Of a stretch of 64,000 bases of DNA, positions 1-64,000 are shown piece by piece. Positions within the stretch are counted from its first letter, which is position 1. Each line of letters begins with the position of its first letter. The stretch spans positions 158,245 through 222,244 of the forward strand of contig CAYOLO010000001.1 in the NCBI GenBank assembly GCA_964404855.1, written 5' to 3'. The notes beneath the pieces are model-generated. The model saw nothing but the letters and a program-made list of their open reading frames with translations. It was not told the origin of the DNA and did no database searches. The translations under genes were made by a program, and so were the position numbers. This DNA is from an uncultured Gammaproteobacteria bacterium (GTDB taxonomy: Bacteria; Patescibacteriota; Microgenomatia; CAYQLK01).

Positions 1-2
1 CG

Positions 3-935
3 GTTGCCCAAAGTCCAGGAAGTGTTTATAACCCATTTTTTATATACGGAGGGGTCGGCGTAGGAAAAACACATTTAATGCAGGCTGTGGCTAATGGAAT
101 ACTAGAAAGGGATTCGAGTGTGCGGGTTATCTATACAACTTGCGAAAAATTTACAAATGAGTTTATTGAATCTATTTCTTCAAAGAATTCTAAAAACTTT
201 CGTGAGAAGTTTCGCAGGAACGACATACTTATGATTGATGATATTCAATTTTTAAGCGGGAAGGAATCCACACAAGAAGAGTTTTTTCACACCTTTAATG
301 AATTGTATGGAGGAGGAAAACAAATAATTATGACCTCTGATAGACACCCTTCGTCTTTGGGGAAAATAGAGGATAGATTGGTTTCAAGATTCTTGGGTGG
401 TCTCACGGTTGATATTGGCAATCCTGACTTTGAAATGCGGGTGGCAATAATTAACCAAAAGATTAAAGCCAAGAATTTAGATTTGACTCCAGAGATTGTG
501 GATATCATCGCATCAAAAGTGGATAAAAACACAAGAGAGCTAGAAGGTGTGTTGACAGGTATTATTTCATTAGCATCACTACGAGGCCAGGCGATTGATG
601 TGGATATCGTTAAAAAATTCTTTGGAATTCAAAGTGAAACAAGAAGAACTAAACCTATTACACCAAGAAGAGTAATTTCGGTTGTTGGTAACAAAACTAA
701 GGTTTCAACTGGCGATATTTTAGGTAAAAATAGACAAAAAGAACTAGTAACAGCCAGACAAATAGTCATGTATCTACTTCGGGAAGAATATAAATTTTCT
801 TTGGTTTCTATAGGGGATTCGTTGGGTGGAAGAGACCATACAACTGTAATGCATGGCGTTGAAAAGATTAAAACTGATATTAAAACCAATATTAATCTTC
901 GAGAGTTGGTGTTAGAAATAAATAATTCCTTATAA
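3..935 (+). CDS. dnaA: Chromosomal replication initiator DnaA (5'-truncated by window edge; AAA+ domain with Walker A, plus C-terminal DNA-binding domain IV)
   Basis: Frame +3 from position 3 reads VAQSPGSVYNPFFIYGGVGVGKTHLMQAVANGI (DnaA P-loop GGVGxGKTHL). C-terminal ...TARQIVMYLLRE...SLVSIGDSLGGRDHTTVMHG is the DnaA domain IV helix-turn-helix signature. The ORF track starts at an internal Met at 78, but the frame is open from the window edge. Confidence 0.93.
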   Translation, partial: VAQSPGSVYNPFFIYGGVGVGKTHLMQAVANGILERDSSVRVIYTTCEKFTNEFIESISSKNSKNFREKFRRNDILMIDDIQFLSGKESTQEEFFHTFNELYGGGKQIIMTSDRHPSSLGKIEDRLVSRFLGGLTVDIGNPDFEMRVAIINQKIKAKNLDLTPEIVDIIASKVDKNTRELEGVLTGIISLASLRGQAIDVDIVKKFFGIQSETRRTKPITPRRVISVVGNKTKVSTGDILGKNRQKELVTARQIVMYLLREEYKFSLVSIGDSLGGRDHTTVMHGVEKIKTDIKTNINLRELVLEINNSL

Positions 936-1180
936 GAGTTGTACACAACCAAGTATGTTTTATCCACAACTTTATCCACAAACAAAGAATATTTTTACAG
1001 ACAAAACAAACCCAAAAATGAACCTACTCTTATGGGTTATAATATGAAAATTGCTTATTCTAATAACGAAATGTTAATTCTCGACAATATTTTTGAGGCT
1101 AAGTCTGGCTTGGAATTACACATATCTACAGAGTATATTACTGTGATTACTTGTTTAAAATAAAAAAATAAATAAAAGAG
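936..1180. promoter_or_regulatory. Putative oriC / DnaA-box cluster in the dnaA–dnaN intergenic region
   Basis: Two perfect consensus DnaA boxes TTATCCACA at 960–968 and 972–980, plus a related TGTACACAA at 939–947. They are followed by AT-rich runs (gttataatatgaaaattgcttattctaataacg; ttgtttaaaataaaaaaataaataaaag) typical of a DNA-unwinding element. The ORF-track entry 939–1163 lies entirely in this region and is probably not a gene. Confidence 0.55.
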
Positions 1181-2308
1181 ATGGCACAAACAAAAATCGG
1201 TTTTTCAGTTAAACAAGAAGAGTTTAATCAAGCTTTACAACTTGTTTTGAGAGCTGTTAGTTCAAAGATAACTTTGCCGATTCTTAGTAATTTTTTAATT
1301 GAGGTTGAGACAAATAAAATAATTGTTTCTTCAACTAACCTAGATGTTGCTATTTCTGTTTATTTACCAGCTACGAATACAGAACCAGGAAAAATTGCTG
1401 TTCCAGGTAAGATTCTTAATGATTTGGTTTCGACATTAAATCCTGGAGATTTAAGGTTAGAAGTAATTGATGGTGTTGGATCATTATCTTCTGGAAAATT
1501 TGCCGCTAAAATCAATACTGCTCCAGTTGATGATTACCCAGTCATACCATCTGAATCTGGTGAGGCTAGAGTCAGTATTCCAGCAAAAATATTATCTCTA
1601 GCAATTAATCGGGTCGAATTTGCGGCTGCTTTGGATGAGTCAAGGCCAATTCTGGCTGGGGTTTTGTTTGATTTAAACGAAAAAGGACTTGAGCTGGTGG
1701 CAACTGATGGTTACAGACTTTCTTATGCAAAATTTGAACGAGAATTTAAAACCCCAATAAAAATCGTTGTTCCAGCAAAAACCTTACAAGAGGTTTCTAA
1801 AATTGCGCCAATTGGAGACGAAATTGGAATTTGGTTATCAGAAAATGATAAGCAAGTCGTTTTTCGAACCGGAAACGTAAAAATAGTTTCGAGAATAATT
1901 GAGGGTGAATACCCAAATTGGAGAAAAATAGTTCCCGACAGTTTTAATACTAAAATGTTAATTAACAAAGATGAGTTTGCGAGAGCCTTAACTCAGGCTG
2001 CAGTTTTTGCGAAAGAATCAGGGAATGTGGTGAAGTTAAGTTTGGGAGAGGGATTAGGGTTGGTTGTATCATCGGTTTCTAGAGAGCTTGGCGAGGAAAA
2101 AAACGAAATTGAGGGAGAGATGGCAGGGCCATCTGGTGAGATAGCTTTTAATTGGAGATATTTGAATGATTTTTTGGGTGTGTGTGAGTCGGATAAATTT
2201 TATTTAGAAATGCTAGAAAGTTTAAAGCCTGGCAAGTTTACTTTGGAGAAGAACGAATCTGGGGTTGAGTTTATGCATATTATTATGCCTGTGAGGCTGC
2301 AAGAGTAA
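1181..2308 (+). CDS. dnaN: DNA polymerase III beta sliding clamp
   Basis: 375 aa. N-terminus MAQTKIGFSVKQEEFNQALQLVLRAVSSKITLPILSNFLIEV, three-domain length and position immediately after dnaA are all typical of DnaN. Confidence 0.93.
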   Translation: MAQTKIGFSVKQEEFNQALQLVLRAVSSKITLPILSNFLIEVETNKIIVSSTNLDVAISVYLPATNTEPGKIAVPGKILNDLVSTLNPGDLRLEVIDGVGSLSSGKFAAKINTAPVDDYPVIPSESGEARVSIPAKILSLAINRVEFAAALDESRPILAGVLFDLNEKGLELVATDGYRLSYAKFEREFKTPIKIVVPAKTLQEVSKIAPIGDEIGIWLSENDKQVVFRTGNVKIVSRIIEGEYPNWRKIVPDSFNTKMLINKDEFARALTQAAVFAKESGNVVKLSLGEGLGLVVSSVSRELGEEKNEIEGEMAGPSGEIAFNWRYLNDFLGVCESDKFYLEMLESLKPGKFTLEKNESGVEFMHIIMPVRLQE

Positions 2309-2338
2309 GGTTTTGTTTTACTAGCCAATTAAAGCTTT

Positions 2339-2647
2339 ATGGCGGGATTTGAAAAGGTTGATAGTCTAATTAGGCAGTTTAGGTTTAATAGTGTCGAAAA
2401 GCAGGCATTGGGGGCCCTACAAGTAGTTTCTAAGAGTCAATTAGTTGTAGACAAGTGGGCAAATAATAAATATAAGGGGATATTTAAAATTCGGGTTGTA
2501 TTATTCAAAGATAAGACGTTGACGCTTGGGGTGGAAAACGGTATGTATGCAGTTCTAGTACGAAAAGATATTAAAGGATTAAAAACCCAGATAAATAGAA
2601 TATTAGGTGTAGGTTTGGTTAAGGAAATTAGAGTTAGGGTTATTTGA
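2339..2647 (+). CDS. DUF721/DciA-like small protein (candidate helicase-loader antecedent)
   Basis: 102 aa basic protein directly downstream of dnaN. The C-terminal pattern ...IFKIRVVLFKDKTLTLGVENGMYAVLVRKDIKGLKTQINRILG resembles the DUF721 family that commonly sits in dnaA-dnaN-recF/gyrB neighbourhoods. Confidence 0.45.
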   Translation: MAGFEKVDSLIRQFRFNSVEKQALGALQVVSKSQLVVDKWANNKYKGIFKIRVVLFKDKTLTLGVENGMYAVLVRKDIKGLKTQINRILGVGLVKEIRVRVI

Positions 2648-2655
2648 GTTGGAAA

Positions 2656-3681
2656 TCAGTTAACTACAGCTTCGACTGCGAGTTGAATTAGGTACGATTG
2701 TCCATCGTTAGATAGTGCGTTACCTGTAAAGATATAAAAAGGGTAAATTGTTTCAGGATTTTTGGTGGTTGGGTGAAAATAGGCTATTTCTACAGAGTTG
2801 ATTGATATGGTTTTGTAATTAGTAACATAATAAGCCTCTTCATCGGTTTTTGTGCCTAATATTTTTTTGATTTGAGTGATTGTTGATTGGTTGTTTAATA
2901 GTTTATTGACTGCCTGTTGTGAAGAGATAAAAACGATTTTTTCTTTGGTTTGATAAGTGGGGTTAACCAAAGCAAAACTAGTAATATTTCCAGATGTGTC
3001 AAGGGAAATTGTGCCAACTGACAGGTTCGGAGTGCGGTCGGTGGATATAGGGATGTTGTTTATTTTATTTAGAATATAAAAAGTGACCGTGTCGGCAGAA
3101 TTATAGTCAGTAATTGGCTGATCGTTTTGGTTGGTTGATAAATAAAACTCAGGCTCAGAGAGTGTGTGGTTTGGGTTCGGTGAAAGAGTAGCAAGAGCGG
3201 TTTTTGCGTTATTTATAATATTTTCGATTGGTATTCTTTGGGGGGAAGAGATTTGGGGGCTGCGGTAAGTTATTGTTAAATCGTCAATTGTAAGTGTGCG
3301 GTTTTGATCAACAAAGACCTTTCTAGTGCCAAGGTCCGTTAATAACTCTCTAAAATTTTGCGAGTCAAAATTAAAAAAGCTAGATATTTTGCTTGTGTCT
3401 TGAGGGGTTTTTGTGATGTTAGCACTGAAAATATTTTCAGGTGCTACAAATGCTGAAATTTGTTCTCCAATTTGATATTTTTGCGGCTTGTTAGCGAAAG
3501 GATCATTGTCAGGTTGAGAATTTTTTGGGATAGATGTCTCTTGTGGTGTGATTGGCGGGGTTTCTTTTTGAGAAGGATTGAGAACTAGATACAGAAGAAT
3601 AAAAAGTAAAATAAAGCCAGCAAAAAAGAAGAATATCCAGTATTTTCCAAACTTGGTTTTAAGGTCTGTAAGTGTCATTGT
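2656..3681 (-). CDS. Membrane-anchored Pro/Thr/Gln-rich extracytoplasmic protein (hypothetical; last gene of the T4SS-like operon)
   Basis: N-terminal TM helix (YWIFFFFAGFILLFILLYLVL) followed by a low-complexity P/T/Q-rich linker and a ~250-aa domain. Start chosen at internal Met (MTLTDLK) so that it abuts the stop of the upstream gene at 3684; the track start 3702 would overlap by 19 nt. Confidence 0.5.
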   Translation of the reverse strand, partial: TMTLTDLKTKFGKYWIFFFFAGFILLFILLYLVLNPSQKETPPITPQETSIPKNSQPDNDPFANKPQKYQIGEQISAFVAPENIFSANITKTPQDTSKISSFFNFDSQNFRELLTDLGTRKVFVDQNRTLTIDDLTITYRSPQISSPQRIPIENIINNAKTALATLSPNPNHTLSEPEFYLSTNQNDQPITDYNSADTVTFYILNKINNIPISTDRTPNLSVGTISLDTSGNITSFALVNPTYQTKEKIVFISSQQAVNKLLNNQSTITQIKKILGTKTDEEAYYVTNYKTISINSVEIAYFHPTTKNPETIYPFYIFTGNALSNDGQSYLIQLAVEAVVN

Positions 3682-3683
3682 TT

Positions 3684-6600
3684 TTAGTTTACTCCTGCAC
3701 AACTTCCTGCACAGGCACGAACATCGACTGGTATGTAGGGTGGCTCCATTCGAAGCCCGCGAAATTCATAGTGAAGGTGGGTGCCACGAATATCGGGAGG
3801 CAGAATATATCCAGTATATCCTTCGTAGCCGATTACTTGGCCTTTTGTAACAACTGTTCCCACTTCGATTCCGCTACCAAATGAGTCTAGATGGCCATAG
3901 ATAGCTTGAAACGCTACACCATTACAGGTGCCGCTGAGAATAACTGTCAGTCCGGTTCTACCTGTGATTGGGTGGCTGGCATTAGGATCGGAATATTTGT
4001 ATTGAACAATTCCGTTAAAACTAGCCAATAAACTGTCGGTGTAAAAAGTGCCAATGTCGATGGCTTCTAGTGATTGGTGCGAGATATTTGCCCCTGGACC
4101 TTGGGTGACACTGCCTGATCCGGCGACTGGCCAGCCGGATGGACAATCTCCAGCGGGAGTGCCAATAAACACACTTGAAAGGTCGTTGGCTGTAGAAGAT
4201 ACTGAGTTACTAAACCCTCCGCTTGGGAGTGGAGATGGAGTTATTAGTGGGTCGAAGGATTTAAAATTTATAGAGAATTTATTACTAATGCTGGAGTCCT
4301 CGAAGATGGTTTCGTTGGGAATATTTAGACTGTAGTTAATATTGGTTGACTGATTAGGGTTTAGTGTGGCTGGACAAGTAATAGTTGGTGGTGTAAGCGA
4401 GCGGACTGTGCCGTTTTTGGTGGTGTGGGTGATTGTGTCTGAACAAACTATGTCGTAAACGGGTTGGTTGCCGGCGGTAATACTCACAGAATAGGTAATT
4501 GTTTGTGGAAGGTCAGAGTTTTCTAAATTAATGGTTTTGGCTGGTCCGAGTGATTTATTAGGAGCACTGACCAGTTTTTGGATTTGAATATAGGCGTTGC
4601 CAGATTCGCCTTCGGTGGCATCGCCAGGTAAGACAATTTGCTCTGGAAGGCTGGGGTTGGTAAATAATGCTGAGGAAACCGTGTTGTAGCTTAGTACCGA
4701 AAAAGCTGTGACCCCCCCGAGCGTAGCAGCGGGAATAAGAACCGCAGGACTAGTTGCAACTGTGACGGCAGTACTGGCACCACTACTTAATAATCCTCCA
4801 AGGCTGGATAGTCCTCCACCAATAAGACCAACGGCGCCACTGCCTACCCCACCTAAAAACGAGGCAGTTGCACTTAAAGCACCCCAAGCAGAGGCGATCC
4901 AACCGATTGGTGCGGTAACTACTCCCCATAATTTGGGTAAACTAAGGAGTACGTTGTCGACGAATGCTGCGTAAGGCGGAAAATGACTATATAGCCAAAC
5001 TGAAGCTGTGCCTCCCAAAAAACCACCAATTAGGGCGCCGATTGGTCCTCCAAGCATAAAACCAATTGCTGCACCAACCGCAAAACCGATGATAAATGCA
5101 GCAATTTGGGTTAGTAGCCAAAGGAACAATAAATAAGCCAAAAATGCGAGCATGGCGGCAATATAGGCAATTTTTTTCTTGTATTTGAGTATTAAAGCTA
5201 GGGCAATTTGTGCAACTAATGATGTGCCGCCTGTGGCTGCACCAAGTGCAGCGGAAAGTCCAACTTTGGCTGCGACTTTACCTGCACCTTTTTTAGCAAA
5301 ACCTTTGAGTTTACCTTTGGCGCGACTAGCGGAGAATTTTTGTGAAAAATTAAAATATGATTTTTTGGGAATGAAATTAGTTGATCTAGTGATAGTTTGT
5401 CCGGCAGAACTTTGTGAGTAGTAAGATCTTGAAAAACCACCCATTCTCCAGACTGAGCGCTTGTTTGGATTTTGAAACTGAGGAATTTGTTCGTAAAGTT
5501 CTAATTCATCAGAGTAGTTTTTGAGAAGAATTGCTTCGCCAGCTGAAACAGAGCCTCTGCCTTTTAGTTCTTTGGTGCTACGGCTAAGAAAAGACTGTCT
5601 TTGGGGTGAGGGTTGAAGAGTTTCGGTTAAAAAATCCTCATACCCTTCCTTTTGTCTCTTGGGGTTTTCCATTAGTGATGCAAAAGCGTGATTTTGCGCT
5701 GCTTCAGCTTCAGCTGGTGCAACCGCTTGTTGGCCTTGAGCATAGATATTGATAGGTTGGAGGATTTCTCTACTTATGGTGTCTGTAACAAAACGGGGAG
5801 CGGCTTGGGTTAGAAGAGTTTTGTCTTCAAGTTTGCCGTCTAGGTGTTTAAGTAGGGAGTTAAAACTTTGTTCTTGAGCATCGTTTAGATTTTGAAGAAA
5901 CCTTTCTGGTTGGAGTGGAATATTTTTTTCAAAATCATCTGTAGTTGTGTCAAGAACCCTTTGAGCAATATTGGGCAAAAAAACTTGCTGGATTGCCGCA
6001 GAAACAACAAGTTTGTTTTGGGAAGTGTTGGTGCTGGGGTTGATTTTTAAGGCAGTACTAACCGCGTTGTCGATAATTTCTGTGTGGGTGGTTGGTGCTG
6101 ATTTAGGATCGGTTAGGGTATTAATTAATAAAACTTGTGAGGCAACATTTGCTTGTGAGATTGCTGGGAAGTTGGCCTCTGAAGATTGGTCAACAGCCAC
6201 TAAAAACTCTTCAGACTTAACAAGGTTGCTCGCTTGTTTGGCTGTCTCTGGTTCTTTGGCTACTGCCTCATAAATTTCTGATGCAATGACTGGTGACAAT
6301 TCTTGATAATCTGCGGTGTGGGTAGAATAAACAATATTAGAAGCAACCGCATCTGATATTTTACCTACAAGTCTTTCTTGGTTGGCGGCATCTATTTTGG
6401 TTTTAAAAATTGTGGCGGAAATTTCTGGTGAGAGAATTATTTGTTTAATCGAGGTAGCGACTTCTTTGTGGGTGAGATTAACTGTGTCTTCTAGTTTTTT
6501 AACAGTAGCTGCTTTTTTTGTTTTAGCTTCGTTTGAATATGGTTTTTCTATTGTTGAACTTGAGGAGGGAGAAACTGGAAGTGTGATTGTTGGTTGCGGG

Positions 6601-7181
6601 GATTTTGAGGTTGGGGTGATGGGTTGCTGTATTGGTTGAGGAGAACTTGGCAGATTAAGGCTGGCTTCTGGTTCGGTTTGGGAGGGAGTATTGATTTTAA
6701 TGGTTTTTGGTAACTCTATTGCAGGAGGAAGATTTTCGGCGGCTTTTTCCTGACGAATTTTTTGTATTACAGCGTCAACTTCTTCGATTGTGGCGAGGCC
6801 GCTTGTAGGTAATTTGGCTTGGTCTTTGTTAGTTTTGGAAATAATTGGTATGGCGGCCAAATTTGAGATTTCGAGTTCTTTGAGATCATTTTCAATAAGT
6901 GAGGAAAAAATTTGTCTAAGAACAAGAATGTTTTGACCAATATCGGCAATTTTGTATTGGTCGGCAATATTTTGAATTGAAATTAATGTTTGTTCGTAGT
7001 TGGCACCTGGAAAGAGGTCTAAAAATTTTTTATTGAACTCCTCTTCGGTTGGGAATCTTGGGGGAAGGTTTTTGGTAGCAGATTTTTCAAAAAAATCTAA
7101 AGTCCAGTCTGCCAACCGAAACTGTAGTAATTGATCTAAAGCATTTTGGGGTTTGGTGGTTGTTTCGGGTGTAGTTGGCAT
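3684..7181 (-). CDS. Large polytopic membrane protein with C-terminal M23 (LytM) peptidoglycan endopeptidase domain; T4SS-associated cell-wall hydrolase candidate (functional analogue of VirB1/PrgK/TcpG)
   Basis: 1165 aa. Residues ~550–720 form at least six hydrophobic Gly/Ala-rich helices. The extreme C-terminus ...VVTKGQVIGYEGYTGYILPPDIRGTHLHYEFRGLRMEPPYIP carries the M23 family HxH zinc-binding motif with preceding GYTG. An N-terminal ~540-aa helical domain is Pro-rich. Sits between VirB4 and the operon end. Confidence 0.65.
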   Translation of the reverse strand: MPTTPETTTKPQNALDQLLQFRLADWTLDFFEKSATKNLPPRFPTEEEFNKKFLDLFPGANYEQTLISIQNIADQYKIADIGQNILVLRQIFSSLIENDLKELEISNLAAIPIISKTNKDQAKLPTSGLATIEEVDAVIQKIRQEKAAENLPPAIELPKTIKINTPSQTEPEASLNLPSSPQPIQQPITPTSKSPQPTITLPVSPSSSSTIEKPYSNEAKTKKAATVKKLEDTVNLTHKEVATSIKQIILSPEISATIFKTKIDAANQERLVGKISDAVASNIVYSTHTADYQELSPVIASEIYEAVAKEPETAKQASNLVKSEEFLVAVDQSSEANFPAISQANVASQVLLINTLTDPKSAPTTHTEIIDNAVSTALKINPSTNTSQNKLVVSAAIQQVFLPNIAQRVLDTTTDDFEKNIPLQPERFLQNLNDAQEQSFNSLLKHLDGKLEDKTLLTQAAPRFVTDTISREILQPINIYAQGQQAVAPAEAEAAQNHAFASLMENPKRQKEGYEDFLTETLQPSPQRQSFLSRSTKELKGRGSVSAGEAILLKNYSDELELYEQIPQFQNPNKRSVWRMGGFSRSYYSQSSAGQTITRSTNFIPKKSYFNFSQKFSASRAKGKLKGFAKKGAGKVAAKVGLSAALGAATGGTSLVAQIALALILKYKKKIAYIAAMLAFLAYLLFLWLLTQIAAFIIGFAVGAAIGFMLGGPIGALIGGFLGGTASVWLYSHFPPYAAFVDNVLLSLPKLWGVVTAPIGWIASAWGALSATASFLGGVGSGAVGLIGGGLSSLGGLLSSGASTAVTVATSPAVLIPAATLGGVTAFSVLSYNTVSSALFTNPSLPEQIVLPGDATEGESGNAYIQIQKLVSAPNKSLGPAKTINLENSDLPQTITYSVSITAGNQPVYDIVCSDTITHTTKNGTVRSLTPPTITCPATLNPNQSTNINYSLNIPNETIFEDSSISNKFSINFKSFDPLITPSPLPSGGFSNSVSSTANDLSSVFIGTPAGDCPSGWPVAGSGSVTQGPGANISHQSLEAIDIGTFYTDSLLASFNGIVQYKYSDPNASHPITGRTGLTVILSGTCNGVAFQAIYGHLDSFGSGIEVGTVVTKGQVIGYEGYTGYILPPDIRGTHLHYEFRGLRMEPPYIPVDVRACAGSCAGVN

Positions 7182-7243
7182 GTTACTTAGCTAATCATAA
7201 TTCTTATAGTGCTAAATGAGCCATTGTGGAGCACTTTTTTGGT

Positions 7244-9106
7244 TTAAATGATTTCTTGCGAAGCAGATGAAAGTGGCACGTTTGAGGTGTTAGAATCTTG
7301 GTTTTGGGCAGCAGCAGCATTTTGCATTTCTAAAACCTCCTTAGGATTACTGGTGACAAGTTGATGTTCTTCTGGTGAGCCAACCACAAGCATTGCCACG
7401 TGTGAACTTCCTGCAAAAAACAACCCCTCACCGACATTTGCAGCTAGAAGTAAGTGTTTTTCTCCATCTGAGAGATAAAATACCTCGGCAAGCTTGTCGA
7501 TAGCTGCTGCAGACTGTTTAAGGAGGATTTGAATACTTGAGTTGGTCACGATAGCCTTGCCATATTCTGTGCCCAAGAAGTCCTCGACATCCTGAGTAAT
7601 CGTGGTTAATCCTAGATAATATTTACGAGCACGTTTGGCGATTGAGTACATAAACGTAGCAGAATCAGGATATTGCATCATATACCAAGCCTCATCGACT
7701 ATAAGTATGCGCTTTTTGAGGTCTCTTTTAACACGAGTCCATATAAAGTCGAGAATAATATACATAGCTATTGGGCGCAGTTCGGCTTCAAGGTTTTTGA
7801 TACTAAAAACTGTAAATGTGTTGTGAATATCTAGATTGGAGTATTGGTCGAATATTCCAACTAAAGAACCTTTGACAAACTTTTCGATTCTTTCAGCAAG
7901 GGTTTTGGCTTGAGGTTCTTCCATGCCAATTAAAGCCTTATATAAATCTTCCATTAATGGTGGTTGAAGTGTTTGGGTTTGTGGATCGGCAGTAATGCCC
8001 TTATTTTTGTAAGCAAGTACTAAAGCACGGTCGAGAATTGCATCTTCTGTGGCGGAAAGTTGTCCCATAATGACTCTGAAAAGTCCGTGAAGCGAGAGGA
8101 TTTTGAGATTTAACTCGTTTTCTCCTTCTTCATAGACACCAGAAAGATCGAAAGGGTTAATTTTTGTTTCTGAGTTGAAGTCGAAGCTAATATATTCTCC
8201 ACCTATGGCGGTACAGAGATTTTTGTACTCTTCTTCTGGATCAATAATAATAACTTCGGTGCCAAACATTAGATATCTTAGGGCTTCAAGCTTGGTCATA
8301 TAGGATTTACCGCCTCCGGACTTAGCAAAAACGACGGTATTGGCATTTTCGAGTGAAAATCTGTCAAAGATGATTAGTGATCCGTTGTGTCTATTAATGC
8401 CATACATAATTCCCTCGTTGCTGGTTAAGGAGCTTGATGTGAAAGGAAAAGTTGTGGCTAAAGACGTAGTATCCATGTTTCTGGTAACGAGAAGCTTGTC
8501 GTGGCCGTATGGGAGAGTGGTTTTGAAACCGTCTTCTTGTTGAAGAGTGGCGTGTTTAGAAATAACTAGAATGGAACCAAGCAGACTTTCAACTTGTTTG
8601 GTGATATTGACTAGCTCCTCTTTTGATTCGGCAGGAATAGTGATATAGAGCCCGAACTGAAAAAACTTTTCGGCACCTTTGGCTAGATCTTGTTGAAAGT
8701 TGCGTGCGTCATCTAGGGTAACTTCAAGACTAGGATCAATAACTTTGCCGCGTTGAATATCGGTAGAAATAGTTGCCTCCATTTCTCCAATTTTGCGTTT
8801 CATGTCTTGAAGCACTGCTTGAGCGTCAACTGGATAATGGAACATTGAGATTTCGAGCGTGTGATTAAAATTAATAAGAGGTGAAAGCCAGTTGGCTCCG
8901 ACATACCTGGGGTAGCCAATTACAAAAAGTGTTTTAAAGTAAGTCTCGCCGATTTTTATAAAATCGAAATCGACCTCAATTGCTGGAGGGGCAATGATAT
9001 CTCTAACCGAAACTGTGCCTTGGGCCACTGCTTTGGCTTGAGCAGATACGAGCTGTGGAGCGTTTTGAGGGCTTTGATTAGGGTCTTTTTTGCCAAATAG
9101 TTTCAT
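7244..9106 (-). CDS. virB4: Type IV secretion ATPase VirB4/TrbE/CagE family
   Basis: 620 aa. Walker A FAKSGGGKSYMTKL, Walker B RILIVDEAWYMMQ, and an N-terminal VirB4 domain pattern (DIIAPPAIEVDFDFIKIGETYFKTLFVIGYPRYVGANWLSPL). Start overlaps the upstream gene stop (ATGA at 9103–9106), suggesting translational coupling. Confidence 0.9.
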   Translation of the reverse strand: MKLFGKKDPNQSPQNAPQLVSAQAKAVAQGTVSVRDIIAPPAIEVDFDFIKIGETYFKTLFVIGYPRYVGANWLSPLINFNHTLEISMFHYPVDAQAVLQDMKRKIGEMEATISTDIQRGKVIDPSLEVTLDDARNFQQDLAKGAEKFFQFGLYITIPAESKEELVNITKQVESLLGSILVISKHATLQQEDGFKTTLPYGHDKLLVTRNMDTTSLATTFPFTSSSLTSNEGIMYGINRHNGSLIIFDRFSLENANTVVFAKSGGGKSYMTKLEALRYLMFGTEVIIIDPEEEYKNLCTAIGGEYISFDFNSETKINPFDLSGVYEEGENELNLKILSLHGLFRVIMGQLSATEDAILDRALVLAYKNKGITADPQTQTLQPPLMEDLYKALIGMEEPQAKTLAERIEKFVKGSLVGIFDQYSNLDIHNTFTVFSIKNLEAELRPIAMYIILDFIWTRVKRDLKKRILIVDEAWYMMQYPDSATFMYSIAKRARKYYLGLTTITQDVEDFLGTEYGKAIVTNSSIQILLKQSAAAIDKLAEVFYLSDGEKHLLLAANVGEGLFFAGSSHVAMLVVGSPEEHQLVTSNPKEVLEMQNAAAAQNQDSNTSNVPLSSASQEII

Positions 9107-10206
9107 GATTGTCCTCCGTTTCCTGATGGTGATTTTAGGGCATTTAGAGCCTTTAAGATATCTGGATCAATAGTATTACTGTTGGTTAAGTCGTCACTGC
9201 TGTTCGGTTGTGGTGCCATTGTTGTTGGTTGAGGTTGGGGTGTGTTAATTACCGATGGAATAGTGGGAATTTGTGAGGCTGGTTCTGGAATAGGAGAGGT
9301 TTGGGGGGTAACCACAGATGCCGCTGTTTGATTGAGAGGATTGGCAGCTATGGGGGGTGCTTGAACCGCAGGGTTAGGGGCGTAGATGGTTTGTTGTGGT
9401 CCAGCGGGTGGAGCAGGTTGAGGCTGTGGGGTATATAAGGGTTGGGTTTGGGCAGTTTGAGGCTCGACAGGCTGTGGTTCTGGTTGAACTGGAGAGGCAA
9501 TTGAGGTTGTTGCTTGGTTTTCTTCAACAATCGGAGCTGAGACTGCTGGCGAAACGATGGGTGATGTGTATGAGCCTGCTGATTCAATTATTTTTTGCAA
9601 TCCAACCTCACTAGGGTTGTAGATGTCAAAATAAAGCTCGATTAGTTCTTGTGTGGTCAATTGTTTTGATTTGATACCAATACGGCCGAATTGTTGAACA
9701 AGATGGTCACGTTTGGGGTAGAGACTTGTTTTGACCATGTCAATAAAACCTTGAGTGTGGGTATTGTCCTTTTGAATATTGCCAAGGGCGGCACCTTTGA
9801 CACCCAACTCGAGCGGATTAAATGGAATAACCACGTAGAATTTTTTTTCTAGAACGTTGTTTTGTTGAACAACGGTTTGAATAAATTGTCGATATTGAAA
9901 AATCTGCCTTTTGATGTCCGGGTTGGCTTGATGGGTTTCTGCTTGAGTGATTAATTGCAGGTAGTTACTGAGGTCAATTTTTTTACTACGAACAACGATT
10001 TGAATAGTGAAATTTAAGGAGTTGAGAAGTCCAGCGTACGAGTAAATAATTGAGTCCTGTTCGTCGACAGAGAGAAGTTCGAAATTAATAGCGGCAGTTT
10101 GAATAATAATCGTGGCCGAATTGTCTTTGAGGATTACAACATCATCACGGATATCGCTGATTTCTAGGTGTTCTTGAGTTGATGATTTAATCGGGGCAGA
10201 TTTCAT
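9103..10206 (-). CDS. Hypothetical T4SS-associated protein: N-terminal ~200-aa domain resembling a VirB4 N-terminal domain (no ATPase motifs) fused to a Pro/Gln-rich low-complexity tail
   Basis: N-terminus ISDIRDDVVILKDNSATIIIQTAAINFELLSVDEQDSIIYSYAGLLNSL resembles VirB4/TraC N-domain patterns (dG..a.lev.g.nf.l.s.eEq...f...LnsL). C-terminal ~130 aa is PQPEPQPVEPQ...-type low complexity. No Walker motifs. Confidence 0.4.
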   Translation of the reverse strand: MKSAPIKSSTQEHLEISDIRDDVVILKDNSATIIIQTAAINFELLSVDEQDSIIYSYAGLLNSLNFTIQIVVRSKKIDLSNYLQLITQAETHQANPDIKRQIFQYRQFIQTVVQQNNVLEKKFYVVIPFNPLELGVKGAALGNIQKDNTHTQGFIDMVKTSLYPKRDHLVQQFGRIGIKSKQLTTQELIELYFDIYNPSEVGLQKIIESAGSYTSPIVSPAVSAPIVEENQATTSIASPVQPEPQPVEPQTAQTQPLYTPQPQPAPPAGPQQTIYAPNPAVQAPPIAANPLNQTAASVVTPQTSPIPEPASQIPTIPSVINTPQPQPTTMAPQPNSSDDLTNSNTIDPDILKALNALKSPSGNGGQS

Positions 10207-10207
10207 C

Positions 10208-12241
10208 TTAATTTTGTAAGTTTTTAGCAGTTATTGCGAAAGGATCAAGAAGCTGACCTTTGGCTTCGAAGGCAATTGTATCAAAGTTTAAGCCGTCAAA
10301 ATCGGTTTGAATTGTGTATTTTCCGTTAGCTAAGGGAGTAACAGATATAAATTGCCCAAGACCGTTGGTTTTAAAAGCACGAACTGGCTTGCCAGAAGTA
10401 TCAAATACGGAAATTAGTGCACCTTGAACTAGTTCTCCATTACTGTTGTAAACAATGCCATTGGGTGTGTTGGGGTGTTCAGATAGGTTGATTTTTATTT
10501 CTGCTTTTGGAGCTGCTTTGGCCTGAGTGGATTGATAATTAAATGGCTGCACGACACCGCCGTGTTTTTGGTCGCGATTTTCATTTGGTTCAGCTTTGGT
10601 TGGTTGAGCTGTTTGGTGACTATCACTAGTGGTAGGTTTGTTGAGGTTAGGACTAGGTGGAGGGGCAAAGTCCTTAGAATCTTTTTCGGAAATTTTTCCA
10701 GCTTTAATTGGTTCAAAATCTTTAACTTTTTTGATTTCCTCTATGGCAATTCCACCAGCAATACTACCCATTTGGATGGGTTTTTGTGGCTGTGGTTCGG
10801 GGTTTTCGAAGCGTTTTTTGAGTTCTTTGCTGATATCAAATTGTCTTTCGCCCAAGATTGGCAACCTACCCTTGGAGAAGTCGGGTGGGCGGGTTTTGAG
10901 TTTGCGAATACGAGTATCGCCTATTCCCTGCATGAATTGGATTTGATTACCAGGGATGGCGATAACATTGCCTCCAAAATTAATATCGGAGGCAATTTGT
11001 GCAGCAATTGAAGTTTGGCTGTTTACGGTTGAAAAATTACTGGATGGTAGAGGTGAGACGACTGTTTTTTTGCCAACATTGGGAAGTAAATGTTTTTGGA
11101 ACATGTCGGGGGTTGAGGTGTTAAACCCGCCATTTTCTGCAAGACTTTTGTTTTTCTTAAAATCTTCCCATGCTGTAGAGAATTTTTCCTGCTCCTTTTG
11201 AATACTGGCTTGTTGGCGGAGAATTTCTTGTTCCTTGGCTTTTATTTCTGCCTCAATTTGTTGTTGAGAGCGTAATATTTCGTCTAGTTCAGCAAGTTTT
11301 TGTTTGGACTCTTCAGTTGGGGCTGTAGGTTGATTCTGGGGAGTTTTCAGGTTGACTGAGGCCTCTGGTGTTAGTGGTAGGACCTTAATTTCACGATTAG
11401 GGTTAAGGTTTGCGGGGGTAGAATAAGCATCTGGGCCTTTGTTAATTAATGAAACTTCTGGAGTTTGGCTTTGTGGGTTGGTTAGTTTTTGACTAAGCAG
11501 GTTGAGCTTCTTTTGTTTTTCTTCCTCGAGTTTTATTTTAGAAGTTTCTAAGGCTTTTTGTTTTTCGATTAAAGCTAATTCTTGAGCTTTGATTTCTTCC
11601 TCTTTAGCTTTAAGTTCGGCTGGTTTGGGAGCAGCCTGAGTGGTTGTTCTGATGTTTTGGATTGGTTGTTGATACGGAGAGAAAGGATTTTGATTAATGC
11701 CTTGGTTTTGGGGAGGAGGGGCGTTGGTGGCCTTGACTGTTGATTCGAGGCTAGCGATTTGAGCTAAGAATTGACTTTCTTTTTGGTCAAAAGGGTTAAC
11801 TATTGATGAATGTGACTGTCTGGCAAGCAGTGTTTGAAGTTCTGATCTGCTGATTCTAGCTGGCATTACTGAGGAAGAAACCTGCTGAATGGGGGCAGAT
11901 TTGAGGAAATTAGCTTCTAGAAAATAAGGTACGTGGTTATCCTTGATCCAAATTCTTTGGGTGGGTCTAGTGATAGAGCGGAAAAAAGCAACAATCCACT
12001 TGTCTAATGGTCTTCCCTGTAAAGGAACTGCAGCAAAAACAATTCCAAGTAAAACAAATAGTCCTCCGACAATATATGAAAATGTTTTGGGAAGAGGGGA
12101 AAAATAAAAAACGGCGCCAATTATTCCACCTATTGCGACATAGATAAACTGGCGGATTGTAAATGGTCCGAAGAGTTTGAACTCAAACGTGGTAATGTTT
12201 TGCGGTACTGCATGCTCTTCCATAGCTATTTTGCCTGCCAA
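10208..12241 (-). CDS. PrgI/VirB3-like membrane protein fused to long coiled-coil and C-terminal beta-sandwich (carboxypeptidase-regulatory/Big-like) domain
   Basis: N-terminus AVPQNITTFEFKLFGPFTIRQFIYVAIGGIIGAVFYFSPLP... matches the PrgI-family signature (vPkdL..fk.k.ffgLT.RQ + two TM helices). A coiled coil follows (AELKAKEEEIKAQELALIEKQKALETSKIKLEEEKQKK). C-terminus GIVYNSNGELVQGALISVFDTSGKPVRAFKTNGLGQFISVTPLANGKYTIQTDFDGLNFD looks like a CarboxypepD_reg-type fold. First gene of the minus-strand operon. Confidence 0.5.
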   Translation of the reverse strand: MAGKIAMEEHAVPQNITTFEFKLFGPFTIRQFIYVAIGGIIGAVFYFSPLPKTFSYIVGGLFVLLGIVFAAVPLQGRPLDKWIVAFFRSITRPTQRIWIKDNHVPYFLEANFLKSAPIQQVSSSVMPARISRSELQTLLARQSHSSIVNPFDQKESQFLAQIASLESTVKATNAPPPQNQGINQNPFSPYQQPIQNIRTTTQAAPKPAELKAKEEEIKAQELALIEKQKALETSKIKLEEEKQKKLNLLSQKLTNPQSQTPEVSLINKGPDAYSTPANLNPNREIKVLPLTPEASVNLKTPQNQPTAPTEESKQKLAELDEILRSQQQIEAEIKAKEQEILRQQASIQKEQEKFSTAWEDFKKNKSLAENGGFNTSTPDMFQKHLLPNVGKKTVVSPLPSSNFSTVNSQTSIAAQIASDINFGGNVIAIPGNQIQFMQGIGDTRIRKLKTRPPDFSKGRLPILGERQFDISKELKKRFENPEPQPQKPIQMGSIAGGIAIEEIKKVKDFEPIKAGKISEKDSKDFAPPPSPNLNKPTTSDSHQTAQPTKAEPNENRDQKHGGVVQPFNYQSTQAKAAPKAEIKINLSEHPNTPNGIVYNSNGELVQGALISVFDTSGKPVRAFKTNGLGQFISVTPLANGKYTIQTDFDGLNFDTIAFEAKGQLLDPFAITAKNLQN

Positions 12242-12471
12242 AATGGGAAAATTAACTATAAAAAAGGCAGGAACTCTTATTGATTTTGGATTGTAGCAGA
12301 AAAAAATATAGGTTGCAGTGAAAAAAGTTGCGTGAAATTTTTGAAGCTAAATTCTAAATAATATTGTCGGCTAAATATTGTGATGTTAATTAGTTAATTA
12401 CAAAATCTAATTAAATAACTATGGGACTGTTTATTAAGGCTAAAAATGATATAATGGGGTATAGTTAAATT
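12242..12471. promoter_or_regulatory. AT-rich divergent promoter region between the T4SS-like operon (minus) and the 12472 gene (plus)
   Basis: 230-bp AT-rich intergenic region. gatataatgg (TATAAT) sits ~18 nt upstream of the ATG at 12472. Several TTGAxx-like -35 candidates on both strands. Confidence 0.4.
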
Positions 12472-14742
12472 ATGCCAGATAACGAGAAACACATTATTAG
12501 TTTAGAAGAGCAGGCAAGGGTTGAGGATCAGCCTTTGGCGAGCACTCAGGCTGAGGCACAACTATTTAGTGCTATTGATAGGGCTATGGGGGTTGAGAGT
12601 CAGACTAGGGATGAGCAGGTAACTCAGGAAGCGGATGAAAGTCATCGAACACAAATTGAATATATACGAGAATTAAACTCAATTGAGCTTGAGTTGAGAA
12701 ATGCTGATCCTTCAGTTAGAAGTATGCTTGAGGCGAGACGGGATGAATTAAAGGCCGAGCTTGAGTCGATGGTAGCTACTGAAAAAGAAAAAGAGCGTTA
12801 TCTTGATGCGGGCTTAAGGTTGTTTACAAGGTTGCAGACGCAAAAGGATGCGGTGCTGGCTAACTTGAAGGCTTTTAGAGGTTTGACTCCAAATAGAAAC
12901 GAGCTGATGAATCCATTGAATGCGTTTGTTGATAAGGTTGAGAGCTTAAGAAAAGAAGGAGATCCAAACACACCAGAGCGTAGAGAGGGCGAACTTAAAG
13001 CGGCTGCTTTGGAATTTGAACTTAGGAAAGCCAGGGAAGAAGTTTTGGCTGCGATTGAAAACTATAACCCCGTCGAATCACTTAAGTTAAATGCTTTAAC
13101 TGAGCTTGAGTTGGCTGAAGATCAGAGAGTGGCAAGGGATAATCCACAAATAAGAGAATTGTTAAAAATTTTAAATGACCCAGAATTAAGCGGAAAGTTT
13201 GGCAAACAAGTTGAAGCCTTTAGGGATGAATATAATGCCTTGGTAAGGATTCATAATTTTGCGGTAGCTGGTAAGGGTAAGGGGGCAGTTGAAATAACGG
13301 CCGCTTTGGGCGAGCTTGATCAGGCCGCATTAGTTGAGTTGTTTGAAGCTGAAGGCTTAAGGCAGGATATTATTGATGCTTATATTGCCGATAGGAGAGT
13401 TTTTGATGAGTTGAACACAGCGGTATTGGATCAAAAAGAAGCTGAAGCTTTATTAGAAGAGAGAACAGTATTGGGCAACAATAAGCGTACTTTTAAAAGA
13501 GCTGAAGTTCCAGATCCTAGGGATCCAACTAAAATGATTGATTTAGAAACTCTTTATCGTACGACTAGTGACGAGGATCAAAAAAAGGCGTTAATAGCAG
13601 CTAATCAGCCTTTACTGACCGAGGGTTATAAACAAAAGAAGGCATGGGAAGCTAAATATGTTGATAGTGTTTTGAGAGATGAATTTTTTTCTCCTTCAGC
13701 GCTTGCGAATTTTAGGTCGAGCGAACGCGTACCAGCTTCAGTTACAGTTTCTGAGCTTCAAAAACTAATTGAAGCAAGTTATGCATATAAGTCAAGGAAG
13801 ATTGTTTTGGGGCAAGAAATGGATAATATGATTGGTTTCCTTGAGACTACAATTGCGCCCATGGTTGTTGAGCCTATTAGGGTAATTCCAACTGAACCAC
13901 TAAAAAATGGTGACACAACTGGATATATCTTTGCGGGCAAATATAAGGATAATATTTTGGTTAAAACTAGATACCCACAAGATGTGTTGGAGGCTGGAGG
14001 AAAGATAAATGGGAAAGTTTTGAATATAACAGGCCCAATCTTTGATAAGGGATTCTATAAATATGGGGATCCTGGGTTTAAGCTAATGACGGAAACCTTT
14101 GGTATGGAAAAACCGACTGATCCGGAAAAAGCTACAGATGTGACTGATTGGTTAGAAAGATTTAAGACTGTCGATGCGCTGAGTCAAATTCGTAATAATC
14201 CAGAAGTGGTGAATAAACTTAAAGATGATGTTTATAAGGATGCGGCAGCAGCTCAAGCGAACGAAATGTACGATAAGTTTGAGGCTTTTCAGAGGGAACC
14301 GAATGAAGAATCAGCAAAAGCTTTGATGGCAAGTTATTTTTCTAAAACGCCTGAAGATAGGCGTAATTTCAACATGCAGGTAATTGAGGCACTACTTAGA
14401 TATAAGATGAAAATTAATGGGATTTATGCCTTTAGTGACAATAATGAGAGACAGAATTGGGGAGCAAGAAGAATTGAAGATTATATTGGCAAAGCTAGAG
14501 AAGCTGGGTTAATTGGCACGAGAGAAGAGAGGGAATTAAAAAGAAGAGTTTTTAAGGGTAAAGAAATTAAATTGGGCCGTGTCAAAATTGCCACAATTCC
14601 AGCACTTGGAAAAAAAGCAGAGATGGTTGGTGCTTGGACTAAAGAAGTTTTTGGCCCTAAGAACTTAAAAAATACGGCTTTTAGCTGGGCTAAGACTTTG
14701 TATAAAGAGAGCGTTGACCAGATTAGGTCTGATTTGAAATAG
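12472..14742 (+). CDS. Large soluble, highly charged coiled-coil protein (hypothetical; candidate T4SS substrate/accessory)
   Basis: 756 aa with no TM segment and no nucleotide-binding motif. N-terminal two-thirds rich in heptad-like E/K/R/L repeats. Transcribed divergently from the T4SS-like operon. Confidence 0.55.
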   Translation: MPDNEKHIISLEEQARVEDQPLASTQAEAQLFSAIDRAMGVESQTRDEQVTQEADESHRTQIEYIRELNSIELELRNADPSVRSMLEARRDELKAELESMVATEKEKERYLDAGLRLFTRLQTQKDAVLANLKAFRGLTPNRNELMNPLNAFVDKVESLRKEGDPNTPERREGELKAAALEFELRKAREEVLAAIENYNPVESLKLNALTELELAEDQRVARDNPQIRELLKILNDPELSGKFGKQVEAFRDEYNALVRIHNFAVAGKGKGAVEITAALGELDQAALVELFEAEGLRQDIIDAYIADRRVFDELNTAVLDQKEAEALLEERTVLGNNKRTFKRAEVPDPRDPTKMIDLETLYRTTSDEDQKKALIAANQPLLTEGYKQKKAWEAKYVDSVLRDEFFSPSALANFRSSERVPASVTVSELQKLIEASYAYKSRKIVLGQEMDNMIGFLETTIAPMVVEPIRVIPTEPLKNGDTTGYIFAGKYKDNILVKTRYPQDVLEAGGKINGKVLNITGPIFDKGFYKYGDPGFKLMTETFGMEKPTDPEKATDVTDWLERFKTVDALSQIRNNPEVVNKLKDDVYKDAAAAQANEMYDKFEAFQREPNEESAKALMASYFSKTPEDRRNFNMQVIEALLRYKMKINGIYAFSDNNERQNWGARRIEDYIGKAREAGLIGTREERELKRRVFKGKEIKLGRVKIATIPALGKKAEMVGAWTKEVFGPKNLKNTAFSWAKTLYKESVDQIRSDLK

Positions 14743-14757
14743 TTTTCCGATTAAAAT

Positions 14758-16467
14758 TTACGGTCTTCTGCGACTGAATGGGTTAGCTGATCTTTGGGCT
14801 TGTGTTGAAGCTTGTTGAGGTGTGGTTGACGGACCAGCAGGTCCAGGTCTGCCTGGTGTAATTGGTGAAGATGCACCTGGGGTACTTGAAAGCCTATCAT
14901 ATCTTCTTTGTGAACTCCAAGGATTAAATGTGTTACTTAGTTTTTCGCCAGCAAAATCACTAGTTCTAGCTTTGGCTCTGGTGGCTGCACCATTAAATGG
15001 TTGTCTAGCCATACCTAATCCTGCGCCTGCAACAGCGCCAGCCGCACCACCAATTGTTCCACCAATTCCGCCACCTTTGACTTTGAATGAATCCTGAGCG
15101 ATTTTGGCTGCGGATGGTACGCCTAATAGAATGCCAATACCAATTAAAGACTTAAGAGCGTTAGCACCTTCTTCATTAGTAAACCCACCGAGAAGCGGAG
15201 CATTCCACCCCTCACCTTCAGTAATCGTAGCTTCACCAGAGGTAATCCTGTCTTTGCCCACACCCATAAAATAGGCAGCAAAGATAATCATAAGTATGGT
15301 GATTACAAAAGTGGCAAGTTGGGCGGCAATATTTCGAATCCAAGGACCAAAGCCCGGCATGCCTGGAATAACGCCGATTCCAATCATAAGGGGACCAAAA
15401 ATTGTGTAAAAGAATACTTTGACGTAGGCCATAAGTAGCATAAAAAATATGCGGAATGTGGCTACAAGCATCATAATTCCAATCACGGCAACGGCTAGAG
15501 CAGAAAGGATACTTGAGCTGAATTTTTCGATCAAGTCAGGCAAGCCAAAGTTATCGATTGCACCAGCTATAATATCGTCGCTGCTGTGGAATATGCCTGA
15601 AATATTTTCAAGGAATAATTCTTTAAGCATAAATGTGAAAACGTTGTTTTCGTAATAGATTCCATTGGAATTAGGTTGGGCTACGCTTTCGCTCGAGAGA
15701 ATTTGAATCATAACGGCGATAAAAAAGTTCATTAGATCAATCATTAGTCCGACGATTGCATAGGAGAAGGTAACGAGGATTAAACTAATTACTATTTTTG
15801 GTAATACCGCTTGGACTGAAGCAACAGAGCTTGAACTTAGTCTCTGGCGGAAAATAATCATAAAACCAATGACAATAAAAAAGATGACATAGAGAAGAAG
15901 TGTGAGGTTGCGGAAGGTGGTCCATAAGGCTTGGGTTGGTTTGAGCGCGTCGTAGCCTGTTTGAGCAGCTAAAGTTTCGCCGGTAATTTTTGATTTAAGA
16001 TCGGCAAGATATTGCACACCCGAAGCCGGTTCTTCAGTGTAAAGCATAGCGATGCTTTTCATTAAAAATGGCACTGCGGCTCCGGTTCGACAATTGGTTC
16101 CACCACCACTTATACATTCGAGTTCTGCTTCGGTTGATGGAAGGCCAGTTATTTGGCGGTTGATACCAAAAGCCAGATTGTCCATAAGGCCTAGGTTGAA
16201 TTTTTGAAGATTCACGTCGTCTTCGTCGAGAGCGTTTTTGTACTGACAAATTGATTGTTGATATGGTTGGACAGTATCGCCTATACCAGGATGGGGATTA
16301 GAAATACCAACAGGACTGCCAGCTGGAGGAGGGGGAGAGCCAGCGGCTTCTTCCTCACACCCAAACGGATCTTCGGCTTGAGCAAGAACAGGCGACGAAT
16401 TAAAGCTAAAAAAAATTGAGAAAAGGCTGAATATTATAAAAATTGGCAGAACGATCTTAAGACGCAT
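14758..16467 (-). CDS. VirB6/TrbL-like polytopic inner-membrane T4SS channel protein
   Basis: 569 aa. Signal peptide (MRLKIVLPIFIIFSLFSIFFSFNSSPVLAQA), ~130-aa Cys-containing extracytoplasmic domain, at least 6 TM helices, then a Gly/Pro-rich C-terminal tail (GGGIGGTIGGAAGAVAGAG...PGRPGPAGPSTTPQQ). This is the architecture typical of TrbL/VirB6. Confidence 0.6.
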   Translation of the reverse strand: MRLKIVLPIFIIFSLFSIFFSFNSSPVLAQAEDPFGCEEEAAGSPPPPAGSPVGISNPHPGIGDTVQPYQQSICQYKNALDEDDVNLQKFNLGLMDNLAFGINRQITGLPSTEAELECISGGGTNCRTGAAVPFLMKSIAMLYTEEPASGVQYLADLKSKITGETLAAQTGYDALKPTQALWTTFRNLTLLLYVIFFIVIGFMIIFRQRLSSSSVASVQAVLPKIVISLILVTFSYAIVGLMIDLMNFFIAVMIQILSSESVAQPNSNGIYYENNVFTFMLKELFLENISGIFHSSDDIIAGAIDNFGLPDLIEKFSSSILSALAVAVIGIMMLVATFRIFFMLLMAYVKVFFYTIFGPLMIGIGVIPGMPGFGPWIRNIAAQLATFVITILMIIFAAYFMGVGKDRITSGEATITEGEGWNAPLLGGFTNEEGANALKSLIGIGILLGVPSAAKIAQDSFKVKGGGIGGTIGGAAGAVAGAGLGMARQPFNGAATRAKARTSDFAGEKLSNTFNPWSSQRRYDRLSSTPGASSPITPGRPGPAGPSTTPQQASTQAQRSANPFSRRRP

Positions 16468-16519
16468 TGGTAGGCAAGTTATAGCTTATTTTAATCTTAG
16501 TTTAGGTATATTTGCAAAG

Positions 16520-17737
16520 TTATTCTTTTCTGACTTCGATATCTTTTGGGGTAATAGTGCGTAATATTATTTCTTTGGCGGTTTGAACGCTACCTAGGTA
16601 GCCTGCCCAAACTTGATTGGACTGACCAAAACCTTTAAGTCTGGTCGACGCGGTGTCAGAAAATTCTCCTGTATTGTTTTTATTCCAAAAATCACCTGGG
16701 CCAAATAATCGTAAACTGCCGGATTTTTTGCGTGCTAGTGATTTCCATACCGAGTCAACATAGGGAATTCGAGAAGAGAGGAGTGAGCCGTTTTTGGTGT
16801 ACTGGACGGAGTCGGCTGCTGTTCCAGAGGCGTTGTAGAGAATAATATATTCTTCGCCTGGACCTTCTCTGCCTTCTGGTTTGGCTGGTTCGGGATTAAA
16901 ATCTATTGATTCTTTGATCGTATCTTGCTGAAGGGTAACTTGCTGAAGTATTTGAGATAATGCGGCAAGGCGGGCGACTGAAGGAACACCTAGTAATAAA
17001 TCACGGCCAGGAACACATGTTTCTGATTCATCTTCACTGTCTGATGTGGAGGAGATACAGCCTCTGGATGTCCAGTTTGTAACTAGAGGAAATTTAGCCC
17101 AATATCTTCCCCAGGTTTCTGACCAGACTTTGGCTGATACACCACCTTGAAGTCCGGGTGGAAGAGGTTTGCCCCAAGCGTCGTAAAGGTCCTTTACTGT
17201 ACGGTAGTGCTGTCCGCAGTAGTCACCATATTCGGCAGCAGCCTCTTCGAGTTTAGTGGTGCCTGATTTGGATAATTGATAGACGGTTTCAATATATGTC
17301 TGGCGAAGTTTGTCGATATTATTTTTGGGCAAGATTTTGATTAAGGGACCATTAAAGTTGTTAAGTTCGTTGTTGTTAAGTTTGGAGATGTCTGTTTTGC
17401 GGTGAGAGTCAGTTTGGAATTTGCCCTCCAGATAATTAGCCATTGATCTGACAAAGGGCAGAACGGGTTTATTAACCACTGCAGAAACTCCTGAAGCATT
17501 GACAATTGCTCTAGATGGCTGATATTCACTCTCGGTTTTGCCCTCTAGTTCATTCCATGTTGGCGGGGTGTAAGTTGGATTGGTCCCGTTTGGTGGTTCT
17601 GGTTGATCACAGATTTTAGGCAGAGTGTATTGAGCAAATGAGTACGGTGAAAAAAAAGAAACGATTAGTGTAAATATGAGAAAAAAAGAAAGTCCAAGTG
17701 CTGGTTTTTGGACTAGGGCAAGTTTTTTCATTAACAA
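16520..17737 (-). CDS. Secreted protein (signal peptide), hypothetical; possible VirB5-like minor pilin/adhesin by position
   Basis: 405 aa with cleavable signal peptide ...FSPYSFAQ and several Cys. Lies between the VirB6-like gene and the pilin array. No recognisable catalytic motif. Confidence 0.5.
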   Translation of the reverse strand: MLMKKLALVQKPALGLSFFLIFTLIVSFFSPYSFAQYTLPKICDQPEPPNGTNPTYTPPTWNELEGKTESEYQPSRAIVNASGVSAVVNKPVLPFVRSMANYLEGKFQTDSHRKTDISKLNNNELNNFNGPLIKILPKNNIDKLRQTYIETVYQLSKSGTTKLEEAAAEYGDYCGQHYRTVKDLYDAWGKPLPPGLQGGVSAKVWSETWGRYWAKFPLVTNWTSRGCISSTSDSEDESETCVPGRDLLLGVPSVARLAALSQILQQVTLQQDTIKESIDFNPEPAKPEGREGPGEEYIILYNASGTAADSVQYTKNGSLLSSRIPYVDSVWKSLARKKSGSLRLFGPGDFWNKNNTGEFSDTASTRLKGFGQSNQVWAGYLGSVQTAKEIILRTITPKDIEVRKE

Positions 17738-17745
17738 AACTTAGC

Positions 17746-18150
17746 TTAACACTGTGTATTTTCCGGTGTGTAGTCGAGTAGATTGATTCCCGTAACGAGT
17801 TCTAGGGATTTAAAGATAGCGTAAATAAGTAACAACACAACTACTCCGATTAGGGCGGTCATTATTGCACTCCTAGCTGAGGCTGCGCCTTGCGGATTGC
17901 CGAAGGAAAATATGTATTTGTAGCCTGCGTAGATAAGCATGACAAAAAACCCAATTCCAGCTGCGGGGGCGATAATTTTTATGGCTTTGGCGATAATATC
18001 AATTAGGTCGCAAAGCTGAGAAGGTTCTTCGCTTCCTCCACCAATTGGACCTGGACCGCCTCCAGCGGCCGCAAACACTCCCTGATTAAGGGCTAAAAAT
18101 AAAATTGAATAAAATAAAGAAATTGCGAGAGATTTTTTGTTCATTGTCAC
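17746..18150 (-). CDS. VirB2/TrbC-like pilin paralog 6
   Basis: 134 aa. Signal peptide, then two hydrophobic helices separated by the motif ...SFGNPQGAASARSAIMTALIGVVVLLL shared with the five upstream paralogs. Confidence 0.6.
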   Translation of the reverse strand: MTMNKKSLAISLFYSILFLALNQGVFAAAGGGPGPIGGGSEEPSQLCDLIDIIAKAIKIIAPAAGIGFFVMLIYAGYKYIFSFGNPQGAASARSAIMTALIGVVVLLLIYAIFKSLELVTGINLLDYTPENTQC

Positions 18151-18259
18151 TAGTTAATTAAATAATACCAGTTAATCAAATTGTAAATCCAAACAATATC
18201 GACCTGGAAAGTATTTAGTACTCCAGGTCGATATTGGAAGAAACTTTTTCCTAATCTTT

Positions 18260-18634
18260 TTACAGAGTTGGAATAGTGAAGTTGTCTCCAGTAATAATGC
18301 TGACTCCAAGAATGGTTTGGACAAGCATAATTAAGGCTAAGGCCAAAACTACAACCACCAACCCAACGAGTGCGTGAATTACTTGATTTCTGGCGGCTGC
18401 AACTTTTCCTGGGTCACCACTGGAAAGAATCCATTTGATACCACCAATTAATAGCCAGATAAAAGCAATAAGGAATGCAGCAAAAATAATCATTTGAATC
18501 ACAAAGCTGAGGATTGCTCCTGGTTCAGCTACGTTGACATTGTATGGATTAAGCTGAATTTCGTCTGCAAACGCTGCTGTAGAACTAGCAATAGTCCCGA
18601 CAACTGAGGATGATACGGCAATTAACTTTTTTAT
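18260..18634 (-). CDS. VirB2/TrbC-like pilin paralog 5 (N-terminus extended beyond the annotated ATG; non-canonical start)
   Basis: Track ORF 18260–18502 starts MIQMIIFAAF. The same frame stays open upstream to a TGA at 18641–18643 and encodes a textbook signal peptide IKKLIAVSSSVVGTIASSTAAFA|DE. A strong SD AAGGGGGTGA (revcomp of 18641–18650) lies 6 nt upstream of an ATA codon at 18632–18634. No ATG/GTG/TTG is available before the signal peptide. Confidence 0.5.
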   Translation of the reverse strand: MKKLIAVSSSVVGTIASSTAAFADEIQLNPYNVNVAEPGAILSFVIQMIIFAAFLIAFIWLLIGGIKWILSSGDPGKVAAARNQVIHALVGLVVVVLALALIMLVQTILGVSIITGDNFTIPTL

Positions 18635-18660
18635 AACGACTCACCCCCTTTCAAGGTTTT

Positions 18661-19107
18661 TTAGAACGGAAGTTCTGGACTAGTAATAGAGCCTGCGTTT
18701 AGGCTAAAGATGTTTTCAACAAGAGTCAAAATAGAAAAAGCTAGGATAATTACAATAAGGCCAATTATTGCGTAGGTGATTTTTTTCTGAGCGGCAGCGG
18801 TTTTTGCTGGCTCACCATTACTGGTAATGTAACTGATACCTGCGAGTAGTAGCCAAATAAAAGCCATAACAAAACCTGCAAACATTAGGATTTTTATGGC
18901 GAATGTAATGATTTTTCCAACATCAGAAGCTTCGGTTGGAATACCGGCTGGAGGGCAGATTTCCCCTAGAGGATTTTGGTCAGTACCTTGAGATCCTGTT
19001 GAACAAGCAGCAATTACATTGGCTGCAGAAATAGCTAGCATTATTAATATTCCTGGAAAAACAAAAATTGCTTGTTTGAATGTAGATTTTATGTGAAAAA
19101 GCGACAT
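18661..19107 (-). CDS. VirB2/TrbC-like pilin paralog 4
   Basis: 148 aa. Signal peptide (ILIMLAISAANVIAACS) and conserved core FIWLLLAGISYITSNGEPAKTAAAQKKITYAIIGLIVIILAF. Confidence 0.6.
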   Translation of the reverse strand: MSLFHIKSTFKQAIFVFPGILIMLAISAANVIAACSTGSQGTDQNPLGEICPPAGIPTEASDVGKIITFAIKILMFAGFVMAFIWLLLAGISYITSNGEPAKTAAAQKKITYAIIGLIVIILAFSILTLVENIFSLNAGSITSPELPF

Positions 19108-19108
19108 T

Positions 19109-19441
19109 TTAAAGATTGGGATTATTAATAAATAGTGCCTGTACTGTATACATTATCACAAAAGTTAGAATCAAAAGGATCATACCGATGACTGCATATG
19201 TGATTGAATTTTTTGCAGCTGCAGTCTTATTTGGATCACCACCAGAGGTAATAAATTTGATACCCCCGAGGATTAAAAAAATGACGGTAAAAATTGCACC
19301 AAGGCCAAATATAATCGATAAGAAAATAGTACCAATGTCGCCAACTGATTGAAAGTTTTCTGCGGGTTGGAACTCTTCGTTAATGTTGAGCCCCAGAAGG
19401 GGTAAGGAGCTTAGTGGTAATAATATTTTTTTAGGTGACAT
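19109..19441 (-). CDS. VirB2/TrbC-like pilin paralog 3
   Basis: Core FLILGGIKFITSGGDPNKTAAAKNSITYAVIGMILLILTF. Start taken at internal Met MSPKKILLPL (19441), which overlaps the upstream stop by 11 nt instead of 38 nt. Confidence 0.55.
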   Translation of the reverse strand: MSPKKILLPLSSLPLLGLNINEEFQPAENFQSVGDIGTIFLSIIFGLGAIFTVIFLILGGIKFITSGGDPNKTAAAKNSITYAVIGMILLILTFVIMYTVQALFINNPNL

Positions 19442-19763
19442 AAACGTTAAGAATTGATTGTGAAACAAATGCGGTTAATGCCCAAGCTATGGAAATAATA
19501 ACCAGGCCGATTACAGCATTAATTATCATAGATTTACCTCCCGCAACGCTGGCTGGATTGCCTCCGCTTAAAATTATTCGAAATGCGCCGATTGCTATAA
19601 GAATTATTGATACTAAAAAGGCAAAAGGAAAAACAAAATAAACCATTGCGTTACTAATAAATCCACCAACAGAGCTGGCTGAGCCACTGTTAAATTCAGT
19701 AATAGGATTACCGACACCTGATTCTCCGAGTCGGATTGCGATGTTTTTTGTTTCGCTTAACAT
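19431..19763 (-). CDS. VirB2/TrbC-like pilin paralog 2
   Basis: Core ILIAIGAFRIILSGGNPASVAGGKSMIINAVIGLVIISIAW. The start ATG shares its A with the TAA of the upstream gene (TAATG overlap at 19763). Confidence 0.55.
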   Translation of the reverse strand: MLSETKNIAIRLGESGVGNPITEFNSGSASSVGGFISNAMVYFVFPFAFLVSIILIAIGAFRIILSGGNPASVAGGKSMIINAVIGLVIISIAWALTAFVSQSILNVYVT

Positions 19764-20362
19764 TATGGTGTGTATATGTCGCTTGTAGCTTCTATGCCTG
19801 GAAGATTAAGAATATTAGCGCCAATTATTTCAAGAATAGTTACAGCAAAAACAATAAACAACAGACCAGAGATTGCCGAAATTATCATCTCTCGACCTGC
19901 GTTAATACCGCTTGGATTGCCAGCAGAAGTAACAATTTTAACTGCACCGAAGCCGGCGAGTATAAAAGCCACAACCGCTGCAATTGATATTGAGACGGTT
20001 AGGATTGTTGTAACAGTACTACCACCACTATCGCCTGTATCAAATTCTAGAACTCCTCCAATTGAACAGGTTGGGCTACATGGAATAGATGAGTCTCCAC
20101 CAGTGCCCCCACTACTATTTTCGCCAGATCCTACGCCTGCTCCGCCAGCTAATGCTGTTTCACATGAAGATTGGGAGTTGTAGTGTGGAAGGTCGCCTCC
20201 AAAAGTCGCAGAAATACAAGAAATTGTTCCACCAACGTTTCGAATAAACCAGTAGGTAGCAGCGTTGGTGGAATTTGTTGGCAGGAATGAGATAAGTACG
20301 AAATTAAATACTAAAAATAGTGATAATAAAAATGTTTTTAGGGCGAGATTGATTTTGGGCAT
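19763..20362 (-). CDS. VirB2/TrbC-like pilin paralog 1 with extended Gly/Ser/Cys-rich N-terminal extracellular region
   Basis: 199 aa. Signal peptide (FLLSLFLVFNFVLISFLPTNSTNA), four Cys, then core ILAGFGAVKIVTSAGNPSGINAGREMIISAISGLLFIVFAV. Confidence 0.55.
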   Translation of the reverse strand: MPKINLALKTFLLSLFLVFNFVLISFLPTNSTNAATYWFIRNVGGTISCISATFGGDLPHYNSQSSCETALAGGAGVGSGENSSGGTGGDSSIPCSPTCSIGGVLEFDTGDSGGSTVTTILTVSISIAAVVAFILAGFGAVKIVTSAGNPSGINAGREMIISAISGLLFIVFAVTILEIIGANILNLPGIEATSDIYTP

Positions 20363-20380
20363 AGAAGGTATAATCTAACA

Positions 20381-22117
20381 ATGACAAAGTTGCCTGCCTA
20401 TCGTCAAGTTTTATCCCACGCCTCGAGGCTATTTCTTATAAGTCTAGTTGTTGTGGTGCAGATTATTACCTTATCAGTTGGAAATAATGCGATTGCTCTT
20501 GATTTGAATAACAGCGATGAGATTGCTAAGGAAATTGAAAAATTAAGTAAAGACTTAAAGGCGAGTCAAGATGCCACAGTGCCTCTTGAGCAAAAGCTTA
20601 AGAGCTTGACTGGTCAAATAACTTCTATTCAGACAAAAATAAATAAATACACGAATGATATTGATTTGGCAGAGAAGCAAATCAAGCAAAAAGAAGCTGA
20701 TTTAGAAAAGCAGAAAAAAATATTAGCTGCGACAGTAAGAAGTTATTACATTCGAACTTTTGTGGATACTCCGCTTTTGACGCTACTTTCTTCTGATAGC
20801 GCTACGGATGTGACAAGAGAACTGACTTTTCGTAGCAAAACAACAGATAGGGATAAGAATTTAATAATGACAATTACTGCTGATATTACAGGACTTAAAC
20901 AGGACAAAGAAGATTTGGCTAAAGAGAAAACTAAACTGGCTGGACTTCAGACTTCGTTGAATAAAGAGGCTGATTTTTACAAAAAAGAAGTGACTGGTGC
21001 AAAAGAATTCCAAAATAGTCTTACAGGTCAAATTGCCACATTAACTGCTCGACAGAATGAAATTATTGCCAGCAAGAGTGGGTCTTTTAGCGCAAGTGTA
21101 GGCGAAGTGCCTTTAACGGATGATCCAAACGCGGGGATAAATTTTAACCCAGGATTTTCGCCGGCATTCGCAGTTTTTTCTTTTGGTGGATTTACTCATA
21201 GGAAGGGCATGAGCCAATATGGTGCCAAAGCAAGAGCTGAAGCTGGACAGGATTATAAAGCAATTTTGAGCAAATATTATGGAAAGGAACCAACGAATAA
21301 AGATACTGGTGGAAACATTAAAGTAATAGGACATGGAGAAATGGACTTCGAAACTAAATATCTTTATGGTATTGGTGAAATGTCGTCTAGTTGGCCAAAA
21401 GAAGCTTTAAAGGCACAGGCAGTAGCCGCAAGAACGTATGCAATGGGGTTTAAATCTATAGGTAAAGAGATTGACGTAGGAACAAATAATCAAGTTTTTA
21501 TTAAGTCTAAGTCAGATAATCCTCCTTCAGCTTGGAAGCAGGCCGTTGATGACACTAAAGGACAAATATTGGAAAATATTCAAACATCTGAATATTCATC
21601 GACTTCAGGGGGTTATTTAACGACTTCTGGTTGGGATACAGTTTGTGGAAACCAAGAGTGTTGGCCTTCCCAGGCATATGAAAAAATAGCTAACAGTCCG
21701 TTTTTTTATGTTGGTTGGTATACAGAAGATATAAGTAAAAACTCTGATAAGTGTGGAAGAAGTCATCCATGGTTAACAAATGAAGAATTTGCTGATATTT
21801 TGAATGGATATCTATTGACGAAAAATGGGCACACTGATGCTAGCAGAGTTACTCCAATAACGATCTCTTGTTGGGGGGGCAATCCTTTATCTATTGGAGA
21901 GGTTAGGGATAGGGCAAATCAATATGGGGGTGCATATACCTCTATAAGTTCTGTGTCAGTTTCTTATTCTGGAAATGGCACTACTGGCAGTGTGACAATT
22001 AACTCTAATCGAGGCACAGAATCGATATCTGGAGACGAATTCAAAAAAGCTTTTAATGTTAGAGCACCAGGTTGGATTTCGATTCGAACGCCACTATTTA
22101 ATATAGAGAAAAAATAG
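20381..22117 (+). CDS. SpoIID/LytB-domain protein with N-terminal coiled coil (cell-wall amidase enhancer / lytic transglycosylase-like)
   Basis: 578 aa. N-terminal TM, then ~200 aa of coiled coil. YLYGIGEMSSSWPKEALKAQAVAARTYA matches the SpoIID/LytB signature (E...SWP.EALKAQAVAARTYA). Confidence 0.7.
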   Translation: MTKLPAYRQVLSHASRLFLISLVVVVQIITLSVGNNAIALDLNNSDEIAKEIEKLSKDLKASQDATVPLEQKLKSLTGQITSIQTKINKYTNDIDLAEKQIKQKEADLEKQKKILAATVRSYYIRTFVDTPLLTLLSSDSATDVTRELTFRSKTTDRDKNLIMTITADITGLKQDKEDLAKEKTKLAGLQTSLNKEADFYKKEVTGAKEFQNSLTGQIATLTARQNEIIASKSGSFSASVGEVPLTDDPNAGINFNPGFSPAFAVFSFGGFTHRKGMSQYGAKARAEAGQDYKAILSKYYGKEPTNKDTGGNIKVIGHGEMDFETKYLYGIGEMSSSWPKEALKAQAVAARTYAMGFKSIGKEIDVGTNNQVFIKSKSDNPPSAWKQAVDDTKGQILENIQTSEYSSTSGGYLTTSGWDTVCGNQECWPSQAYEKIANSPFFYVGWYTEDISKNSDKCGRSHPWLTNEEFADILNGYLLTKNGHTDASRVTPITISCWGGNPLSIGEVRDRANQYGGAYTSISSVSVSYSGNGTTGSVTINSNRGTESISGDEFKKAFNVRAPGWISIRTPLFNIEKK

Positions 22118-22161
22118 TTTTCAATAATTAATTAATAGTTTGGGGTAGAATTATTTCAATA

Positions 22162-22728
22162 ATGTTTAATTCTTATTTTGAAAATCCTTCGGGAATATCT
22201 TTTGAAGGACAAGAGCCCGGAGAGAAGGTCATATTGTTTTTACGACAGCATTTTGTGGTTTTGATTAGTTGGTTTGTAGTGGTTATCTTGATGTCTTTGG
22301 TACCGTTTGTGTTTTTTGGACTCGTTTCTTTTTTTGAGGTGGATATTACGACAGTTATTTCTGGACCTTATTGGATAGTGGCAACATTGTTGTGGTTTTT
22401 GATAACTTTTGGGGTGTTGTTTGAAAAATTAGTCAGTTGGTTTAATAACACCTATATTTTGACGAACGAAAGAATAATTGATGTGGACTTTCACAACTTA
22501 TTATCAAAAAAGGTGTCTTATGCACACCTAGACAATATTGAGGATGTTTCTCAAGCTGTAGGGGGTATTGCAAGACTATTTTTTGATTATGGTCATGTGC
22601 ATATTCAGACCGCAGCCGAACAGAGAGAGTTTGATTTTCACTCTGTTCCACAGCCGGCCAAGGTATCACTAGCGATACAAAAGGAAGCTAGGTTAGAAAA
22701 AGCCGAACCAGATGGAGTAATTCAGTAA
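22162..22728 (+). CDS. Membrane protein with two TM helices and a C-terminal bacterial PH-like (YdbS/YdbT-type) domain, hypothetical
   Basis: 188 aa. Two adjacent hydrophobic helices followed by ~90 aa soluble domain (YILTNERIIDVDFHNLLSKKVSYAHLDNIEDV...). Confidence 0.4.
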   Translation: MFNSYFENPSGISFEGQEPGEKVILFLRQHFVVLISWFVVVILMSLVPFVFFGLVSFFEVDITTVISGPYWIVATLLWFLITFGVLFEKLVSWFNNTYILTNERIIDVDFHNLLSKKVSYAHLDNIEDVSQAVGGIARLFFDYGHVHIQTAAEQREFDFHSVPQPAKVSLAIQKEARLEKAEPDGVIQ

Positions 22729-22730
22729 TT

Positions 22731-22970
22731 ATGGATATATTTTTTAGTGGGGGATTATTCAGTTTTGAAACGATTTTTAAAGCCTTTTTGGTTTTAGGGT
22801 CGGTTTTTTATCTAGTTTTTTCACTGCTTGTACTAAAGCAAGTTAATGTGACAAATCGGACTGTTCAAAACAATGAGGGTGGAACATTTAAGTTTATTTC
22901 AATATTAAATATTGGTGCTTCGGCGGCTGTACTATTATTGATTCTCGGTCTTATTTTTACTAACGCTTAG
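22731..22970 (+). CDS. Small two-TM membrane protein, hypothetical
   Basis: 79 aa with two hydrophobic helices. Starts 3 nt after the stop of the previous gene. Confidence 0.4.
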   Translation: MDIFFSGGLFSFETIFKAFLVLGSVFYLVFSLLVLKQVNVTNRTVQNNEGGTFKFISILNIGASAAVLLLILGLIFTNA

Positions 22971-22991
22971 CCTTATTTTGGACCTGTAATG

Positions 22992-23020
22992 TTGAGTTTT
23001 ATGCCTAATTGTGGTATAAT
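22992..23020 (+). promoter_or_regulatory. Sigma70-type promoter of ssrA (TTGAGT – 17 nt – TGgTATAAT)
   Basis: TTGAGT at 22992–22997 and extended -10 TGgTATAAT ending at 23020, with 17-nt spacing. Sits 10 nt upstream of the mature tmRNA 5' end. Confidence 0.6.
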
Positions 23021-23030
23021 GCGTTCTATT

Positions 23031-23483
23031 GGGGATGTATTGCCTCGACGAAATAGCTCGTTAAAAACTGCAAGCCGAGTGATTCTAAATAACTCGCAAA
23101 ATATTTTTAGAAAAAATAACTGTCAGCAAAATTTCTGACAAAGTAAACGGTTCTCTTGCAGGATTGTTTGCTCCTCGTCCGTCTGCTTACGCTTTTGCCT
23201 AAGTTAGGCCGATAAGGACTTTAAATGGTTTTTCTCCAACGGAACTATTTAGGGTACAACTTAGTTGGAGTCAAAGCGCTCATTTGCTAATTATTGGGTA
23301 TGCGGAAAGATATTATTAATATCTCTTAATAAAGATATTTATAATTTAAATTAGATAGTTTTGACCTCTAACTTGTTAGTGAGACTAAGGGCTCAGAATG
23401 ATTTTTATAAACACTAACTACGCTTGTAGAAGTTTTTGTCGGAATATTATCGGACGCGGGTTCATAGCCCGCCATCTCCACCA
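23031..23483 (+). ncRNA. ssrA: tmRNA (SsrA), standard one-piece form
   Basis: 5' end GGGGATGTATTGCCTCGACG is close to the canonical GGGGCUGAUUCUGGAUUCGACG. 3' end GGACGCGGGTTCATAGCCCGCCATCTCCACCA gives a T-arm and an acceptor strand pairing with the 5' GGGGATG, with a G3:U70 pair and encoded CCA. An internal open frame ends ...NGSLAGLFAPRPSAYAFA-TAA (stop at 23200–23202), consistent with a tag peptide of the ...AYAxA class. smpB is encoded 2.7 kb downstream. Confidence 0.85.
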
Positions 23484-23504
23484 AAATATTTTAGATATTT
23501 ATCT

Positions 23505-23537
23505 AAACAAAAGGCTGCTCGAAATGAGCGGCTTTTT
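23505..23537 (+). terminator. Rho-independent terminator downstream of ssrA
   Basis: GGCTGCTC-GAAAT-GAGCGGC hairpin (7 bp, one G·U) followed by TTTTTTT. Confidence 0.55.
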
Positions 23538-23550
23538 TTGTGTGAACTTT

Positions 23551-24228
23551 ATGTTTTTGTCCTTAACTGATTTTTTATTTCCCAAAAAATGTCTTGGCTG
23601 TTCTCGAAACGGCAGTTATTTTTGCCAAAGGTGCATTGGTAAACAGGAACAATATGGTGACCAGAAGTGTATAAAATGCCAGCGGTCAAGCTTGGACGGT
23701 TTAACTCATCCAAAGTGTAAATCGGTCTACTTACCTGAAGGAGTTTTTGTTATGTATCGGTATAAAAATATCCTGAAAAAGTTAGTTAGAGATATTAAAT
23801 TTCGCAGATTAAAATCTTTGGATAATGAGTTAACTCAACTTTACGCTAATTTGGACGAAAGACTTGTTGACTATTGGTTAAAAAATCAGTTTGTTGTTAC
23901 AAGTGTGCCGATTTCTAGGAGTAAATTAAATAAAAGAGGATTTAATCAGGCGGAATTACTAGCTAAAAAGTTTGCAAGTATAAATGATTTGGAATATCAG
24001 GATTTTTTAAGTCGAAAACGAGATACAAAAGCACAATTTGGATTAAACAGAAAAGAAAGGTTTCAAAATATTGCTAATTCATTTACTTTGAAAAAAAAGT
24101 TTAAGAAAGACACTAATTTGTTACTAATTGATGATGTTATAACGACAGGTGTGACGGCAATTGAGTGCGTTAAGGTCTTAAAAAGAAGCAGGGCGGGCAA
24201 GGTTTGGGTTTTGGTCTTAGCTGGATAA
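23551..24228 (+). CDS. comFC: ComFC-like phosphoribosyltransferase-fold protein (competence protein ComF family)
   Basis: N-terminal double zinc-ribbon (LFPKKCLGCSRNGSYFCQRCIG...KCIKCQRSS) and C-terminal PRTase motif LLLIDDVITTGVTAIECVKVLK. The track ORF starts at 23398 inside the tmRNA. Start reassigned to Met 23551 (or 23524, which lies in the terminator loop). Confidence 0.7.
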   Translation: MFLSLTDFLFPKKCLGCSRNGSYFCQRCIGKQEQYGDQKCIKCQRSSLDGLTHPKCKSVYLPEGVFVMYRYKNILKKLVRDIKFRRLKSLDNELTQLYANLDERLVDYWLKNQFVVTSVPISRSKLNKRGFNQAELLAKKFASINDLEYQDFLSRKRDTKAQFGLNRKERFQNIANSFTLKKKFKKDTNLLLIDDVITTGVTAIECVKVLKRSRAGKVWVLVLAG

Positions 24229-24245
24229 ATTTATTTTTACCCTTT

Positions 24246-26159
24246 TTAAATCTTGAGTGCGAGAATGTTGTTTTGTGTGAGAAGGTAAATAGTTTGATCT
24301 TTCTCTGAAACGGCAATATCTAAAACATTTGCGATTTGCGGGTCTTGATATTGCAGTCTGTAACCTCCTGTTTTGCCAAAGGCGATTACGCGTGAATTGT
24401 CGGGATCAAGAATATAAACAATGTCGGTCGATTCTGCATCAGAGTAAATTTTGGCTTTTGAACCGATTTTTTTGTCTAGTCCTGAGGTTGGAAAACTAGT
24501 ACCAGAGTCTGGTAAAAAGTTGTAAACATTTTCTGAGCCTGTGAGAATCCAAATGGAGCCGTCGATACTCATATCGATTCCATCACTGATGTCTCTTGAG
24601 ACACTATCCTTAATGTAGTTGGTTTTGGCCGAGAATGAACTTTCGGTTGGAGTATATTTCCAAACTTGATTATTGCCGTTGTCGAGCACATAAACATTAC
24701 CACCAAATGACGCAATTGATCCAACTCCGTTCCAGTTTTGGTCTTTGGGGTCGATGACAATTTCGGTTTTATTATCGCCAGCTACTGACCTGACGACTCC
24801 AATAGAGTCTTTGTAGGCAAAGGTTCGGCCGAGTGAACCTGCAACGAACTCAGCACCCTTAACTGATTCTCCACCACCAACAATTTCGGTGCTTTTGCGG
24901 TCAATGTTTATTTGATAAAGAGAACCGTTCTGGTTGTCTAGAACATTTAGTACTCTGCCATCAAGGTCGAGACTATATCCAGTAGCTGTGGTTTTGATAA
25001 GGTCGAGTTTGATGAATTCAGTAATGATGGCATCTTTAACATTTAGAGTTTGAGAAATGCTTTCTTGAATTTTTGTCAGTAATATTTTGGCTGATTCGTT
25101 ATTTGGGGTAAGAGCTAGGATATTATTGACTTTGTTTTGGGCAGAAACAAGCTTGTTGCGAGCAAGTGGAGGATTGGAAACTACTAATGGGAGGGCTTGT
25201 TGATATTCTGTTTGAGCTTCAATTAATAGTTCTTGGCTTTGAAGATTTTTGGATTCTTGAGTCACACCAGTAAAGGCTAAAAATAATCGAGCTGAAAGGG
25301 CAAAAATAAAAATTACAGTCAGCAGGCCGTATGTTTTTTTGGCTTTTCTGGGATCACTAAAAATATTACTTAGATTTGGTTTTTTGACTCTGGCGCGAAA
25401 TTGAGCATTTTCGACTGAAGTTGGTATTGCTTTTTCAGCCAACTCTTCTTCATCAATCTGATGTGGGGTAAGTATGTTTTGATTAACATTTTCAAGATTA
25501 TCGTAGGTAATTTTTTGTTCATTTTGGACTGCTGGGAGAGTAATAATTTTACAAATACCAATAGTGGTGTTGGCAAGGATTTCAAGATCAACTTCTTTTC
25601 TTAAGTGAGCTTGGATGGTATCTGTGTCATTAAGATCTTGGTGTTTAAGGGCGTTTTTGAGAACAGGATGATAGTTGCTAGTTAAAATAATCGTATCGTT
25701 TTCTTGCCAGATACCAGAGGCGGTTCGGATGATATGGGTTTGTGCTTCTGATTCTGCGTCGGGTAGGGGTGCATTTTGAACGATAGGAGCAAAAACAGAA
25801 TGTCTTTTTAAATAAACTTGACCCAAACCTTTGGTAAGAGCGTAAATAGTTTGGTCAATGACTGCAACTAGGCTTGAATTGGGGTTATCAATAATTGAAA
25901 GTCCGTCAGAAAATGCTGTTTTTAAGGCCTCTAGGTTGCCAAGAGCGATATTGGTTTTAAAAGAATTAATGATTGTTTCAAAAGTTTGAGCTGATTTTTC
26001 TCCTAGATTTTCTAATTCTGTAGAGGAGGAGAAGGAGAAGATTAAAAAAGCAGGTTGTCCGTTGTGTAGTTCTACCTCTCGAAATACGACATCGCCGTAA
26101 TTTGGCTTTTCGTCACCAGATATCTTGATTGTGTTGGTTATGACCGAAATGTTTTTCAC
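24246..26159 (-). CDS. Single-pass membrane protein with cytoplasmic N-terminal domain and extracytoplasmic C-terminal beta-propeller-like repeats, hypothetical
   Basis: 637 aa. One TM (LLTVIFIFALSARLFLAFTGV) at ~aa 280. C-terminal 250 aa shows repeated ...G.VYVLD / IWIL / VYILD beta-strand blades (NHL/YVTN-like). Confidence 0.45.
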   Translation of the reverse strand: MKNISVITNTIKISGDEKPNYGDVVFREVELHNGQPAFLIFSFSSSTELENLGEKSAQTFETIINSFKTNIALGNLEALKTAFSDGLSIIDNPNSSLVAVIDQTIYALTKGLGQVYLKRHSVFAPIVQNAPLPDAESEAQTHIIRTASGIWQENDTIILTSNYHPVLKNALKHQDLNDTDTIQAHLRKEVDLEILANTTIGICKIITLPAVQNEQKITYDNLENVNQNILTPHQIDEEELAEKAIPTSVENAQFRARVKKPNLSNIFSDPRKAKKTYGLLTVIFIFALSARLFLAFTGVTQESKNLQSQELLIEAQTEYQQALPLVVSNPPLARNKLVSAQNKVNNILALTPNNESAKILLTKIQESISQTLNVKDAIITEFIKLDLIKTTATGYSLDLDGRVLNVLDNQNGSLYQINIDRKSTEIVGGGESVKGAEFVAGSLGRTFAYKDSIGVVRSVAGDNKTEIVIDPKDQNWNGVGSIASFGGNVYVLDNGNNQVWKYTPTESSFSAKTNYIKDSVSRDISDGIDMSIDGSIWILTGSENVYNFLPDSGTSFPTSGLDKKIGSKAKIYSDAESTDIVYILDPDNSRVIAFGKTGGYRLQYQDPQIANVLDIAVSEKDQTIYLLTQNNILALKI

Positions 26160-26194
26160 TATTTATCAGGGCAGGTTAATAAAAATATTACTGT

Positions 26195-26632
26195 TTATAT
26201 TTTAGACCGTAATGACTTAGCAATGTCGCGGTCCATTGCTGCTTTTTTCAAAGTTGCTCTTTTGTCGGCTAGTTTTTTTGGTTTGGCGAGAGCGATTTGC
26301 ACTTTGACGAGATTGTTTTTGAAATAAACGGAAAGAGGAATAATCGAAATACTTTTTTGGGTGTTGTGTTGGGTAAGGTAAAGAATTTCTTTTTTGTGCA
26401 TTAGTAGTTTGCGGTCGCGGTCAGGGCTAATATTTAATTGAGAACCTTGAAAAGGGGGAATATGGCAGTTAATTAAATAGAGTCCGTCGTCTAGAGTTTT
26501 GACAAAGCTTTCTTGAAGATTACACCTTCCAAGACGAAGTGATTTGACCTCAGAGCCCGCAAGAGCGATACCCGCTTCAAAGGTTTCGAGGATAAAATAA
26601 TCATGATAGGCTTTGCGGTTTGCAATACGCAT
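26195..26632 (-). CDS. smpB: SsrA-binding protein SmpB
   Basis: 145 aa. IANRKAYHDYFILETFEAGIALAGSEVKSLR and ...PDRDRKLLMHKKEI...LSVYFKNNLVKVQIALAKPKKLADKR match SmpB essentially throughout. Confidence 0.9.
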   Translation of the reverse strand: MRIANRKAYHDYFILETFEAGIALAGSEVKSLRLGRCNLQESFVKTLDDGLYLINCHIPPFQGSQLNISPDRDRKLLMHKKEILYLTQHNTQKSISIIPLSVYFKNNLVKVQIALAKPKKLADKRATLKKAAMDRDIAKSLRSKI

Positions 26633-26665
26633 AGCTAATATTTTACCTGATAATCAATTGGAAAA

Positions 26666-27109
26666 TTATTTTTTGAGCTCGTAGCTGGTTTTGTTGGCAA
26701 ATTCGTTGCCATTTCTGTCTAGCTGTCTGAGCGTGTTTTCGTTGACTTGAAGATAATATTTGGAAAGTTCCGAATCCTCGGGTTCGATTTGAAAAAGAGT
26801 TTTACCGTCTTTATCAATTTTTATAAATTTACCTTGACTAGAAAGAGGACTTGTTTGATTAACATATGTTTCGTTGGCGAAATATTTGACTGGCTCATTG
26901 GTTTGTGGGTCAAAATATAGAGTGAGGACTGTCTCGATACCTGCACAATCGGTACAAGGAAGAGTGCCGTAAAATGGTCCAACTTCAGTTAGTTTGGGAG
27001 TAGGGGTTGGGGTTGTTGTTTCAGTAGTGGTTTTGGAACTAGTTGGATTGCACCCGGAAACAAAAACTAAACCAAGAATAAGACAAAAGGTTAAATATTT
27101 AAATTTCAT
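26666..27109 (-). CDS. Lipoprotein with NlpE N-terminal (copper-sensing CutF-like) domain
   Basis: Start reassigned to MKFKYLTFCLILGLVFVSGC (lipobox VSGC). YGTLPCTDCAGIETVLTLYFD matches the NlpE_N motif (Y.G.LPCADC.GIeT.L.L). Confidence 0.65.
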   Translation of the reverse strand: MKFKYLTFCLILGLVFVSGCNPTSSKTTTETTTPTPTPKLTEVGPFYGTLPCTDCAGIETVLTLYFDPQTNEPVKYFANETYVNQTSPLSSQGKFIKIDKDGKTLFQIEPEDSELSKYYLQVNENTLRQLDRNGNEFANKTSYELKK

Positions 27110-27164
27110 TTCAAAACCAATTATATTAGAAATAATAATAAAAATTAAAAAGAATGTAGGATTT

Positions 27165-27944
27165 TTAACGATTACGTTCGTTTTTGACAAAAAGAAAAGT
27201 TCCAATTACAAGAAAAATTAAACCAGCTCCTAATACAACAGAGAGGTTAATTAGCGGATTAAAGAGTACGGTTTTGGAATATTCTGGATTGCCCAGATAA
27301 TAGACGCTTCTAAGTAGGTCGACAGCGTAGGTCATCGGTGAAAGTCGAGAGGCAATTAATATTGGCAAAGGAAGATTGGAAATAGGATTAAAAACACCAG
27401 CCAGAAAGAATTGGGGAAAAAGAATAAAAGGAAATATTTGATTAGCTGCTCTTTGATTACTTAGGCTAGACATAACCATAACACCAAAAGCTCCACCAAA
27501 AAATGAGACTGCGAAGACAAATGGGATAAGTCTAATAAGGGCGGGAATGTCGAGCGGGATGCCCATAATAAAACCAAAAACTAAAACGCCAACAATCTGA
27601 ACCATAGAAATTAATGTTTCGCCAAGTATTTTGCCAAGCAGAATGGAGTAGCGGGAGATTGGCGCAATAAACATTTCTTGGGCGAAGTCGTTTTGTCTGT
27701 CTTCGACTAGAGAAATAATTCCTGAAGCTGTTGACTGAAAAAGAGTTTGGGCAATTACGCCAATAAAAACAAAAACCAAGAAATTAAATCCAAGATTGTC
27801 GCCAAGATTTGACTGTAAGCTGGTACCAAGGACGCCAATAAAAATAACTGGGAAGATAAGACTAGCTAATATCCTCGGACGGTCGCGAAATAGCTTGGAG
27901 ACATCTCTAAAAGCAATGGTAATAATGGCGTTAAGATTGTGCAT
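27165..27944 (-). CDS. ABC-2 family transporter permease
   Basis: 259 aa, six TM helices. N-terminus AIITIAFRDVSKLFRDRPRILASLIFPVIFIGVLG is typical of ABC-2 exporters. Translationally coupled to the upstream ATPase (14-nt overlap). Confidence 0.8.
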   Translation of the reverse strand: MHNLNAIITIAFRDVSKLFRDRPRILASLIFPVIFIGVLGTSLQSNLGDNLGFNFLVFVFIGVIAQTLFQSTASGIISLVEDRQNDFAQEMFIAPISRYSILLGKILGETLISMVQIVGVLVFGFIMGIPLDIPALIRLIPFVFAVSFFGGAFGVMVMSSLSNQRAANQIFPFILFPQFFLAGVFNPISNLPLPILIASRLSPMTYAVDLLRSVYYLGNPEYSKTVLFNPLINLSVVLGAGLIFLVIGTFLFVKNERNR

Positions 27945-28893
27945 TTTTGGTAATTATTTCTACATAAGCATCCTCGAGTGATGGGTTGTGAATGTCTAGA
28001 AAAGTAAGAGGAGTTTTGATTTTTTGGATTATTTCCTGACCAGTTGATTGATTATTAATTAAGATTTTTACTGGTCCAGCTCCTTCAAATTTGATTTTGT
28101 GACTAGTTAATTCCCTGGTTAGTTTAGTGCGATCTTTGGAGTCAAGAGTAATGTATTTTTTGATTAATGATTCTTTTATTTCAACTGGTGTTCCTTTGGT
28201 AGTGATTTTGCCTTGATCAATAATGCATATAAAGTCAGAATTTTCTGCTTCTTCTAGATAGTGGGTTGTTAAAAAAATAGTGATATCTTCTTTTTTGCGG
28301 ATATCTTGGAGATATTTCCAGAGATTTTGGCGGCTGACTGGATCAAGGCCAGTGGTTGGTTCGTCAAGAAAGAGTACTTTTGGTTGATGCATTAGTGACC
28401 TAATGATTTCGAGTTTGCGTTTCATTCCACCAGAGAGAGTTTTGACTGGTTTATTGATGTCTTTTTCTAGTCCAACGACTTTGGCAAGCTTGGTAACTCT
28501 TTTTTTGTACTCACTTGGCATTAGTGAATATGTAGGCATAAATGTGTAGAGGTTGTAGAGGCTGGCGTGGAAGCGGATGTTTTCTTCAGCGGTTAAGTTA
28601 AGGTCGAGAGATGGATTTTGAAAAATAACTCCGATTTGTTGACGAACTTTTTCTGGGTGCTTTTCGACATCAAAACCAGCAATAGTTACAACTCCCTCTG
28701 TTTTGGAAAGAATAGTTGTAAGGATTGAGATTGCGGTTGTTTTGCCGGCACCGTTGGGTCCGAGGAGCGAAAAGAACGAACCTTCATCAACATAAAATGA
28801 AATATTGTCAACAGCGTTTGTTTTAGCCTTCTTATATTTTTTGACTAGGTTTTTGACCTCAATTATGTGATTAATCTCTTTTTTTGTTTTCAT
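27931..28893 (-). CDS. ABC transporter ATP-binding protein (partner of ABC-2 permease)
   Basis: Walker A LLGPNGAGKTT, signature LSGGMKRKLEI, Walker B VLFLDEPTTGLD. Start moved to Met 28893 (MKTKKEINHIIEVKNL), because the track N-terminus (to 28971) is an antisense read-through of the tRNA-Ser gene. Confidence 0.88.
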   Translation of the reverse strand: MKTKKEINHIIEVKNLVKKYKKAKTNAVDNISFYVDEGSFFSLLGPNGAGKTTAISILTTILSKTEGVVTIAGFDVEKHPEKVRQQIGVIFQNPSLDLNLTAEENIRFHASLYNLYTFMPTYSLMPSEYKKRVTKLAKVVGLEKDINKPVKTLSGGMKRKLEIIRSLMHQPKVLFLDEPTTGLDPVSRQNLWKYLQDIRKKEDITIFLTTHYLEEAENSDFICIIDQGKITTKGTPVEIKESLIKKYITLDSKDRTKLTRELTSHKIKFEGAGPVKILINNQSTGQEIIQKIKTPLTFLDIHNPSLEDAYVEIITKNAQS

Positions 28894-28902
28894 TATTGTT
28901 TC

Positions 28903-28992
28903 TGGCGGAGAGAGGGGGATTCGAACCCCCGATACGCTTACGCGTAAACCTGCTTTCCAAGCAAGCGCCATAGGCCTCTAGGCGACCTCTCC
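28903..28992 (-). tRNA. tRNA-Ser (anticodon GGA), class II long variable arm, CCA encoded
   Basis: Revcomp GGAGAGGTCGCCTAGAGGCCTATGGCGCTTGCTTGGAAAGCAGGTTTACGCGTAAGCGTATCGGGGGTTCGAATCCCCCTCTCTCCGCCA. Acceptor 7 bp, anticodon stem CTTGC/GCAGG with loop TTGGAAA, long variable arm, T-loop TTCGAAT. Confidence 0.85.
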
Positions 28993-29065
28993 AAGTGTGG
29001 TATTTTAGCAGAGGCTAATGCAAACCTGAACCACCAGATAAAATTGAGCTGATATAATCTAATTT

Positions 29066-29677
29066 ATGCCCACCAAGTCCAAGCCAAAAACAAAAAAAGG
29101 CGACCAACTACTCAAAAAAGCATTTAGTATTCCCGATTATCAAAATTTAGACAGGAACCTGACCAAAGAAGAAATCTTAGCTCTCAAATCCGATGTCATA
29201 AAAAGTAAATCTTTACTTAGTTGGCGAGCATATTCTCGTGTCTACAAAAAGCGGACAAAAATGTATTACATAAATATCGCAATAATCGTATTTTTGCTTG
29301 GCCTAATAGCTATAACGATTCAAGAGCCAATTGTTGCGATGCTGATTCTTTCACTGGGATTTGTAGCTTATGTTTTGGCATATATTGAACCTCCAATTGT
29401 GGAGAATAGAATTACAAGATTAGGAATAGTTAATGGGGGTAGTGCTTTCTTGTGGGCTGAGTTAGGTAGTTTTTGGTTTTCCCAAAGAAATAAACAGACA
29501 ATTCTTAATATCACTCAAAACAAACTCAGGCCTGCGCTAGTTATGATTATTGAAGATAAAGAGAGGCAAAAAATAATTAATATTTTGTCAGAACAATTAG
29601 AGTATCGAAGAGACTATAAAGGTTTTATTGTCGATAAAATGGCAGATACGCTTGTTGAAAAAGTTCCTTTAGAGTAA
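29066..29677 (+). CDS. Two-TM membrane protein, hypothetical
   Basis: 203 aa. TATAAT-like box gatataatc ~10 nt upstream. Hydrophobic helices at aa ~68–105. Confidence 0.45.
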   Translation: MPTKSKPKTKKGDQLLKKAFSIPDYQNLDRNLTKEEILALKSDVIKSKSLLSWRAYSRVYKKRTKMYYINIAIIVFLLGLIAITIQEPIVAMLILSLGFVAYVLAYIEPPIVENRITRLGIVNGGSAFLWAELGSFWFSQRNKQTILNITQNKLRPALVMIIEDKERQKIINILSEQLEYRRDYKGFIVDKMADTLVEKVPLE

Positions 29678-29788
29678 AATTCCCCTCGTTCTTTTGGAAT
29701 CAAGCGCTCGTAGCTCAGTTTAGGAAATCAGCAGAATAAATTCCCTGATATCCACTGAACTACAAACGGTCAAAATTAAAATTTGTTC

Positions 29789-29861
29789 GCGCTCGTAGCT
29801 CAGTGGATAGAGTATCAGATTGCGGATCTGAGGGTCGCAGGTTCGAATCCTGCCGGGCGCA
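29789..29861 (+). tRNA. tRNA-Arg (anticodon GCG), CCA not encoded
   Basis: GCGCTCG-TA-GCTC-AGTGGATA-GAGT-A-TCAGA-TTGCGGA-TCTGA-GGGTC-GCAGG-TTCGAAT-CCTGC-CGGGCGC-A. Perfect 5-bp anticodon stem, loop TTGCGGA (U33, G34-C35-G36). Confidence 0.75.
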
Positions 29862-29948
29862 CACAGTTTAATACAACAGGAGGGGTCGCATAAGAACCTC
29901 AAGTTAAAACTTGAGAACCTTGCTCGACTCTTTCAACGGAATAAATAA

Positions 29949-30038
29949 GGAGGGGTCGCATAGTGGACTAGTGCGGTCGTCTTGAAAACGACTAAGGGTT
30001 TACGCCCTTCGAGAGTTCGAATCTCTCCCCCTCCGCCA
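29949..30038 (+). tRNA. tRNA-Ser (anticodon TGA), CCA encoded; attachment site of the downstream integrated element
   Basis: GGAGGGGTCGCATAGTGGACTAGTGCGGTCGTCTTGAAAACGACTAAGGGTTTACGCCCTTCGAGAGTTCGAATCTCTCCCCCTCCGCCA. Anticodon stem GTCGT/ACGAC, loop CTTGAAA, long variable arm. Confidence 0.85.
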
Positions 30039-31535
30039 AGTTTTACATTCAGCGAAATTGAAAGATGTTGCCTCGGCGCAAAGCGCCTCGGCATGGTATT
30101 TTTCCGCTATTTTGAAGGCATTTTTGAAATCCAAAACCAAAGTGCGGTCGGCAATGCGGAAGTTCGAACCAATCTTTTTGAGAAAATCCCGAATCCTTTC
30201 GGGATTTTCTTGTTGAGCGTATTTTTCGGCTTGGTTGGCGTCTTTTAGAAAGGCAATGGCAAGTTCGAACCGATTATTGCTCTTTCGCCCAAAAGCATGG
30301 ATTTTTTCTTCCAAATCTTTTTTAGCGAGAATGAGCTTGTACTTTTTAGCGGTATATTCCGCTTGCGACAAATTGCCGTCCAGTTGTAAATCAAGCAAGC
30401 GATCAAGTTTTGTTTCTATCTCTACAAGCTCATTTCTCGCTTTTTGGGCGAAAGAGCTTTCCGCTTGGGCAATTTTAATTTTTTCGTTTTCGAAAAAATT
30501 GATTGATGCGTTTGCCCAAGCGGAAGACAAAGAAACTTTTTTGATTTCTTCTTTTATTTGAAAAGTGATGGCGTCCTCTCTCGCATACCTTTGCGAACAA
30601 GGATTTTTCCGTTTGGTACATCGCAAATAATTATGCCCTTTTTGCGTTTCGGTGGTAATGAAACAGCCACACTCTCCGCAACGGAAAAATCCTCTATACA
30701 CATAAGGTTTGAGTTTTGGCGATTTCGGTTTGCTTTTGTTCGCCATCACTTCTTGGCATAAATCAAAAAGTTTCTTTGTGATAATCGGTTCGTGCTTTCC
30801 GTCATACAATTCGCCGTTGTACTCAATCATTCCATAATAGATTTTGTTTTTCAGCATATACTGATAATTTGAGACGGAAAGCATTTTGCCTTTCTTGCCA
30901 ACCAAGCCCAAGGAATTGATAATCTTTCGGATTTGAGCGAGGGGGTATTCGCCAGTTGCGTACATTTCAAAAGCCCGCTTGATATATTTTGCTTTTTCTT
31001 TGTCCACGGCAATACAGCGGGCGTTTTTGTCGTTTATATAGCCCAATGGCGCCCAAGCGGGCCATATTCCATTTCGCAATTTCTGGCGAATACCCCTCTT
31101 TATATTTTCCGAAAGATTATCCACATAATATTTTGATTGCCCAAAAGCAATGGACAACATAAATTTTCCCTGCGGTGTCGGATCAAACCAAAAAGTTGGA
31201 AATTTTAGCGTGGTAATTTTTCCAGTATCCACCAAGTAAATTATTCGTCCGCCGTCTATGGAATTACGAGCAAGGCGGTCAGGGTGCCACGCTAAAATTC
31301 CTTCGGCTTCATTTTTCTCTATGCTTGCCACCATTTCGTTAAAAATCTCTCTGCCCGGCTCTTTGGCGGTTTTGCTTTCCACAAATTCACTGACGATATT
31401 TAATCCTTCCTTTTTGGCATATTCTCGCAATTCAAACATTTGTGCCTCAATACTCAAAACCTGCCTTTCGGGTTCGTCCGTGGATTTACGGGCATAGAGA
31501 AAAATCTTTTTGGTTTGTAAATTTATGTTGTCCAT
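30000..31535 (-). CDS. Large serine recombinase (resolvase/invertase catalytic domain + recombinase domain + zinc ribbon + coiled coil)
   Basis: 511 aa. N-terminal catalytic motif IFLYARKSTDEPERQVLSIEAQ (YxRxST...Q with nucleophile Ser). Zinc ribbon CGECGCF...CTKRK, then C-terminal coiled coil. Last 13 codons overlap the 3' end of tRNA-Ser(TGA) on the opposite strand. Confidence 0.85.
   Translation of the reverse strand: MDNINLQTKKIFLYARKSTDEPERQVLSIEAQMFELREYAKKEGLNIVSEFVESKTAKEPGREIFNEMVASIEKNEAEGILAWHPDRLARNSIDGGRIIYLVDTGKITTLKFPTFWFDPTPQGKFMLSIAFGQSKYYVDNLSENIKRGIRQKLRNGIWPAWAPLGYINDKNARCIAVDKEKAKYIKRAFEMYATGEYPLAQIRKIINSLGLVGKKGKMLSVSNYQYMLKNKIYYGMIEYNGELYDGKHEPIITKKLFDLCQEVMANKSKPKSPKLKPYVYRGFFRCGECGCFITTETQKGHNYLRCTKRKNPCSQRYAREDAITFQIKEEIKKVSLSSAWANASINFFENEKIKIAQAESSFAQKARNELVEIETKLDRLLDLQLDGNLSQAEYTAKKYKLILAKKDLEEKIHAFGRKSNNRFELAIAFLKDANQAEKYAQQENPERIRDFLKKIGSNFRIADRTLVLDFKNAFKIAEKYHAEALCAEATSFNFAECKTWRRGRDSNSRRA
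30033..30228. repeat. IR-1a: inverted-repeat copy overlapping the recombinase 3' coding end (partner 31568–31783)
   Basis: Revcomp of 30039–30170 is identical to 31648–31783. Further shared blocks (aaaagattggttcg; gaaaaatacgctcaac) extend it to ~30228. Contains hairpin aaaatcccgaa-tcct-ttcgggatttt (30183–30208). Confidence 0.8.
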
Positions 31536-31567
31536 ATTGTTTTGAAATTAGTTTTTGGGCAATCAAA

Positions 31568-31783
31568 GAAAAATACGCTCAACCTTTCGCCAAAGGCGAA
31601 AGAAAAAAGATTGGTTCGCAAAATTTCATTTTGCCAGAGCTTCGCTCTGCGAACTTCCGCATTGCCGACCGCACTTTGGTTTTGGATTTCAAAAATGCCT
31701 TCAAAATAGCGGAAAAATACCATGCCGAGGCGCTTTGCGCCGAGGCAACATCTTTCAATTTCGCTGAATGTAAAACTTGGCGG
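31568..31783. repeat. IR-1b: inverted copy of the recombinase 3' end located just upstream of the recombinase start
   Basis: Encodes in the + frame ...NFRIADRTLVLDFKNAFKIAEKYHAEALCAEATSFNFAECKTWR, identical to the recombinase C-terminus. Carries a 33-nt insertion (31615–31647). A different hairpin ctttcgcc-aaa-ggcgaaag sits at the position of the IR-1a hairpin. Confidence 0.8.
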
Positions 31784-32120
31784 TGTTTTTTGGACGAAGT
31801 TCGAACATTTTTTGAGCAAAACCCCCAATAAGGAAGCCAGCCCCGCCGTCGCTCGGAAACCTCGCCACCCCGCAAAAAAGTTTTCTTCACATTTTTTGAT
31901 TTGCGCGCGCCGGATTTTTTCTTCTAAAAGGAAAAGAAAACTTTTTTGCGGGGTTCTGCTCTTAACGAGCAGGACGGCGGAGCTGTCCGCTTTTTGTATT
32001 CGCTCGGGCGTGGCGGAATTCCCCCCAAACCCCCCTTCCGCCACGCCCTCGCGGGGACGATTCTTTTTTTCGGCGGAATTTGAGGCTGTATTTTGCAAAG
32101 CAAAATGCGCCACCAAAAGG
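31778..32120. repeat. IR-2a: GC-rich palindrome-dense repeat (inverted partner 37643–37985)
   Basis: ~310 nt essentially identical to the revcomp of 37674–37985. Contains an 18-bp perfect inverted repeat CCCCGCAAAAAAGTTTTC (31868–31885) / GAAAACTTTTTTGCGGGG (31936–31953). Also a 13-bp perfect inverted repeat GGGCGTGGCGGAA (32006–32018) / TTCCGCCACGCCC (32036–32048). Long ORFs on both strands are artefacts of GC-rich palindromes. Confidence 0.8.
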
Positions 32121-32280
32121 GATGTTGCACTTGACCCACCCAACCCATTCGCGGGCAACGTTAAGGAACTCCCTAAAGATTCATTTACAAAATTGTTTAA
32201 ATTAGTTATCATTATAGTATCAAGAAAGAAACCTTTATATTATATTCTATATACTATAATGTTATATAATTAGAAAAGAT

Positions 32281-32484
32281 ATGTCAAATAATAAAATTGC
32301 TGAAAACTTAAAGAAACTACGGGCTAAAAAAGGGCTTTCCCTTGAGAAAATAGCTCGCCTTGCCGATTTATCCCTTAACACTATTGTTAAGGTTGAAAAC
32401 GGAGTAAATACAAACCCAACAATTGAAACACTAACTAAGATCGCCAAGGCGCTTGAGGTTGGCGTTGATGATTTAATAAAGTAA
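32281..32484 (+). CDS. XRE-family HTH regulator; probable R-M controller (C) protein
   Basis: 67 aa: KLRAKKGLSLEKIARLADLSLNTIVKVENGVNTNPTIETLTKIAKALEV is a canonical XRE helix-turn-helix. Size and position directly upstream of a DNA methyltransferase match C proteins. Confidence 0.65.
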   Translation: MSNNKIAENLKKLRAKKGLSLEKIARLADLSLNTIVKVENGVNTNPTIETLTKIAKALEVGVDDLIK

Positions 32485-32486
32485 TT

Positions 32487-33269
32487 ATGCCAATTTTTAA
32501 TGATTTAAATTTAGATAGTTGGAAAGAATCAGAAATTTTAACTGATAGCCTTTGGATTATTCCCGAAAGAGATAAAACAGGAAAACATAATGGCTTTTAT
32601 CACGGCAATTTTATTCCGCAAATTCCACACCAGTTGATTTTGAGATATACAAAGAAAAATGAAATTGTTTTTGATCCATTTTTAGGAAGTGGGACAACCG
32701 CCTATGAAGCGGAAAGTCTAAACAGAAATTTTATCGGCGTAGATATCCAAAAAAAGCTTGTTGATTATGTCGGTAAAAATATTGAGCCAAAAAATAATTT
32801 CTCTGATTTGATTGTTGGCGATAGCACAAAAATTGAAACTTTTGAAAAAGTAAAAGAAGTTTTAAAAAATCACAAAAAGAAAAATATTCAATTGGCAATT
32901 TTGCACCCGCCATATGCCGACATAATTAAATTTAGTGATTTAAAAGATGATTTATCAAATGCCAAATCTCTAAAAGAATTTTTAGGGAAATTTGCAGAGG
33001 TTTTAAAAAATACAATTGATATTTTAGAAAATGGTAGATATTTAGCAATTGTCATCGGCGATAAATACACAGCTGGCAAATGGATACCTTTGGGATTTTA
33101 TTGTATGAATGAAGCGCAAAAATTAGGATTGACACTAAAAAGTATTATAATTAAGAATATGGCGGGCAATCGCGCCAAACAAAACAAAGAAAGGATTTGG
33201 CGATACAGGGCGCTTTCAAGCGATTATTATATTTTTAAACACGAATATATTTTAATTTTCAAAAAATAA
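32487..33269 (+). CDS. DNA methyltransferase, beta-class N6-adenine/N4-cytosine (motif I before motif IV)
   Basis: FDPFLGSGTTAYEAESLNRNFIGVDI (AdoMet motif I, ParB-Mtase/N6_N4_Mtase type) and ILHPPYADII (motif IV (D/S)PPY). Confidence 0.8.
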   Translation: MPIFNDLNLDSWKESEILTDSLWIIPERDKTGKHNGFYHGNFIPQIPHQLILRYTKKNEIVFDPFLGSGTTAYEAESLNRNFIGVDIQKKLVDYVGKNIEPKNNFSDLIVGDSTKIETFEKVKEVLKNHKKKNIQLAILHPPYADIIKFSDLKDDLSNAKSLKEFLGKFAEVLKNTIDILENGRYLAIVIGDKYTAGKWIPLGFYCMNEAQKLGLTLKSIIIKNMAGNRAKQNKERIWRYRALSSDYYIFKHEYILIFKK

Positions 33270-33271
33270 TT

Positions 33272-34171
33272 ATGGAATACATAAAATCAAAATTATCAGA
33301 CGATTTAGCGCGAAAAATTATCGGTAGTCAAGAAAAAGCAACCGAGTATTTGTTGCGATTAAACGAGATTAAGCCAATACATGCCTTAAAATTCAAAACC
33401 ATTAGCCGTGGACAAAATGCGGGTAAAAAAGTTTTAGTTTTAGAAACAAAGGAACTTTGGAAAGCCGTTGTTGATAGCTGGGATTATGAGGAAAGCAAAA
33501 AGATAATCAGAGATATTTTCAAACAGACCGAAAAATACAAAAGCGGAAAAGAAGCTGACAATGCAATGGATGTGCTTATCAAAGAATGGCAATCGTTGAA
33601 ATTGGGCGATATTGCATGGCCATTTTCGCAGGGCGCTTTTGACGAGTTTGTGCAACGAGTAAATTCTGAAAAAGAAAACGGATTTGTTAAAGATGAAAAA
33701 GTGAAAGTCGCTGCGGTAAAATATAGGCGAATAAAAGAAATAAACACTGTTAGGAATGATTTTATAGAAACATTGATTTTTGAAAAAAATAACAATATTT
33801 TGCCGACATTAAATCATAGACGAGGTGTTGATTTTTTTATCAATGGAGTTTCTTTTGATCAAAAAGTCGCAAAAAGTCCGACAAATGAATTTAAAAGGCA
33901 CTTTAAAGATGAGTGGCGAGAAGTGGCAATCAAAAAACCTGAACTTGTCGCAGAATATCTCTACAAATTCCAAGACGAAGGCAGATTTGGGGCAGACCCG
34001 AGATTATTGGTTGTTTATATTGATGAAGATGTTTCAATTGATAAAATAAGAGAGATAATAAACAAAACCGACTTAAATAATCCGGTTGAAATCAATTTCA
34101 CTTACAAACATAAAAATCTTGGTGAGAAAAATTATAAAGTGCCTTGTTTTGTAATCTTATTGCATAACTAA
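33272..34171 (+). CDS. Putative Type II restriction endonuclease (inferred from position between two MTases; candidate PD-(D/E)XK core)
   Basis: 299 aa, no MTase motifs. Candidate catalytic core ...RRGVDFFINGVSFDQKV (D...DQK). Assignment is contextual. Confidence 0.35.
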   Translation: MEYIKSKLSDDLARKIIGSQEKATEYLLRLNEIKPIHALKFKTISRGQNAGKKVLVLETKELWKAVVDSWDYEESKKIIRDIFKQTEKYKSGKEADNAMDVLIKEWQSLKLGDIAWPFSQGAFDEFVQRVNSEKENGFVKDEKVKVAAVKYRRIKEINTVRNDFIETLIFEKNNNILPTLNHRRGVDFFINGVSFDQKVAKSPTNEFKRHFKDEWREVAIKKPELVAEYLYKFQDEGRFGADPRLLVVYIDEDVSIDKIREIINKTDLNNPVEINFTYKHKNLGEKNYKVPCFVILLHN

Positions 34172-34175
34172 AATT

Positions 34176-35249
34176 ATGAATTATATCGGCAGTAAATTAT
34201 CATTATTGGAATTTTTAGAAGAATCAATTAATAAAGTAGTTGATAAAAACTGCGATACTTTTTGTGATTTATTTGCGGGAACTGGAATTGTTGGAAGTTA
34301 TTTTAAAAGAAAGGGTTATAAAATAATCGCTAATGATATTCAATATTACAGCTATGTTTTAAATAGGCACTATATAGGAAATCACAAAGAATTAAATTTT
34401 GCAAAACTAACAAAAGAAATCCCCAATTTAAAAAGTATTGATGTAAAAAATAGGAAAAATTTTGTTTGCAATTATTTATCAGATTTAAAAGGTGTAAAAG
34501 GATTTATTTATAAAAATTATTGTCTTGGAGGATCAAAAGATCAGACAGAACCACGACAATATTTTTCCGATGAAAACGGAATGCGTTGCGATGCTATCCG
34601 TCAAAAAATTGAAAACTGGAAAGAGCAAAGTTTAATTTCTAATGACGAATATTATTTTTTGATTACAAGTTTAGTTGAGTCAATTGATAAATACGCAAAT
34701 ACGGCTTCCGTATATGGTGCTTTTCTGAAAAAACTAAAAAAGACAGCTCAAAATAATTTAATTTTAAAACCCGCTGAATTGATAATAAACGACCAAGACC
34801 ACGAAGTTTTTAACGAAGATATAAATAAAGTAGCAGGAAAAATTAAAGGCGATATTTTGTATTTAGATCCACCATATAATCAAAGACAATACGCGACAAA
34901 TTATCATATGCTTGAAACTATCGCAAAATATGATAATCCTGAAATTCATGGAAAAACTGGTTTGCGCGAATATCAAAATCAAAAGTCCCTTTATTGTTCA
35001 AGGACACAAGTAAAAAAAGCATTTAAGGATTTGATTTTGAAAGCAAAAGCAAAATATATCTTTTTAAGCTATAACAACGAGGGTTTAATGACTTTAGGCG
35101 ATATTCAAGAAATAATGAGCTTACGGGGCAAATACGGTAATTTTACGAAAGAATATAATCGTTTTAAGGCGGATAAGTCAGAAAACAGAAACTATACTGC
35201 GAATAAAACTGTTGAGTATTTGCATTATGTAGTTTGTGAAAAAGCATAA
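34176..35249 (+). CDS. Dam-family (D12 class, alpha-type) N6-adenine DNA methyltransferase
   Basis: N-terminal NYIGSKLSLLEFL...FCDLFAGTGIVG (D12-class motif X/I) and DILYLDPPYNQRQYATNYH (motif IV DPPY). Confidence 0.8.
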   Translation: MNYIGSKLSLLEFLEESINKVVDKNCDTFCDLFAGTGIVGSYFKRKGYKIIANDIQYYSYVLNRHYIGNHKELNFAKLTKEIPNLKSIDVKNRKNFVCNYLSDLKGVKGFIYKNYCLGGSKDQTEPRQYFSDENGMRCDAIRQKIENWKEQSLISNDEYYFLITSLVESIDKYANTASVYGAFLKKLKKTAQNNLILKPAELIINDQDHEVFNEDINKVAGKIKGDILYLDPPYNQRQYATNYHMLETIAKYDNPEIHGKTGLREYQNQKSLYCSRTQVKKAFKDLILKAKAKYIFLSYNNEGLMTLGDIQEIMSLRGKYGNFTKEYNRFKADKSENRNYTANKTVEYLHYVVCEKA

Positions 35250-35266
35250 ACTATAAGCTATGAAAT

Positions 35267-37642
35267 ATGAAAATCCGAAAAATACAAACTATAAAAAATT
35301 ACAAATCCTTTTCGGATTTTTCTTGGGATAAATTTTGTAAAAATTGTTCCAATAACGAACAAACACTCTCTAATTACAATGTAATCTTTGGAGAAAATGG
35401 CTCTGGGAAGTCATCAATTTGTGATATTCTGAAAAATCTTTCGCAAATTCAAAATTTTCCAAACACTTCACCCGATCTCGCGGAAATAGAAATAAAAAAT
35501 GGAAGTAATCAAGTTTATAAATTTGAAAATGGAAGTTGGACACCAAACCAGTTAAATAAAAATTCCTTTTTATTTTTTGATGTCGATTTTATTAGTGCCA
35601 ATGTTCACACGCATGGCGAACGGTCAAATCAACAAGGCAGACATTCACAAAATTCAGGGAAAATGATTATTGATTTAGACGATAAGGCAAATCAGCTAAA
35701 AATCGTTGTAAAAGAAAAGAAAGAGGAATCGGATAATTTTGACAAAATTAATGCCGATATTTTAAACAAAAATTTTACCGATAAAGACAAAGAGCTTTCC
35801 GCTATTTACAAAGATAAAAGCGAACAAGAAATAAAGGATGAAATTTCAAAAAAACAGGAAGAAGCCAAAAAAATTGAGTTGGATTTATCAGCATTACAAA
35901 AGATAAACAAAAAATATTCGGAAATAAGTCAGTTACCCATTATCAATCAGCTTTCTTTCTCTTCTTCAATATCCACAAAAGAAATCTACTCGGAATTAGT
36001 TTTGAGACAGTTAAAGGAAAAAGCGCAAGATCAGGCGGACGAAAAAATAAAAGCACATTTTGAAAAACACAAAAGATTTATTGAGACAGCCAAGGATCAA
36101 ATACCGAAGGATTATCAAAAATCCGATTGTCCGTTGTGTATGCAACCCCTCGCTAATGCTTCAAAATTTATTGAATATTATAGGATTGCTTTTGATCAAA
36201 CATATGAAAACGAGAAAAGAAAATTTTTAACGGACATACAGAATTTAAAAAGTGAATTGGAAACCTTAAAATCCTCAATAAGTCTTTTACCGACAAAAGT
36301 GCTTGGAATTTTTAATTCTTTAGAAAAAATCAAAACTGATTTTGAAATTCAGGATATTTATAAACTCGAAGAAAAAACGGAATATACCGAAAAATTTAGT
36401 AAAATTTCTATCGCTCAAATAGACGAGCTTATTTTGAATTTAGAAGCGCTGAAAAGTATTGAGCGAAAAGAAATAAAACTTTCAGAAACTTATGACAAAA
36501 TAACAGACGGAGTGAAAGAAATAGCAAGTAAAATTAATGATTTTAATAAAATAATTGACGACAAAAACAAGGTCATTTCTGCGTTCAAGGGTAAATATTC
36601 TGATCAAAATAAAATTACTAACGAAATTCAGGAAAAAACTAAAAATCAAGCAGAGCTTCAAGAAACAACCCAGTTTTTAATAAATGACAAAATTCAGTCA
36701 ATCAAAAATCAAAACGCGGCGGTTCTAAAACAAAAAGCTTTGGCTGAAGTATTGAAAAAAGCTCAAGAAGATTTGAAAAATCATCTCGCCAATAGCATAC
36801 CAGAAAGCGTTATTATAAAAATGATTGATATTTTAGGAAAGTTTAATTTAAGTTTTACGCTTGAACATATCAAACCAGCACCAAACACGAAGGACTATTC
36901 TTTTTCATTTAAAATTAAAGATCAAAAAGGGCATGAGAGAGATTTTAAAGATGGGCTTTCAGAGGGCGAGCGACAGTTGATTTCCTTGGCTTTTTTCTTT
37001 TCTATCAATGAAAGTTTGTTGGACAAATCAAATATAGTTTTGATTTTTGATGACCCAATAACCAGTTTAGATTCGCCAAATTTGAAAATACTTGCCGACT
37101 TGATTCACGAAAAAACACAGGAATTTTCGCAAGTAATTATTTTTACTCATCACCCTTTATTTTATAAATATGTGGCTAAATGCGAAAATCCTAATCCGTG
37201 CAAATTTGGCGTTTTGAAAAATCATGACGCTTTTGGTGGTAGTTTTATTTTCTTTGATCCCGGATTTGATTTAACGGCAGAAATGCAAAAGTGCAATGAG
37301 GAAATAAAACAGAACGCACAAAGCGGAAATTTAAAACCCGAAGAAATTGCCTTGAAATACGGACAACTTTTGCGTCTTGCCGTTGAAAAATTTATCAAGC
37401 ACGAATTATTGATGTGGAATAAAGAAAGTAATTTTGAAAAAGAAATAATAGCAAATTTATCAAAAAGCAAAAGTAAAATTCAAAAACTAGATGACAGTGA
37501 TTTGGAAATAATGACAAACATTCATAAATACTGCAATCATTCAAACCTTTTACATGCGGATAAAGAAAATCCGTCGGCACTTTCGGAACTGATGACACAT
37601 ATTGATAAATTTGTTATTATTCAAGATAAGGTAAATCTGTAA
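35267..37642 (+). CDS. RloC-like protein: Rad50/SMC-type split ABC ATPase with coiled-coil CxxC zinc hook and C-terminal candidate anticodon-nuclease domain
   Basis: 791 aa. Walker A GENGSGKSSICDIL near the N-terminus. ~450 aa of coiled coil with central hook DYQKSDCPLCMQPL. Signature/Q-like SEGERQLISLAFFF, Walker B/D-loop VLIFDDPITSLD, H-loop IIFTHH. C-terminal ~150 aa contains R-x3-E (RLAVE) followed by His-containing segment HKYCNHSNLLH, reminiscent of the PrrC/RloC nuclease triad. Confidence 0.5.
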   Translation: MKIRKIQTIKNYKSFSDFSWDKFCKNCSNNEQTLSNYNVIFGENGSGKSSICDILKNLSQIQNFPNTSPDLAEIEIKNGSNQVYKFENGSWTPNQLNKNSFLFFDVDFISANVHTHGERSNQQGRHSQNSGKMIIDLDDKANQLKIVVKEKKEESDNFDKINADILNKNFTDKDKELSAIYKDKSEQEIKDEISKKQEEAKKIELDLSALQKINKKYSEISQLPIINQLSFSSSISTKEIYSELVLRQLKEKAQDQADEKIKAHFEKHKRFIETAKDQIPKDYQKSDCPLCMQPLANASKFIEYYRIAFDQTYENEKRKFLTDIQNLKSELETLKSSISLLPTKVLGIFNSLEKIKTDFEIQDIYKLEEKTEYTEKFSKISIAQIDELILNLEALKSIERKEIKLSETYDKITDGVKEIASKINDFNKIIDDKNKVISAFKGKYSDQNKITNEIQEKTKNQAELQETTQFLINDKIQSIKNQNAAVLKQKALAEVLKKAQEDLKNHLANSIPESVIIKMIDILGKFNLSFTLEHIKPAPNTKDYSFSFKIKDQKGHERDFKDGLSEGERQLISLAFFFSINESLLDKSNIVLIFDDPITSLDSPNLKILADLIHEKTQEFSQVIIFTHHPLFYKYVAKCENPNPCKFGVLKNHDAFGGSFIFFDPGFDLTAEMQKCNEEIKQNAQSGNLKPEEIALKYGQLLRLAVEKFIKHELLMWNKESNFEKEIIANLSKSKSKIQKLDDSDLEIMTNIHKYCNHSNLLHADKENPSALSELMTHIDKFVIIQDKVNL

Positions 37643-37985
37643 ATTTTTGGTGGCGCGCCAGTTTTCAACTGGCACAGCCTCAAATTCCGCCGAAAAAAAG
37701 AATCGTCCCCGCGAGGGCGTGGCGGAAGGGGGGTTTGGGGGGAATTCCGCCACGCCCGAGCGAATACAAAAAGCGGACAGCTCCGCCGTCCTGCTCGTTA
37801 AGAGCAGAACCCCGCAAAAAAGTTTTCTTTTCCTTTTAGAAGAAAAAATCCGGCGCGCGCAAATCAAAAAATGTGAAGAAAACTTTTTTGCGGGGTGGCG
37901 AGGTTTCCGAGCGACGGCGGGGCTGGCTTCCTTATTGGGGGTTTTGCTCAAAAAATGTTCGAACTTCGTCCAAAAAACACCGCCA
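37643..37985. repeat. IR-2b: GC-rich palindrome-dense repeat (inverted partner of 31778–32120), ending in CCGCCA
   Basis: See IR-2a. Contains the same 18-bp and 13-bp perfect internal palindromes in mirrored order. Ends ...CCAAAAAACACCGCCA|GGG at 37985. Confidence 0.8.
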
Positions 37986-38096
37986 GGGTTTTTGTTCGGT
38001 GTACAATTAATTTGTTATGTATTTTGGGCAAAAAGTAGTTGGATTTAATCAATTTTCATTTAATAAATTTTTAATAGAGGGGCGGTGAGTAGGTAA

Positions 38097-38519
38097 ATGT
38101 TTGCAACAGAAATAAACTATTTAGCAATGGTTGTAGCAGGTCTTGCGACTTATGCAATTGGAGCGTTGTGGTACTCACCTGTTCTTTTTATGAACGAATG
38201 GATGAAGGTAGCTGGCTTGGATAAAAAGAAAAATGCCAAAGTTGCTCAATCGCAGATGGTTCGAATGTACACTTTAGGGTTAATAGCTAATATGATCGCC
38301 GCTTTTGTTTTGGCAAGACTATTGGTCTGGACTAGAGCAGGGGATGATTTGGTTGGAGCTCTAAAAATCGGCGGTTGGTTGTGGCTCGGTTTTATAGCTG
38401 TTTGGATGATTAACAGCTGGTTGTACGAAAGCAAGCCAATTAAGTATTTTGTAATTAATTCTGGTTATGCCCTAGTAACTGTTCTTGTTGGAGCTGCGAT
38501 TCTTACGCTCTGGAGATAA
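38097..38519 (+). CDS. Small 3–4-TM membrane protein, hypothetical (DUF1761-like?)
   Basis: 140 aa. GALWYSPVLFMNEWMK motif and four hydrophobic helices. Confidence 0.4.
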   Translation: MFATEINYLAMVVAGLATYAIGALWYSPVLFMNEWMKVAGLDKKKNAKVAQSQMVRMYTLGLIANMIAAFVLARLLVWTRAGDDLVGALKIGGWLWLGFIAVWMINSWLYESKPIKYFVINSGYALVTVLVGAAILTLWR

Positions 38520-38530
38520 GTTAGTTAAAA

Positions 38531-38566
38531 AAAGACAGGCAATGTTTTTGGTCAGCCTGTCTTTTT
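38531..38566. terminator. Bidirectional rho-independent terminator between convergent genes
   Basis: AAAAAAA-GACAGGC-aatgtttttggtc-AGCCTGTC-TTTTTGG: perfect 7–8 bp stem flanked by A-run and T-run. Confidence 0.6.
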
Positions 38567-39214
38567 GGTGTTTTGGCTAGTTTTTTGGACAATGAACCAG
38601 AGCCAGTTATTATTGTTGGTTTCGGAGGAGGTGAAATCGATTACAGAGAAGCCGTTTCTGGTTAAAATTTCAGTAAATTCCTCCTTAGCGTAAAAAGAAA
38701 AAAATCTGCTGAAGGTTTTGTTTTGGTCAGTAACTCTTGATTTTTCGACTTCTTGAACCTGTTCGCCTTTACCTTCTTTGAGGCTGATAAAACCAATCCC
38801 GTTAACTTTTATATATTTGTTTATTTGAGTTAAGGCGAGTTCGATTTTGTTTTTTGGAACATGTAGTAAAACGGCGCTTGCCCAGAACCCATCGAATTCT
38901 GTGCCTCGTGGGAAGCTGAGGTCGTAGACACTAAATGGAAAAAATTTCGAGTTGGGGAGGGATTTTTGACACATTTGAATAAAGGATTTAGTGATATCGG
39001 TGCCTGTGTAATCGTATCCTTCGTTAATTAATCTTTTGGCATCATGACCATTTCCACATCCTATTTCTAAAATGTTACCTTTGGATAAATATTTTTTAAA
39101 AAACTTAATTTCGTCATCCTGAAAAGTCAGATTAGTAGTTGGTTTGTGCCAACTGTCAGCATTCTGTTCGTAGTATTCGACGGTTAGTTTTTCTTTGTTG
39201 GTAAGTTTTTGCAT
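38552..39214 (-). CDS. Class I SAM-dependent methyltransferase
   Basis: 220 aa. Motif I ILEIGCGNGHDAKRL and motif II-like region. Small-molecule/RNA MTase fold. Confidence 0.75.
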   Translation of the reverse strand: MQKLTNKEKLTVEYYEQNADSWHKPTTNLTFQDDEIKFFKKYLSKGNILEIGCGNGHDAKRLINEGYDYTGTDITKSFIQMCQKSLPNSKFFPFSVYDLSFPRGTEFDGFWASAVLLHVPKNKIELALTQINKYIKVNGIGFISLKEGKGEQVQEVEKSRVTDQNKTFSRFFSFYAKEEFTEILTRNGFSVIDFTSSETNNNNWLWFIVQKTSQNTKKTG

Positions 39215-39232
39215 AAAAGTAAATAATAAATC

Positions 39233-39324
39233 TGGCGGAGGGGGAGAGATTCGAACTCTCGGAAAGGAAAAATCCCTTCAGCAGTTTTCGAAACTGCCGC
39301 ACTAGTCCACTATGCGACCCCTCC
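39233..39324 (-). tRNA. tRNA-Ser (anticodon CGA), CCA encoded
   Basis: Revcomp GGAGGGGTCGCATAGTGGACTAGTGCGGCAGTTTCGAAAACTGCTGAAGGGATTTTTCCTTTCCGAGAGTTCGAATCTCTCCCCCTCCGCCA. Acceptor, D and T arms identical to tRNA-Ser(TGA) at 29949. Anticodon stem GCAGT/ACTGC, loop TTCGAAA. Confidence 0.85.
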
Positions 39325-39455
39325 ACTGCTCCAAGGACAAACCATTGGTTTTTCCTTGGTATTTCTTTTCCTAAATTGGAAAACTTGTACTGGCAGAGCC
39401 AGACACAAGTCGAATTATAATAGTTTTTATGATTGTTGGTTTTGTCTGGTAATTA

Positions 39456-40226
39456 TTAAAGAGTAGAAAATTGCAGGCGGAGGAATTTTTCCCTGAAATC
39501 TTGCGAGTGAGCAAAAAGCAGCCTGACCTTTTGAGTGGAGTAACTGATTTGAGCTTTGGTGACATTGTTAATTTGCTGACCATCGGCCATAAAAGCAACT
39601 GGGCGTCTTTCTGTGTCGAGGGCTGTTAGTGTTACTACCGAGTTGTGTGATAACTGGGCACTGCGCCAGTTGTGAAAAAGCGCTGGACAGATACCTGTGA
39701 GAACCAAATGGCGACTATCGATTGGTAAAATTTTGCCACCAGCTGAGGCGTTGTAAGAGGTTGAGCCGGCAGGAGTTGCGACAATGGCACCATCGCAGAC
39801 TAGTTTTTCAAATCTGATTTTGTCATTGACAGCTATTTCTATTCGGCAAGTTTGAGGTGTAGCTCGTTCGAAATAAAAATCATTAAAGGCTAAGGTGGTG
39901 CGAAGTTTTTTGTTACTACTAAACAGTTCGGCTTTCAGCAGACGGTTTTCGACGGTGTCAAATTCGCCGCTGATTATTTCATCAACAACATCTTCTTTGG
40001 CTTCGTTAAGCAAAAATCCTAGATGACCAAAGTTAAAACCGACGAATGGAATGTGGAGTGGATAATATTTTTTAATAGCAGTAAGCATTGTGCCGTCGCC
40101 GCCGAGCACAAGAATAAAATCAGCTTTTTGGTCTGGTTCGACTATTTCGAGCTTGCTTTTTATTTTTTTAATCAATACTGAAGAGGCGGGTAAACCTTGT
40201 CGGGAAACAAGTATGGCTTTTAGCAT
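39456..40226 (-). CDS. nadK: NAD(+) kinase
   Basis: 256 aa. FILVLGGDGTML (GGDG motif) and DGAIVATPAGSTSYNASAGGKILP (NAD kinase DG..TP.GSTAYS.SAGGP motif). Confidence 0.9.
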   Translation of the reverse strand: MLKAILVSRQGLPASSVLIKKIKSKLEIVEPDQKADFILVLGGDGTMLTAIKKYYPLHIPFVGFNFGHLGFLLNEAKEDVVDEIISGEFDTVENRLLKAELFSSNKKLRTTLAFNDFYFERATPQTCRIEIAVNDKIRFEKLVCDGAIVATPAGSTSYNASAGGKILPIDSRHLVLTGICPALFHNWRSAQLSHNSVVTLTALDTERRPVAFMADGQQINNVTKAQISYSTQKVRLLFAHSQDFREKFLRLQFSTL

Positions 40227-40306
40227 ATGGATATTTTAGTACGAAATTAAGAAAAAAGCCGACTTACACTCTTATTTGGAAGTCGGCTTTTGTTGTTGAT
40301 GTTGAA

Positions 40307-40798
40307 CTACTTGAGCGCGGTAAGCGTTTTGACAGCTTCGCGCATGGCGACGTCGAGGTAGATGGAGATGTTGGGATCACCGTCGTGGGCGGTTCCTGGG
40401 CACGGAATGTTGAGCCATTCTTCCCAGCGAATGTAGCAGCCTTGTTTGGCAGAATCTGCTCCGTATTGGGCGAAAAGGAAGTGTGTTGCATCTTCCTCGC
40501 TCATTTCTGGAGTTGTGACGCCGAACGCCGCACGGAGGTCATCACTGGTGAGGATTGTTCGTCCGGTGGTTTTGGCACGAGGGGATTGGATGACTTCCCA
40601 GTCCACGAACCATCGGTCAGTGCTAAGCTCGTCAGTCTGGCTGACGGTGAGTTTGGCCGCACTTCCCAGGATGACGAGCAGTCGTTTGGCTGCGTCGAAA
40701 CTTTTGACGTGCATTTTGAACCCGTGATGGTGGAACCACACAGGACGACCCATCCTTAGTTCAGGTTGGGTTCTGGTCATGGTTGAGGTTTGTGACAA
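40307..40798 (-). CDS. Hypothetical protein in a locally GC-rich segment
   Basis: 163 aa, no TM. Coding region ~55% GC versus ~38–42% elsewhere. No motif recognised. Confidence 0.35.
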   Translation of the reverse strand: MSQTSTMTRTQPELRMGRPVWFHHHGFKMHVKSFDAAKRLLVILGSAAKLTVSQTDELSTDRWFVDWEVIQSPRAKTTGRTILTSDDLRAAFGVTTPEMSEEDATHFLFAQYGADSAKQGCYIRWEEWLNIPCPGTAHDGDPNISIYLDVAMREAVKTLTALK

Positions 40799-40901
40799 GC
40801 GTGACCGCCTTTGTCTGGTAGTTTTAGGGGTGCTGTTAGAGTGCGAGGCGGAGAATACACTTATTTTGAAGCTATGTCAATTGTTAATTAACCTATAATA
40901 T

Positions 40902-41360
40902 TTGATTTTTGAGGCTAAATTTGATATAATTAGGGTTGGTAGCACTTTTGACAGGGAGCTTATTGGTTTGAGTAGTGACAGTTTGATCCAGTTCGGTGTT
41001 TTGGATGTGGCTCACAGTGACCCAAGCAGGACGCTGTGTGAATGCAATCTTAACGATTGCTCGGTTCAAATCATCGATGTCGAGGTGGAGATTCCGCTTG
41101 CGAACCACTACCACAAACTCAAAGATGAGACGTTTGTTCTCGTCGAGGGAGGTGGAGTGTTCTACGGTGTGGCTGTTGACGAGTACGGCAATAGGCTGGG
41201 AGAAGTCCAAGCCAGGCAGCTACTTGAAGGCGCTGTCATCAAGGTTCCGGCTTTTTTCGCTCACACTTTCATCCTTAGGTCTGGCAGTCGGCTGGTTTGC
41301 TTTTCGAGTAAGCCGTTCAACCCAGAAAACACAGATTTGCATCCACTTCAGCTTGTCTGA
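40902..41360 (+). CDS. Cupin-fold protein, WxcM/FdtA C-terminal-domain-like (sugar ketoisomerase-type), hypothetical
   Basis: 152 aa. ...ANHYHKLKDETFVLVEGGGVFYGV... resembles the His-containing beta-strand motifs of WxcM-like cupins. Weak. Confidence 0.3.
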   Translation: MIFEAKFDIIRVGSTFDRELIGLSSDSLIQFGVLDVAHSDPSRTLCECNLNDCSVQIIDVEVEIPLANHYHKLKDETFVLVEGGGVFYGVAVDEYGNRLGEVQARQLLEGAVIKVPAFFAHTFILRSGSRLVCFSSKPFNPENTDLHPLQLV

Positions 41361-41411
41361 AGAAGTGTGTGCAAAAGTCCTTTGCCCTCGATTAATTTCG
41401 GGGGCATTTTT

Positions 41412-41882
41412 TTAGTTAAGAAATTTAATAGCAAGATTGAGTAGACTAGCGAACGATACCCAAGCGATATATGGGTAAAGAAGACGAGAGGCGAGAGGAG
41501 AAAAAGGAGCGAATTTTTTGATAGTTAGAAAGATAGTTATCCAGAGAATGAGTATCTCAAATAAAGCAAACAGCGGAGATTTTAGTCCAAAGAAAATAAT
41601 GGACCAGAGTGTGTTAAGTACAAGTTGAGTTGCAAAAATAGTGATTGGTACTCTCTTGTCTTTTTTGGTTTTTGCGACCAGAACTAAATACAGTGATACG
41701 CCCATTAGGATGTAGAGTGTTGTCCAGACTGGGGCAAAAATCCAGTTCGGTGGATTGAAGAATGGCTTGTTAAGGGTTGAATACCAGGTGGGGATTGACG
41801 AAGCGGTGAAGAAGGAGCCGATACCGCCAGCAGAAAGGGAAACTAGTATTGAGAATGTAAGTTTTGGCAGGTTTAATTTCAT
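41412..41882 (-). CDS. tspO: TspO/MBR family tryptophan-rich sensory protein
   Basis: IPTWYSTLNKPFFNPPNWIFAPVWTTLYILMGVSLYLV matches the TspO signature (WY..L.KP.f.PP.w.F.PvWt.LY.lMG.). Five TM helices. Start taken at MKLNLPKL. Confidence 0.8.
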   Translation of the reverse strand: MKLNLPKLTFSILVSLSAGGIGSFFTASSIPTWYSTLNKPFFNPPNWIFAPVWTTLYILMGVSLYLVLVAKTKKDKRVPITIFATQLVLNTLWSIIFFGLKSPLFALFEILILWITIFLTIKKFAPFSPLASRLLYPYIAWVSFASLLNLAIKFLN

Positions 41883-42079
41883 TTTTTTATTTGACTGTCC
41901 TGGTTGCAAGAAATCTGGCGGAGAGGGAGGGATTGGATTTTTAGTCCATTTACCTCAAAACTCGTAATTTATTTATAAAATTTTAACAAATTACTCGTTT
42001 TTCGTTACCGAACCCTTGTGGTGGTTCAAAACAACCTACCCTCATATTTTTCATTACTGCCAACGCAGTTACGAAAAAT

Positions 42080-42172
<93 letters not shown>

Positions 42173-42200
42173 CAGAGCTTGTATATTCTACCTGACTGGC

Positions 42201-42620
42201 GTGAAGAGTAAAAGCGATTTGTTTGATAGAATAATTATTATGAAAATATCAGCTGTTGGAGTAAGTAGTCGTGATATGCAAAAAAGTGTAGAGTTTTATT
42301 CTCTACTGGGGTTTGATTTTAGTGGAGTTGATTTGACTGAAGCTCATGTTGAGCCAGTAACACCAGAAGGTTCGGCCAGACTGATGATTGATAGTAATCA
42401 GATGATTAAGGATATTTTTGGTGAAGAGCCCGTACAAGGCAATCATTCGACTTTTGCAATTGAATATTCAAGTGTAGAAGAGCTAAATAGTGTTGCGGAT
42501 AAGTTAACAAAGGCAGGTTTTGTGTTCAAAAAAGAACCTTGGGATGCGTTTTGGGGGCAGAGATATGCAATTATTGCTGACCCAGACGGATGCTTGGTTG
42601 ATTTGTACGCAAGGCTATAG
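42201..42620 (+). CDS. VOC (glyoxalase/bleomycin-resistance/dioxygenase) family protein
   Basis: 139 aa (GTG start at 42201 or ATG at 42240). Two beta-alpha-beta-beta-beta modules: ISAVGVSSRDMQKSVEFYSLLGF... and ...AGFVFKKEPWDAFWGQRYAIIADPDGCLVDLY. Confidence 0.65.
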   Translation: MKSKSDLFDRIIIMKISAVGVSSRDMQKSVEFYSLLGFDFSGVDLTEAHVEPVTPEGSARLMIDSNQMIKDIFGEEPVQGNHSTFAIEYSSVEELNSVADKLTKAGFVFKKEPWDAFWGQRYAIIADPDGCLVDLYARL

Positions 42621-42622
42621 AG

Positions 42623-43024
42623 ATGGAATATTTAATTAAATATTTGGCTATTTTAATCCCCTTAGGGTTAATAGATTTGGTGTGGCTTAGCTTAACTTCA
42701 AAGAGTTTTTATGGGAAAAATATTGGCCATTTAATGGCTGAAAAAGCAGATTTGGTACCTGCAGTTGTTTTTTATTTACTGTATTCACTTGGAATACTTG
42801 TATTAGTAGTTAGTCCAAGTTTGGGAAATGGGTCGGGATTATTTAAGGTTTTTGTTTTGGGTGCATTGTTGGGATTTGTGGCTTATGCGACTTATGATCT
42901 TACTAATCAAGCTACGCTTAAAAACTGGCCACTAGTTGTGACAGTTGTAGATTTGGTTTGGGGGTCAATATTGAGCGGTAGTGTGTCTGTTTTTGCGGTT
43001 TGGGTGTTAAAAATATGGCGGTAG
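42623..43024 (+). CDS. Small 4-TM membrane protein (DUF2177-like), hypothetical
   Basis: 133 aa. Four hydrophobic helices. Stop of the previous gene overlaps its start region. Confidence 0.4.
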   Translation: MEYLIKYLAILIPLGLIDLVWLSLTSKSFYGKNIGHLMAEKADLVPAVVFYLLYSLGILVLVVSPSLGNGSGLFKVFVLGALLGFVAYATYDLTNQATLKNWPLVVTVVDLVWGSILSGSVSVFAVWVLKIWR

Positions 43025-43082
43025 TTGTTAGAATTGAGGGATAGTTGGGTGGGTATTGGAGGAGGGTAAAAAGGTTTAATAA

Positions 43083-43601
43083 ATGAGCGAAATAATAATT
43101 CTTGTTGACGAAAACGATAACCAAGTAGGCACTGGTGAAAAAATGGAAGTTCATCGCGCGGGCAAATTGCACCGAGCTTTTAGTGTGTTTGTTTTTAATA
43201 GTCGTAATGAGATGTTGTTGCAGAGAAGGGCACTGACGAAATATCACTCGGGAGGGTTGTGGACCAATACTTGTTGTAGTCATCCAAGACCAGAAGAAAA
43301 AACAATGGACGGTGCTAAAAGAAGATTAATGGAAGAAATGGGGTTTGTGTGTGAACTTAAAGAAGTCGACTCTTTTGTTTATAAAACAGAGTTTGAAGGA
43401 TTGTTTGAACACGAATTTGACCATGTTTTGATTGGTAAGTACGAGGGTGATATTAAAGAGAACAAGGATGAGGTCGAAGAGTGGAAATGGATAGGTTTGA
43501 ATGAATTATATATTGATATAAAAAATAATCCAGATAAGTACACTTCGTGGTTTAAGATAGCTTTGGAGAGACTTAATTTCCTAGAACTTTTAGTTAAATA
43601 A
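43083..43601 (+). CDS. idi: Isopentenyl-diphosphate delta-isomerase, type 1 (Nudix fold)
   Basis: 172 aa. IILVDENDNQVGTGEKMEVHRAGKLHRAFSVFVFNSRNEMLLQRRALTKYHSGGLWTNTCCSHPRPEE...RRLMEEMGF matches IDI-1 including the catalytic Cys and the Nudix-like box. Confidence 0.85.
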   Translation: MSEIIILVDENDNQVGTGEKMEVHRAGKLHRAFSVFVFNSRNEMLLQRRALTKYHSGGLWTNTCCSHPRPEEKTMDGAKRRLMEEMGFVCELKEVDSFVYKTEFEGLFEHEFDHVLIGKYEGDIKENKDEVEEWKWIGLNELYIDIKNNPDKYTSWFKIALERLNFLELLVK

Positions 43602-44028
43602 TTTCATATTTGGAGTAATAAAGGTCGATAGTTGTTTTTATAGTTACTCGCCAAAATTTTTCCAAAAACTGCCTCCGACATTTTTGTCATCAATTTGGCT
43701 ACGTCCTGCGTTAAGAATGAATTAAATATTCATTCTCTCGTCGAGACATGAAAACCTGAAACTAAAAGGCAAGAAAAAGCCCGCTTGGAAACCAAGCGGG
43801 CTAGGGGTTGACGGCTCGAAGCCGAGAAAGAGGTGTTTGTGGCCTGAAGTCCAAGCTTAACGGATAGGTCCGTTGGCTAGAGCGAGAGCTTGGTTAAAAG
43901 CGACTGAAACACAGTTTCTCTGGTTTGAGCCAGGATGTGGAGACGAATTTCTTCGACATGGGGAGGTTGAGGTGCAAGCGAGCGCGCGTGAGCGCTAACC
44001 CTCCCTCAGGCGGACGGTCGAGGACGTC

Positions 44029-44988
44029 TTAGATCTGCAGGGCAAAGGCGGCCGGTTTGGGCTGCCAAAGCTGATGCATCGAACTCGAAGGGGAGCCGCG
44101 GGCGATGTTGCGGCCGTGTTCGGTGTTCGTGTTGCGGAGGAGTTCGGATTCGCCGGGGGTCGCTGCTGCGTTGTTGCGATGAACGGTGAAGACTGTGCCG
44201 GCGACGATCGGTGCGATGAGCGGATACGCGGATCCTGCTCCAAAGCGCTTGAGCGACGAAATCATGGCCGTTCCGGCTGAGGCGATGGCCCTTCGGAAAT
44301 ACGAGTTCGAGGTTCTGACGGCGCCGACGAATGTGATGAAGGCGGCGTGTAGTCGACCGAAGATCGCGCTGGTGACAGGATGCGTCTTGCGCGGGCTCGT
44401 CGTGGTGTTTTCGGCGGACAGCGTGTCGATGGCCTTGGCCACATGCGATGCACGTTTAAGGCCGAATCGTTTGCTTATCCCCGTGTCGTCGTCAAGTGAT
44501 GCCGAGTTGAAGAATGTGGTGCCGGCAAAACTTCGAGAACCCCTCGAGGTATGACGATGACCCATTTCTTGCCGTCGGATGTACCGAGGACTGGCGTTTT
44601 CAACGAGCGGGCCCATGTTGGCTACTCGCAGAAGGACCACGAAAGCGACCGTGACGGCGACGAATGCCCAGAGCTCCACAGGTCGGGACTGAGCGGTGGT
44701 GTTGCCGATGGTCGAGGCGACGGAGTCGGTGATGCCGAAGAAGACGTTCGCGACGTCGGTGACCGCACTGGTTGTGCTGCCGCGTATGTCGGGAAGGTTC
44801 GTATTCGGAGTCGAGAGGTCGTTGGTCGAAGGCGAGATTGCCTGCGAATCGACGGGCTCAGACAGGCTGGCTGCCGAAGCGCTCGACCATTCAGTCGCGA
44901 GCGTTACGAAGACGGCGAAGGCAGCGATGATGGCGATGAGCCACGCGATGCGTTTTCCGCCGACCGTTTGGGTAATTTCCCTGCTCAA
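44029..44988 (-). CDS. Hypothetical membrane protein encoded in an anomalously GC-rich (~60%) island
   Basis: 319 aa, longest ORF of an island (≈43780–45010) where all six frames are open. Two predicted TM helices (IAWLIAIIAAFAVFVTLA; LWAFVAVTVAFVVLL). No family recognised. Coding status uncertain. Confidence 0.3.
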   Translation of the reverse strand: MSREITQTVGGKRIAWLIAIIAAFAVFVTLATEWSSASAASLSEPVDSQAISPSTNDLSTPNTNLPDIRGSTTSAVTDVANVFFGITDSVASTIGNTTAQSRPVELWAFVAVTVAFVVLLRVANMGPLVENASPRYIRRQEMGHRHTSRGSRSFAGTTFFNSASLDDDTGISKRFGLKRASHVAKAIDTLSAENTTTSPRKTHPVTSAIFGRLHAAFITFVGAVRTSNSYFRRAIASAGTAMISSLKRFGAGSAYPLIAPIVAGTVFTVHRNNAAATPGESELLRNTNTEHGRNIARGSPSSSMHQLWQPKPAAFALQI

Positions 44989-45325
44989 TAGACTGGTCCT
45001 CCTTTTGTGAGGGAGTCTAGTTTTTAGACTTAAACCCTAATGTTTCAAGGGTCCAAGTCGTGTTGGTTGAAAATGAAAACTGGTCGGAACAAGTATCAGG
45101 TCTTTGTGGCTACCCTAAGATAGAGTAGTCCGAAATTCCTCCTTTTAATTGGAAAGGTACGACACTTTTCACTGGCTGTGAAATTGATGTCTAGCTAAAT
45201 TGTACACCCCGAATGCAAGTTTTTGGACTACTGTAATAAGATTGGTTGAAAAAGAAAGGATGTAAATACTCAAAATGGCTTCGTTTTTGGGTATTTTATG
45301 GTAATAGTGTGATATATTCCTAGTC

Positions 45326-47161
45326 ATGATTGACCAAGTTGATCAAGTAAAAGATAGGTCGGATATTGCTGAAATTATTGGCGGTTATGTACAGCTAAAA
45401 AGTGCAGGACGAAACATGAAAGGATTATGTCCGTTTCATGGCGAAAAAACACCGTCGTTTATGGTCAACCCCGAAAGAGGTACTTGGAAGTGTTTTGGTT
45501 GTGGGGAAGGTGGGGATGTTTTTACCTTTTTGGAAAAAATTGAAGGTCTAGATTTTGCGGAGGCTTTGGAAAAACTGGCTAAAAGAGCAGGGATTGTTTT
45601 AGAAAAAAAATTCAACGGACAAAAAGACAAACAGAAAGAGACATTGCTGGCTATTAATGAAGCGGCTAAGGATTTTTATCACAAAATTTTGCTTACACAT
45701 CCTGTTGCTCAAAAGTCTCGTGAATATCTTAAAGATAGAGGGTTAAAGGTCGACGATATTAAGACTTTTGAACTAGGTTATGCGCCTAATTCTTGGGATT
45801 CTTTATTCAATATGCTGGTCAAAAAAGGATTTAGTCAAGCAGATATTGCCATGTCGGGACTGGTAATAAGTAAAGACAGAGGTGGATTTTATGACAGGTT
45901 TAGAGGAAGAGTGATGTTTCCGATAAGAGATATTGCGGAAAGATTGGTTGGGTTTTCAGGGCGAACAATGATGAATGATCCAAAGGAAGCAAAGTATGTG
46001 AATACCCCAGAGACACCGATGTTTAGTAAGAGGAATTTGTTATACGGAATACATTTGTCTCGGCAGTTCGTGACCAAAGAAAATAGTGTGATTTTGGTCG
46101 AAGGGCAATTTGATATGGTTTCTTCGTTCCTGGCCGGAACAAAAAATGTCGTGGCTACAGGTGGTACGGCACTAACTGATGGGCAGTTGAGGGTGATAAA
46201 ACGATTAACTGAGAATGTTTTGATTTGTTTTGATTCTGATTCGGCTGGTGACGCTGCTTCTAGACGAGGTATTGAGATGGCAGAAAATGCAGGACTGGTT
46301 GTTAAGGTGGTAACTCTGGTTGGAGTTAAAGACCCTGATGAAATGGTAAGAACTAATTTGGCTGGATGGAAGGAAGCGATTAAAAATGCTCAAGGAGTGT
46401 ATGACTATTACATCGACTGGGCGTTTCGTAGTTATGACAGGACAACTAGCGAAGGTAAAAGAAAAATCGGTCAGGAATTGATGCCTGTTTTGACTGGGAT
46501 TAGTGATGAAATTGTTAAAAATCACTATGTGAAGATTGTGGCCGACAGGCTTGATACAACCGAAGATGTAATTATGCGAAGTATGAGTCAGGTTAAATCT
46601 AAGTCATTAGACTCTTTAACAGATTTTTCTAAGGTTGATGATTTGGCTAATAAAAAAATTGATGATGATATTGTTAATCACAAAGCAGGGCTCGAGGAAT
46701 ATTTTTTGGCACATTTATTACAGATTGGTGATTATTCCTGTGAGCTATCGATATGGCCAGAGGTAGGAGATATTAATGACACGGAGTTAAAACAAATATA
46801 TCAGGCATTAATTGAATATGAGCCATTTAGAAGTGCGGGGAAGTTTAAAAAAGTTGAAGACAAAAATGAATATTTTAATCAGTCGAGGTTTATTAGCAAC
46901 TTACCAGAAGAATTGGTTATTAGGGCGGACAAATTGTGTTTACTGGACTTATCAGAGGTGATTGATGAGCCTCATGCGTTTGGTAATTCGCTTGAAAAAT
47001 CAGCAATTAAGCTTTGTACGCTTGCATTAAAAACAAATTTGGATACAATAACACGACAGTTAAAAGAACTGGATGCTTCGGGTGGGGTGAAAGACCTAGC
47101 CATTCAAAGCCGGAAGTTTGCCAGATTATCTAAAAAACTAAGGTCAATGCAGAAAAGTTAA
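45326..47161 (+). CDS. dnaG: DNA primase
   Basis: 611 aa. CHC2 zinc finger CPFHGEKTPSFMVNPERGTWKCFGCGEGGDVFTFL and TOPRIM (ILVEGQFDMVS...DSDSAGDAA). Confidence 0.93.
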   Translation: MIDQVDQVKDRSDIAEIIGGYVQLKSAGRNMKGLCPFHGEKTPSFMVNPERGTWKCFGCGEGGDVFTFLEKIEGLDFAEALEKLAKRAGIVLEKKFNGQKDKQKETLLAINEAAKDFYHKILLTHPVAQKSREYLKDRGLKVDDIKTFELGYAPNSWDSLFNMLVKKGFSQADIAMSGLVISKDRGGFYDRFRGRVMFPIRDIAERLVGFSGRTMMNDPKEAKYVNTPETPMFSKRNLLYGIHLSRQFVTKENSVILVEGQFDMVSSFLAGTKNVVATGGTALTDGQLRVIKRLTENVLICFDSDSAGDAASRRGIEMAENAGLVVKVVTLVGVKDPDEMVRTNLAGWKEAIKNAQGVYDYYIDWAFRSYDRTTSEGKRKIGQELMPVLTGISDEIVKNHYVKIVADRLDTTEDVIMRSMSQVKSKSLDSLTDFSKVDDLANKKIDDDIVNHKAGLEEYFLAHLLQIGDYSCELSIWPEVGDINDTELKQIYQALIEYEPFRSAGKFKKVEDKNEYFNQSRFISNLPEELVIRADKLCLLDLSEVIDEPHAFGNSLEKSAIKLCTLALKTNLDTITRQLKELDASGGVKDLAIQSRKFARLSKKLRSMQKS

Positions 47162-47164
47162 ATT

Positions 47165-48373
47165 ATGCCGAAAATTTCCAAAACCACAGAAAAAAAAGCT
47201 CCAAAAACAAAAAAAGAAACAAAAGTTAAAGAAAAGCCAGTCAAAGTTTTAGCTGAGAAGAAAGTTAAAGAGCCAAAAGCTCTAAAGCCGGTTAAAATTC
47301 CGCGGACTGCTGCAGAAGAAAAACTGAAGTTGCAGATTCGTAAGTTGGTTAAAAAAGGTAAAGACAATGGGTATGTTACCCAGGACGAGATTTTTAAGGT
47401 TTTTGATAAACCAGAAGACCATATTAAAGATCTTGATCAGTTGTATGCCAAACTAATTGATTTGGGGGTAGATGTTTTTGACACCATAGAAAAAACAGAG
47501 GGTTCTGAAGAAAAATCAGACGAGGTGGTTGTATCTGAGGATTTGGGAGTATCTGATCCAGTTAGAATGTATTTGAGAGAAATCGGAAAAGTCCCACTAC
47601 TTAAATATGAAGAAGAAATTGAGCTTGCTAAAGCGATTGAGGCTGGTTCTGCCGCGGCTAAGCAAAAGTTAATTTCGTCTAATTTAAGACTAGTTGTTTC
47701 AATTGCTAAGAAATATGTTAATCGCGGACTAAGCCTATTAGACCTTATTGAAGAAGGGAATATTGGACTTATGAGAGCGGTTGATAAATTCGATTACAAA
47801 AGAGGATTTAAGTTTTCGACTTATGCCACTTGGTGGATTAGGCAGGCCATAACTAGAGCTATAGCTGACCAAGCTAGGACGATTCGTATTCCTGTACACA
47901 TGGTGGAAACGATCAATAAATACGGTCGTGTTAGTCGACGATTGATGCAGGATTTGGGTCGTGAGGCAACAGCTGAAGAGATAGCCAGAGAAATGGAAAT
48001 CGAAGTCGAAAAAGTAAGAGAGATTATCAAAGTCAGCCAAGAGCCAACTAGTTTGGAAAAACCTGTTGGAGAGGAAGAAGACTCGAGACTTGGGGACTTT
48101 ATTCCTGACGAGACAGCTTCGCCTGATCAGCAAGCATCAGCAGCGTTACTTAAAGAACATATTAGTGAAGTGTTTTCGACGCTGACTCCAAGAGAAGCTA
48201 AGGTTTTGGAGTATCGATTTGGTCTTGAGGACGGGAAACAGAGAACTTTAGAAGAAGTAGGTAAGGAGTTTGGAGTTACGCGTGAAAGAATTAGGCAAAT
48301 TGAAGCTAAGGCTATTAGAAAACTGAGACATCCGTCGCGGGCTAAGAAACTTCGCGACTATGCGGAGTTTTAG
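47165..48373 (+). CDS. rpoD: RNA polymerase primary sigma factor (sigma-70/SigA)
   Basis: 402 aa. Region 2 ([54 protein letters not shown]), region 3, region 4.2 ([30 protein letters not shown]). Classic dnaG-rpoD linkage. Confidence 0.93.
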
Positions 48374-48750
48374 ACGTATTTAGTTTTTTAGGGTTTTCTT
48401 TTCAAGAAACAAGGTTTTAAATTAATTTTAAAAATAATTTTTTATATTTCCTTCTTCACTTTTTGCTGAGTGGCGTAAGAATAAAACTCGGCCACTCATC
48501 AAGGTGAATTTTCTGACTTAGAAAAAGACTGTTTGTTTATTAGTTTTTTAAATAAAGGAATATCCGAAAATTCAAACCCGTTCAGAAGAAAATATGGGAT
48601 AAGAGAAGAAAAAAAAAGGTCAACAAAAGGAAAGTTTGGAATAAGGAATTTGGGCGAGAACATTAGTTTTAGGTTTCCAAACGCAGGCTTGTAGCTCAAA
48701 CTGACTGAGTAATGAGTTGACCGAAATTACGAAAGAATTTGAGCGAAAAC

Positions 48751-48987
48751 CTACTTTTCGGAGTTGAGGAGTTCTTGGGTTGGGTCGGTGATATTAATTG
48801 AGTTGAGTTCGCTATCCAAATCAGTTGGTTCGGTCGAGTTGGTTAGGGTGGGTTCAGTTGTTGGTTGTGTGACTTGACTAGAGTTGTCGGTAGAATTTTC
48901 CGTTGTAGTTTGTGTAGATTTGGTTGAGCATGCGGAGATAATTGCGGATGTAATAATTAGTGCGGTTAAAAGTTTTTTATTTTTCAT
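48751..48987 (-). CDS. Small lipoprotein, Thr/Ser-rich, hypothetical
   Basis: 78 aa. Lipobox AIISAC, followed by T/S/Q/E-rich low complexity. Confidence 0.4.
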   Translation of the reverse strand: MKNKKLLTALIITSAIISACSTKSTQTTTENSTDNSSQVTQPTTEPTLTNSTEPTDLDSELNSINITDPTQELLNSEK

Positions 48988-49649
48988 TACTGGTTTTTTG
49001 ATTTTTCAGTGTCATCTTTTTGAGTAGGTTCAGAGATTTTTTTGGCTTCATTGATAGCACTTCTTAGATTTTTTTGAGTTTCGACAAGTTTTTGGTGAGT
49101 ACTTCTTATTGATTCTTTAAGTTTAGGGAATTCTGTAGTGATATTGTCTTTGTCTATACCGCTTAGTATGTCGGTGGAGGTAGTAATGTTAATTAGCACT
49201 TCGGCTAATGAGTTTTGGGCTTTTGTTAGTTCTGCCTGAGCGCTACTGATATCTTTGCCGGCTGATTCTAGTTCTGTTAGTTTGGTTTGGATTCGGGTTA
49301 ATACATTGTTTAAATGGTCGGCGTGTTTGGTTTGGCGCTCAATTATTTGTTTGGCTACCTCAGTGCGTTTTTGTTGAAATTGAAGTCTAATTTCTTCTTT
49401 TTTTTCTTCAATATCAGCTTTTATTTCTTGTCGTTTTTCTTCGATTGAGGATTTAATTTCTTGTTTTTTTTCTAAAATATTTGATTTGATATTGAGACGT
49501 TTTGGCTGAACTTCGTGTTCTTCTGTTTCTTGAGAGCTAGTATTGGAAGTTGTTGGTTCGTGGTCTGCAAGCGCCACACTGGGCGAAAGTAATGAGGAAA
49601 TAGTAACGGCTGAAACAATAAGTTGTTTAAGCATATTTTGATTATACAA
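48987..49649 (-). CDS. Secreted coiled-coil protein, hypothetical
   Basis: 220 aa. Signal peptide ...LLSPSVALA|DHE, then E/K-rich heptad repeats (KQEIKSSIEEKRQEIKADIEEKKEEIRLQFQQKR). Confidence 0.5.
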   Translation of the reverse strand: MYNQNMLKQLIVSAVTISSLLSPSVALADHEPTTSNTSSQETEEHEVQPKRLNIKSNILEKKQEIKSSIEEKRQEIKADIEEKKEEIRLQFQQKRTEVAKQIIERQTKHADHLNNVLTRIQTKLTELESAGKDISSAQAELTKAQNSLAEVLINITTSTDILSGIDKDNITTEFPKLKESIRSTHQKLVETQKNLRSAINEAKKISEPTQKDDTEKSKNQ

Positions 49650-49729
49650 TTTTGTTTGGAAAAATGGCGTTTTGCAAAAGGATGTGAGAATGGTAAAATC
49701 TTGAAGCTAATTATCGTAATTAGTAATAG

Positions 49730-49804
49730 TCCTCGATAGCTCAACGGTAGAGCGCCCGCCTGTTAAGCGGTAGGTTCTAGGTTCGAATCCTAGTCGAGGA
49801 GCCA
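49730..49804 (+). tRNA. tRNA-Asn (anticodon GTT), CCA encoded
   Basis: TCCTCGATAGCTCAACGGTAGAGCGCCCGCCTGTTAAGCGGTAGGTTCTAGGTTCGAATCCTAGTCGAGGAGCCA. Anticodon loop CTGTTAA (U33, GTT, A37). T-loop TTCGAAT. Confidence 0.8.
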
Positions 49805-49823
49805 AAGTTGATAAAATAAGTCT

Positions 49824-50132
49824 ATGCTTAAAAAACCTTTTGTTTATGCTTTTGGCGCTTCAGGTTATATAGTTCTGGTTGGGATTTTTATTAACTTTGT
49901 ATCACATACCCAGAATAATAAGCCCGATACTTTTCTTGCTCCGATTACATTTTTGTCATTACTTACTTTGTCTGTTGCAGTAATGGCGTTTTTCTTTTTT
50001 TACCAACCCCTTCAGTTTTTTATTGATGGGAAGAAAAAGCAGGCAACAAGTTTTTTTGTTCAAACTCTAGTTATTTTTGCAGGAATTACTGTTGCAATTT
50101 TGGTTTTACTTTTTTCAGGCTTAATTAGGTAA
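49824..50132 (+). CDS. Three-TM membrane protein, hypothetical
   Basis: 102 aa, three hydrophobic helices. Confidence 0.4.
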   Translation: MLKKPFVYAFGASGYIVLVGIFINFVSHTQNNKPDTFLAPITFLSLLTLSVAVMAFFFFYQPLQFFIDGKKKQATSFFVQTLVIFAGITVAILVLLFSGLIR

Positions 50133-50222
50133 TAAAAAATTATTAGTTTAGATAGTGTTGAGTTAATAATCTTAGATATTTAATTTATTTCTTAGCAATA
50201 AAGTCTTTGTATAATTGTAGAT

Positions 50223-50702
50223 ATGAGCAGAGTTTTTGGGTTAATAGTTTTGCTTGGAATGGTTTTTGTTATTGGTGCGTGTGACCCAGCACAGGAACCG
50301 CCACCTGTTTCACGTGTAATTGATGGGTCAACTAGTTCTGCGCAAATAGTAAATGAAAGTGGCGTTAATTTGACGGCAAATTTTGAAATAGAAGCGGGAG
50401 GAATAAAACGAAATTTTAGTCGAGGAATGTACATGAATTTGTCGAAAGATGTTTATATTGAGAGCCCAGAATCAAGTAATGTAGTACATGTGAGAAAAGA
50501 GGGGGTAACTTGGAATGATTTTTTTAAGACCTTGCCAATGAGTTTGACAAAAGATTGTTTGATTACTGGTACTAAAGAAGAGTTTTGCTCTAATGAGACA
50601 AAAAAATTAAAGTTTTTTGTAAATGATTTGGAAAACCCAGATGCTTTGGGTGAAGTTATTAAGCAAGATGATAAATTGAGAGTAGTATATGGAGAAGAGT
50701 AA
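50223..50702 (+). CDS. Lipoprotein, hypothetical
   Basis: 159 aa. Signal peptide with lipobox VIGAC. Confidence 0.45.
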   Translation: MSRVFGLIVLLGMVFVIGACDPAQEPPPVSRVIDGSTSSAQIVNESGVNLTANFEIEAGGIKRNFSRGMYMNLSKDVYIESPESSNVVHVRKEGVTWNDFFKTLPMSLTKDCLITGTKEEFCSNETKKLKFFVNDLENPDALGEVIKQDDKLRVVYGEE

Positions 50703-50705
50703 AAA

Positions 50706-51458
50706 ATGAAGTACTTAATTGCGGTTGCGTTGGTTTTAATATTAGGCTTGGGAGGGTTTTTTCTTTGGAAATCTTTAAGCTCTGGTTCAGATATTAATAA
50801 AACGAGCGAAAAAAGTTCTACTTCTGACACAAAAGAAGTGAAGTTTTTGAATCCTAAAAAAAGTGCGCATTATGAGTCAAATACTCCTGCACATGGCGAA
50901 ATACTAGCCGGAACACCAATAGAGGTTGTTATTAATTTTAATTTTGATTTGGCTAACCTGTCCGAAATTAAAATAATTAAAGATAACGCGGAATATGGAG
51001 AGGGTGAAACATCAATCGATAACAACAAACTTACTATGCGTAGAGCAGTGAAGAATGATTTAGCTGATGGGGTTTATACAGTGGAGTATAAGGCTTGCTG
51101 GCCAGATGGAAGTTGTCATGATGGTAGTTTTCAGTTTGCTATTGATAAGGATCTTTCTGGTCTTTTTGAAGATCAAACTACCAAGAATGAGGTCGTGGTT
51201 AAGTTGTCATCAATTCGGTTTATGCCTCAAAATTTGAAAATAAGTGCTGGTTCTACTGTAAAGTGGATAAATGATGAGATAGTTGAGCATTATGTGAATA
51301 CTGATTCGCATCCAGCACATACTTACTTTTTGTCTCAAAATTCTAAGCTATTAAAAAATGGTGACGAGTTCGAACAGGTCTTTAGTGAGCCCGGCATATA
51401 TCCATATCATTGTTCGGCTCATGCCCAGACAATGAAAGGGTCGATATTAGTTATTTAG
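50706..51458 (+). CDS. Copper-binding fusion protein: CopC-like N-terminal domain + C-terminal cupredoxin (plastocyanin/azurin-like type-1 Cu site)
   Basis: N-terminal TM/signal, then HYESNTPAHGEILAGTPIEVVINFNFDL (CopC-like beta-sandwich starting with His). C-terminus ...EHYVNTDSHPAHTY...YPYHCSAHAQTMKGSILV gives the H...C..H..M blue-copper ligand set. Confidence 0.65.
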   Translation: MKYLIAVALVLILGLGGFFLWKSLSSGSDINKTSEKSSTSDTKEVKFLNPKKSAHYESNTPAHGEILAGTPIEVVINFNFDLANLSEIKIIKDNAEYGEGETSIDNNKLTMRRAVKNDLADGVYTVEYKACWPDGSCHDGSFQFAIDKDLSGLFEDQTTKNEVVVKLSSIRFMPQNLKISAGSTVKWINDEIVEHYVNTDSHPAHTYFLSQNSKLLKNGDEFEQVFSEPGIYPYHCSAHAQTMKGSILVI

Positions 51459-51473
51459 ACCAAGGTAATTGAT

Positions 51474-51800
51474 ATGGTAGAAAAAGAAGAAATTTGGGAT
51501 AAGTCGGGAAAAATTTTGCCAAAAAAAATTAATAATTTGAATCCTTCCGATGACGAAGTTTGGGAAGGGGAAGAGGCGGGTGCAAAGTTTATATTGACTC
51601 GTGATATTATGCCTGTTAATCCAGCAATGAGGACAATATATTCCTTGTCGGTATCAGGTGATTTGGACGGGCAAATCAAAGTGGTTGGTGATTTTGTTGA
51701 TGCTTTTGGAAAACCTGTGTGGAGGGAGCAAGCGGTGGAGATAGAAGGAGGCGAAATTGTTGTTTGGAACGGCGATAAAGTTGATCAAAAAAGAAAATAG
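51474..51800 (+). CDS. Hypothetical small soluble protein
   Basis: 108 aa. Start codon overlaps the 3' end region of the cupredoxin gene. Confidence 0.35.
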   Translation: MVEKEEIWDKSGKILPKKINNLNPSDDEVWEGEEAGAKFILTRDIMPVNPAMRTIYSLSVSGDLDGQIKVVGDFVDAFGKPVWREQAVEIEGGEIVVWNGDKVDQKRK

Positions 51801-51877
51801 TTTGCTTTTATTTCCATAATTTTCGATGTAGTATTGAGGTGTTAAGGAAACTTAAACGATTGGGGGTGAATGAATAG

Positions 51878-52081
51878 ATGAAAATGTTACATATGGTTGC
51901 ATTTGTACTTACAATAGTAGGAGCGGTTAACTGGGGTTTGGTGGGATTATTGGAATTCAATCTTGTTACAGCAGTTGTGGGCTCAATATCTGGTGCAGAA
52001 AAAATTATATATATTCTTGTTGGAGCTTCAGCAGTATATTTGTTGGTTACCCACAAGAAATATTGTACAGTTTGTAAGTAG
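51878..52081 (+). CDS. DUF378 family small membrane protein
   Basis: 67 aa. VAFVLTIVGAVNWGLVGLLEFNLVTAVVGSISGAEKIIYILVGASAVYLLV matches the DUF378 pattern (iGalNWGLvG...nlV..l.G......Y.lVGlsAv). Confidence 0.7.
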   Translation: MKMLHMVAFVLTIVGAVNWGLVGLLEFNLVTAVVGSISGAEKIIYILVGASAVYLLVTHKKYCTVCK

Positions 52082-52143
52082 GGACAAGACAGGTTTTTAA
52101 GGTTAATTAATTGTTAGACACTTAGTTGTGTTATGTTTTTTGT

Positions 52144-52671
52144 TTAATTTCCGCCGTTAATACCAAAAAGAATAGTGGATAAGTCAATATTGGCAAAATG
52201 CAGGTACCATTCATTCCAAAGTTTGTATGCAATTACAATAATCCAGATTATTTTCCAGTGTTTGAGGTATGTGGAGTATGCTTTTTTTTCGGATTTTTGT
52301 TTGAAAATTATTAATACATAAATAAGAAGTAGGGGCTCAAGGAGGTTTTGAAAATAAAAGAAAAATATTTCGTTTCTGGTTATAAAAAATAGTATTTGTC
52401 CAACTAGTCTGTAAACAAATAATACTAATACAGTTTTTTTGATTTGCCATCGCCATGCCAAAATTAGCATGAATATGTACGAGATTAGATCGGCTGATTT
52501 GTCGATGGTTTGATATAAATTGTCTGATAGTCCTAAGCTTTGTAGAAGGTCCCCGTCGATGATATCGAGTAAGTAATTACCCCATAAACCAAAGAGTGGA
52601 AAAACGAGCATAGATGCAGGAATAGCGAGTTTGAGAAAGATAATAAATATTTGGATTGGTGTAAAAATCAT
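52144..52671 (-). CDS. Polytopic membrane protein, hypothetical
   Basis: 175 aa, 4–5 TM helices. LDIIDGDLLQSLGLSDN weakly recalls CDP-alcohol phosphatidyltransferase D..DG motifs but is incomplete. Confidence 0.4.
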   Translation of the reverse strand: MIFTPIQIFIIFLKLAIPASMLVFPLFGLWGNYLLDIIDGDLLQSLGLSDNLYQTIDKSADLISYIFMLILAWRWQIKKTVLVLFVYRLVGQILFFITRNEIFFFYFQNLLEPLLLIYVLIIFKQKSEKKAYSTYLKHWKIIWIIVIAYKLWNEWYLHFANIDLSTILFGINGGN

Positions 52672-52679
52672 AGCTCTTT

Positions 52680-53711
52680 TTATTCAAAGGCCAGGTCTCG
52701 AATAGTGTTGTCGGATGATTGAGGGTCATTTGAGGCATAAATGGTTTTGATTCTTTCATAAACAATTTCGGAAATTTTACTTATTTGTTCCGACTGCTCA
52801 TTAAAGTCGTTACCTTTTGTCATAACGCAGAGAGAATAGGGATGGTTAGGAAAATAAATAATGCCACAGTCGTGGAGTTGTTTGAGGTTAGATCTTGAAC
52901 TTGTTCTTTCTCCAAACTTGTGGGCAACCCTGATGTCGTTTGGGATTGGTTTTCTGAGAGCTAATTTGAAATCGGATTTGGTAAGAATTCCTAAGGCTTT
53001 AGAACTAAGTTCGTCATTGAGATAGGTTGAGTTATAGAGAATTCGAAAAAAGGATGAGTAGGCACGTACGGTCATAAATTCCGCATCTGGGTTGTTTTCG
53101 GGCACATTGATACCAAGGTCAATATATGTTTGATTGGATATTGCCGGATCAAGATGTTGTTTGAGAAGGTAAGTTGCCTCATTATCGGAGTGAATAATCA
53201 TATATTCAATTAATTGTTCAATCGTATATTCATTGCCGATTTGTATATATTCTCTTGCAGTATAGAATTCGTGCTGGTTGAGGTTCATTGATTCGGTGTA
53301 AGCAAGTTTTGTATTGAGAAAGTTGGGATCCTTTTCTGCCTGTTTGAAATACGCCATCATCAGAGGGACTTTGAATAAACTTGCAGGTGAGAATGTAAGA
53401 TCTGAGTGAATGCCAAAAGATGTGCCGCCGTAGTTTAACTCTCTAAAGAAAATTCCGACTGGGGTGTGATCTGTGTGTTCATCATTCTTTGAGAGTAGGG
53501 CTTTTAAGTCTTGCTCAAGTAGTCCGATTTTTGGATCTGGTTTTTCTATTTCGAGATCAAAACCGTGGATTGGATTAATTAACTCTGAATCAATTATTTC
53601 TAGGGAAGTTTGAGGGGTATTGATTTGATTGGTTTTGGGCAAGAATTGACTGCCAACGAAAAGACCTATACCTGTGCAGGTAATTGCTAAAGCTATGCAG
53701 AAAATTTTCAT
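52680..53711 (-). CDS. Class A beta-lactamase-like serine hydrolase (secreted)
   Basis: 343 aa. Signal/TM anchor. SxxK motif (FSPASLFKV), SDN motif (IIHSDNEATY) and KxG-like (HKFGERT) in the right order and spacing for class A beta-lactamase/PBP-like folds. Confidence 0.65.
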   Translation of the reverse strand: MKIFCIALAITCTGIGLFVGSQFLPKTNQINTPQTSLEIIDSELINPIHGFDLEIEKPDPKIGLLEQDLKALLSKNDEHTDHTPVGIFFRELNYGGTSFGIHSDLTFSPASLFKVPLMMAYFKQAEKDPNFLNTKLAYTESMNLNQHEFYTAREYIQIGNEYTIEQLIEYMIIHSDNEATYLLKQHLDPAISNQTYIDLGINVPENNPDAEFMTVRAYSSFFRILYNSTYLNDELSSKALGILTKSDFKLALRKPIPNDIRVAHKFGERTSSRSNLKQLHDCGIIYFPNHPYSLCVMTKGNDFNEQSEQISKISEIVYERIKTIYASNDPQSSDNTIRDLAFE

Positions 53712-53760
53712 TCTTTGTTTATGGTTGAGATTATACCTTTAAATTGGTAACAATTTTTAT

Positions 53761-55227
53761 TTAAATTTCAGATATTTGACCTACGAGTTCTGGCGACCAG
53801 TGGCGGACTAATCCTTCAGGCATAATTACCGCCTTATCTGGTTTTAATTCGGTAATAAATTCTTCGGTGTGGCTGACGATGAGCATTGATCCTTTGTAAG
53901 CTTTAATGGCTTCGAGAATGACTTTTTGTGAAACAACATCGAGATAAGTTGTTGGTTCATCCAGAATTAGTAGATTGTTGTTACTTAGCATAATTAAAGC
54001 GATTGATAATCTGGTTTTTTCTCCTCCAGATAGAGTGGATATTTTTTGGTGAATTTTGTTGCCTGTAAACATAAATTTGGCTAAAAATGGACGGACAAAC
54101 AACTCTGATTGCCCGCTAATTTCTGATGCAGTCTGAGATAAGGTTTTGGAAAAATCAAAAGTTTCGAATTCTTGAGAATAGTAGCCGATTTGCAGATTCT
54201 CATCTTTTGTAATAATCCCTGAGTCGGGCTCAGTGATACCAGTAAGGATTTTGATAATTGTGCTTTTGCCTGCACCGTTTGGACCTATTAAAGCTATTCG
54301 TTCACCTCTTATTATTGACAGAGAAAAATCTGAAAGAATTGCTTTGTCGTTATATGATTTAAAAATATTTTTGATGCTAATAGGGATTTCTCCAACTTTG
54401 GAAGGAGTGGGTAGGTTGATTTTTATTTTTTGTACTTCTTTTGGTAGTTCTGGCAAGGCATCTTCAAGGCGTTCAATACGCTTGGCTAGAATGCTTTTTT
54501 TGCGTGAGTATTGATCATAGAGTGTAAGGCTTTTTTTGAGTTTTTTGATGTGTTTTTGTTCAGCTTCTACACTTCTTTTTAAGAGTTCCTCATTTTGTTG
54601 TTTGGTTAGTAAGTATTTTGAGTAGTTACCTTTGTACTCCTCAATTATTTTGAATTGGGAGTTAATAAAGATTATTTTGTCGATGTATTTGTCCAATAAT
54701 TCCAAGTCGTGAGAAATCATAAGCAGGGTTTTGGGATAGTTAGCTAGGAAATTCATTACCCATTTTTTGCCTTTTTGATCCAAAAAGTTTGTTGGCTCAT
54801 CAAGAAGTAGTGTGTCAGGTTTGGCTAGTAGGGCTTTTGCTAATGCAAGTTTAGTTTTTTGACCACCTGATAAGTTTTGTGGAGATTGGTCAAGTTTTAA
54901 GTTTTCTAGTTCGAGCCCAAAAAGGATTTTTGAAAGTTCATGATCTGGATGAGCGTTCGTTGGGTCGATATAGTTTCTGATTGTTCGACTTGTTTCTAAT
55001 TGAATATCGGTTTTGACCTCTTGGGGCACATAACCGAGTGTGCCAGAGATAATCAGTTTGCCTTCGGTTGGTTCGATTTCGCCAATAATGGCCTTAAAAA
55101 GTGTTGATTTGCCACTACCGTTAGGCCCGACTACGCCAGCCTTAATATTATTGCCAACAAAGAAGTTAACATTTTCATAAAGATTACCAAATTGATGTCC
55201 TAGAGTTAGATTTTCAGCTTTGATCAT
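53761..55227 (-). CDS. ABC-F family ATPase (two tandem ABC domains, no TM)
   Basis: 488 aa. Walker A VVGPNGSGKSTL and LIGPNGAGKSTI, two signature motifs (LSGGQKTKLALA; LSGGEKTRLSIA), two Walker B (LLLDEPTN; LILDEPTT). Confidence 0.8.
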   Translation of the reverse strand: MIKAENLTLGHQFGNLYENVNFFVGNNIKAGVVGPNGSGKSTLFKAIIGEIEPTEGKLIISGTLGYVPQEVKTDIQLETSRTIRNYIDPTNAHPDHELSKILFGLELENLKLDQSPQNLSGGQKTKLALAKALLAKPDTLLLDEPTNFLDQKGKKWVMNFLANYPKTLLMISHDLELLDKYIDKIIFINSQFKIIEEYKGNYSKYLLTKQQNEELLKRSVEAEQKHIKKLKKSLTLYDQYSRKKSILAKRIERLEDALPELPKEVQKIKINLPTPSKVGEIPISIKNIFKSYNDKAILSDFSLSIIRGERIALIGPNGAGKSTIIKILTGITEPDSGIITKDENLQIGYYSQEFETFDFSKTLSQTASEISGQSELFVRPFLAKFMFTGNKIHQKISTLSGGEKTRLSIALIMLSNNNLLILDEPTTYLDVVSQKVILEAIKAYKGSMLIVSHTEEFITELKPDKAVIMPEGLVRHWSPELVGQISEI

Positions 55228-55368
55228 AGGTTAGTGTGCGGCTATTATCTATCTGTTTAATCTAAAACACAAAAATTTGAAGGACAAGTCTTTATGTTTT
55301 TGTTGTTGATTAAACTTGTAAGGAAAATCAAATGGAATTATAGTTAAGTATGAATTATATGAAGGGAG

Positions 55369-55761
55369 GTGAGTGTGTTGAATCCTAAACAATTTTTGAT
55401 GCTCGGAGGAGTTGTGCTTGTTTTATTAGGTGTGGCTGGAATGTTTGTTTTGGGCCCATCAGTAGAGTCAAGTATGCTTGGCGAGAAATTTTTTCTGACT
55501 GAGGGTGAGAATATTGCTCACTTGGTTTTGGGAGCTGTTGCTCTTGGGGCGTATTTTACAATCAAGAGTGCAAAACTACTTAGATTATTGACTGCTGTTG
55601 TTGGGGTAGTTGCAGTAATTGCGGTAATTTGGGGGCTAGTTAGTATGGGTAAACCTAATCCAAATATTGGTGTAGCTAATCTTGAAAATCCTGCTGACAA
55701 TATCCTGCATGCATTGGTTGCAGTCTGGGCATTTGTAACAGTGTTTAAAAAATCTGCATAA
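55369..55761 (+). CDS. Four-TM membrane protein, hypothetical
   Basis: 130 aa, hydrophobic helices throughout. Confidence 0.4.
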   Translation: MSVLNPKQFLMLGGVVLVLLGVAGMFVLGPSVESSMLGEKFFLTEGENIAHLVLGAVALGAYFTIKSAKLLRLLTAVVGVVAVIAVIWGLVSMGKPNPNIGVANLENPADNILHALVAVWAFVTVFKKSA

Positions 55762-55850
55762 AACAGAAATGGTTTTTTGGATTTTAGAAACTTTTGTGCG
55801 GGTGACCGTAAATGTTTTGGTGGAATTTTTAGTATTGCTAAAATAGACTG

Positions 55851-56912
55851 ATGAAGAAAATTTTGGTTGTGTTTGCGGTTTTTTTGTTTGTGATTGGAAT
55901 ACTGTTATCTAAATACCAAAAAAACCAGATTACTGATTGGGGGAATACAGAGGAATTTTTGATTAAAAATCACAGCGAATGCGAATCAACAAAACAGAGG
56001 CGTGACTATATTAATTGTATGGTTGCAAAAAGTAAGGATTTTGTGGGGGTGCGGGGAGTTGGCGAGTTGGTAAGTGCCGCACAAAGGATAAGTAATGGCA
56101 AGAAGGTTGATCTTGTCGGCAGTATTAATTGTCACGATATGATGCATTCATTGGGAAAAGCTGCGGGGTTGTACATGAAATCATTTGACGAGGCGATAAC
56201 AGAATGTTTGCCATTTTGTGGAGGTGGCTGTTTCCATGGAGTTTTGGAGGGGAAATATTCGTCGAACCCCGACATGAAGAAGTTTGTGTCGGAAGCTTGT
56301 TTGTTTACAAAAGATATTAAAAAATCAGAAGCGCATTGTTATCATGGGCTTGGTCATGCCGTTGCGGTACAGCTAGGCGACATCGATGATGCTTTTAAGT
56401 ATTGTGATTATGTAATTGAGGAGGGAAGACTTTGGTGTGGGTCGGGGGCGTTTATGGAATTGTATTCTGGAGATGGGTTTGATTTAGGAAAAATACCAGA
56501 GAATGTTCCAGAGTGGTGTAGAGCTTTCGAAGGTGTTTATGCTGAGGTTTGTTGGTTGTCTGCGGGATATTTTCGAACTGGAAATGGTTATTTAAAATCA
56601 ATTGGGATTAATACAGCCTCGCCTGAAAATGAGGCTATTTATAATTGTAATAGTGCACCAACAGATGATCTTAAATCTGGTTGTATATATACATTTGGAG
56701 ACAATATTTACAATATTGCAAAAGAAGATCATAAAAAAATAAATGAGATATGTATGCGATTTGATAGTGGCCTAGTTGGCTGGTGTTTAAAAGGAGCGGC
56801 GCACAGTGCAAAAAGAAATCATCCGAGCGAAAATCTACATGTAGAGTTGTGTGAAACAAATGATGACCTGCGAATACAAAATGAATGTAAGAGCGAATTT
56901 TTGACTAATTAA
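55851..56912 (+). CDS. Cys/His-rich membrane-anchored extracytoplasmic protein, paralog A of a tandem triplet (uncharacterised family)
   Basis: 353 aa. N-terminal TM anchor. Conserved blocks shared with the two downstream paralogs: INCHDMMHSLGKAAG, CGGGCFHGVLEGK, CYHGLGHAVA, GAFMELYSG, EAIYNCNSAP. More than 14 Cys. Confidence 0.6.
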   Translation: MKKILVVFAVFLFVIGILLSKYQKNQITDWGNTEEFLIKNHSECESTKQRRDYINCMVAKSKDFVGVRGVGELVSAAQRISNGKKVDLVGSINCHDMMHSLGKAAGLYMKSFDEAITECLPFCGGGCFHGVLEGKYSSNPDMKKFVSEACLFTKDIKKSEAHCYHGLGHAVAVQLGDIDDAFKYCDYVIEEGRLWCGSGAFMELYSGDGFDLGKIPENVPEWCRAFEGVYAEVCWLSAGYFRTGNGYLKSIGINTASPENEAIYNCNSAPTDDLKSGCIYTFGDNIYNIAKEDHKKINEICMRFDSGLVGWCLKGAAHSAKRNHPSENLHVELCETNDDLRIQNECKSEFLTN

Positions 56913-56915
56913 ATA

Positions 56916-58064
56916 GTGAGACATAAATTGTTTATTTTATCTTTGGTGTTTTTTTGTTTTGGGTTATTGCTAGCGCAATTTGGAATAGTTTTTGATCGTG
57001 CACAAGTCAATCGGGATGATGCAATTACTTCTGTGTCTGAGTCGCAAAATAAATGTTTAAAAACTGGTGAGAGATACAAATATTTGTCTTGTATGACGGA
57101 ATACTTGCGGCCTATTGTTAGAAAATATGGAGTAAAGACGGTAATTGCAGATGTAAAAAAATCGCTTTTATTTAACGATGGTAAGGTTTGGTTTGGTGAG
57201 GGTGGGGACGAGAGGCGAACATGCCATGAGCTGATGCATGCAATAGGCAGGAGTGCGGGGAAATATTCAAATGATGTTAAAAAAGAAATATTAGAATGCG
57301 ATCCAGTTTGTGGAGTAGGTTGTTATCACGGAATTATGGAAAGCATGTTGGATAGAACAGGATCGAATTTTATTTCTGTGGTGAAAGGGTTTTGTAGTGG
57401 GTCGTTTGGAAATAATAACCCAGAAAGCAAAGCTTGTTTTCATGGCTTGGGACATTCAATAGCTAATTATAGATTTAATGAGATCGAGGCTTTGAAGGTT
57501 TGCGATATGGTTGACCCATCTGGTCAGTCTGATTGTGCTAAGGGAGTGTTTATGGAGCTTTACCATGTGACTGGTTTACATAGTCCATTAGAAATTCCTT
57601 TAGATAAAGAAGCTTGGTGTAGTAGTCAAAGTAAAAAATATCAGGATGTTTGTTGGCAACTTGCTGGAGGGTTTTATGGTGCGGTAAGAAAAAATGATGT
57701 GTTGGCGAGTAAGGGTATTGTAATAGATAGCTACGAAGATGAGGCAATTTATTACTGTTCTATTGCTCCGGAAGTAGGGTTAAAGGCTCAGTGTTATGAG
57801 CTGATGGGGCTTAATTTGTATAACCTTATAAAAAATCATTTTGATAGTACAGGTCATAATTGGGATGAATTGTCGAGAGTTTGTCATCAAGCGATTGGGT
57901 TTGTTGATGATTGTATTCGCGGTTCGATTACAGGTATGTTTGAGTCCGATCCGGCTGGTAAGGAAGGGGAAAAGATTTGTGGATTACTAGATATATCTAA
58001 GGAGTACGATATTTGTGTGACTAGTGTGGTTGAAAGGAGGCAGAGGTTTGAAAAAAATATTTAA
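56916..58064 (+). CDS. Cys/His-rich membrane-anchored protein, paralog B
   Basis: 382 aa. RTCHELMHAIGRSAG, CGVGCYHGIMESM, CFHGLGHSIA, GVFMELYHV, EAIYYCSIAP. Confidence 0.6.
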   Translation: MRHKLFILSLVFFCFGLLLAQFGIVFDRAQVNRDDAITSVSESQNKCLKTGERYKYLSCMTEYLRPIVRKYGVKTVIADVKKSLLFNDGKVWFGEGGDERRTCHELMHAIGRSAGKYSNDVKKEILECDPVCGVGCYHGIMESMLDRTGSNFISVVKGFCSGSFGNNNPESKACFHGLGHSIANYRFNEIEALKVCDMVDPSGQSDCAKGVFMELYHVTGLHSPLEIPLDKEAWCSSQSKKYQDVCWQLAGGFYGAVRKNDVLASKGIVIDSYEDEAIYYCSIAPEVGLKAQCYELMGLNLYNLIKNHFDSTGHNWDELSRVCHQAIGFVDDCIRGSITGMFESDPAGKEGEKICGLLDISKEYDICVTSVVERRQRFEKNI

Positions 58065-58077
58065 TTTAAAGAAAAAT

Positions 58078-59142
58078 ATGCGATTTTTTTTCATATTTGG
58101 ATTTGTGATTATTTTTGTGGTGGGAGTATTGGTTTCGAATATTTTTCTCGCTGATCAGAAGATTTCCGCATATGACGGCTTATCTCAATCTCATACGAAA
58201 TGTTTTGAATTTAGACCGAGATCAAAATATTTGGAATGTATGAGAGTTACTTTGGAAAAAACCATAAGACAAAATTCAGCAGTCGATATGGTTTTGGCTG
58301 GAGGCAAGATAGACAAAGTAAGAAATGTTAGTTTTGACAGGGAAATAAATTGTCATGTCATGATGCATAGTGTCGGAAGGGCATTATCTGAATATAAAAA
58401 AGATTTTGGTGAAGTTGTCTCTTCTTGCCAGCCTTTGTGTGGTGCAGGATGTTATCACGGTATTATGGAGGGGAAATATAAGGTGCAGCAAGATATTGCT
58501 GACACGATGAATACAGCATGTGAGGGGTTGTTTCAAAAGGGAGATTTATTGGCAAATAATTGTTTCCATGGTTTGGGTCATGCGATTGCAATTAAAAACT
58601 GGGATTTGGATAAAAGTTTAAAGGATTGTGAGATTGTGAGTGTTAACGGTCGAAAAGAATGCGGGGCGGGGGTTTTTATGGAATTATTTTCTAGATCTGA
58701 AGCTCAATTGATGCCACTGCCTGCCGATGTGCCAGGTTGGTGTAATGGTTTTGAAAAAATTTATAGTGAGTCTTGTTGGATATTTGCGGCAAATATTAGA
58801 GGTGAAAAAAACATGTTTTTAGAGTCATTGGGGATAGACACTTCAATACCAGAAAATGAGCCGATTTATAATTGTTCTAAATCACCGGAGGATTTTAAAA
58901 AAGAGTGTTTTAAGATGTTGGGTTACACATTGTATGACGCAAAAAATAAAGTTGGCAAAGAAATAGTTAAAGTTTGTGAGAGTTTGGGTGGAGTAAGTAG
59001 TGAAATGTGTATTTCTGGTGTGGTTGAGAGAGATCTTGAGGAGATAAAATTTCAAGCTGGAATTGGAGCGTGTGATTATATTTATGGAAACAAATTAAGA
59101 GAATTTTGCGTTGATAAGTATAAAAATCCTGTTATTAATTAA
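58078..59142 (+). CDS. Cys/His-rich membrane-anchored protein, paralog C
   Basis: Start reassigned to MRFFFIFGFVIIF (58078). The track start 58024 overlaps paralog B. INCHVMMHSVGRALS, CGAGCYHGIMEGK, CFHGLGHAIA, GVFMELFSR, EPIYNCSKSP. Confidence 0.6.
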   Translation: MRFFFIFGFVIIFVVGVLVSNIFLADQKISAYDGLSQSHTKCFEFRPRSKYLECMRVTLEKTIRQNSAVDMVLAGGKIDKVRNVSFDREINCHVMMHSVGRALSEYKKDFGEVVSSCQPLCGAGCYHGIMEGKYKVQQDIADTMNTACEGLFQKGDLLANNCFHGLGHAIAIKNWDLDKSLKDCEIVSVNGRKECGAGVFMELFSRSEAQLMPLPADVPGWCNGFEKIYSESCWIFAANIRGEKNMFLESLGIDTSIPENEPIYNCSKSPEDFKKECFKMLGYTLYDAKNKVGKEIVKVCESLGGVSSEMCISGVVERDLEEIKFQAGIGACDYIYGNKLREFCVDKYKNPVIN

Positions 59143-59193
59143 AAAAACTCCCCTTAGTAAAAAGGGGAGTTTTTGGTTTTTTTTAAAAAAGAG

Positions 59194-59859
59194 TTACTTC
59201 TTTTTAAGTCCTAATGCTACAGCGGTAAATGAAGCAATTAATGCAATTCCTGCCATAAGCTGACTGACGTTGTCAGAACTTGAACTCTGAGGTAGTGCAA
59301 CAGTGCTGGTGGTTCCAGTCAAATCGTTAACGATTTTGGTTTCTGAATATGGGCCAACAGCATGTTCTTCCTCTTTGTGTTCGCCGCTAGAGCCTTTTTT
59401 TGCTTCTTCGGCTTTTTTTAGCTCCTCTGGGCTTTGGTCCCAAGCAACAATAACTCCATTGGAGTATGTTTGATAGGCTTTCCACTGAACAGATGTTTCT
59501 TCAGCAGGGGACTTGGCGCTAAAAGAAAATTCGTCGCGTTGTCCAACTGGAATTGAGCCGCCTGACCAAATGATTTCGGAAACTTTTTCTGTGTCACCAA
59601 CCTTTACGGTTTTGGTCGAAACCGTCCAGCCTGGTTTAACATTTGGCATAACTGACACCATCTTTTCGGGGATTACTATTCTTAAACCTGTAGTTGGGAT
59701 GTCTTTTTCATTAGGTACACCAGCTGTGAAGGTTTGGTACGCAGCCACTCCAACCTGTGCAGGTTTAACTGTGACGTGCGCTAGTGTGTATGGCGAAAGA
59801 GCGCTTGTAATTGCAGCCATGGTCAAAACCAAGGCTGAGGTGGTAATAGTTTTTTTCAT
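59194..59859 (-). CDS. YcnI-like (DUF1775) copper-binding protein with C-terminal TM anchor
   Basis: Signal peptide ...YTLA|HVTVKP. Mature N-terminal His (His-brace position), then QTFTAGVPNEKDIPTTGLRIVIP and KPGWTV blocks typical of DUF1775/YcnI. C-terminal hydrophobic anchor. Confidence 0.7.
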   Translation of the reverse strand: MKKTITTSALVLTMAAITSALSPYTLAHVTVKPAQVGVAAYQTFTAGVPNEKDIPTTGLRIVIPEKMVSVMPNVKPGWTVSTKTVKVGDTEKVSEIIWSGGSIPVGQRDEFSFSAKSPAEETSVQWKAYQTYSNGVIVAWDQSPEELKKAEEAKKGSSGEHKEEEHAVGPYSETKIVNDLTGTTSTVALPQSSSSDNVSQLMAGIALIASFTAVALGLKKK

Positions 59860-59961
59860 TTTTTAATATTTACTTATAGTTTGACTAATTAATGCTTTAA
59901 AAAAGCTTAAGAATTAAGACTTTAGTTAACAACTAAAGATTTTTTTTGTTGGGATGAGTTT

Positions 59962-60783
59962 TTAACTTATTGGTGGGGCTCGAGATGCGAAGATAAAGAG
60001 AAATTCAATTTTTGTTTGACTGGGAAGTAGATTATTAAAAGTAGAGTAAATGTTTTGGCTGATTATTGTCGCGTCGGAATTTGTTGTTTCTGAAGAGGCA
60101 ATAAAACAACAAGGATGGTCTGCGTGGTTGCCTATCATTAGATGGTCTGAGCTAAAGTGAACAGAGGCGTAGATTAGGGGAGTAAGTAAGCTAAATCCTA
60201 AGATAAGTGCAATTATTTTCTGAGGTTTTTTTGGGAGTTTTTTGTTCCTGCCTCGTCGGTCGAGAAACAAGATGATGGCAAATACCACCACAGCTATAAA
60301 TGCAGTTAAGTAATGAAAAAAATGTATATCTGAAGGGTTATTGTTGGTTGACTGATTTGAGTTTTGTTCTCGAGTGATTCGTAAGGTGTGGTTAATTTCG
60401 AAGGATTGGAAAGACTCGGGAGTTTTGGGTGTGCCTGTAATTTTAATAGTGTAAACATTTTTTTCTGGGAAGGTAAATTGAAATGCTGGGGCGTTAATAT
60501 CATTGGTTAAGGAAGTGGTAAATAAATCTTCGGTGTGTAGTTCAATACCATTTTTGAGAATAGTAATTTTACAAATACAATCTGCTGGATTGAATTTGTT
60601 CTCTTTGTCTTTGAATTCGAAATAAAAATTGGCTGGACTTCCAACTGGTGGATCATCGTCTGGAGCCACATGAAGTGTGGTTCCAATCGAGCCACTAGTA
60701 AGCAGGACGTGAGCAGATACTGGTTGAGTAAGTGAAAAAAAAGTGATTGAGCTGATGACTAGAGTTAGTATTGCTTTAATCAT
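59962..60783 (-). CDS. Secreted/anchored protein with mature N-terminal His and Cys/His-rich C-terminal tail, hypothetical metal-binding
   Basis: Signal peptide ...QPVSA|HVLLTS. Beta-rich domain, TM anchor (FIAVVVFAIILFL), tail HFSSDHLMIGNHADHPCCF. Start overlaps the stop of the upstream ferric-reductase-like gene (ATGA). Confidence 0.45.
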   Translation of the reverse strand: MIKAILTLVISSITFFSLTQPVSAHVLLTSGSIGTTLHVAPDDDPPVGSPANFYFEFKDKENKFNPADCICKITILKNGIELHTEDLFTTSLTNDINAPAFQFTFPEKNVYTIKITGTPKTPESFQSFEINHTLRITREQNSNQSTNNNPSDIHFFHYLTAFIAVVVFAIILFLDRRGRNKKLPKKPQKIIALILGFSLLTPLIYASVHFSSDHLMIGNHADHPCCFIASSETTNSDATIISQNIYSTFNNLLPSQTKIEFLFIFASRAPPIS

Positions 60784-62345
60784 TTGACCTCGATGGTGTA
60801 ATTGCTAACTAATATAATGCCAGAGTGATTGAATTGTCCAAATATTCGATATGTTCCTGGCTTTACTGGGCCATAAATACCAATTGGTAAAAACTCTACA
60901 ATCGGACCGCCGTTTTGATCGGGGGAGGGAGCTGTTAAATTTGCGGGATGAACATGATAATATTCATATGATTTTTGGTTAATCATTACTAAATGACCAA
61001 AAGAACCAAGATAAGGTTTGAGATTGGTGATAGGTTGACCTGTTTTAGAGGATTTTATTTCAAACTTGAGTGCAATTTTGCCGAGTGATAGTTCTTTTGC
61101 GGTAAGTGGAGATGAGCTAGTTACATTGATTAAATAATCCCCAAATGTTTTAGCTAAGTTATTGTCTATTGGTTGAGAGGCTATTTCGTTGTTTGGATTA
61201 CTGCCGACTGGAAGAGTAAATGCAAATTGCTGTTCGATTGCTCCAAGTGGTTGAAAGTCGATATAAACACGGTAGGTGTTCTCTTTAGGAAATTGAGTAG
61301 TAATTGTAAAAGTGTTCCCGTTTTGTTCTGGGTGGATATGGTCAAAGTAGTTTAAGGTAGAGTCAACAATAATAAGGTGGGAAATTTTTTCGTTAATAAT
61401 TTGAAAAACAGAGGCTGGTTCGCCGTTACTAGCATCGTTTACTGTAAAGGTTAAGTTTTTGGTAAGAGGGTCTTTGGTGTTAGTTGTATCAAGTTTGACT
61501 GAATAACGCCTATTTCTATCACCATTAAGTCCTGGAATTTTTGAGTTGGTAGTTATGGTTGATGGTGAACCGTTTAGAGCTTGTTCGGCGAGTTTTTGGT
61601 GTTCGGCGTGGATGCCTAATGATGGTCCAATTCCAGCTGGGGCGAAGGAAAAATAGCTAGTTATACTAACAAGGGCAACAATGATTGTAAAAGTGATGCC
61701 AAACTTGGGTTGAGTAAAGTGTGTAAATTTTTGAGTTAAATATTTGTCTAGTCGATAAGCTTCCAGAAGTAAGAGAATAGTAACAAGAGCAATTGTGATT
61801 TGGGGAATAAATTCGTAGAGGTTTGAATAGTGAGTTCCAAGCATAAGAGCATGAATCAAAATAGCAATTCCTGCTAAATAAACCGTTCTGTGAAGCATTT
61901 TCCATCTCTTGTTACCGAGCTTGTCTATTATCTTGTCAAATGAAGTTAGTGTCATAATCAAAAGAACAATTAAACCAAAAAAACTGAGGCCTAGGGCGAT
62001 TAAATATTTTGAACTTAAAAATCCCAAACCTTGAAATCCTTGCAGTTGAAGAAAAAACGCTATATTTGCGTGAAGAAAAGCAAACCAAAAAGCCGACACT
62101 CCGAGTGCGCGTCTGGCCAGAATGTAAGTTGGTCTAAATGAAAGATTGGGAAAGACACTAAAAAGAGGACTGGCAATAATGGCTAAATAAAGATAAAGAA
62201 TAGCAAGTAGGGCGTAAATCTGTGTCAACCTGATAGTCGTGAGGTTGTCTGAATAGTTAAGGTTCGCAAAGATGTAGACTAATCCTGATAGAGCAACTGA
62301 ACTGACTAGGACAAAATATCGAATTTTGGTTATTACTAGACGCAT
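60780..62345 (-). CDS. Ferric-reductase-like (MsrQ/YedZ-type) transmembrane domain protein with large C-terminal extracytoplasmic domain
   Basis: 521 aa. Six TM helices with conserved His pairs in helices (WFAFLHANIAFFLQ; LHRTVYLAGIAILIHAL) as in heme-b-binding ferric reductase domains. ~270-aa C-terminal beta-rich domain. Confidence 0.45.
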   Translation of the reverse strand: MRLVITKIRYFVLVSSVALSGLVYIFANLNYSDNLTTIRLTQIYALLAILYLYLAIIASPLFSVFPNLSFRPTYILARRALGVSAFWFAFLHANIAFFLQLQGFQGLGFLSSKYLIALGLSFFGLIVLLIMTLTSFDKIIDKLGNKRWKMLHRTVYLAGIAILIHALMLGTHYSNLYEFIPQITIALVTILLLLEAYRLDKYLTQKFTHFTQPKFGITFTIIVALVSITSYFSFAPAGIGPSLGIHAEHQKLAEQALNGSPSTITTNSKIPGLNGDRNRRYSVKLDTTNTKDPLTKNLTFTVNDASNGEPASVFQIINEKISHLIIVDSTLNYFDHIHPEQNGNTFTITTQFPKENTYRVYIDFQPLGAIEQQFAFTLPVGSNPNNEIASQPIDNNLAKTFGDYLINVTSSSPLTAKELSLGKIALKFEIKSSKTGQPITNLKPYLGSFGHLVMINQKSYEYYHVHPANLTAPSPDQNGGPIVEFLPIGIYGPVKPGTYRIFGQFNHSGIILVSNYTIEVK

Positions 62346-62527
62346 TTTTTTGGTTAGTGGCGTTTTTTTCTATAAATAAAAACGCTTATGGTAAGTACTA
62401 GCAAAACAGGAATAATGTATAAAAAGGAATTGATTGTGGGTGAGGCGTTGAAGTTAGTATTTACTGGTACTTCTGGTTCGCCTGGTTGGATATTAGATAT
62501 TTCTAACTTGCCCTCATTTTCAAAAAT

Positions 62528-63211
62528 TTAGAGGCCTGCATAGCTTGTATAGCCATTTGAGTCCGTGACTTTTAGGGTAACACCGTGAATAATGTTTTCG
62601 TCGGCAAATTTGTGGATTGGACTAGCTTCATTTGATACTTGTTCGTCGTCGAAGTCCCAAGAGTAGCTAGTAACCTGGGTGGTTGGGTCGGTGGTAACTT
62701 CTGAGATATATTTGATTGGTTTGTTGGGTTTATTATTGTCTGTTTCGACGCTGAGATTTATTTTTGGCAGTTTATAACTTGAGTCTGCAACTATATTAAT
62801 TCCGAGAGTGTTGAGTGGTTGAAAATCAGCCTGATCTGGACCTTTGACTTCAAGTAGGGAGAAATATGTTTTGGGTTCTGTAAAAGTGTGGGAGATTAGA
62901 CTGCCCGTTTCGTAATTGTCTTTATCTTGGTCGAACTTCCACCTGAACTGCGATTTTTTGAATATGTCTTCTGGAATTTGAAGAAATTTTTGAATGACCT
63001 CAAATTTAATTGGTTGGCCAGCTAAAAATGTTTCTGCAGAGTTGTCCTGCGGAATATCGAGCCTCCCTGAATAGTTGTTAAATTGATTGACAAGTGTAGG
63101 TTTGTCGTTGATGTTAATAAATGGAATGCCGCCGATGTGAGCTTGAGTGTTGGGAATATTATTAAAAAGTAAGAAGAGAAAACCAAAGGTAATAATTAGT
63201 CTACGAATCAT
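62528..63211 (-). CDS. Secreted protein, hypothetical
   Basis: 227 aa. Signal peptide ...NIPNTQA|HIGG (mature N-terminal His again). Confidence 0.45.
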   Translation of the reverse strand: MIRRLIITFGFLFLLFNNIPNTQAHIGGIPFININDKPTLVNQFNNYSGRLDIPQDNSAETFLAGQPIKFEVIQKFLQIPEDIFKKSQFRWKFDQDKDNYETGSLISHTFTEPKTYFSLLEVKGPDQADFQPLNTLGINIVADSSYKLPKINLSVETDNNKPNKPIKYISEVTTDPTTQVTSYSWDFDDEQVSNEASPIHKFADENIIHGVTLKVTDSNGYTSYAGL

Positions 63212-63255
63212 ATGTAGGTATTATATTGTTACATTGGTGTTAGGTCAAAGAAATT

Positions 63256-63903
63256 TTGAGCTTTAGTAAAATCGTAACAATGAAGGTTTTTTTGTATTTG
63301 TATATTGGAATTGTTGTAACAATACTAGCGGTTACTGTTTTTCTTGCAGCTCGACTACCTGAAGATGATTTGACACATATTCATGCTAATTTTGGTGTTT
63401 TTGTTGATGCTCAAAAACTAGATTTTTCTGGTGAAAAATATATGCATACTAAACCTTGTTTTTCTGACTATCACACGCAAAAGCATTTTGGAGACAGGGT
63501 TCATTTGCATGACGGTATCGGTGATGTTGCGCATATACATGACTCTGGAGTGGTTTGGGGGGATTTGATGCTATATTTGGATATAAAAACTACGATTAAT
63601 GGAATTGAGTTTGGTGAAAAATTATACCCTCTCGATAGGCAGAACAAGCTAAGTTATTACATTAATGGGAATAGTGTAAACAATTTTGAATTAACAGAAA
63701 TTAATAATAACGATTCATTAATTATTGTTTTGGGTAACGAAAATTTAGACAATCTTACAGTTGGTAAAGAAAAGTTTAATCAGTTAAGTGCACAACTGTC
63801 TAATAGAAGTGAAGAGTTAAATGGTTTATCGCTGGCTGAGGCGTGTGGGGGAGGGTACAAAATGAGTTTTTGGGAGAAGGTTGCTAAGGTTTGGGGATTT
63901 TAG
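63256..63903 (+). CDS. N-terminally anchored His-rich extracytoplasmic protein, hypothetical metal-binding
   Basis: 215 aa. TM anchor, then THIHANFG...YHTQKHFGDRVHLHDGIGDVAHIHDSG, with 10 His in 60 residues. Confidence 0.45.
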   Translation: MSFSKIVTMKVFLYLYIGIVVTILAVTVFLAARLPEDDLTHIHANFGVFVDAQKLDFSGEKYMHTKPCFSDYHTQKHFGDRVHLHDGIGDVAHIHDSGVVWGDLMLYLDIKTTINGIEFGEKLYPLDRQNKLSYYINGNSVNNFELTEINNNDSLIIVLGNENLDNLTVGKEKFNQLSAQLSNRSEELNGLSLAEACGGGYKMSFWEKVAKVWGF

Positions 63904-64000
63904 AGACTAACTTTGTAGATTAAAAATATTGGAGTACCTTCTTTGTCGTTAATTGTATGGATGTGAGTTTTGTCAACCGTGATTGAGGAATCTTCAACTG

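Follow-up and report, generated by a model that had tools for sequence, protein, structure and literature searches.

A Patescibacteria-type type IV secretion locus beside dnaA and dnaN in a Curtissbacteria-like genome

[quoted passage not shown] Pfam identified the C-terminal part of dnaA (78-935), dnaN (1181-2308) and, with a weak match, a DciA-like ORF (2339-2647). The AT-rich spacer between dnaA and dnaN (939..1180) holds two perfect TTATCCACA DnaA boxes, at 960-968 and 972-980, 12 bp apart, out of three in the window, and by this motif scan and its Pfam flanks it is likely oriC or a DnaA-box cluster. About 1.5 kb from this cluster lies the T4SS locus, arranged in two minus-strand operons, A (12241→2656) and B (20362→14758), with the ORF coordinates and the position beside dnaA/dnaN that an initial annotation of the DNA had given. 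Gaps and overlaps inside both are mostly 0-60 nt, and the T4SS genes form two translationally tight operons. A promoter/terminator scan gave fewer matches than in shuffled sequence and does not inform the operon boundaries.

Operon A starts with a PrgI/VirB3-like fusion protein (10208-12241), supported by Pfam, NCBIfam and a TM scan. Its PrgI domain (PF12666, residues 12-97, 39.4 bits, cutoff 27) contains a two-TM hairpin (residues 27-76), followed by a coiled-coil linker and a C-terminal beta-sandwich (~585-675) resembling CarboxypepD_reg; relatives keep both the N- and the C-terminal module. The start codon is probably Met7, at 12223. The VirB4 ATPase (7244-9106) has a P-loop_TraG domain (Pfam, 103.8 bits) and scores 405.8 bits against the NCBIfam model of CD1110-family VirB4 (NF045971, cutoff 325), with Walker A (AKSGGGKS, residue 261) and Walker B (DEAW) intact, and yet it lacks ~175 positions at the start of the CD1110-type profile. 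Where is the N-terminal domain of VirB4? The gene in between (9103-10206) encodes a TrsD-like protein that corresponds to a detached VirB4 N-domain, as its initial description as VirB4-N-domain-like had suggested. Pfam finds nothing in this ORF, but in NCBIfam its residues 9-133 match positions 103-233 of one VirB4 model (NF045975, E 7.6e-8) and 12-125 of another (NF045971, E 1.4e-4), and the ORF also matches TrsD (NF041427, E 7e-5). Residues ~1-220 are conserved and followed by a variable P/Q-rich tail, and the end of the gene shares 4 nt with the virB4 start. Direct hhalign comparison with VirB4 of the same locus is weak (E 0.089). The TrsD-like gene was found in 72 loci, the window counted. 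Downstream of virB4 is a 1165-aa M23 cell-wall hydrolase (3684-7181), a VirB1-type functional analogue. Its N-terminal ~640 aa have no signal peptide and precede a TM cluster (~residues 646-831); the extracellular region that follows has Peptidase_M23 (1040-1141) at its end, with the HLH motif kept. The last gene (2656-3702) encodes a 348-aa bitopic membrane protein (p348) with a single N-terminal TM helix and ~300 aa outside. In 23 other loci a member of its family follows the M23 gene. Searches of p348 against Pfam and PDB sequences gave no match and identified no VirB8-like subunit at the locus; by position, p348 is a candidate for a VirB8/TcpC-like subunit.

Operon B opens with six VirB2-like pilin genes, numbered here against the direction of transcription and identified by Pfam, BLAST clustering, NCBIfam and alignment taken together. 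Four of them score above the PF18895 T4SS_pilin cutoff (26.6 bits): pilin 1 (17746..18150, 34.5 bits), with a signal peptide and a two-TM core, pilin 2 (18260..18637), pilin 3 (18661..19107, 28.6 bits), whose signal peptide ends in a lipobox-like VIAAC, and pilin 4 (19109..19468, 39.9 bits). Pilin 5 (19431..19763) falls just short at 26.1 bits and clusters with the other pilins by BLAST. Pilin 6 (19763..20362), the first gene of the operon, has a long Gly/Ser/Cys-rich N-terminal extension and no Pfam match, but shares the TM-(S/T)xGxP-loop-TM core of the other five and their single BLAST cluster, and its residues 114-180 weakly match NF045849 (NCBIfam, E 0.0099). The most conserved of the six is pilin 2, with 90-97% identity in the closest relatives. 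Upstream of its listed ORF (18260-18502) lies a conserved in-frame signal peptide with no ATG, GTG or TTG start, so that its start is probably an ATA near 18637. Next comes a 405-aa secreted protein (16520..17737), whose signal peptide bears out its earlier description. In other lineages the place between pilins and VirB6 is taken by unrelated secreted proteins, and the protein here may be considered a candidate tip or adhesin subunit. The operon ends with a 569-aa polytopic membrane protein (14758..16467) that has no sequence-family match, Pfam TrbL included. Structure comparison shows that its predicted fold is that of VirB6/DotA, in line with the original VirB6/TrbL-like call; sequence identity to TrwI/VirB6 of R388 and DotA of Legionella Dot/Icm is 8-12%, and, unlike in those systems, the context is monoderm and a VirB5 partner is not recognisable.

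Two plus-strand genes border the operons. At 12472..14742 is the gene for a protein of 756 aa, acidic and all-helical, that lacks TM segments; the gene is divergent from operon A and convergent with operon B. Divergent from the pilin operon is the gene (20381..22117) for a membrane-anchored coiled-coil protein with a SpoIID domain (Pfam, 58.3 bits) of the peptidoglycan-remodelling type. It may be a T4SS accessory; a similar gene occurs ~10 kb upstream of virB4 in only two fetched loci, a count limited by flank length. What of genes for DNA processing? The claim that VirD4, relaxase and VirB11 are missing stands within the 64 kb, where Pfam matched no T4SS-DNA_transf/VirD4, relaxase or VirB11 in the T4SS ORFs and 40 others (nearly all the longer ones) and a Walker A motif is absent from every unassigned ORF; for the coupling protein it holds for that tenth of the genome only.

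How widely is this arrangement kept? VirB4 has more than 8000 homologues, and the best, 72-78% identical, are in CPR genomes of Candidatus Curtissbacteria and Roizmanbacteria; the host genome is Curtissbacteria-like (Microgenomates, CPR), with Candidatus Curtissbacteria as its nearest named relatives. Among 80 related Microgenomates loci with fetched flanks, the order PrgI–TrsD–VirB4–(M23)–dnaN–dnaA is kept, which argues against a mobile element and for vertical inheritance. In 71-73 of the 80, PrgI-TrsD-VirB4 are collinear; dnaN/dnaA lie 3-10 kb downstream in 57-58, and M23, p348, VirB6 and the pilins keep their positions. The initial annotation had proposed a chromosomally fixed, non-conjugative apparatus, which this gene order and dnaN/dnaA linkage support. 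It had also singled out the fusion architectures and the pilin amplification, among others, as unusual; these turn out to be typical of the family, and so does the giant M23 protein: PrgI is fused to the C-terminal domain in ~70 loci, a homologous large ORF lies immediately 3' of virB4 in ~33 other loci, and published pilin arrays have 2-11 genes. Compared over one set of 54 loci, median identity is 66% for VirB4, 42% for DnaA and 34% for DnaN, pointing to very strong purifying selection on VirB4.

Most ultra-small CPR bacteria (Patescibacteria) carry a chromosomal type IV secretion/pilus cluster, of which this locus is an origin-adjacent example. Its set of genes, with a pilin array but neither relaxase nor coupling protein, and its proximity to dnaA were already published in 2023-2025 (Wang et al. 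2023, Cell, PMC10633639; Quiñonero-Coronel et al. 2025, Microb Genom, PMC12102498; a 2025 FEMS review). Quiñonero-Coronel et al., who surveyed 3,035 genomes, described a monophyletic Patescibacteria VirB4 clade, TrsD, PrgI and the pilin arrays, rare relaxases and dnaA/dnaN proximity in Microgenomatia (PMC12102498). VirD4-like homologues were present in 2,918 genomes (96%), mostly far from virB4 (PMC12102498). The locus described here agrees in its CPR-type VirB4, the TrsD gene directly upstream of virB4, the PrgI/VirB3 gene, the PF18895 pilin array, the M23-containing hydrolase, the adjoining dnaN/dnaA and the lack of a nearby relaxase or T4CP. It differs in that a PrgI-domain gene adjoins TrsD in ~70 of the 80 related loci, while only 22.6% of the VirB3 homologues of the class were reported near virB4 (PMC12102498). 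Saccharibacteria, suggested initially for synteny comparison, are relevant, but Microgenomates (Curtissbacteria) are needed as well. In Southlakia epibionticum ML1 (class Saccharimonadia) the T4SS (SEML1_0006-0019) is essential for epibiotic growth, pilin array included, by Tn-seq, and neither a coupling protein nor a relaxase could be recognised in its cluster (PMC10633639). As here, it is chromosomal, has a Gram-positive-like subunit set with six sequence-divergent pilins and peptidase/lysozyme genes after virB4, and, to go by its locus tags (0006-0019), comes early in the genome numbering, the usual place of dnaA. It differs in its class and in the experimental evidence of essentiality, and the 756-aa, 405-aa and 348-aa accessory proteins have no demonstrated counterparts in ML1. 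Monoderm MPF_FATA systems (CD1110-family/CTn elements, pGO1 Trs, pCF10 Prg/Pcf, Mycoplasma ICE Mbov_0395/0397) share a VirB4 above the NF045971 cutoff, a TrsD-type protein, PrgI and a membrane-anchored wall hydrolase, and there is a weak resemblance between the pilins and NF045849, a pilin-like protein of Mycoplasma ICE. Unlike them, the locus is non-mobile, without relaxase, oriT or T4CP, the VirB4 N-domain is a separate gene, and a VirB2-like pilin array replaces the surface adhesins.

The core parts (split VirB4, PrgI/VirB3 anchor, VirB6-fold subunit, six VirB2-like pilins and M23 hydrolase) are present and look intact, and each gene identity that the initial annotation had proposed from the sequence held up. 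The locus is very probably a vertically inherited T4SS of the Patescibacteria clade, derived from monoderm MPF_FATA conjugation machinery and presumably serving as housekeeping equipment of an epibiotic lifestyle. How would such a machine work? By analogy with R388/VirB-type systems and the Southlakia Tn-seq data, and with the epibiotic lifestyle presumed for this organism, PrgI would hold VirB4 at the membrane, and VirB4 would pull pilin subunits out of the membrane and polymerise them into a pilus or tube, with VirB6 as the platform. This structure could cross the wall of its own cell, and perhaps that of the host, with the help of the M23 hydrolase. On touching the host cell, it would allow macromolecules to move between the cells, effectors out or host material in, a housekeeping function of epibiotic life and not conjugation. 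Tubular structures have been reported at the parasite-host interface of a cultivated relative (bioRxiv 10.64898/2026.06.21.733656).

Is the locus a T4SS at all, and is it immobile? A type IV pilus or type II secretion (PilB/PilC) apparatus, suggested by the row of small pilin-like genes resembling minor-pilin operons, has next to no probability and is refuted by the HMM and fold results: the ATPase fits VirB4/TraC/TraG and not PilB/GspE models, the pilins are PF18895 T4SS_pilin two-TM hairpins without a class III signal peptide, and the polytopic protein has a predicted VirB6/DotA and not PilC fold. The PilB/PilC check proposed with the initial annotation thus comes out on the side of a T4SS. 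It is also highly improbable that an integrated conjugative element, or a remnant of one, landed near the origin by chance. The VirB4 type is that of the CD1110 conjugative family and a serine recombinase gene (30000-31535) adjoins a tRNA-Ser gene, but this recombinase is part of a low-GC restriction-modification/defence island that is separate from the locus and 10 kb distant, and relaxase, T4CP and integrase are absent within or flanking the locus. The dnaN/dnaA synteny spans several named Microgenomates lineages, among them Curtiss-, Woyke-, Shapiro-, Levy-, Woese- and Beckwithbacteria and VirB4 is more conserved than DnaA, which, with no flanking integrase, largely refutes such an origin.

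What, if anything, passes through the machine is a different question. An adhesive filament that only tethers the cell to its host, translocating nothing, would fit the six divergent pilins, the variable secreted protein at the tip/adhesin position and the lack of a nearby substrate-recruiting ATPase (T4CP). This seems improbable, as type IV pili already serve adhesion and motility in these bacteria (PMC12857230), and the extreme conservation of VirB4, together with a retained subunit of the VirB6 channel type and a wall hydrolase dedicated to the system, would appear to exceed the needs of adhesion. Somewhat less doubtful, although still unlikely, is that the same machine is mainly an importer, taking up host DNA or RNA to feed a nucleotide-auxotrophic organism, like Helicobacter ComB or archaeal Ced. 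This idea has been raised before (PMC11665869), a parasitism model of RNA feeding in which VirB4 is monophyletic has been proposed (bioRxiv 2026), and the lack of both relaxase and coupling protein is consistent with a system that exports no DNA. The pilin operon has a ComFC-like gene (23398-24228) at a distance of 3 kb, and VirB4 weakly matches the DNA-import ATPase models CedB (41 bits) and CedD (27 bits). These scores are, however, far below the cutoffs (700 and 600), so VirB4 is not a Ced member; ComB-type or Ced-specific subunits are absent, the sequence carries no sign of transport direction, and Wang et al. prefer protein export or 'an alternative capacity' (PMC10633639).

Read as an inherited Patescibacteria T4SS, the locus adds three points to the published picture. 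VirB6, described as 'scarce' in Microgenomatia (PMC12102498), can be identified by structure, with a VirB6-fold gene recognisable in ~30 of the related loci, a number mostly limited by fetched flank length. VirB4 is far more conserved than DnaA in the same loci. The 756-aa protein is a lineage-restricted orphan in a positionally conserved opposite-strand slot, a gene that Quiñonero-Coronel et al. do not discuss; in 27 other loci the occupants of the slot are 450-1357 aa long, diverge beyond recognition between lineages and show weak C-terminal similarity to the one found here.

What marks a T4SS as one of the Patescibacteria clade? Such a system has a PrgI/VirB3 membrane subunit, a TrsD gene adjacent to virB4, a VirB2-like (PF18895) pilin or pilin array near virB4, a polytopic VirB6 subunit, a VirB4 with patescibacterial nearest relatives that is nested in MPF_FATA, and a fixed chromosomal position with no relaxase or type IV coupling protein (T4CP) in the cluster. 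These features are all found here; for VirB4, the placement is the one suggested by its NF045971 score and its listed homologues. The locus is fixed in the chromosome and carries a complete, intact-looking set of VirB3, split VirB4, VirB6 and VirB2-type parts together with a wall hydrolase; the ORF coordinates of the initial annotation agree with the ORF map.

The genes of operon A are tightly packed on the minus strand, with intergenic gaps or overlaps of 0-62 nt. The first (10208-12241, minus) encodes a PrgI fusion: PF12666 matches residues 12-97 with 39.4 bits (cutoff 27), and the two-TM hairpin is followed by a coiled-coil linker and a C-terminal beta-sandwich (CarboxypepD_reg/Por_Secre_tail-like). 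The second protein (9103-10206, minus) has no match in Pfam. Its residues 9-133 align with the N-terminal portions of the VirB4 models NF045975 (positions 103-233, E 7.6e-8) and NF045971 (positions 12-125), and also with the NCBIfam TrsD model NF041427 (E 7e-5). Its gene overlaps the start of virB4 by 4 nt. The VirB4 ATPase itself (7244-9106, minus) scores 405.8 bits against NF045971 (CD1110 family, cutoff 325), with Walker A and DEAW intact. As this match spans profile positions 175-732 only and the TrsD-like protein covers the N-terminal part, the pair looks like a split VirB4; a direct hhalign comparison of the TrsD-like protein with VirB4 of the same genome gave E 0.089, so the link between the two rests on the NCBIfam models. 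The operon continues with a giant hydrolase (3684-7181, minus), in which a TM cluster precedes a terminal Peptidase_M23 domain (1040-1141), and ends with the bitopic membrane protein p348 (2656-3702, minus), which has no family match. A VirB8/TcpC-like identity for this 348-aa protein found no support in a PDB profile search or in per-member Pfam scans. The fusion architectures that had been singled out as unusual are indeed present, but a PrgI with a C-terminal domain and a giant hydrolase are the norm in relatives.

Operon B (20362-14758, minus) opens with six small pilin genes, four of them above the PF18895 (T4SS_pilin) cutoff and one below it by 0.5 bit; the sixth shares with the others both the TM-loop-TM core and a BLAST cluster, and weakly matches NF045849. 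Pairwise identities are 25-47%. The six-fold amplification is thus real but not unusual, since published arrays have 2-11 genes with similar identities (PMC12102498). In pilin 2, a conserved, signal-peptide-like stretch (…KKLIAVSSSVVGTIASSTAAFA/DE…; 18503-18640, minus) extends the N-terminus in frame, without an ATG, GTG or TTG start. An ATA lies 9 nt downstream of a GGGGG ribosome-binding site, two related loci (L002 and L004) are arranged alike, and translation probably initiates at this codon. Only 18 bp (20362-20381) separate the start codon of pilin 6 (minus) from that of a SpoIID-domain gene (plus), so that either at least one promoter overlaps the neighbouring gene or one of the starts is wrongly assigned. 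A consensus scan for promoters and terminators gave fewer matches than shuffled sequence did and is uninformative. Downstream of the pilins come a 405-aa secreted protein and, last, a 569-aa polytopic protein. Is the latter VirB6? It has no match in Pfam, NCBIfam or a family-profile search of PDB sequences, and none of its 81 homologues has a Pfam domain. Its AlphaFold2 model, built on a 76-sequence alignment, has a mean pLDDT of 73.8 (above 90 in the membrane core), and a Foldseek search of the PDB ranks eight TrwI/VirB6 chains of the R388 T4SS first, all with weak scores (E 0.07-0.8, probability at most 0.84). This agreement supports the VirB6/TrbL-like call of the initial annotation by predicted fold, not by sequence.

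How well is this arrangement kept in relatives? VirB4 has more than 8000 homologues, of which the top 120 are 72-100% identical; those of the 120 that carry a source name all either come from CPR genomes or bear the name TraC/VirB4, and the best (72-78% identical), where named, belong to Candidatus Curtissbacteria or Roizmanbacteria. A scan of one genome per species provided 80 loci (L001-L080) from Microgenomates-group lineages, whose gene order was read by tblastn and ORF clustering. The conserved order runs from the pilins through a variable secreted protein, VirB6, a large opposite-strand gene and sometimes an AAA + winged-helix regulator to the PrgI fusion, TrsD, VirB4, the giant hydrolase, p348, dnaN, dnaA and the rnpA-side genes. 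The PrgI-TrsD-VirB4 block is collinear in 71-73 of the 80 loci, and dnaN and dnaA come next in 57-58, the exceptions being mostly truncated contigs. Median identities over 54 loci within L005-L080, a set that leaves out the closest relatives, are 66% for VirB4, 42% for DnaA and 34% for DnaN, with VirB4 above DnaA in 54/54. It is unusual for the ATPase of a secretion system to evolve more slowly than the initiator of replication. Together, the conserved synteny and the VirB4/DnaA contrast show that the locus is vertically inherited under strong constraint and is not a mobile element. The regulator (AAA_22 + Trans_reg_C, 420-465 aa) stands directly upstream of prgI in some Curtissbacteria-like loci (L013:5994-7250, L006, L016, L075) and is absent from the window. 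Of note, many of the MAG records in which this CPR locus occurs are titled 'uncultured Gammaproteobacteria' or 'Pseudomonadales', and one 'Nanoarchaeia archaeon' (L001-L004, L008 and many others); these labels are evidently wrong.

Could the locus instead belong to a conjugative system? A conjugative T4SS or ICE would bring a relaxase with an oriT and a type IV coupling protein (VirD4/TcpA); neither of the two proteins was found within the 64 kb. Besides the T4SS genes, the Pfam scans took in 40 other window ORFs (nearly all the longer ones). In this part of an apparently ~0.66-Mb genome they detected no VirD4/T4CP, no relaxase and no VirB11, as had been claimed from the sequence, nor any member of the T4SS-DNA_transf, TraG-D_C and TrwB families; no window ORF without a family match has a Walker A motif. 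A serine recombinase does lie nearby, but it is part of a separate restriction-modification/defence island, and an ICE is rejected on synteny. The view of the apparatus as chromosomally fixed rather than conjugative is therefore upheld by its linkage to dnaN/dnaA, by the constraint on VirB4 and by the lack of transfer genes in the 64 kb. A type IV pilus or T2SS would have a PilB/GspE ATPase, a PilC/GspF platform and pilins with class III signal peptides; the HMM and fold comparisons did not find this set, and the T4SS reading stands. A Ced system would in turn have a CedB/CedD-type ATPase above cutoff with CedA partners, whereas VirB4 reaches 41.1 bits against CedB (cutoff 700) and 27.3 bits against CedD (cutoff 600), and no CedA-like gene was seen.

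The recombinase gene (30000-31535) abuts a tRNA-Ser gene and is followed by a low-GC (29-35%) island. Encoded there are two type II DNA methyltransferases, a 791-aa candidate defence ATPase of AAA_13/PDC-S06 type and an uncharacterised 299-aa protein that may be the endonuclease. The region as a whole (29949-38050) looks like an integrated restriction-modification/defence island, separate from the T4SS locus.

The interpretation of the locus is correct and already published. The T4SS of Southlakia (SEML1_0006-0019) is essential and Gram-positive-like (Wang et al. 2023, PMC10633639), with an essential pilin series and no recognisable coupling or relaxase proteins, and a requirement for epibiotic growth has been demonstrated only in Southlakia epibionticum (PMC10633639). 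In a survey of 3,035 genomes, Quiñonero-Coronel et al. (2025) found the Patescibacteria VirB4 clade to be monophyletic and nested in MPF_FATA, with TrsD as the commonest partner, plus PrgI/VirB3, and with pilin arrays especially abundant in Microgenomatia (PMC12102498). Relaxases occurred in only 103/3,035 genomes and VirD4-like homologues in 2,918/3,035, rarely near virB4; the proximity to dnaA/dnaN in Microgenomatia was read as a gene-dosage effect (PMC12102498). A 2025 FEMS review restates these points (PMC12857230). The window thus holds no new kind of system; it is a clean Curtissbacteria example with every part assigned, of one of the few machines on which the host-dependent life of a very large, mostly uncultivated bacterial group is thought to rest. 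It goes slightly beyond these published accounts in four respects: VirB6 by fold, PrgI beside TrsD, the VirB4/DnaA rate contrast and the opposite-strand gene. VirB6 was described as 'scarce' in Microgenomatia (PMC12102498), whereas the fold-based assignment gives a structurally supported VirB6 in a class in which the subunit had mostly escaped profile searches. Likewise, the PrgI-domain gene adjoins TrsD in nearly all these Microgenomates loci, whereas only 22.6% of the class's VirB3 homologues were placed near virB4 (PMC12102498). The slow evolution of VirB4 and the hypervariable gene beside the T4SS are pointers for future work.

How would such a machine operate? By analogy with R388-type structures and Southlakia genetics, VirB4 would sit on PrgI at the membrane and feed pilins onto the VirB6 platform, giving a filament or tube for which the M23 enzyme would open the cell wall. 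This filament or tube would reach the host cell and mediate the macromolecule exchange that the epibiont needs. The exchange could be effector export or the import of host nucleic acid; the sequence favours neither.

What is the function of the gene between the operons? It lies on the plus strand (12472-14742), opposite to the T4SS operons, and encodes a 756-aa acidic protein without TM segments, predicted to be all-helical. The protein has no match in Pfam, NCBIfam or PADLOC, only 19 close homologues and only 4 representatives among 1.84 billion proteins, and its AF2 model (pLDDT 70) yields no meaningful Foldseek match. Lacking a family or fold match, it is given none of the labels relaxase, coupling protein and coiled-coil scaffold. 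Its position is nevertheless conserved. In 27 other loci a gene for 450-1357 aa occupies the same slot, on the opposite strand between virB6 and prgI and directly upstream of prgI (for example L013:1952-5878, L020:5578-7812, L028:6188-8014 and L029:5957-7831); one locus, L074, has two. These slot proteins are mostly acidic, without TM segments, and fall into at least 15 sequence clusters unconnected by phmmer. Are they related at all? When the C-terminal 110 residues of the largest cluster were made into an HMM and searched against 1193 proteins, the first non-family matches were slot proteins of two other clusters, at or near their C-terminal ends and with E of only 0.02-0.8, and hhalign of the 756-aa protein against a 1181-aa slot family aligned the last ~90 residues only, at 8% probability. 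Such a faint shared C-terminal module hints at common ancestry but does not prove it. A speculative and rather improbable reading is that the slot gene encodes a fast-evolving partner of the T4SS, either a cognate substrate/effector or a substrate-recruiting adaptor replacing the missing coupling protein. If so, the turnover of slot sequences beside an almost frozen VirB4 would track host specificity.

At the left window edge, Pfam identifies the C-terminal part of dnaA (78-935), dnaN (1181-2308) and, weakly, a DciA-like ORF (2339-2647). The 245-bp dnaA-dnaN spacer contains AT-rich sequence, and of the three perfect TTATCCACA DnaA boxes in the window two lie in this spacer, at 960 and 972, 12 bp apart. 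The earlier placing of the locus next to oriC is therefore reasonable. GC skew is positive throughout the window (1-64000), so the plus strand is the leading strand and both T4SS operons (2656-20362), being on the minus strand, have their transcription directed head-on against replication in the immediate vicinity of the origin.

On the other side of the locus, region 23031-24228 holds a 453-nt tmRNA (Rfam, 105 bits; not reported by ARAGORN) and a ComFC-like ORF (23398-24228; double zinc ribbon + phosphoribosyltransferase), which as listed overlaps the tmRNA 3' end by ~85 nt. This competence-type gene is 3 kb from the pilin operon. Three tandem same-strand ORFs at 55851-59142 (353, 382 and 372 aa), each with an N-terminal hydrophobic segment and no Pfam match, may encode paralogous membrane or secreted proteins. 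Copper-related genes are scattered over 50706-51458 and 59194-62345, encoding a CopC + cupredoxin fusion, a DUF1775/YcnI-like protein and a ferric-reductase-like membrane protein.

Follow-up and report, generated by a model that had tools for sequence, protein, structure and literature searches.

Earlier papers already record a peptidase gene directly downstream of virB4: in Candidatus Southlakia epibionticum, such a peptidase is essential (PMC12102498; PMC10633639 supplement). The gene, SEML1_0007 of strain ML1, lies near dnaA in the cluster SEML1_0006-0019 (Wang et al. 2023, PMC10633639), and Tn-seq showed that it is essential in epibiotic growth. It encodes a protein of 1113 amino acids (aa) that ends in a LAS-type peptidoglycan peptidase, and its full-length Foldseek matches include a CPR 'Peptidase M23 domain-containing protein' (supplement). 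PrgK (pCF10) and TraG (pIP501), the VirB1-like hydrolases of monoderm conjugative type IV secretion systems (T4SS) of the DELTA and ALPHA classes, are encoded in MPF_FATA-type clusters. PrgK and TraG consist of an intracellular N-terminal part, a membrane anchor and one or more extracellular wall hydrolase domains (PMC12857230). Their anchor is a single transmembrane (TM) helix.

Here we describe a gene that occupies the same slot, after virB4 and near dnaA, in a window of 64,000 nucleotides (the whole stretch of DNA that was analysed). We consider it likely that its product is a T4SS-tethered peptidoglycan endopeptidase subunit of the Patescibacteria-type (monoderm, MPF_FATA-like) T4SS of an ultra-small bacterium of Candidatus Curtissbacteria. 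The locus contains the following genes.

78-2308: dnaA and dnaN
2656..3678, minus strand: partner gene, bitopic protein of ~340 aa with an N-terminal TM anchor
3684..7181, minus strand: whole ORF, 1165 aa plus stop, T4SS-linked membrane-anchored M23 peptidase
7244..9106, minus strand: VirB4 ATPase (CD1110 / MPF_FATA-like; NF045971, 405.8 bits against a cut-off of 325)
9103..10206, minus strand: TrsD/TraC-like, VirB4 N-domain-like module as a separate ORF
10208..12241, minus strand: PrgI/VirB3-like protein with a long C-terminal extension
14758..16467, minus strand: polytopic protein with a signal peptide, 569 aa, candidate divergent VirB6
17746..20362, minus strand: array of five VirB2-like T4SS pilin genes (PF18895)

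The 1165-aa ORF proposed in the initial annotation was recovered at exactly 3684..7181, though it is read on the minus strand, from position 7181 of the window to position 3684; the plus strand of the same interval contains many stops. Ten homologues (61-95% identity) match it in length and layout, which excludes an artefact of assembly or frameshift. At NCBI, the protein MBP6979622.1 of Candidatus Curtissbacteria is 93% identical and bears the name 'peptidoglycan DD-metalloendopeptidase family protein'. The gene had also been placed inside a T4SS operon, and the genes for VirB4, a TrsD-like protein, PrgI and five T4SS_pilin proteins indeed lie in the same string. An MPF_FATA-like VirB4, PrgI, TrsD and a pilin array, encoded on the chromosome near dnaA, identify the system as that of the Patescibacteria clade, whose T4SS lies near dnaA/dnaN (Quinonero-Coronel et al. 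2025, PMC12102498). Neither a relaxase nor a coupling protein was found among the window ORFs that were scanned, a subset of all. A gene for a SpoIID-type enzyme lies at the edge of the locus.

The protein has four parts: a helical N-terminal region, a Gly/Ala-rich block, an Ig-like beta-sandwich and an M23 domain, all encoded on the minus strand.

5262..7181, minus strand: aa 1-640, soluble all-helical N-terminal region, predicted cytoplasmic, clade-specific
6537..6821, minus strand: aa 121-215, Pro-rich disordered linker, 14% Pro, pLDDT <50, least conserved segment
4668..5261, minus strand: aa 641-838, Gly/Ala-rich hydrophobic block of glycine-zipper-type membrane helices
4152..4604, minus strand: aa ~860-1010, Ig-like beta-sandwich spacer, pLDDT about 90, conserved Cys913 and Cys936
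3687..4151, minus strand: aa 1011-1165, M23 (LytM-type) metallopeptidase domain, by Pfam, alignment and fold
4077-4079, 4056-4058 and 3891-3893, minus strand: catalytic-set codons H1035, D1042 and H1097
3777-3779 and 3771-3773, minus strand: HxH codons H1135 and H1137

The N-terminal region had been described as ~540 aa, helical and Pro-rich. It is helical in both models, but it is longer, about 620-640 aa, and Pro enrichment is confined to the disordered linker. Neither a signal peptide nor Cys was found in it, and a K/R-rich stretch directly precedes the membrane block. Searches of Pfam, NCBIfam, PDB sequences and Foldseek gave no match; homologues of the region are restricted to the Curtissbacteria-like clade. 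An exhaustive HMMER search (E<=1e-10) found 249 cluster representatives that have the TM block, the beta-sandwich and the M23 domain in common, and their N-termini are unrelated.

The hydrophobic block spans ~200 aa. At least six TM helices had been counted in it, but a Kyte-Doolittle scan gave 3-4 segments, and AlphaFold models helices with moderate confidence only at about 668-745 (block-mean pLDDT about 69-86); aa 750-858 are Gly/Ser-rich with pLDDT <50, so that the block is modelled in part. GxxxGxxxG is present in 80/130 relatives, and among 47 diverse members the block matches glycine-zipper families of Pfam in 6, 4 and 1 members. The predicted N-in/C-out topology, which would place the M23 domain outside the membrane, is strongly supported by four features. 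Net charge is +3.5 before the block versus -1.0 after it, with the expected direction in 100/107 members. Family members contain 0.03 Cys per 100 aa in their N-terminal regions versus 2.16 in their C-terminal regions, and all six Cys of the 1165-aa protein lie downstream of the block. A DnaJ J-domain is fused N-terminal to the block in two relatives. Finally, an N-terminal hydrophobic signal was found in 0/107 long members. Three or five membrane passes are most consistent with this topology, which would call for an odd number. The topology is also in line with relatives of ~200 aa from the same M23 subfamily (P0016, P0064, P0104, P0122), which have an N-terminal hydrophobic segment; further members of this size were recovered, one of them named 'membrane-bound metallopeptidase'.

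In its general plan the protein resembles PrgK and TraG, with several differences. Where these have a single TM helix, it is anchored by a glycine-zipper block of ~200 aa; its intracellular part, about 640 aa long, is clade-specific and far larger than theirs; and it has an Ig-like spacer. No SLT, muramidase, lysozyme, CHAP or NlpC/P60 domain of the kinds found in PrgK, TraG, CwlT and TcpG was detected in the protein itself or in 47 relatives with Pfam/NCBIfam, or among the top Foldseek matches. The suggestion that the protein is organised unlike the characterised T4SS wall hydrolases (PMC12857230) is thus supported.

The initial annotation had further suggested a channel or scaffold role like that of VirB6 or VirB8. 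In one such reading, the protein would be a VirB6-like translocon subunit fused to a wall hydrolase, with the block as the channel part and the M23 domain as an appended VirB1 function. VirB6, TrbL, PrgH and Tn916 Orf15 share with our protein the adjacency to virB4, several hydrophobic helices and large hydrophilic domains, and the slot directly after virB4, followed by a ~340-aa bitopic protein, would suit a VirB6 subunit. It would mirror the order VirB4 - VirB6-like - hydrolase - VirB8-like of Tn916 (orf16 to orf13) and ICEBs1 (conE, conG, cwlT), and glycine zippers are common in oligomeric membrane channels. HMM-detectable VirB6 homologues are moreover reported to be scarce in Microgenomatia (PMC12102498). 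We nevertheless think this reading unlikely. No sequence or fold similarity to these proteins was detected: PF04610 (TrbL/VirB6) and PrgH-type profiles matched 0/47 members at E<=0.01, and no VirB6 fold was among the top 50 Foldseek PDB matches. The block has a glycine-zipper composition, half of it is Gly/Ser-rich with pLDDT <50, and some family members have only one hydrophobic segment of 30-40 aa in a crude hydropathy scan (Kyte-Doolittle, threshold 1.5). In addition, the separate 569-aa polytopic protein with a signal peptide (14758-16467), which matched no family, is conserved in this locus and in distant loci and is the better VirB6 candidate. A VirB8-like (NTF2) identity was likewise not supported for the beta-rich region. 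That region is present as described, and it is an Ig-like sandwich; neither NTF2 nor VirB8 was among the top 50 Foldseek PDB matches. The sandwich matches RhoGDI, UNC119 and adhesin-repeat folds in Foldseek, and DUF7507 matches occur in 6 relatives among 47 diverse members.

In the M23 domain, Pfam PF01551 matches aa 1040-1141 with 34.2 bits (gathering cut-off 28.7), in agreement with the proposed M23 C-terminal end, and a PF01551-type match was found in all 47 relatives tested (best E 6e-21). Residues 860-1165 are modelled by AlphaFold with pLDDT about 90, and Foldseek gives probability 1.0 to ShyA, Csd3, lysostaphin, LytM and EnvC-LytM. The family profile matches the solved M23 enzymes Csd1, ShyA, zoocin A, lysostaphin and LytM at E 7e-18 to 1e-10. 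Across 47 members that are only 20-30% identical, D1042, H1097, H1135 and H1137 are invariant and H1035 is nearly so; H1135-L-H1137 and H1097 (in 'YGHL') line up with the motifs HLH and YAHL in zoocin A and Csd1. On the family alignment the catalytic set therefore appears intact. The HxH motif that had been reported is confirmed. The first zinc-ligand motif is not the canonical one: the His-Asp spacing is H-x6-D here and x6 to about x12 across the family, not the HxxxD of M23B. Four positions before D1042 the protein has Leu, at a site where the family shows no conservation, and with the canonical His missing there, zinc binding by H1035 is putative.

In M23A enzymes the distance between His and Asp is longer and varies, cysteines are conserved and the C-terminus is extended (PMC4356371); by these three features the domain resembles M23A. 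Cys1013, 1086, 1157 and 1161 are conserved, consistent with disulfides as in LasA / beta-lytic protease, and an extra C-terminal segment follows HxH in both; the family profile matches LasA at E 2.5e-5. The best sequence and fold matches, however, are M23B enzymes (Csd1, ShyA, zoocin A, lysostaphin), not M23A. LasA-type enzymes are secreted and soluble and are not known to be polytopic or T4SS-linked.

These M23A-like traits, the variable His-Asp spacing and the disulfides, also bear on the possibility that the substrate could be the host wall rather than the cell's own. The M23 domain would then act at the T4SS, or be released from it, at the epibiont-host contact and cut the host wall, so that the pilus or channel reaches the host membrane. 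M23A is the subfamily to which LasA belongs (PMC4356371). LasA itself is a secreted bacteriolytic enzyme. In Southlakia, epibiotic growth requires the T4SS (PMC10633639). The M23 protein also evolves much faster than VirB4: identity to relatives is 67% for the M23 protein versus 91% for VirB4 at the related locus L001, and about 30% versus 62-69% at distant loci. The catalytic module is exchangeable as well: Southlakia has an M15-like fold, and in one relative (P0046) the shared TM and Ig module is followed by another C-terminus. We hold this reading to be improbable all the same. The large hydrophobic block anchors the protein in the epibiont's own membrane, no processing site was identified, and the Ig spacer and M23 domain together are short for a span of two cell walls. 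In monoderm T4SS, hydrolases tethered to the membrane act on the donor's own wall (PMC12857230).

A further reading is that the domain does not cut at all but, like EnvC, NlpD, B. subtilis SpoIIQ or the LytM domain of PrgK, would bind peptidoglycan or a partner hydrolase, or form part of an extracellular stalk. The missing HxxxD spacing would fit such a scaffold or regulator, as would the SpoIID-type enzyme at the locus edge and the family profile matches to EnvC and SpoIIQ (E 7.5e-10). In PrgK, too, the LytM domain is reported to be regulatory rather than catalytic (PMC12857230), which favours this reading. SpoIIQ is the sporulation 'feeding-tube' channel protein, a membrane-anchored LytM-domain part of a cell-to-cell channel. 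Its likeness to our protein is conceptual only, since SpoIIQ is small, with a single TM helix and a LytM domain that is degenerate in B. subtilis, and is not known to be linked to VirB4. Unlike the PrgK domain, the M23 domain here is the sole hydrolase domain and looks catalytically intact. Csd2 is a degenerate LytM factor that has lost its motif histidines (PMC4356371); our family is unlike it, since across 47 distant members only H1035 among the five residues falls short, slightly, of full invariance. A long His-Asp spacing is also seen in M23A enzymes that are active (PMC4356371). A non-catalytic role is quite improbable.

Gene order supports a T4SS function. The VirB4 gene lies 62 nt upstream of the M23 gene, the ATG of the partner gene lies 5 nt past its stop, and no minus-strand terminator-like site was found between prgI and the partner gene. 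A homologous ~340-aa bitopic gene, which matched no known family, comes next after the M23 gene in 25/25 loci, and in 16 loci dnaN follows downstream, in most of them at a distance of about 1.0-1.2 kb and in one at ~2.1 kb. virB4 is directly upstream in 12/12 informative metagenome loci, plus L007 and L011, and this linkage was kept although the M23 protein fell to about 30% identity. An ordinary housekeeping M23 autolysin of growth or division that merely sits beside T4SS genes near the origin would fit the generic NCBI name and the fact that origin-proximal regions are rich in housekeeping genes, but this is most improbable given that conserved linkage, the tight spacing with no terminator-like site, and the listing of the Southlakia counterpart in the T4SS cluster SEML1_0006-0019 (PMC10633639).

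Taken together, these data favor the T4SS-tethered endopeptidase, for which we propose the following mechanism. The M23 gene would be cotranscribed with prgI, trsD and virB4, and membrane insertion would leave the ~640-aa helical N-terminal region in the cytoplasm. The glycine-zipper block would serve as the anchor at the T4SS membrane complex, where it probably oligomerises, and the protein may contact VirB4 or the ~340-aa partner. Outside the membrane, the Ig-like spacer would position the M23 (LAS-type) domain, which would depend on zinc and be stabilised by disulfides. There, the domain may make local cuts in the peptide cross-links of the cell's own wall and thereby allow the T4SS channel and its VirB2-like pilus to be built through the wall. 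The protein would thus be a functional analogue of VirB1, PrgK, TraG and CwlT, with a peptidase in place of a glycosidase.

SEML1_0007 is its positional counterpart, with putative homology beyond the peptidase domain according to the supplement table. The two proteins share the slot, similar sizes (1113 aa versus 1165 aa) and a C-terminal LAS-type peptidase. They differ in the catalytic domain, which is assigned to the Hedgehog/DD-peptidase (M15-like) fold in SEML1_0007 and is M23 here, and in the gene that follows, which is SEML1_0006, encoding a lysozyme + lysozyme + Cys-protease protein, in Southlakia and the ~340-aa bitopic partner here. The 1165-aa protein is a member of a large, uncharacterised family and not a new kind of system; its interest lies in the fact that the counterpart in a cultivated relative is essential.

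The M23 protein is encoded by a single ORF of 1165 amino acids (aa) that starts at an ATG on the minus strand (3684..7181); a plus-strand reading of the same interval was rejected, as that frame is packed with stops. Because nine database proteins that are 61-95% identical to the target keep its length and architecture, the long ORF is genuine. A Pfam search detected one domain, Peptidase_M23 (aa 1040-1141, E 2.9e-8, 34.2 bits against a gathering cut-off of 28.7), and an NCBIfam search returned no match. The initial annotation, which placed a protein ending in an M23 peptidase within a type IV secretion system (T4SS) operon, had thus identified a real gene: the Pfam match and the T4SS neighbours bear it out, and the minus-strand translation matches the protein described, while the strand, the domain lengths, the number of transmembrane (TM) helices and the motif spacing had to be corrected. 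An AlphaFold2 model of the whole protein, built on an alignment of 47 family sequences, had a mean pLDDT of 69.

Domain layout of the 1165-aa M23 protein in the AlphaFold2 model
aa 14-118: helices
aa 119-215: disordered linker, 14% Pro
aa 217-565: helical domain
aa 573-660: K/R-rich segment, low confidence
aa ~655-764: membrane helices (pLDDT 70-86 at aa 670-745)
aa 750-858: Gly/Ser-rich stretch, pLDDT <50, its last part a helix (aa 818-838)
aa 865-1006: beta-sandwich, confident
aa 1020-1165: M23 domain, pLDDT about 90

A Kyte-Doolittle scan placed three to four hydrophobic segments from aa 646 to 832. When the model was compared with the PDB by Foldseek, the C-terminus resembled ShyA, Csd3, lysostaphin, LytM, EnpA and EnvC-LytM (E 1e-6 to 1e-3, probability 1.0), and the domain before it resembled the Ig-like sandwiches of RhoGDI, UNC119 and a clostridial adhesin repeat. 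Among 47 relatives, the membrane block matched Pfam glycine-zipper families (Gly-zipper_Omp in 6, YMGG in 4, Rick_17kDa in 1) and DUF7507 matched the sandwich in 6. The N-terminal region of the target had no match in Pfam, NCBIfam or a PDB profile search and no Foldseek PDB match better than E 0.3, its stand-alone model was poor (mean pLDDT 56), and neither the metagenome ORFs nor the N-termini of 150 family representatives resembled it. Within the close clade, the M23 domain is the most conserved part of the protein and the Pro-rich linker the least.

Across 47 members that are 20-30% identical to the query, the predicted zinc or catalytic residues D1042, H1097, H1135 and H1137 (the last two forming the HxH motif) are invariant and H1035 is nearly so; Cys1013, Cys1157 and Cys1161 are also kept, as are the motifs CPxGWP and ITQGP. 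HMMER alignments with zoocin A matched D1042 to the aspartate of HxxxD and H1035, with three inserted residues, to its histidine; the residue four before D1042 shows no conservation in the family. The His-Asp spacing is x6 in the target and up to about x12 in relatives. Compared with M23B enzymes, those of M23A have a His-Asp spacing that is longer and varies, contain disulfide bridges and possess an additional subdomain at the C-terminus (Csd3 structure paper, PMC4356371), and analogous traits are visible in the sequence of the target family. Because the catalytic residues are conserved and these M23A-like traits are present, the M23 domain is probably active, and the rival reading of a non-catalytic domain is the less probable one.

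With the clade profile as query, 1.84 billion cluster representatives were searched exhaustively with HMMER; 844 matched at E<=1e-3, of which 249 reached E<=1e-10. The N-terminal 620 residues were matched only by the query's own cluster, and all other matches lay at positions ~620-1160. Homologue searches based on word indexing, run with the full protein and with the 47-sequence alignment, returned the close clade alone, probably because low-complexity Gly/Ala words overwhelmed them. A C-terminal HxH motif is present in 148 of the 149 representatives examined, and a hydrophobic block precedes the M23 domain in 130 of these 148, with a median of 255 aa from the end of the block to the HxH. Ahead of the block, 107 of the 130 have at least 150 aa; the median length there is 418 aa over all 130. 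When the N-terminal regions of 108 representatives were grouped with phmmer, 31 clusters resulted, the window clade being a singleton. The same M23 subfamily includes stand-alone versions of ~200 aa, several of them with a hydrophobic segment at the N-terminus; one of these versions, from candidate division WWE3, is named 'membrane-bound metallopeptidase'. One 700-aa representative (P0046) keeps the TM block and the beta-sandwich of the family, and its C-terminus has zinc-protease-like HESGH and possibly SLT-like EESHFS motifs in place of M23. These features suggest that the hydrolase domain is an exchangeable module; a parallel case is the M15-like fold of SEML1_0007, the positional counterpart in Southlakia epibionticum.

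The 90% cluster of the closest homologue contains NCBI MBP6979622.1, a 'peptidoglycan DD-metalloendopeptidase family protein' of Candidatus Curtissbacteria (lineage Patescibacteria group, Microgenomates) that is 93% identical to the target. We rejected the Gammaproteobacteria taxonomy carried by the GTDB-set MAG records with the closest relatives (loci L001-L004), which are probably mislabelled, because this protein and the Patescibacteria-type gene content and locus layout are better evidence.

No hydrophobic segment was found within the first 60 residues in any of the 107 long members of the family. Their mean net charge is +3.5 in the 30 residues before the membrane block and -1.0 in the 30 after it, the difference between the two taking the expected sign in 100 of 107. 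Cysteines occur family-wide (149 representatives examined) at 0.03 per 100 aa in N-terminal regions and 2.16 in C-terminal regions, and all six of the target (913, 936, 1013, 1086, 1157 and 1161) follow the block. Two representatives carry a DnaJ J-domain with an HPD motif in the predicted cytoplasmic N-terminal region (P0018, aa 114-183; P0031, aa ~150-215), which suggests recruitment of DnaK to a T4SS-linked protein. Taken together, the missing N-terminal hydrophobic segment, the charge bias, the cysteine distribution and the J-domain fusions argue for a predicted topology in which the N-terminus is cytoplasmic and the sandwich and M23 domain are extracytoplasmic and disulfide-bonded. The number of membrane passes would therefore be odd, and three or five is plausible.

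The target lies in a T4SS gene cluster next to the replication genes.

Genes of the T4SS locus in the window
Window start, plus strand: dnaA (cut by the window edge), dnaN and a DciA-like gene
2656-3678, minus strand: partner gene (~340 aa)
7244-9106, minus strand: VirB4 (NF045971 conju_CD1110, 405.8 bits against a cut-off of 325)
9103-10206, minus strand: TrsD/TraC-like protein
10208-12241, minus strand: PrgI/VirB3-like protein
Further along the T4SS cluster: secreted 405-aa protein
17746-20362, minus strand: five divergent VirB2-like pilin genes (PF18895 array)

On the minus strand the order is partner, target, VirB4, TrsD/TraC-like protein and PrgI/VirB3-like protein, with 62 nt from virB4 to the target and 5 nt from the target to the partner ATG; no minus-strand terminator-like site was found between prgI and the partner gene. 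Patescibacteria T4SSs have an MPF_FATA-like VirB4, PrgI, TrsD and VirB2-like pilin arrays, often beside dnaA/dnaN, and mostly lack a relaxase (Quinonero-Coronel et al., PMC12102498). The locus in the window has the same layout, pilin array included.

Several further features of the cluster were recorded. In the window the N-terminal, TrsD/TraC-like module of VirB4 has an ORF of its own (9103-10206; 367 aa), which ends in a long Pro/Gln-rich tail, and in a distant relative (L011:2083-4665) the module is fused to VirB4 in one 860-aa protein. The PrgI/VirB3-like protein has a C-terminal extension of ~580 aa with coiled-coil-like K/E-rich sequence and a CarboxypepD_reg-like beta-sandwich; the PrgI and CarboxypepD_reg combination also occurs in L011. 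A 569-aa protein (14758-16467, minus strand) that combines a signal peptide with about six hydrophobic helices and a disordered, Gly-rich tail had no Pfam family or PDB sequence match and is kept at 25-33% identity in the distant T4SS loci L007, L013, L014, L018 and L023. Its topology and conservation make it a candidate divergent VirB6, a component reported as scarce in Microgenomatia (PMC12102498). On the opposite strand in mid-cluster (12472-14742, plus), a soluble, helix-rich 756-aa protein without a family match evolves very fast, with 37% identity in locus L001, where VirB4 is 91% identical. Transcribed divergently from the pilin array, a membrane-anchored protein (20381-22117, plus strand) with a SpoIID domain (E 1e-15) and a weakly matching PcsB-like coiled coil is the predicted second wall-remodelling enzyme, at the edge of the locus.

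Elsewhere in the window, a large serine recombinase (30000-31535, minus strand) abuts tRNA-Ser (29949-30038), and beyond the recombinase come a D12 adenine methyltransferase (34176-35249) and then an AAA_13 ATPase (35267-37642), so that 29949-37642 is probably an integrated mobile or defence island. A tmRNA gene (23031-23483, plus strand, 105 bits) overlaps the 5' end of a ComFC-like ORF with a double zinc ribbon and a PRTase (23398-24228, plus strand), whose real start is therefore probably further downstream.

The arrangement around the target recurs in distant relatives. The locus of P0011 (24% identity) reads pilin ... TraC-like protein, VirB4, homologue and a 357-aa gene, and that of P0086 (21% identity) reads PrgI, a fused TraC-like::VirB4, homologue, a 337-aa gene, dnaN and dnaA. 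A metagenome scan seeded on HLHYEF[RK][GDN] with a 6-sequence alignment recovered 42 loci, 25 of them with full-domain matches. Within the family subset that carries this motif, virB4 lies 10-314 nt upstream of the homologue, or overlaps it, in 12/12 full-domain loci with upstream DNA. Downstream of the homologue, dnaN follows at a distance of about 1.0-1.2 kb in 16 loci (2.1 kb in one), and the gene between them encodes in every case 326-363 aa with an N-terminal anchor. All 25 of 25 partner copies were homologous in an iterative profile search, and a 12-sequence profile found no Pfam family or PDB sequence match, suggesting a conserved T4SS-linked protein that has gone unrecognised; it might be a VirB8 analogue or might regulate the peptidase. 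The target has diverged more rapidly than VirB4: identity in L001 is 67% for the target and 91% for VirB4, and in distant loci about 30% and 62-69%, respectively. Judged from sequence, virB4, the TM-M23 gene and the partner gene form a conserved three-gene core of the Patescibacteria T4SS.

The component class is known in outline. An essential T4SS cluster, SEML1_0006-0019, was described in Southlakia epibionticum (Wang et al. 2023, PMC10633639). According to the supplement of that paper, SEML1_0007 (3342 nt) lies directly downstream of virB4 (SEML1_0008), is essential at later time points, has a Hedgehog/DD-peptidase fold at residues 951-1105, and in full-length Foldseek searches matches CPR 'Peptidase M15B' and 'Peptidase M23 domain-containing' proteins. 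VirB1-like enzymes of monoderms are membrane-anchored, with extracellular SLT/muramidase and CHAP domains, to which PrgK adds a regulatory LytM domain (2025 T4SS review, PMC12857230). The M23-bearing family described here, with its conserved TM-sandwich module, hypervariable cytoplasmic domain and obligate ~340-aa partner, is an uncharacterised form of it.

We consider it likely that the target works as a peptidoglycan endopeptidase tethered to the T4SS, opening the wall where channel and pilus are to pass. It would be a functional analogue of VirB1 built on a peptidase, whereas VirB1 is built on a glycosidase. Of the roles proposed in the initial annotation, peptidoglycan remodelling is thus the best supported; a VirB6/VirB8-like role has its position in the operon as the one point in favour, and several negative tests count against it. 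The M23 domain may alternatively have a host-directed role. A more far-reaching and rather improbable reading is that the target is one trans-envelope subunit coupling substrate recruitment, channel formation and host-wall opening. The N-terminal domain could then serve VirB4 as a docking site in the cytoplasm, bringing in substrates or the chaperone DnaK; oligomers of the glycine-zipper block would make up part of the conduit; and the peptidase outside the membrane, being exchangeable, would suit the type of peptidoglycan in the host bacterium, whose wall the epibiont has to breach. Consistent with this, the N-terminal domain is large, hypervariable and clade-specific, with a J-domain in some relatives; Patescibacteria T4SSs mostly have no recognisable relaxase, and the Southlakia system also has no recognisable coupling protein; and the extracellular domain varies, being M23 in the target, M15-like in Southlakia and of other kinds elsewhere.

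With the target read as a tethered endopeptidase, the wall-remodelling repertoire of T4SSs widens from glycosidases to LAS-type peptidases. The handles gained are a testable enzyme (aa ~860-1165), a predicted topology and two uncharacterised conserved partners that are open to structural and genetic work in tractable Saccharibacteria. Patescibacteria account for a large part of the diversity of bacteria. Many lineages have a membrane-anchored peptidase as a constant component of the operon, always between virB4 and a conserved partner, and this peptidase combines a conserved extracellular module with a cytoplasmic domain specific to each clade.

Follow-up and report, generated by a model that had tools for sequence, protein, structure and literature searches.

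A tandem array of six VirB2-superfamily pilin-like genes, probably encoding fixed specialised subunits, in a T4SS locus of Candidatus Curtissbacteria

Tandem arrays of T4SS pilin genes were published for Patescibacteria between 2023 and 2025 (PMC10633639, PMC12102498, PMC12857230). One survey covers 441 arrays of 2-11 pilin genes and reports particular abundance in Microgenomatia, to which Curtissbacteria belong (Quinonero-Coronel et al., 2025, PMC12102498). An earlier study of Southlakia epibionticum ML1, the only Patescibacterium so far amenable to genetics, reports that its six-pilin array is essential (Wang et al., 2023, PMC10633639), T4SS pilin arrays being required there for epibiotic growth. 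Such arrays may provide the physical connection by which these ultra-small bacteria draw their food from host cells. Here we analyzed a 64-kb stretch of DNA (the window) from the chromosome of a Candidatus Curtissbacteria (Microgenomatia), an ultra-small Patescibacteria/CPR bacterium, in which six consecutive small paralogous genes lie on the minus strand (20362..17746). We consider it probable, at about 0.6, that these genes are members of the VirB2 pilin superfamily (PF18895, Patescibacterial branch) that belong to an MPF-FATA-like T4SS and encode fixed, specialised subunits of a pilus-like structure. The six genes are as follows.

20362-19763, minus strand: G6, ORF of 199 aa, first gene of the array
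19763-19431, minus strand: G5, ORF of 110 aa
19441-19109, minus strand: G4, 110 aa counted from the ATG at 19441
19107-18661, minus strand: G3, ORF of 148 aa
about 18634-18260, minus strand: G2, 124 aa, needs an ATA start at 18634
18144-17746 (from 18150 if GTG), minus strand: G1, 132 aa from ATG or 134 aa from GTG

The ORF coordinates bear out the places and sizes given for these genes in the original prediction, with one qualification: G2, put there at ~125 aa, has its ORF but lacks an ATG, GTG or TTG start. The same prediction held several of the genes to be translationally coupled, and this stands for G6 to G3, since the G5 ATG and the G6 stop overlap by one base in a TAATG at 19765-19761, G5 and G4 overlap by 11 nt (19441-19431, read from the sequence) and the gap between G4 and G3 is 1 nt. 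It does not hold for the whole array: G2 and G1 are separated by a 115-nt spacer containing a strong conserved hairpin. Pairwise identity among the six paralogs is 25-43%, in agreement with the strong divergence outside the core that had been claimed.

We assigned the genes to a family with several profiles. A family HMM based on 62 sequences, with G6 left out, was scanned against six-frame stop-to-stop segments of the window and matched exactly six of them, which are the six genes (E 5e-33 to 2.5e-16); the next best segment had an E of 0.11, despite the other membrane proteins encoded in the 64 kb. By these scores, the similarity among the paralogs is far beyond chance. PF18895 (T4SS_pilin) is matched by 62 of 62 aligned relatives, and four of the six genes pass its gathering cutoff of 26.6 bits (G4 39.9, G2 34.8, G1 34.5 and G3 28.6 bits), G5 lying 0.5 bit below it (26.1 bits; family HMM E 8.4e-30) and G6 scoring 16.1 bits (family HMM 55 bits, E 2.5e-16). 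NCBIfam NF045849 (Mbov_0395 family pilin-like conjugal transfer protein, an 80-position model) is matched by all six at E<0.01 over nearly its whole length, with only G4 (48.4 bits) above the curated cutoff of 40 bits (G3 28.6, G1 26.4, G2 20.5, G5 18.5 and G6 15.5 bits). None of the genes, which had been described as VirB2/TrbC-like, reaches the TrbC/VirB2 (PF04956) gathering cutoff of 27.9 bits (best G1, 13.4 bits, E 0.093), and strict TrbC membership therefore does not hold. However, TrbC/VirB2 is matched by 14 of the 62 relatives, four of which are over the cutoff (P0048, P0052, P0066 and P0094; 28.8-30.6 bits), which supports superfamily homology and not family membership; it is at the superfamily level, with PF18895, NF045849 and the T4SS neighbours, that the VirB2 assignment survives. 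In profile comparisons with hhalign, a single A. tumefaciens VirB2 aligned weakly (probability 3.5%, E 0.012), although helix 1 and the loop were matched in register, pCF10 PrgF gave a statistically weak alignment of GVKEIRSG..DDP with GGxKxITSGGxP (E 0.0058, probability 6%), and PrgG gave no match to the family profile. PrgF itself matched NF045849 at an E of 0.59, and a PDB sequence search returned no match. An identity as Flp/Tad pilins was rejected: the proteins have two helices and not one, no G-x4-EY motif is present, and no Flp family in Pfam was matched at E up to 0.1.

In each of the six proteins, two hydrophobic helices make up a hairpin whose loop fits S-x-G-[DNE]-P-x3-[AN]-[AG]-[AGS]-[KRQ]; the stricter core originally proposed for the whole array, G-[DN]-P-x-K-x-AAA-[KR], is found in G4 and G2 only. 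The PF18895 architecture of two hydrophobic helices and a short polar loop is present in the hydropathy profile and in the AF2 models of G2 and G6, which are helical hairpins at pLDDT 82-90, and hydropathy and charge are compatible with an N-out, loop-in topology. A signal peptide had been included in the shared architecture. Signal-peptide-like N-termini with AxA-type sites were found in G6, G3, G2 and G1, whereas that of G4 is weak and G5 has none in any of 7 lineages.

In six related lineages, each gene of the array has a 1:1 ortholog, and the gene order is unchanged. For all six, dN/dS is 0.04-0.19, equal to that of housekeeping neighbours, and selection is purifying in every computable comparison. 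The 1:1 orthology together with these ratios bears on the two functions originally offered for the array: antigenic or host-specificity variation is disfavoured, and distinct subunits that are fixed and specialised, such as major and minor pilins, fit better; the six paralogs would be ancient, individually conserved subunits rather than interchangeable variants.

Conservation within the array is much the highest in G2, with 86-98% amino-acid identity to its orthologs and a dS of 0.16-0.26 vs about 0.7-1.9 in the neighbours (4-8 times lower). The following elements surround it.

18641..18651, minus strand: extended Shine-Dalgarno (SD) AAAGGGGGTGA ahead of G2, from the sequence
18194..18236, minus strand: inverted repeat directly after G2, a perfect 15-bp stem with a 13-nt loop, then TTGTTTGGATTT
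18162..18170, minus strand: TGnTAT[T/C]AT box TGGTATTAT, near-invariant columns in a 6-lineage alignment of the G2-G1 spacer

Downstream of the TGA at 18643-18641, no ATG, GTG or TTG precedes the G2 signal peptide, and the start is likely to be a non-canonical ATA at 18634-18632. This codon is ATA in 6 lineages and ATT in L013; in all 7, the reading frame stays open and looks like coding sequence. From there the protein would read (M)KKLIAVSSSVVGTIASSTAAFA|DE, the signal peptide, followed by the pilin module, with a PF18895 score of 33-35 bits and AF2 helices at 38-70 and 75-109. The AAAGGGGGTGA element includes an in-frame TGA at which the frame ahead of G2 ends, and 36-40 nt around this element are identical or nearly so in 7 further assemblies (6 lineages), where the rest of the stretch is 72-94% identical; a clear SD was seen in 2 of 12 locus genes inspected, those of G2 and VirB4. 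Non-AUG starts usually reduce translation, so G2 could be a rare subunit and not the main one. Standard gene callers truncate or miss G2, the most conserved pilin. The hairpin after G2 is kept in 6 lineages (14 consensus pairs, 7 of them with compensatory double changes, -20.7 kcal/mol) and looks like an intrinsic terminator or 3′ mRNA stabiliser; it is not among the calls of a simple terminator scan. Its probable effect is to divide the array between two transcription units, and because it covaries and resembles a terminator, co-transcription of all six genes with the T4SS genes is doubtful. The TGGTATTAT box, the end of which lies 17 nt upstream of the G1 ATG, tentatively resembles an extended -10 promoter, an assignment drawn from the consensus; a sigma-70 scan did not call it.

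The remaining subunits differ in what is attached to the pilin module. In G6 the signal peptide is followed by an N-terminal head that is variable and stabilised by Cys (about residues 36-112), and a Gly/Ser linker joins this head to the conserved pilin hairpin; the AF2 model of G6 has helices at 114-145 and 150-184 (pLDDT 84-90) and, at 37-72 in the head, a small beta-hairpin and a helix. Four Cys show little or no variation, an additional stretch of ~85 aa is inserted in some orthologs, and dN is 0.12-0.54 in the head vs 0.04-0.13 in the module, the head evolving faster in 3 of 4 comparisons. G6 is a candidate tip or contact subunit, whose disulfide-stabilised head would be exposed. G5 is a pilin module that lacks an N-terminal signal peptide, and G4 is a pilin module with the best PF18895 and NF045849 scores of the six. 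G3 has a signal peptide, an extracellular segment with the Cys pair C35/C51 and the pilin module, and G1 a signal peptide and the module, with one Cys right before helix 1 and another C-terminal. Both Cys pairs are kept in 6 of 7 lineages; in L017 that of G3 is gone entirely and that of G1 is relocated.

By its predicted gene content, the surrounding region is a chromosomal monoderm-type (MPF-FATA-like) T4SS locus near dnaN, where genes for VirB4-like, TrsD-like, PrgI and VirB6-like proteins and for an M23 hydrolase occur within 14 kb:

16520..17731, minus strand: 403-aa secreted protein of unassigned family, directly downstream of G1
14758..16467, minus strand: 569-aa polytopic membrane protein, divergent VirB6/TrbL-like channel subunit (BLASTP)
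12472..14742, plus strand: 756-aa protein of unassigned family, on the opposite strand within the T4SS locus, syntenic in relatives
10208..12241, minus strand: 677-aa protein, N-terminal PrgI (VirB3-like) and CarboxypepD_reg-like domain (PF12666 PrgI, 39.4 bits)
9103..10206, minus strand: 367-aa TrsD/TraC-like protein (NCBIfam TrsD and VirB4 N-terminal matches)
7244..9106, minus strand: 620-aa VirB4-like ATPase (PF19044 P-loop_TraG 103.8 bits, AAA_10 43.6 bits)
3684..7181, minus strand: 1165-aa protein, C-terminal M23 peptidase (PF01551, 34.2 bits)

The 403-aa protein is syntenic in all relatives at 74-92% identity, and the 756-aa protein was found in L004, L007, L010 and L013; neither matched Pfam, NCBIfam or PHROG. 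For the 569-aa protein there was no direct Pfam match, and BLASTP aligned 212 aa (E 5e-6) with a PF19590 TrbL_3 protein at the equivalent position of the Patescibacterial T4SS locus L018. The 367-aa protein resembles the N-terminal part of VirB4, and its orthologs have PF26593 TraC-like. The 1165-aa M23 protein may serve this T4SS as its cell-wall hydrolase, in which role it would be a functional analogue of VirB1/PrgK. The gene layout is the same in L018 and in published Microgenomatia T4SS loci, and VirB4/VirB6/VirB3-like genes accompany the array in six related lineages as well.

Our proposal that the six proteins are specialised subunits of a pilus-like structure joins these sequence features with steps modelled on VirB2/TraA biology. 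Each protein would insert in the cytoplasmic membrane as an alpha-helical hairpin, with its acidic N-terminal segment and C-tail outside and its short basic loop (SGGDPxKxAAAK) on the cytoplasmic side, and signal peptidase would cleave the leaders of G6, G3, G2 and G1. The VirB4-like ATPase, together with the TrsD-like and PrgI/VirB3-like proteins and the VirB6-like protein as platform, would then extract the subunits and assemble them as a pilus-like tube or a short trans-envelope conduit towards the host bacterium. G2 would be the invariant core subunit, its dosage set by the very strong SD with the AUA/AUU start and by the 3′ hairpin; G6 would add its variable head as candidate tip or contact subunit; and a separate promoter would probably drive G1 together with the VirB6-like gene.

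Alternatively, and this we regard as possible but doubtful, the six proteins may be integral parts of the translocation channel, like VirB2/VirB3, PrgF and Mycoplasma CDS15, with hairpins that pack around the VirB6-like protein and line a short conduit without an extended pilus. The best curated match, NF045849, comes from ICEs of wall-less Mycoplasma, for which a review describes no pilus, a point against the pilus reading, and Mbov_0395 would correspond, by locus-tag order, to the CDS13/CDS15 genes (VirB3-like per the review). The motif-level match to PrgF points the same way, although it is statistically weak. Relatives exist as fusions of 2-17 modules in one protein, which behave like polytopic membrane proteins and make simple polymerisation of one subunit hard to reconcile unless they are processed; the available literature describes no demonstrated filament, processing or polymerisation for any Patescibacterial T4SS pilin. 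A complex of defined stoichiometry would also account for six paralogs that are fixed and strongly conserved, and the lack of a signal peptide in G5 would suit a channel. However, relatives exceed the TrbC/VirB2 pilin cutoff, and the secreted variable head of G6 and the extracellular Cys pairs of G3 and G1 suggest exposure outside the cell. The two readings are not exclusive, since VirB2 is both channel component and pilin.

A bolder form of the pilus reading, which we think rather unlikely to hold in full, is a heteropolymeric monoderm T4SS pilus or conduit of hard-wired stoichiometry, in which G2 would be dosed by its AUA/AUU start, strong SD and 3′ hairpin, G6 would serve host contact, and the family would descend from a PrgF/Mycoplasma CDS15-like Gram-positive component and not be borrowed from diderms. 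If true, monoderm T4SSs would always have had a VirB2 homolog.

It is improbable that the array is an antigenic or host-specificity repertoire whose isoforms diversify fast or alternate to match host strains, as proposed for Bartonella/Anaplasma VirB2 paralogs. The idea is put forward in the published array survey (PMC12102498), and the low paralog identity and the head of G6, variable and modular between lineages, would fit it. Against it stand the same-order orthologs and purifying selection described above; a DNA-level repeat search found no long repeats, inversion sites or silent cassettes within the array, and genes whose starts overlap or are coupled would be expressed jointly and not in alternation. 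The serine recombinase of the window lies 10 kb from the array, in a separate island. Finally, although two-helix hydrophobic hairpins are common and weak spurious Pfam matches to other membrane families occur, it is highly improbable that these are holins, bacteriocin/immunity or generic two-TM proteins that are pilin-like by hydrophobic composition only, given family-specific matches with a conserved loop motif and found nowhere else in the window, adjoining VirB4, VirB6 and PrgI genes in independent lineages, and no PHROG (E up to 0.01) or holin Pfam match for any of the six genes.

Compared with known systems, the six proteins resemble the TrbC/VirB2 pilins of diderms (PF04956; A. tumefaciens VirB2, PDB 8cue/8exh; F-pilin TraA) in being small, with a leader peptide, two hydrophobic helices and a short basic loop, in adjoining homologs of VirB3, VirB4 and VirB6, and in having family relatives over the TrbC cutoff. 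They differ in their own scores against TrbC (<=13.4 bits) and in belonging to a monoderm without VirB7, VirB9 and VirB10; the diderm systems use one major pilin and VirB5, whereas here there are six paralogs, with no sign of cyclisation and, in G1, an N-proximal and a C-terminal Cys instead. The tandem VirB2 genes of Bartonella, Anaplasma and Rickettsiales (cited in PMC12102498) are likewise several divergent copies beside a T4SS used for host-cell interaction, but these are canonical diderm proteins thought to vary for immune evasion, whereas the paralogs here keep stable orthologs and are under purifying selection. The Mycoplasma ICE family of Mbov_0395/MMCAP2_0565 (NF045849) is matched along its 80-position model, is also of MPF-FATA type and, judging from the consecutive tags Mbov_0395 to Mbov_0397, adjoins polytopic VirB6-like and VirB4 genes; however, five of the six genes score under the equivalog cutoff, and those ICEs are mobile and conjugative, whereas the Curtissbacteria locus is chromosomal with no relaxase in the window. 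Because the array type is already published, the locus adds detail only. Among these details, the passages searched in PMC10633639 and PMC12102498 gave no mention of 1:1 orthologs under purifying selection, of the G2 start and 3′ hairpin, of the variable G6 head or of the Cys pairs. The fixed nature of the paralogs, the G2 expression signature and the G6 head indicate where among the subunits structural and genetic studies might best begin. In all else, the Patescibacterial arrays are alike: they too were defined by PF18895 and are tandem, with an average identity of ~25% (25-43% here), and they belong to an MPF-FATA-like T4SS with TrsD, VirB4, PrgI and VirB6, near dnaN/oriC, as does the present locus, where no relaxase or coupling protein was found among the window ORFs scanned. 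From these arrays that of Curtissbacteria shows no difference in kind.

A region on the minus strand of the window (17746-20362) carries six consecutive open reading frames, which are referred to here as G6 to G1.

Pilin-like genes of the array (coordinates from ORFs and sequence reading)
20362-19763, minus strand: G6, 199 aa, loop SAGNPSGINAGR
19763-19431, minus strand: G5, 110 aa, loop SGGNPASVAGGK
19441-19109, minus strand: G4, 110 aa counted from the ATG, loop SGGDPNKTAAAK
19107-18661, minus strand: G3, 148 aa, loop SNGEPAKTAAAQ
about 18634-18260, minus strand: G2, 124 aa, loop SSGDPGKVAAAR
18144-17746, minus strand: G1, 132 aa (134 aa from the GTG at 18150), loop SFGNPQGAASAR

The six-paralog array reported in the original prediction is real: when all stop-to-stop segments in the six frames of the window were searched with a family profile of 62 members, from which G6 had been left out, exactly these six genes were recovered (E 5e-33 to 2.5e-16; next best match, E 0.11). 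The gene junctions also agree with the description, with a TAATG common to G6 and G5, an 11-nt overlap of G5 with G4 and a single nucleotide between G4 and G3. The common core of the alignment comprises two helices (1 and 2) joined by a short polar loop, with pairwise identities of 25-43%. Because of the six loop sequences, the motif G-[DN]-P-x-K-x-AAA-[KR], which had been proposed for the whole array, fits G4 and G2 but not the other four, while the looser S-x-G-[DNE]-P-x3-[AN]-[AG]-[AGS]-[KRQ] fits all six. All six genes recur, with order and flanks unchanged, in seven further long loci from six related lineages (L004, L007, L010/L011, L013, L016 and L017); the VirB6-like protein served as query in a search for related loci.

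The interpretation of these genes as paralogs of VirB2/TrbC-like pilins of a type IV secretion system (T4SS) is partly supported. G1-G4 exceed the gathering score of the Pfam family PF18895 (T4SS_pilin), G5 falls 0.5 bit short and G6 matches weakly; all six match NCBIfam NF045849, the "Mbov_0395 family pilin-like conjugal transfer protein" of Mycoplasma ICEs, with G4 over the curated cutoff. The TrbC/VirB2 cutoff was reached by none of the six (best score 13.4 bits). However, 14 of the 62 relatives matched TrbC at E < 0.01, four of them beyond its cutoff, and PF18895 and TrbC/VirB2 therefore overlap in sequence space. The AlphaFold2 model of G2 is a helical hairpin (helices 38-70 and 75-109, block pLDDT 82-89), and the C-terminal end of G6 is modeled as the same hairpin. 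Net charge is acidic in the mature N-terminal segments and basic or neutral in the loops, which fits the N-out, loop-in, C-out membrane topology of VirB2 and TraA. Comparison of the family profile with Agrobacterium tumefaciens VirB2 (from PDB 8cue) by hhalign gave a weak match in the correct register (E 0.012, probability 3.5%). PrgF was likewise matched weakly in profile comparison and PrgG was not matched, and a profile of the six-paralog alignment had no match among PDB sequences, even at E up to 10.

The array is followed by the other genes of the T4SS locus.

Genes around the array in the T4SS locus, and dnaN
downstream, same strand: 403-aa secreted protein, family not assigned
downstream, same strand: 569-aa polytopic protein, aligning at E 5e-6 with the TrbL_3/VirB6-like protein that occupies the corresponding position in L018, another Patescibacterial T4SS locus
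downstream, same strand: PrgI (VirB3-like) fusion protein
9103-10206, downstream, same strand: TrsD/TraC-like protein
7244-9106, downstream, same strand: VirB4-like ATPase
downstream, same strand: 1165-aa M23 peptidase
within the T4SS locus, opposite strand: 756-aa gene, no assigned family
1181-2308: dnaN

Since dnaG, rpoD, smpB and tmRNA genes are present in addition to dnaN, the window represents chromosomal DNA near the origin. VirB4 function is split, with the TrsD/TraC-like gene, which resembles the VirB4 N-terminal domain, lying just upstream of the ATPase gene and overlapping it by 4 nt, a pattern reported in Patescibacteria. A SpoIID-like gene (20381-22117) starts divergently from G6 at a distance of only 18 nt (20363-20380), and the promoters must therefore sit within each other's coding regions; synteny of this gene holds in all relatives, and its product may act together with the T4SS in remodelling the cell wall. 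At 23031-23483 and 23398-24228, the tmRNA gene (Rfam, 105 bits) and a ComF-like phosphoribosyltransferase gene overlap, and the overlap falls in the 5′ part of the longest ORF of the latter. This ORF has 276 aa in the window, the orthologs have 225-234 aa, and the true protein start probably lies further downstream. A probable integrated island (29789-38050) contains a serine recombinase gene (30000-31535) that overlaps a tRNA match (29949-30035), followed by low-GC sequence (29-35% at 32-38 kb) in which a D12 adenine methyltransferase and an AAA_13 ATPase are encoded; the island may be mobile and serve in defence. The window RpoD shares 98% identity with a named protein of Candidatus Curtissbacteria, a member of the Microgenomates group of Patescibacteria, and all named matches are from Curtissbacteria. 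Four public MAG records (L014-L017) whose Curtissbacteria T4SS loci are near-identical bear the title "uncultured Gammaproteobacteria bacterium"; on the RpoD matches we reject this submission label, and the titles are mislabels.

ATA, replaced by ATT in L013, is the apparent start codon of G2, which is the most conserved of the pilin genes. No ATG, GTG or TTG precedes its textbook signal peptide, KKLIAVSSSVVGTIASSTAAFA|DE, and the frame is closed upstream by a TGA within an extended Shine-Dalgarno (SD) sequence, AAAGGGGGTGA, with the ATA standing 9 nt after the GGGGG (window 18632-18651, minus strand). In the seven related assemblies checked, this initiation region of 36-40 nt, noted in loci L001, L004, L007, L010, L013, L014, L016 and L017, shows no or almost no changes apart from the L013 start codon, while the sequence around it is only 72-94% identical across lineages. 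A clear SD is present in two of the 12 locus genes inspected, G2 and VirB4. Gene callers shortened G2 to 77-80 aa or missed it altogether. In comparisons with L004 and L007, the dS of G2 was 0.16-0.26, 4-8 times lower than in its neighbours (about 0.7-1.9), and nucleotide conservation was also raised at deeper divergence. Selection on codons or mRNA is a possible cause, as is repeated recombination confined to G2. Other explanations of the G2 start are excluded or unlikely. A pseudogene or a homopolymer sequencing error would have to account for the same A6 run and open frame in seven further assemblies of six lineages; a GTG at 18644 combined with a frameshift would directly follow the GGGGG of the SD with zero spacing, in a frame that in L013 meets a TAA at once; and the 44 codons upstream of an internal GTG at 18502 are open, signal-peptide-like and subject to coding-type evolution in all lineages. 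A hairpin in which the G3 3′ end pairs with the G2 SD has a weak energy of -7.4 kcal/mol and lacks real covariation, and we regard it as an idea only.

The G2 stop codon is directly followed by a hairpin whose 15-bp stem is perfect and whose loop has 13 nt; a T-rich tract comes next. The hairpin is kept in six lineages, with compensatory double changes in 7 of 14 consensus pairs, and about 25 nt past it a conserved TGnTAT[T/C]AT box ends 17 nt before the G1 ATG (hairpin and box, window 18162-18236, minus strand). Generic scanning for promoters and terminators gave nothing above shuffled expectation and did not pick up this hairpin. The terminator-like hairpin after G2 and the box before G1 suggest that the array is split into two transcription units, of which, as we infer from the sequence, one would comprise G6-G5-G4-G3-G2 and the other G1, the 403-aa gene and the VirB6-like gene.

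G6 starts with a signal peptide. A small head follows, modeled with moderate confidence as a beta-hairpin plus helix, and a Gly/Ser linker, which is disordered, connects it to the pilin hairpin. The head differs between lineages, with an extra insertion of ~85 residues in some orthologs, whereas the pilin module hardly changes; four cysteines are kept without or almost without exception. The head evolves faster than the module (dN 0.12-0.54 vs 0.04-0.13) in three of four comparisons and at about the same rate in L016. G3 has a cysteine pair of which both members are lost together in one lineage, and G1 has one cysteine before helix 1 and another at the C-terminus; these probably form outer-face disulfides. 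G5 lacks a signal peptide in every lineage compared.

We favor, with a probability of about 0.6, the reading that the array encodes VirB2-superfamily hairpins built into a pilus-like tube or short conduit, with G2 as core and G6 bearing a head. G1-G6 would be inserted into the membrane as hairpin subunits, pulled out of it by the VirB4, TrsD, PrgI and VirB6-like machinery and assembled into a structure directed towards a host; G2 would serve as the core subunit, invariant and tightly set in dosage, and G6 as the exposed, head-bearing one. The sequence features are observed; membrane extraction, polymerisation and the individual roles we infer by analogy with VirB2 and TraA biology. As the main alternative, though with clearly lower likelihood, the proteins may stay in the membrane as channel components, consistent with the Mycoplasma ICE link, the weak PrgF match and the existence of fused poly-module relatives. 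When 1.84 billion representative proteins were scanned in full, the family comprised 70,038 clusters at E up to 0.001, and the top matches were single polypeptides with 2-17 pilin modules, such as 552 aa with 6 and 1775 aa with 17 (examples are the relatives P0108, with 6 modules, P0109, with 17, P0113 and P0124). The two-module fusion at L018:8001-8711, the only case checked at the DNA level, holds on contig DNA with the standard code, within a four-gene array adjoining VirB6, PrgI, TraC-like and VirB4 genes. The larger fused relatives could be real poly-pilins, or read-through products under an alternative genetic code.

The original prediction had also raised antigenic variation. Amino-acid identity of orthologs to the window proteins is 86-98% for G2, 74-90% for G5, 68-88% for G4, 56-93% for G3, 65-90% for G1 and 53-75% for G6, and dN/dS is 0.04-0.19 for all six genes, the range of the adjoining genes (dS is saturated in distant pairs). 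Positive selection finds no support: omega near or above 1 is absent from the mature part of every gene, and 0.95 was reached only by the 35-codon signal-peptide segment of G6, in one comparison. DNA repeats longer than 23 nt are absent from the array. The fixed ortholog order, the dN/dS values and the lack of long repeats therefore indicate paralogs that are old, individually maintained and under purifying selection, which makes a repertoire for antigenic or cassette-type variation improbable and argues for distinct roles. That the six are unrelated small membrane proteins, for example of holin type, is very improbable, as they matched no holin or phage family.

For S. epibionticum, Wang et al. 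(2023, PMC10633639) describe predicted pilin genes as essential; these lie in a Gram-positive-like T4SS cluster in which neither a relaxase nor a coupling protein is recognisable. Tandem pilin genes of this kind are a published array type: the survey of Quinonero-Coronel et al. (2025, PMC12102498) describes 441 arrays of 2-11 pilin genes each from 383 assemblies, based on PF18895 and PF04956, with a mean identity of 25%. They come particularly from Microgenomatia and Saccharimonadia, and the loci, many of them close to dnaA/dnaN, also encode TrsD, PrgI and a VirB6 that is highly divergent. The window array is not a new category but a further example of this Patescibacterial pattern (PMC12102498), to which it adds a conserved, apparently non-AUG start, a putative array-splitting hairpin, strict orthology and a variable head.
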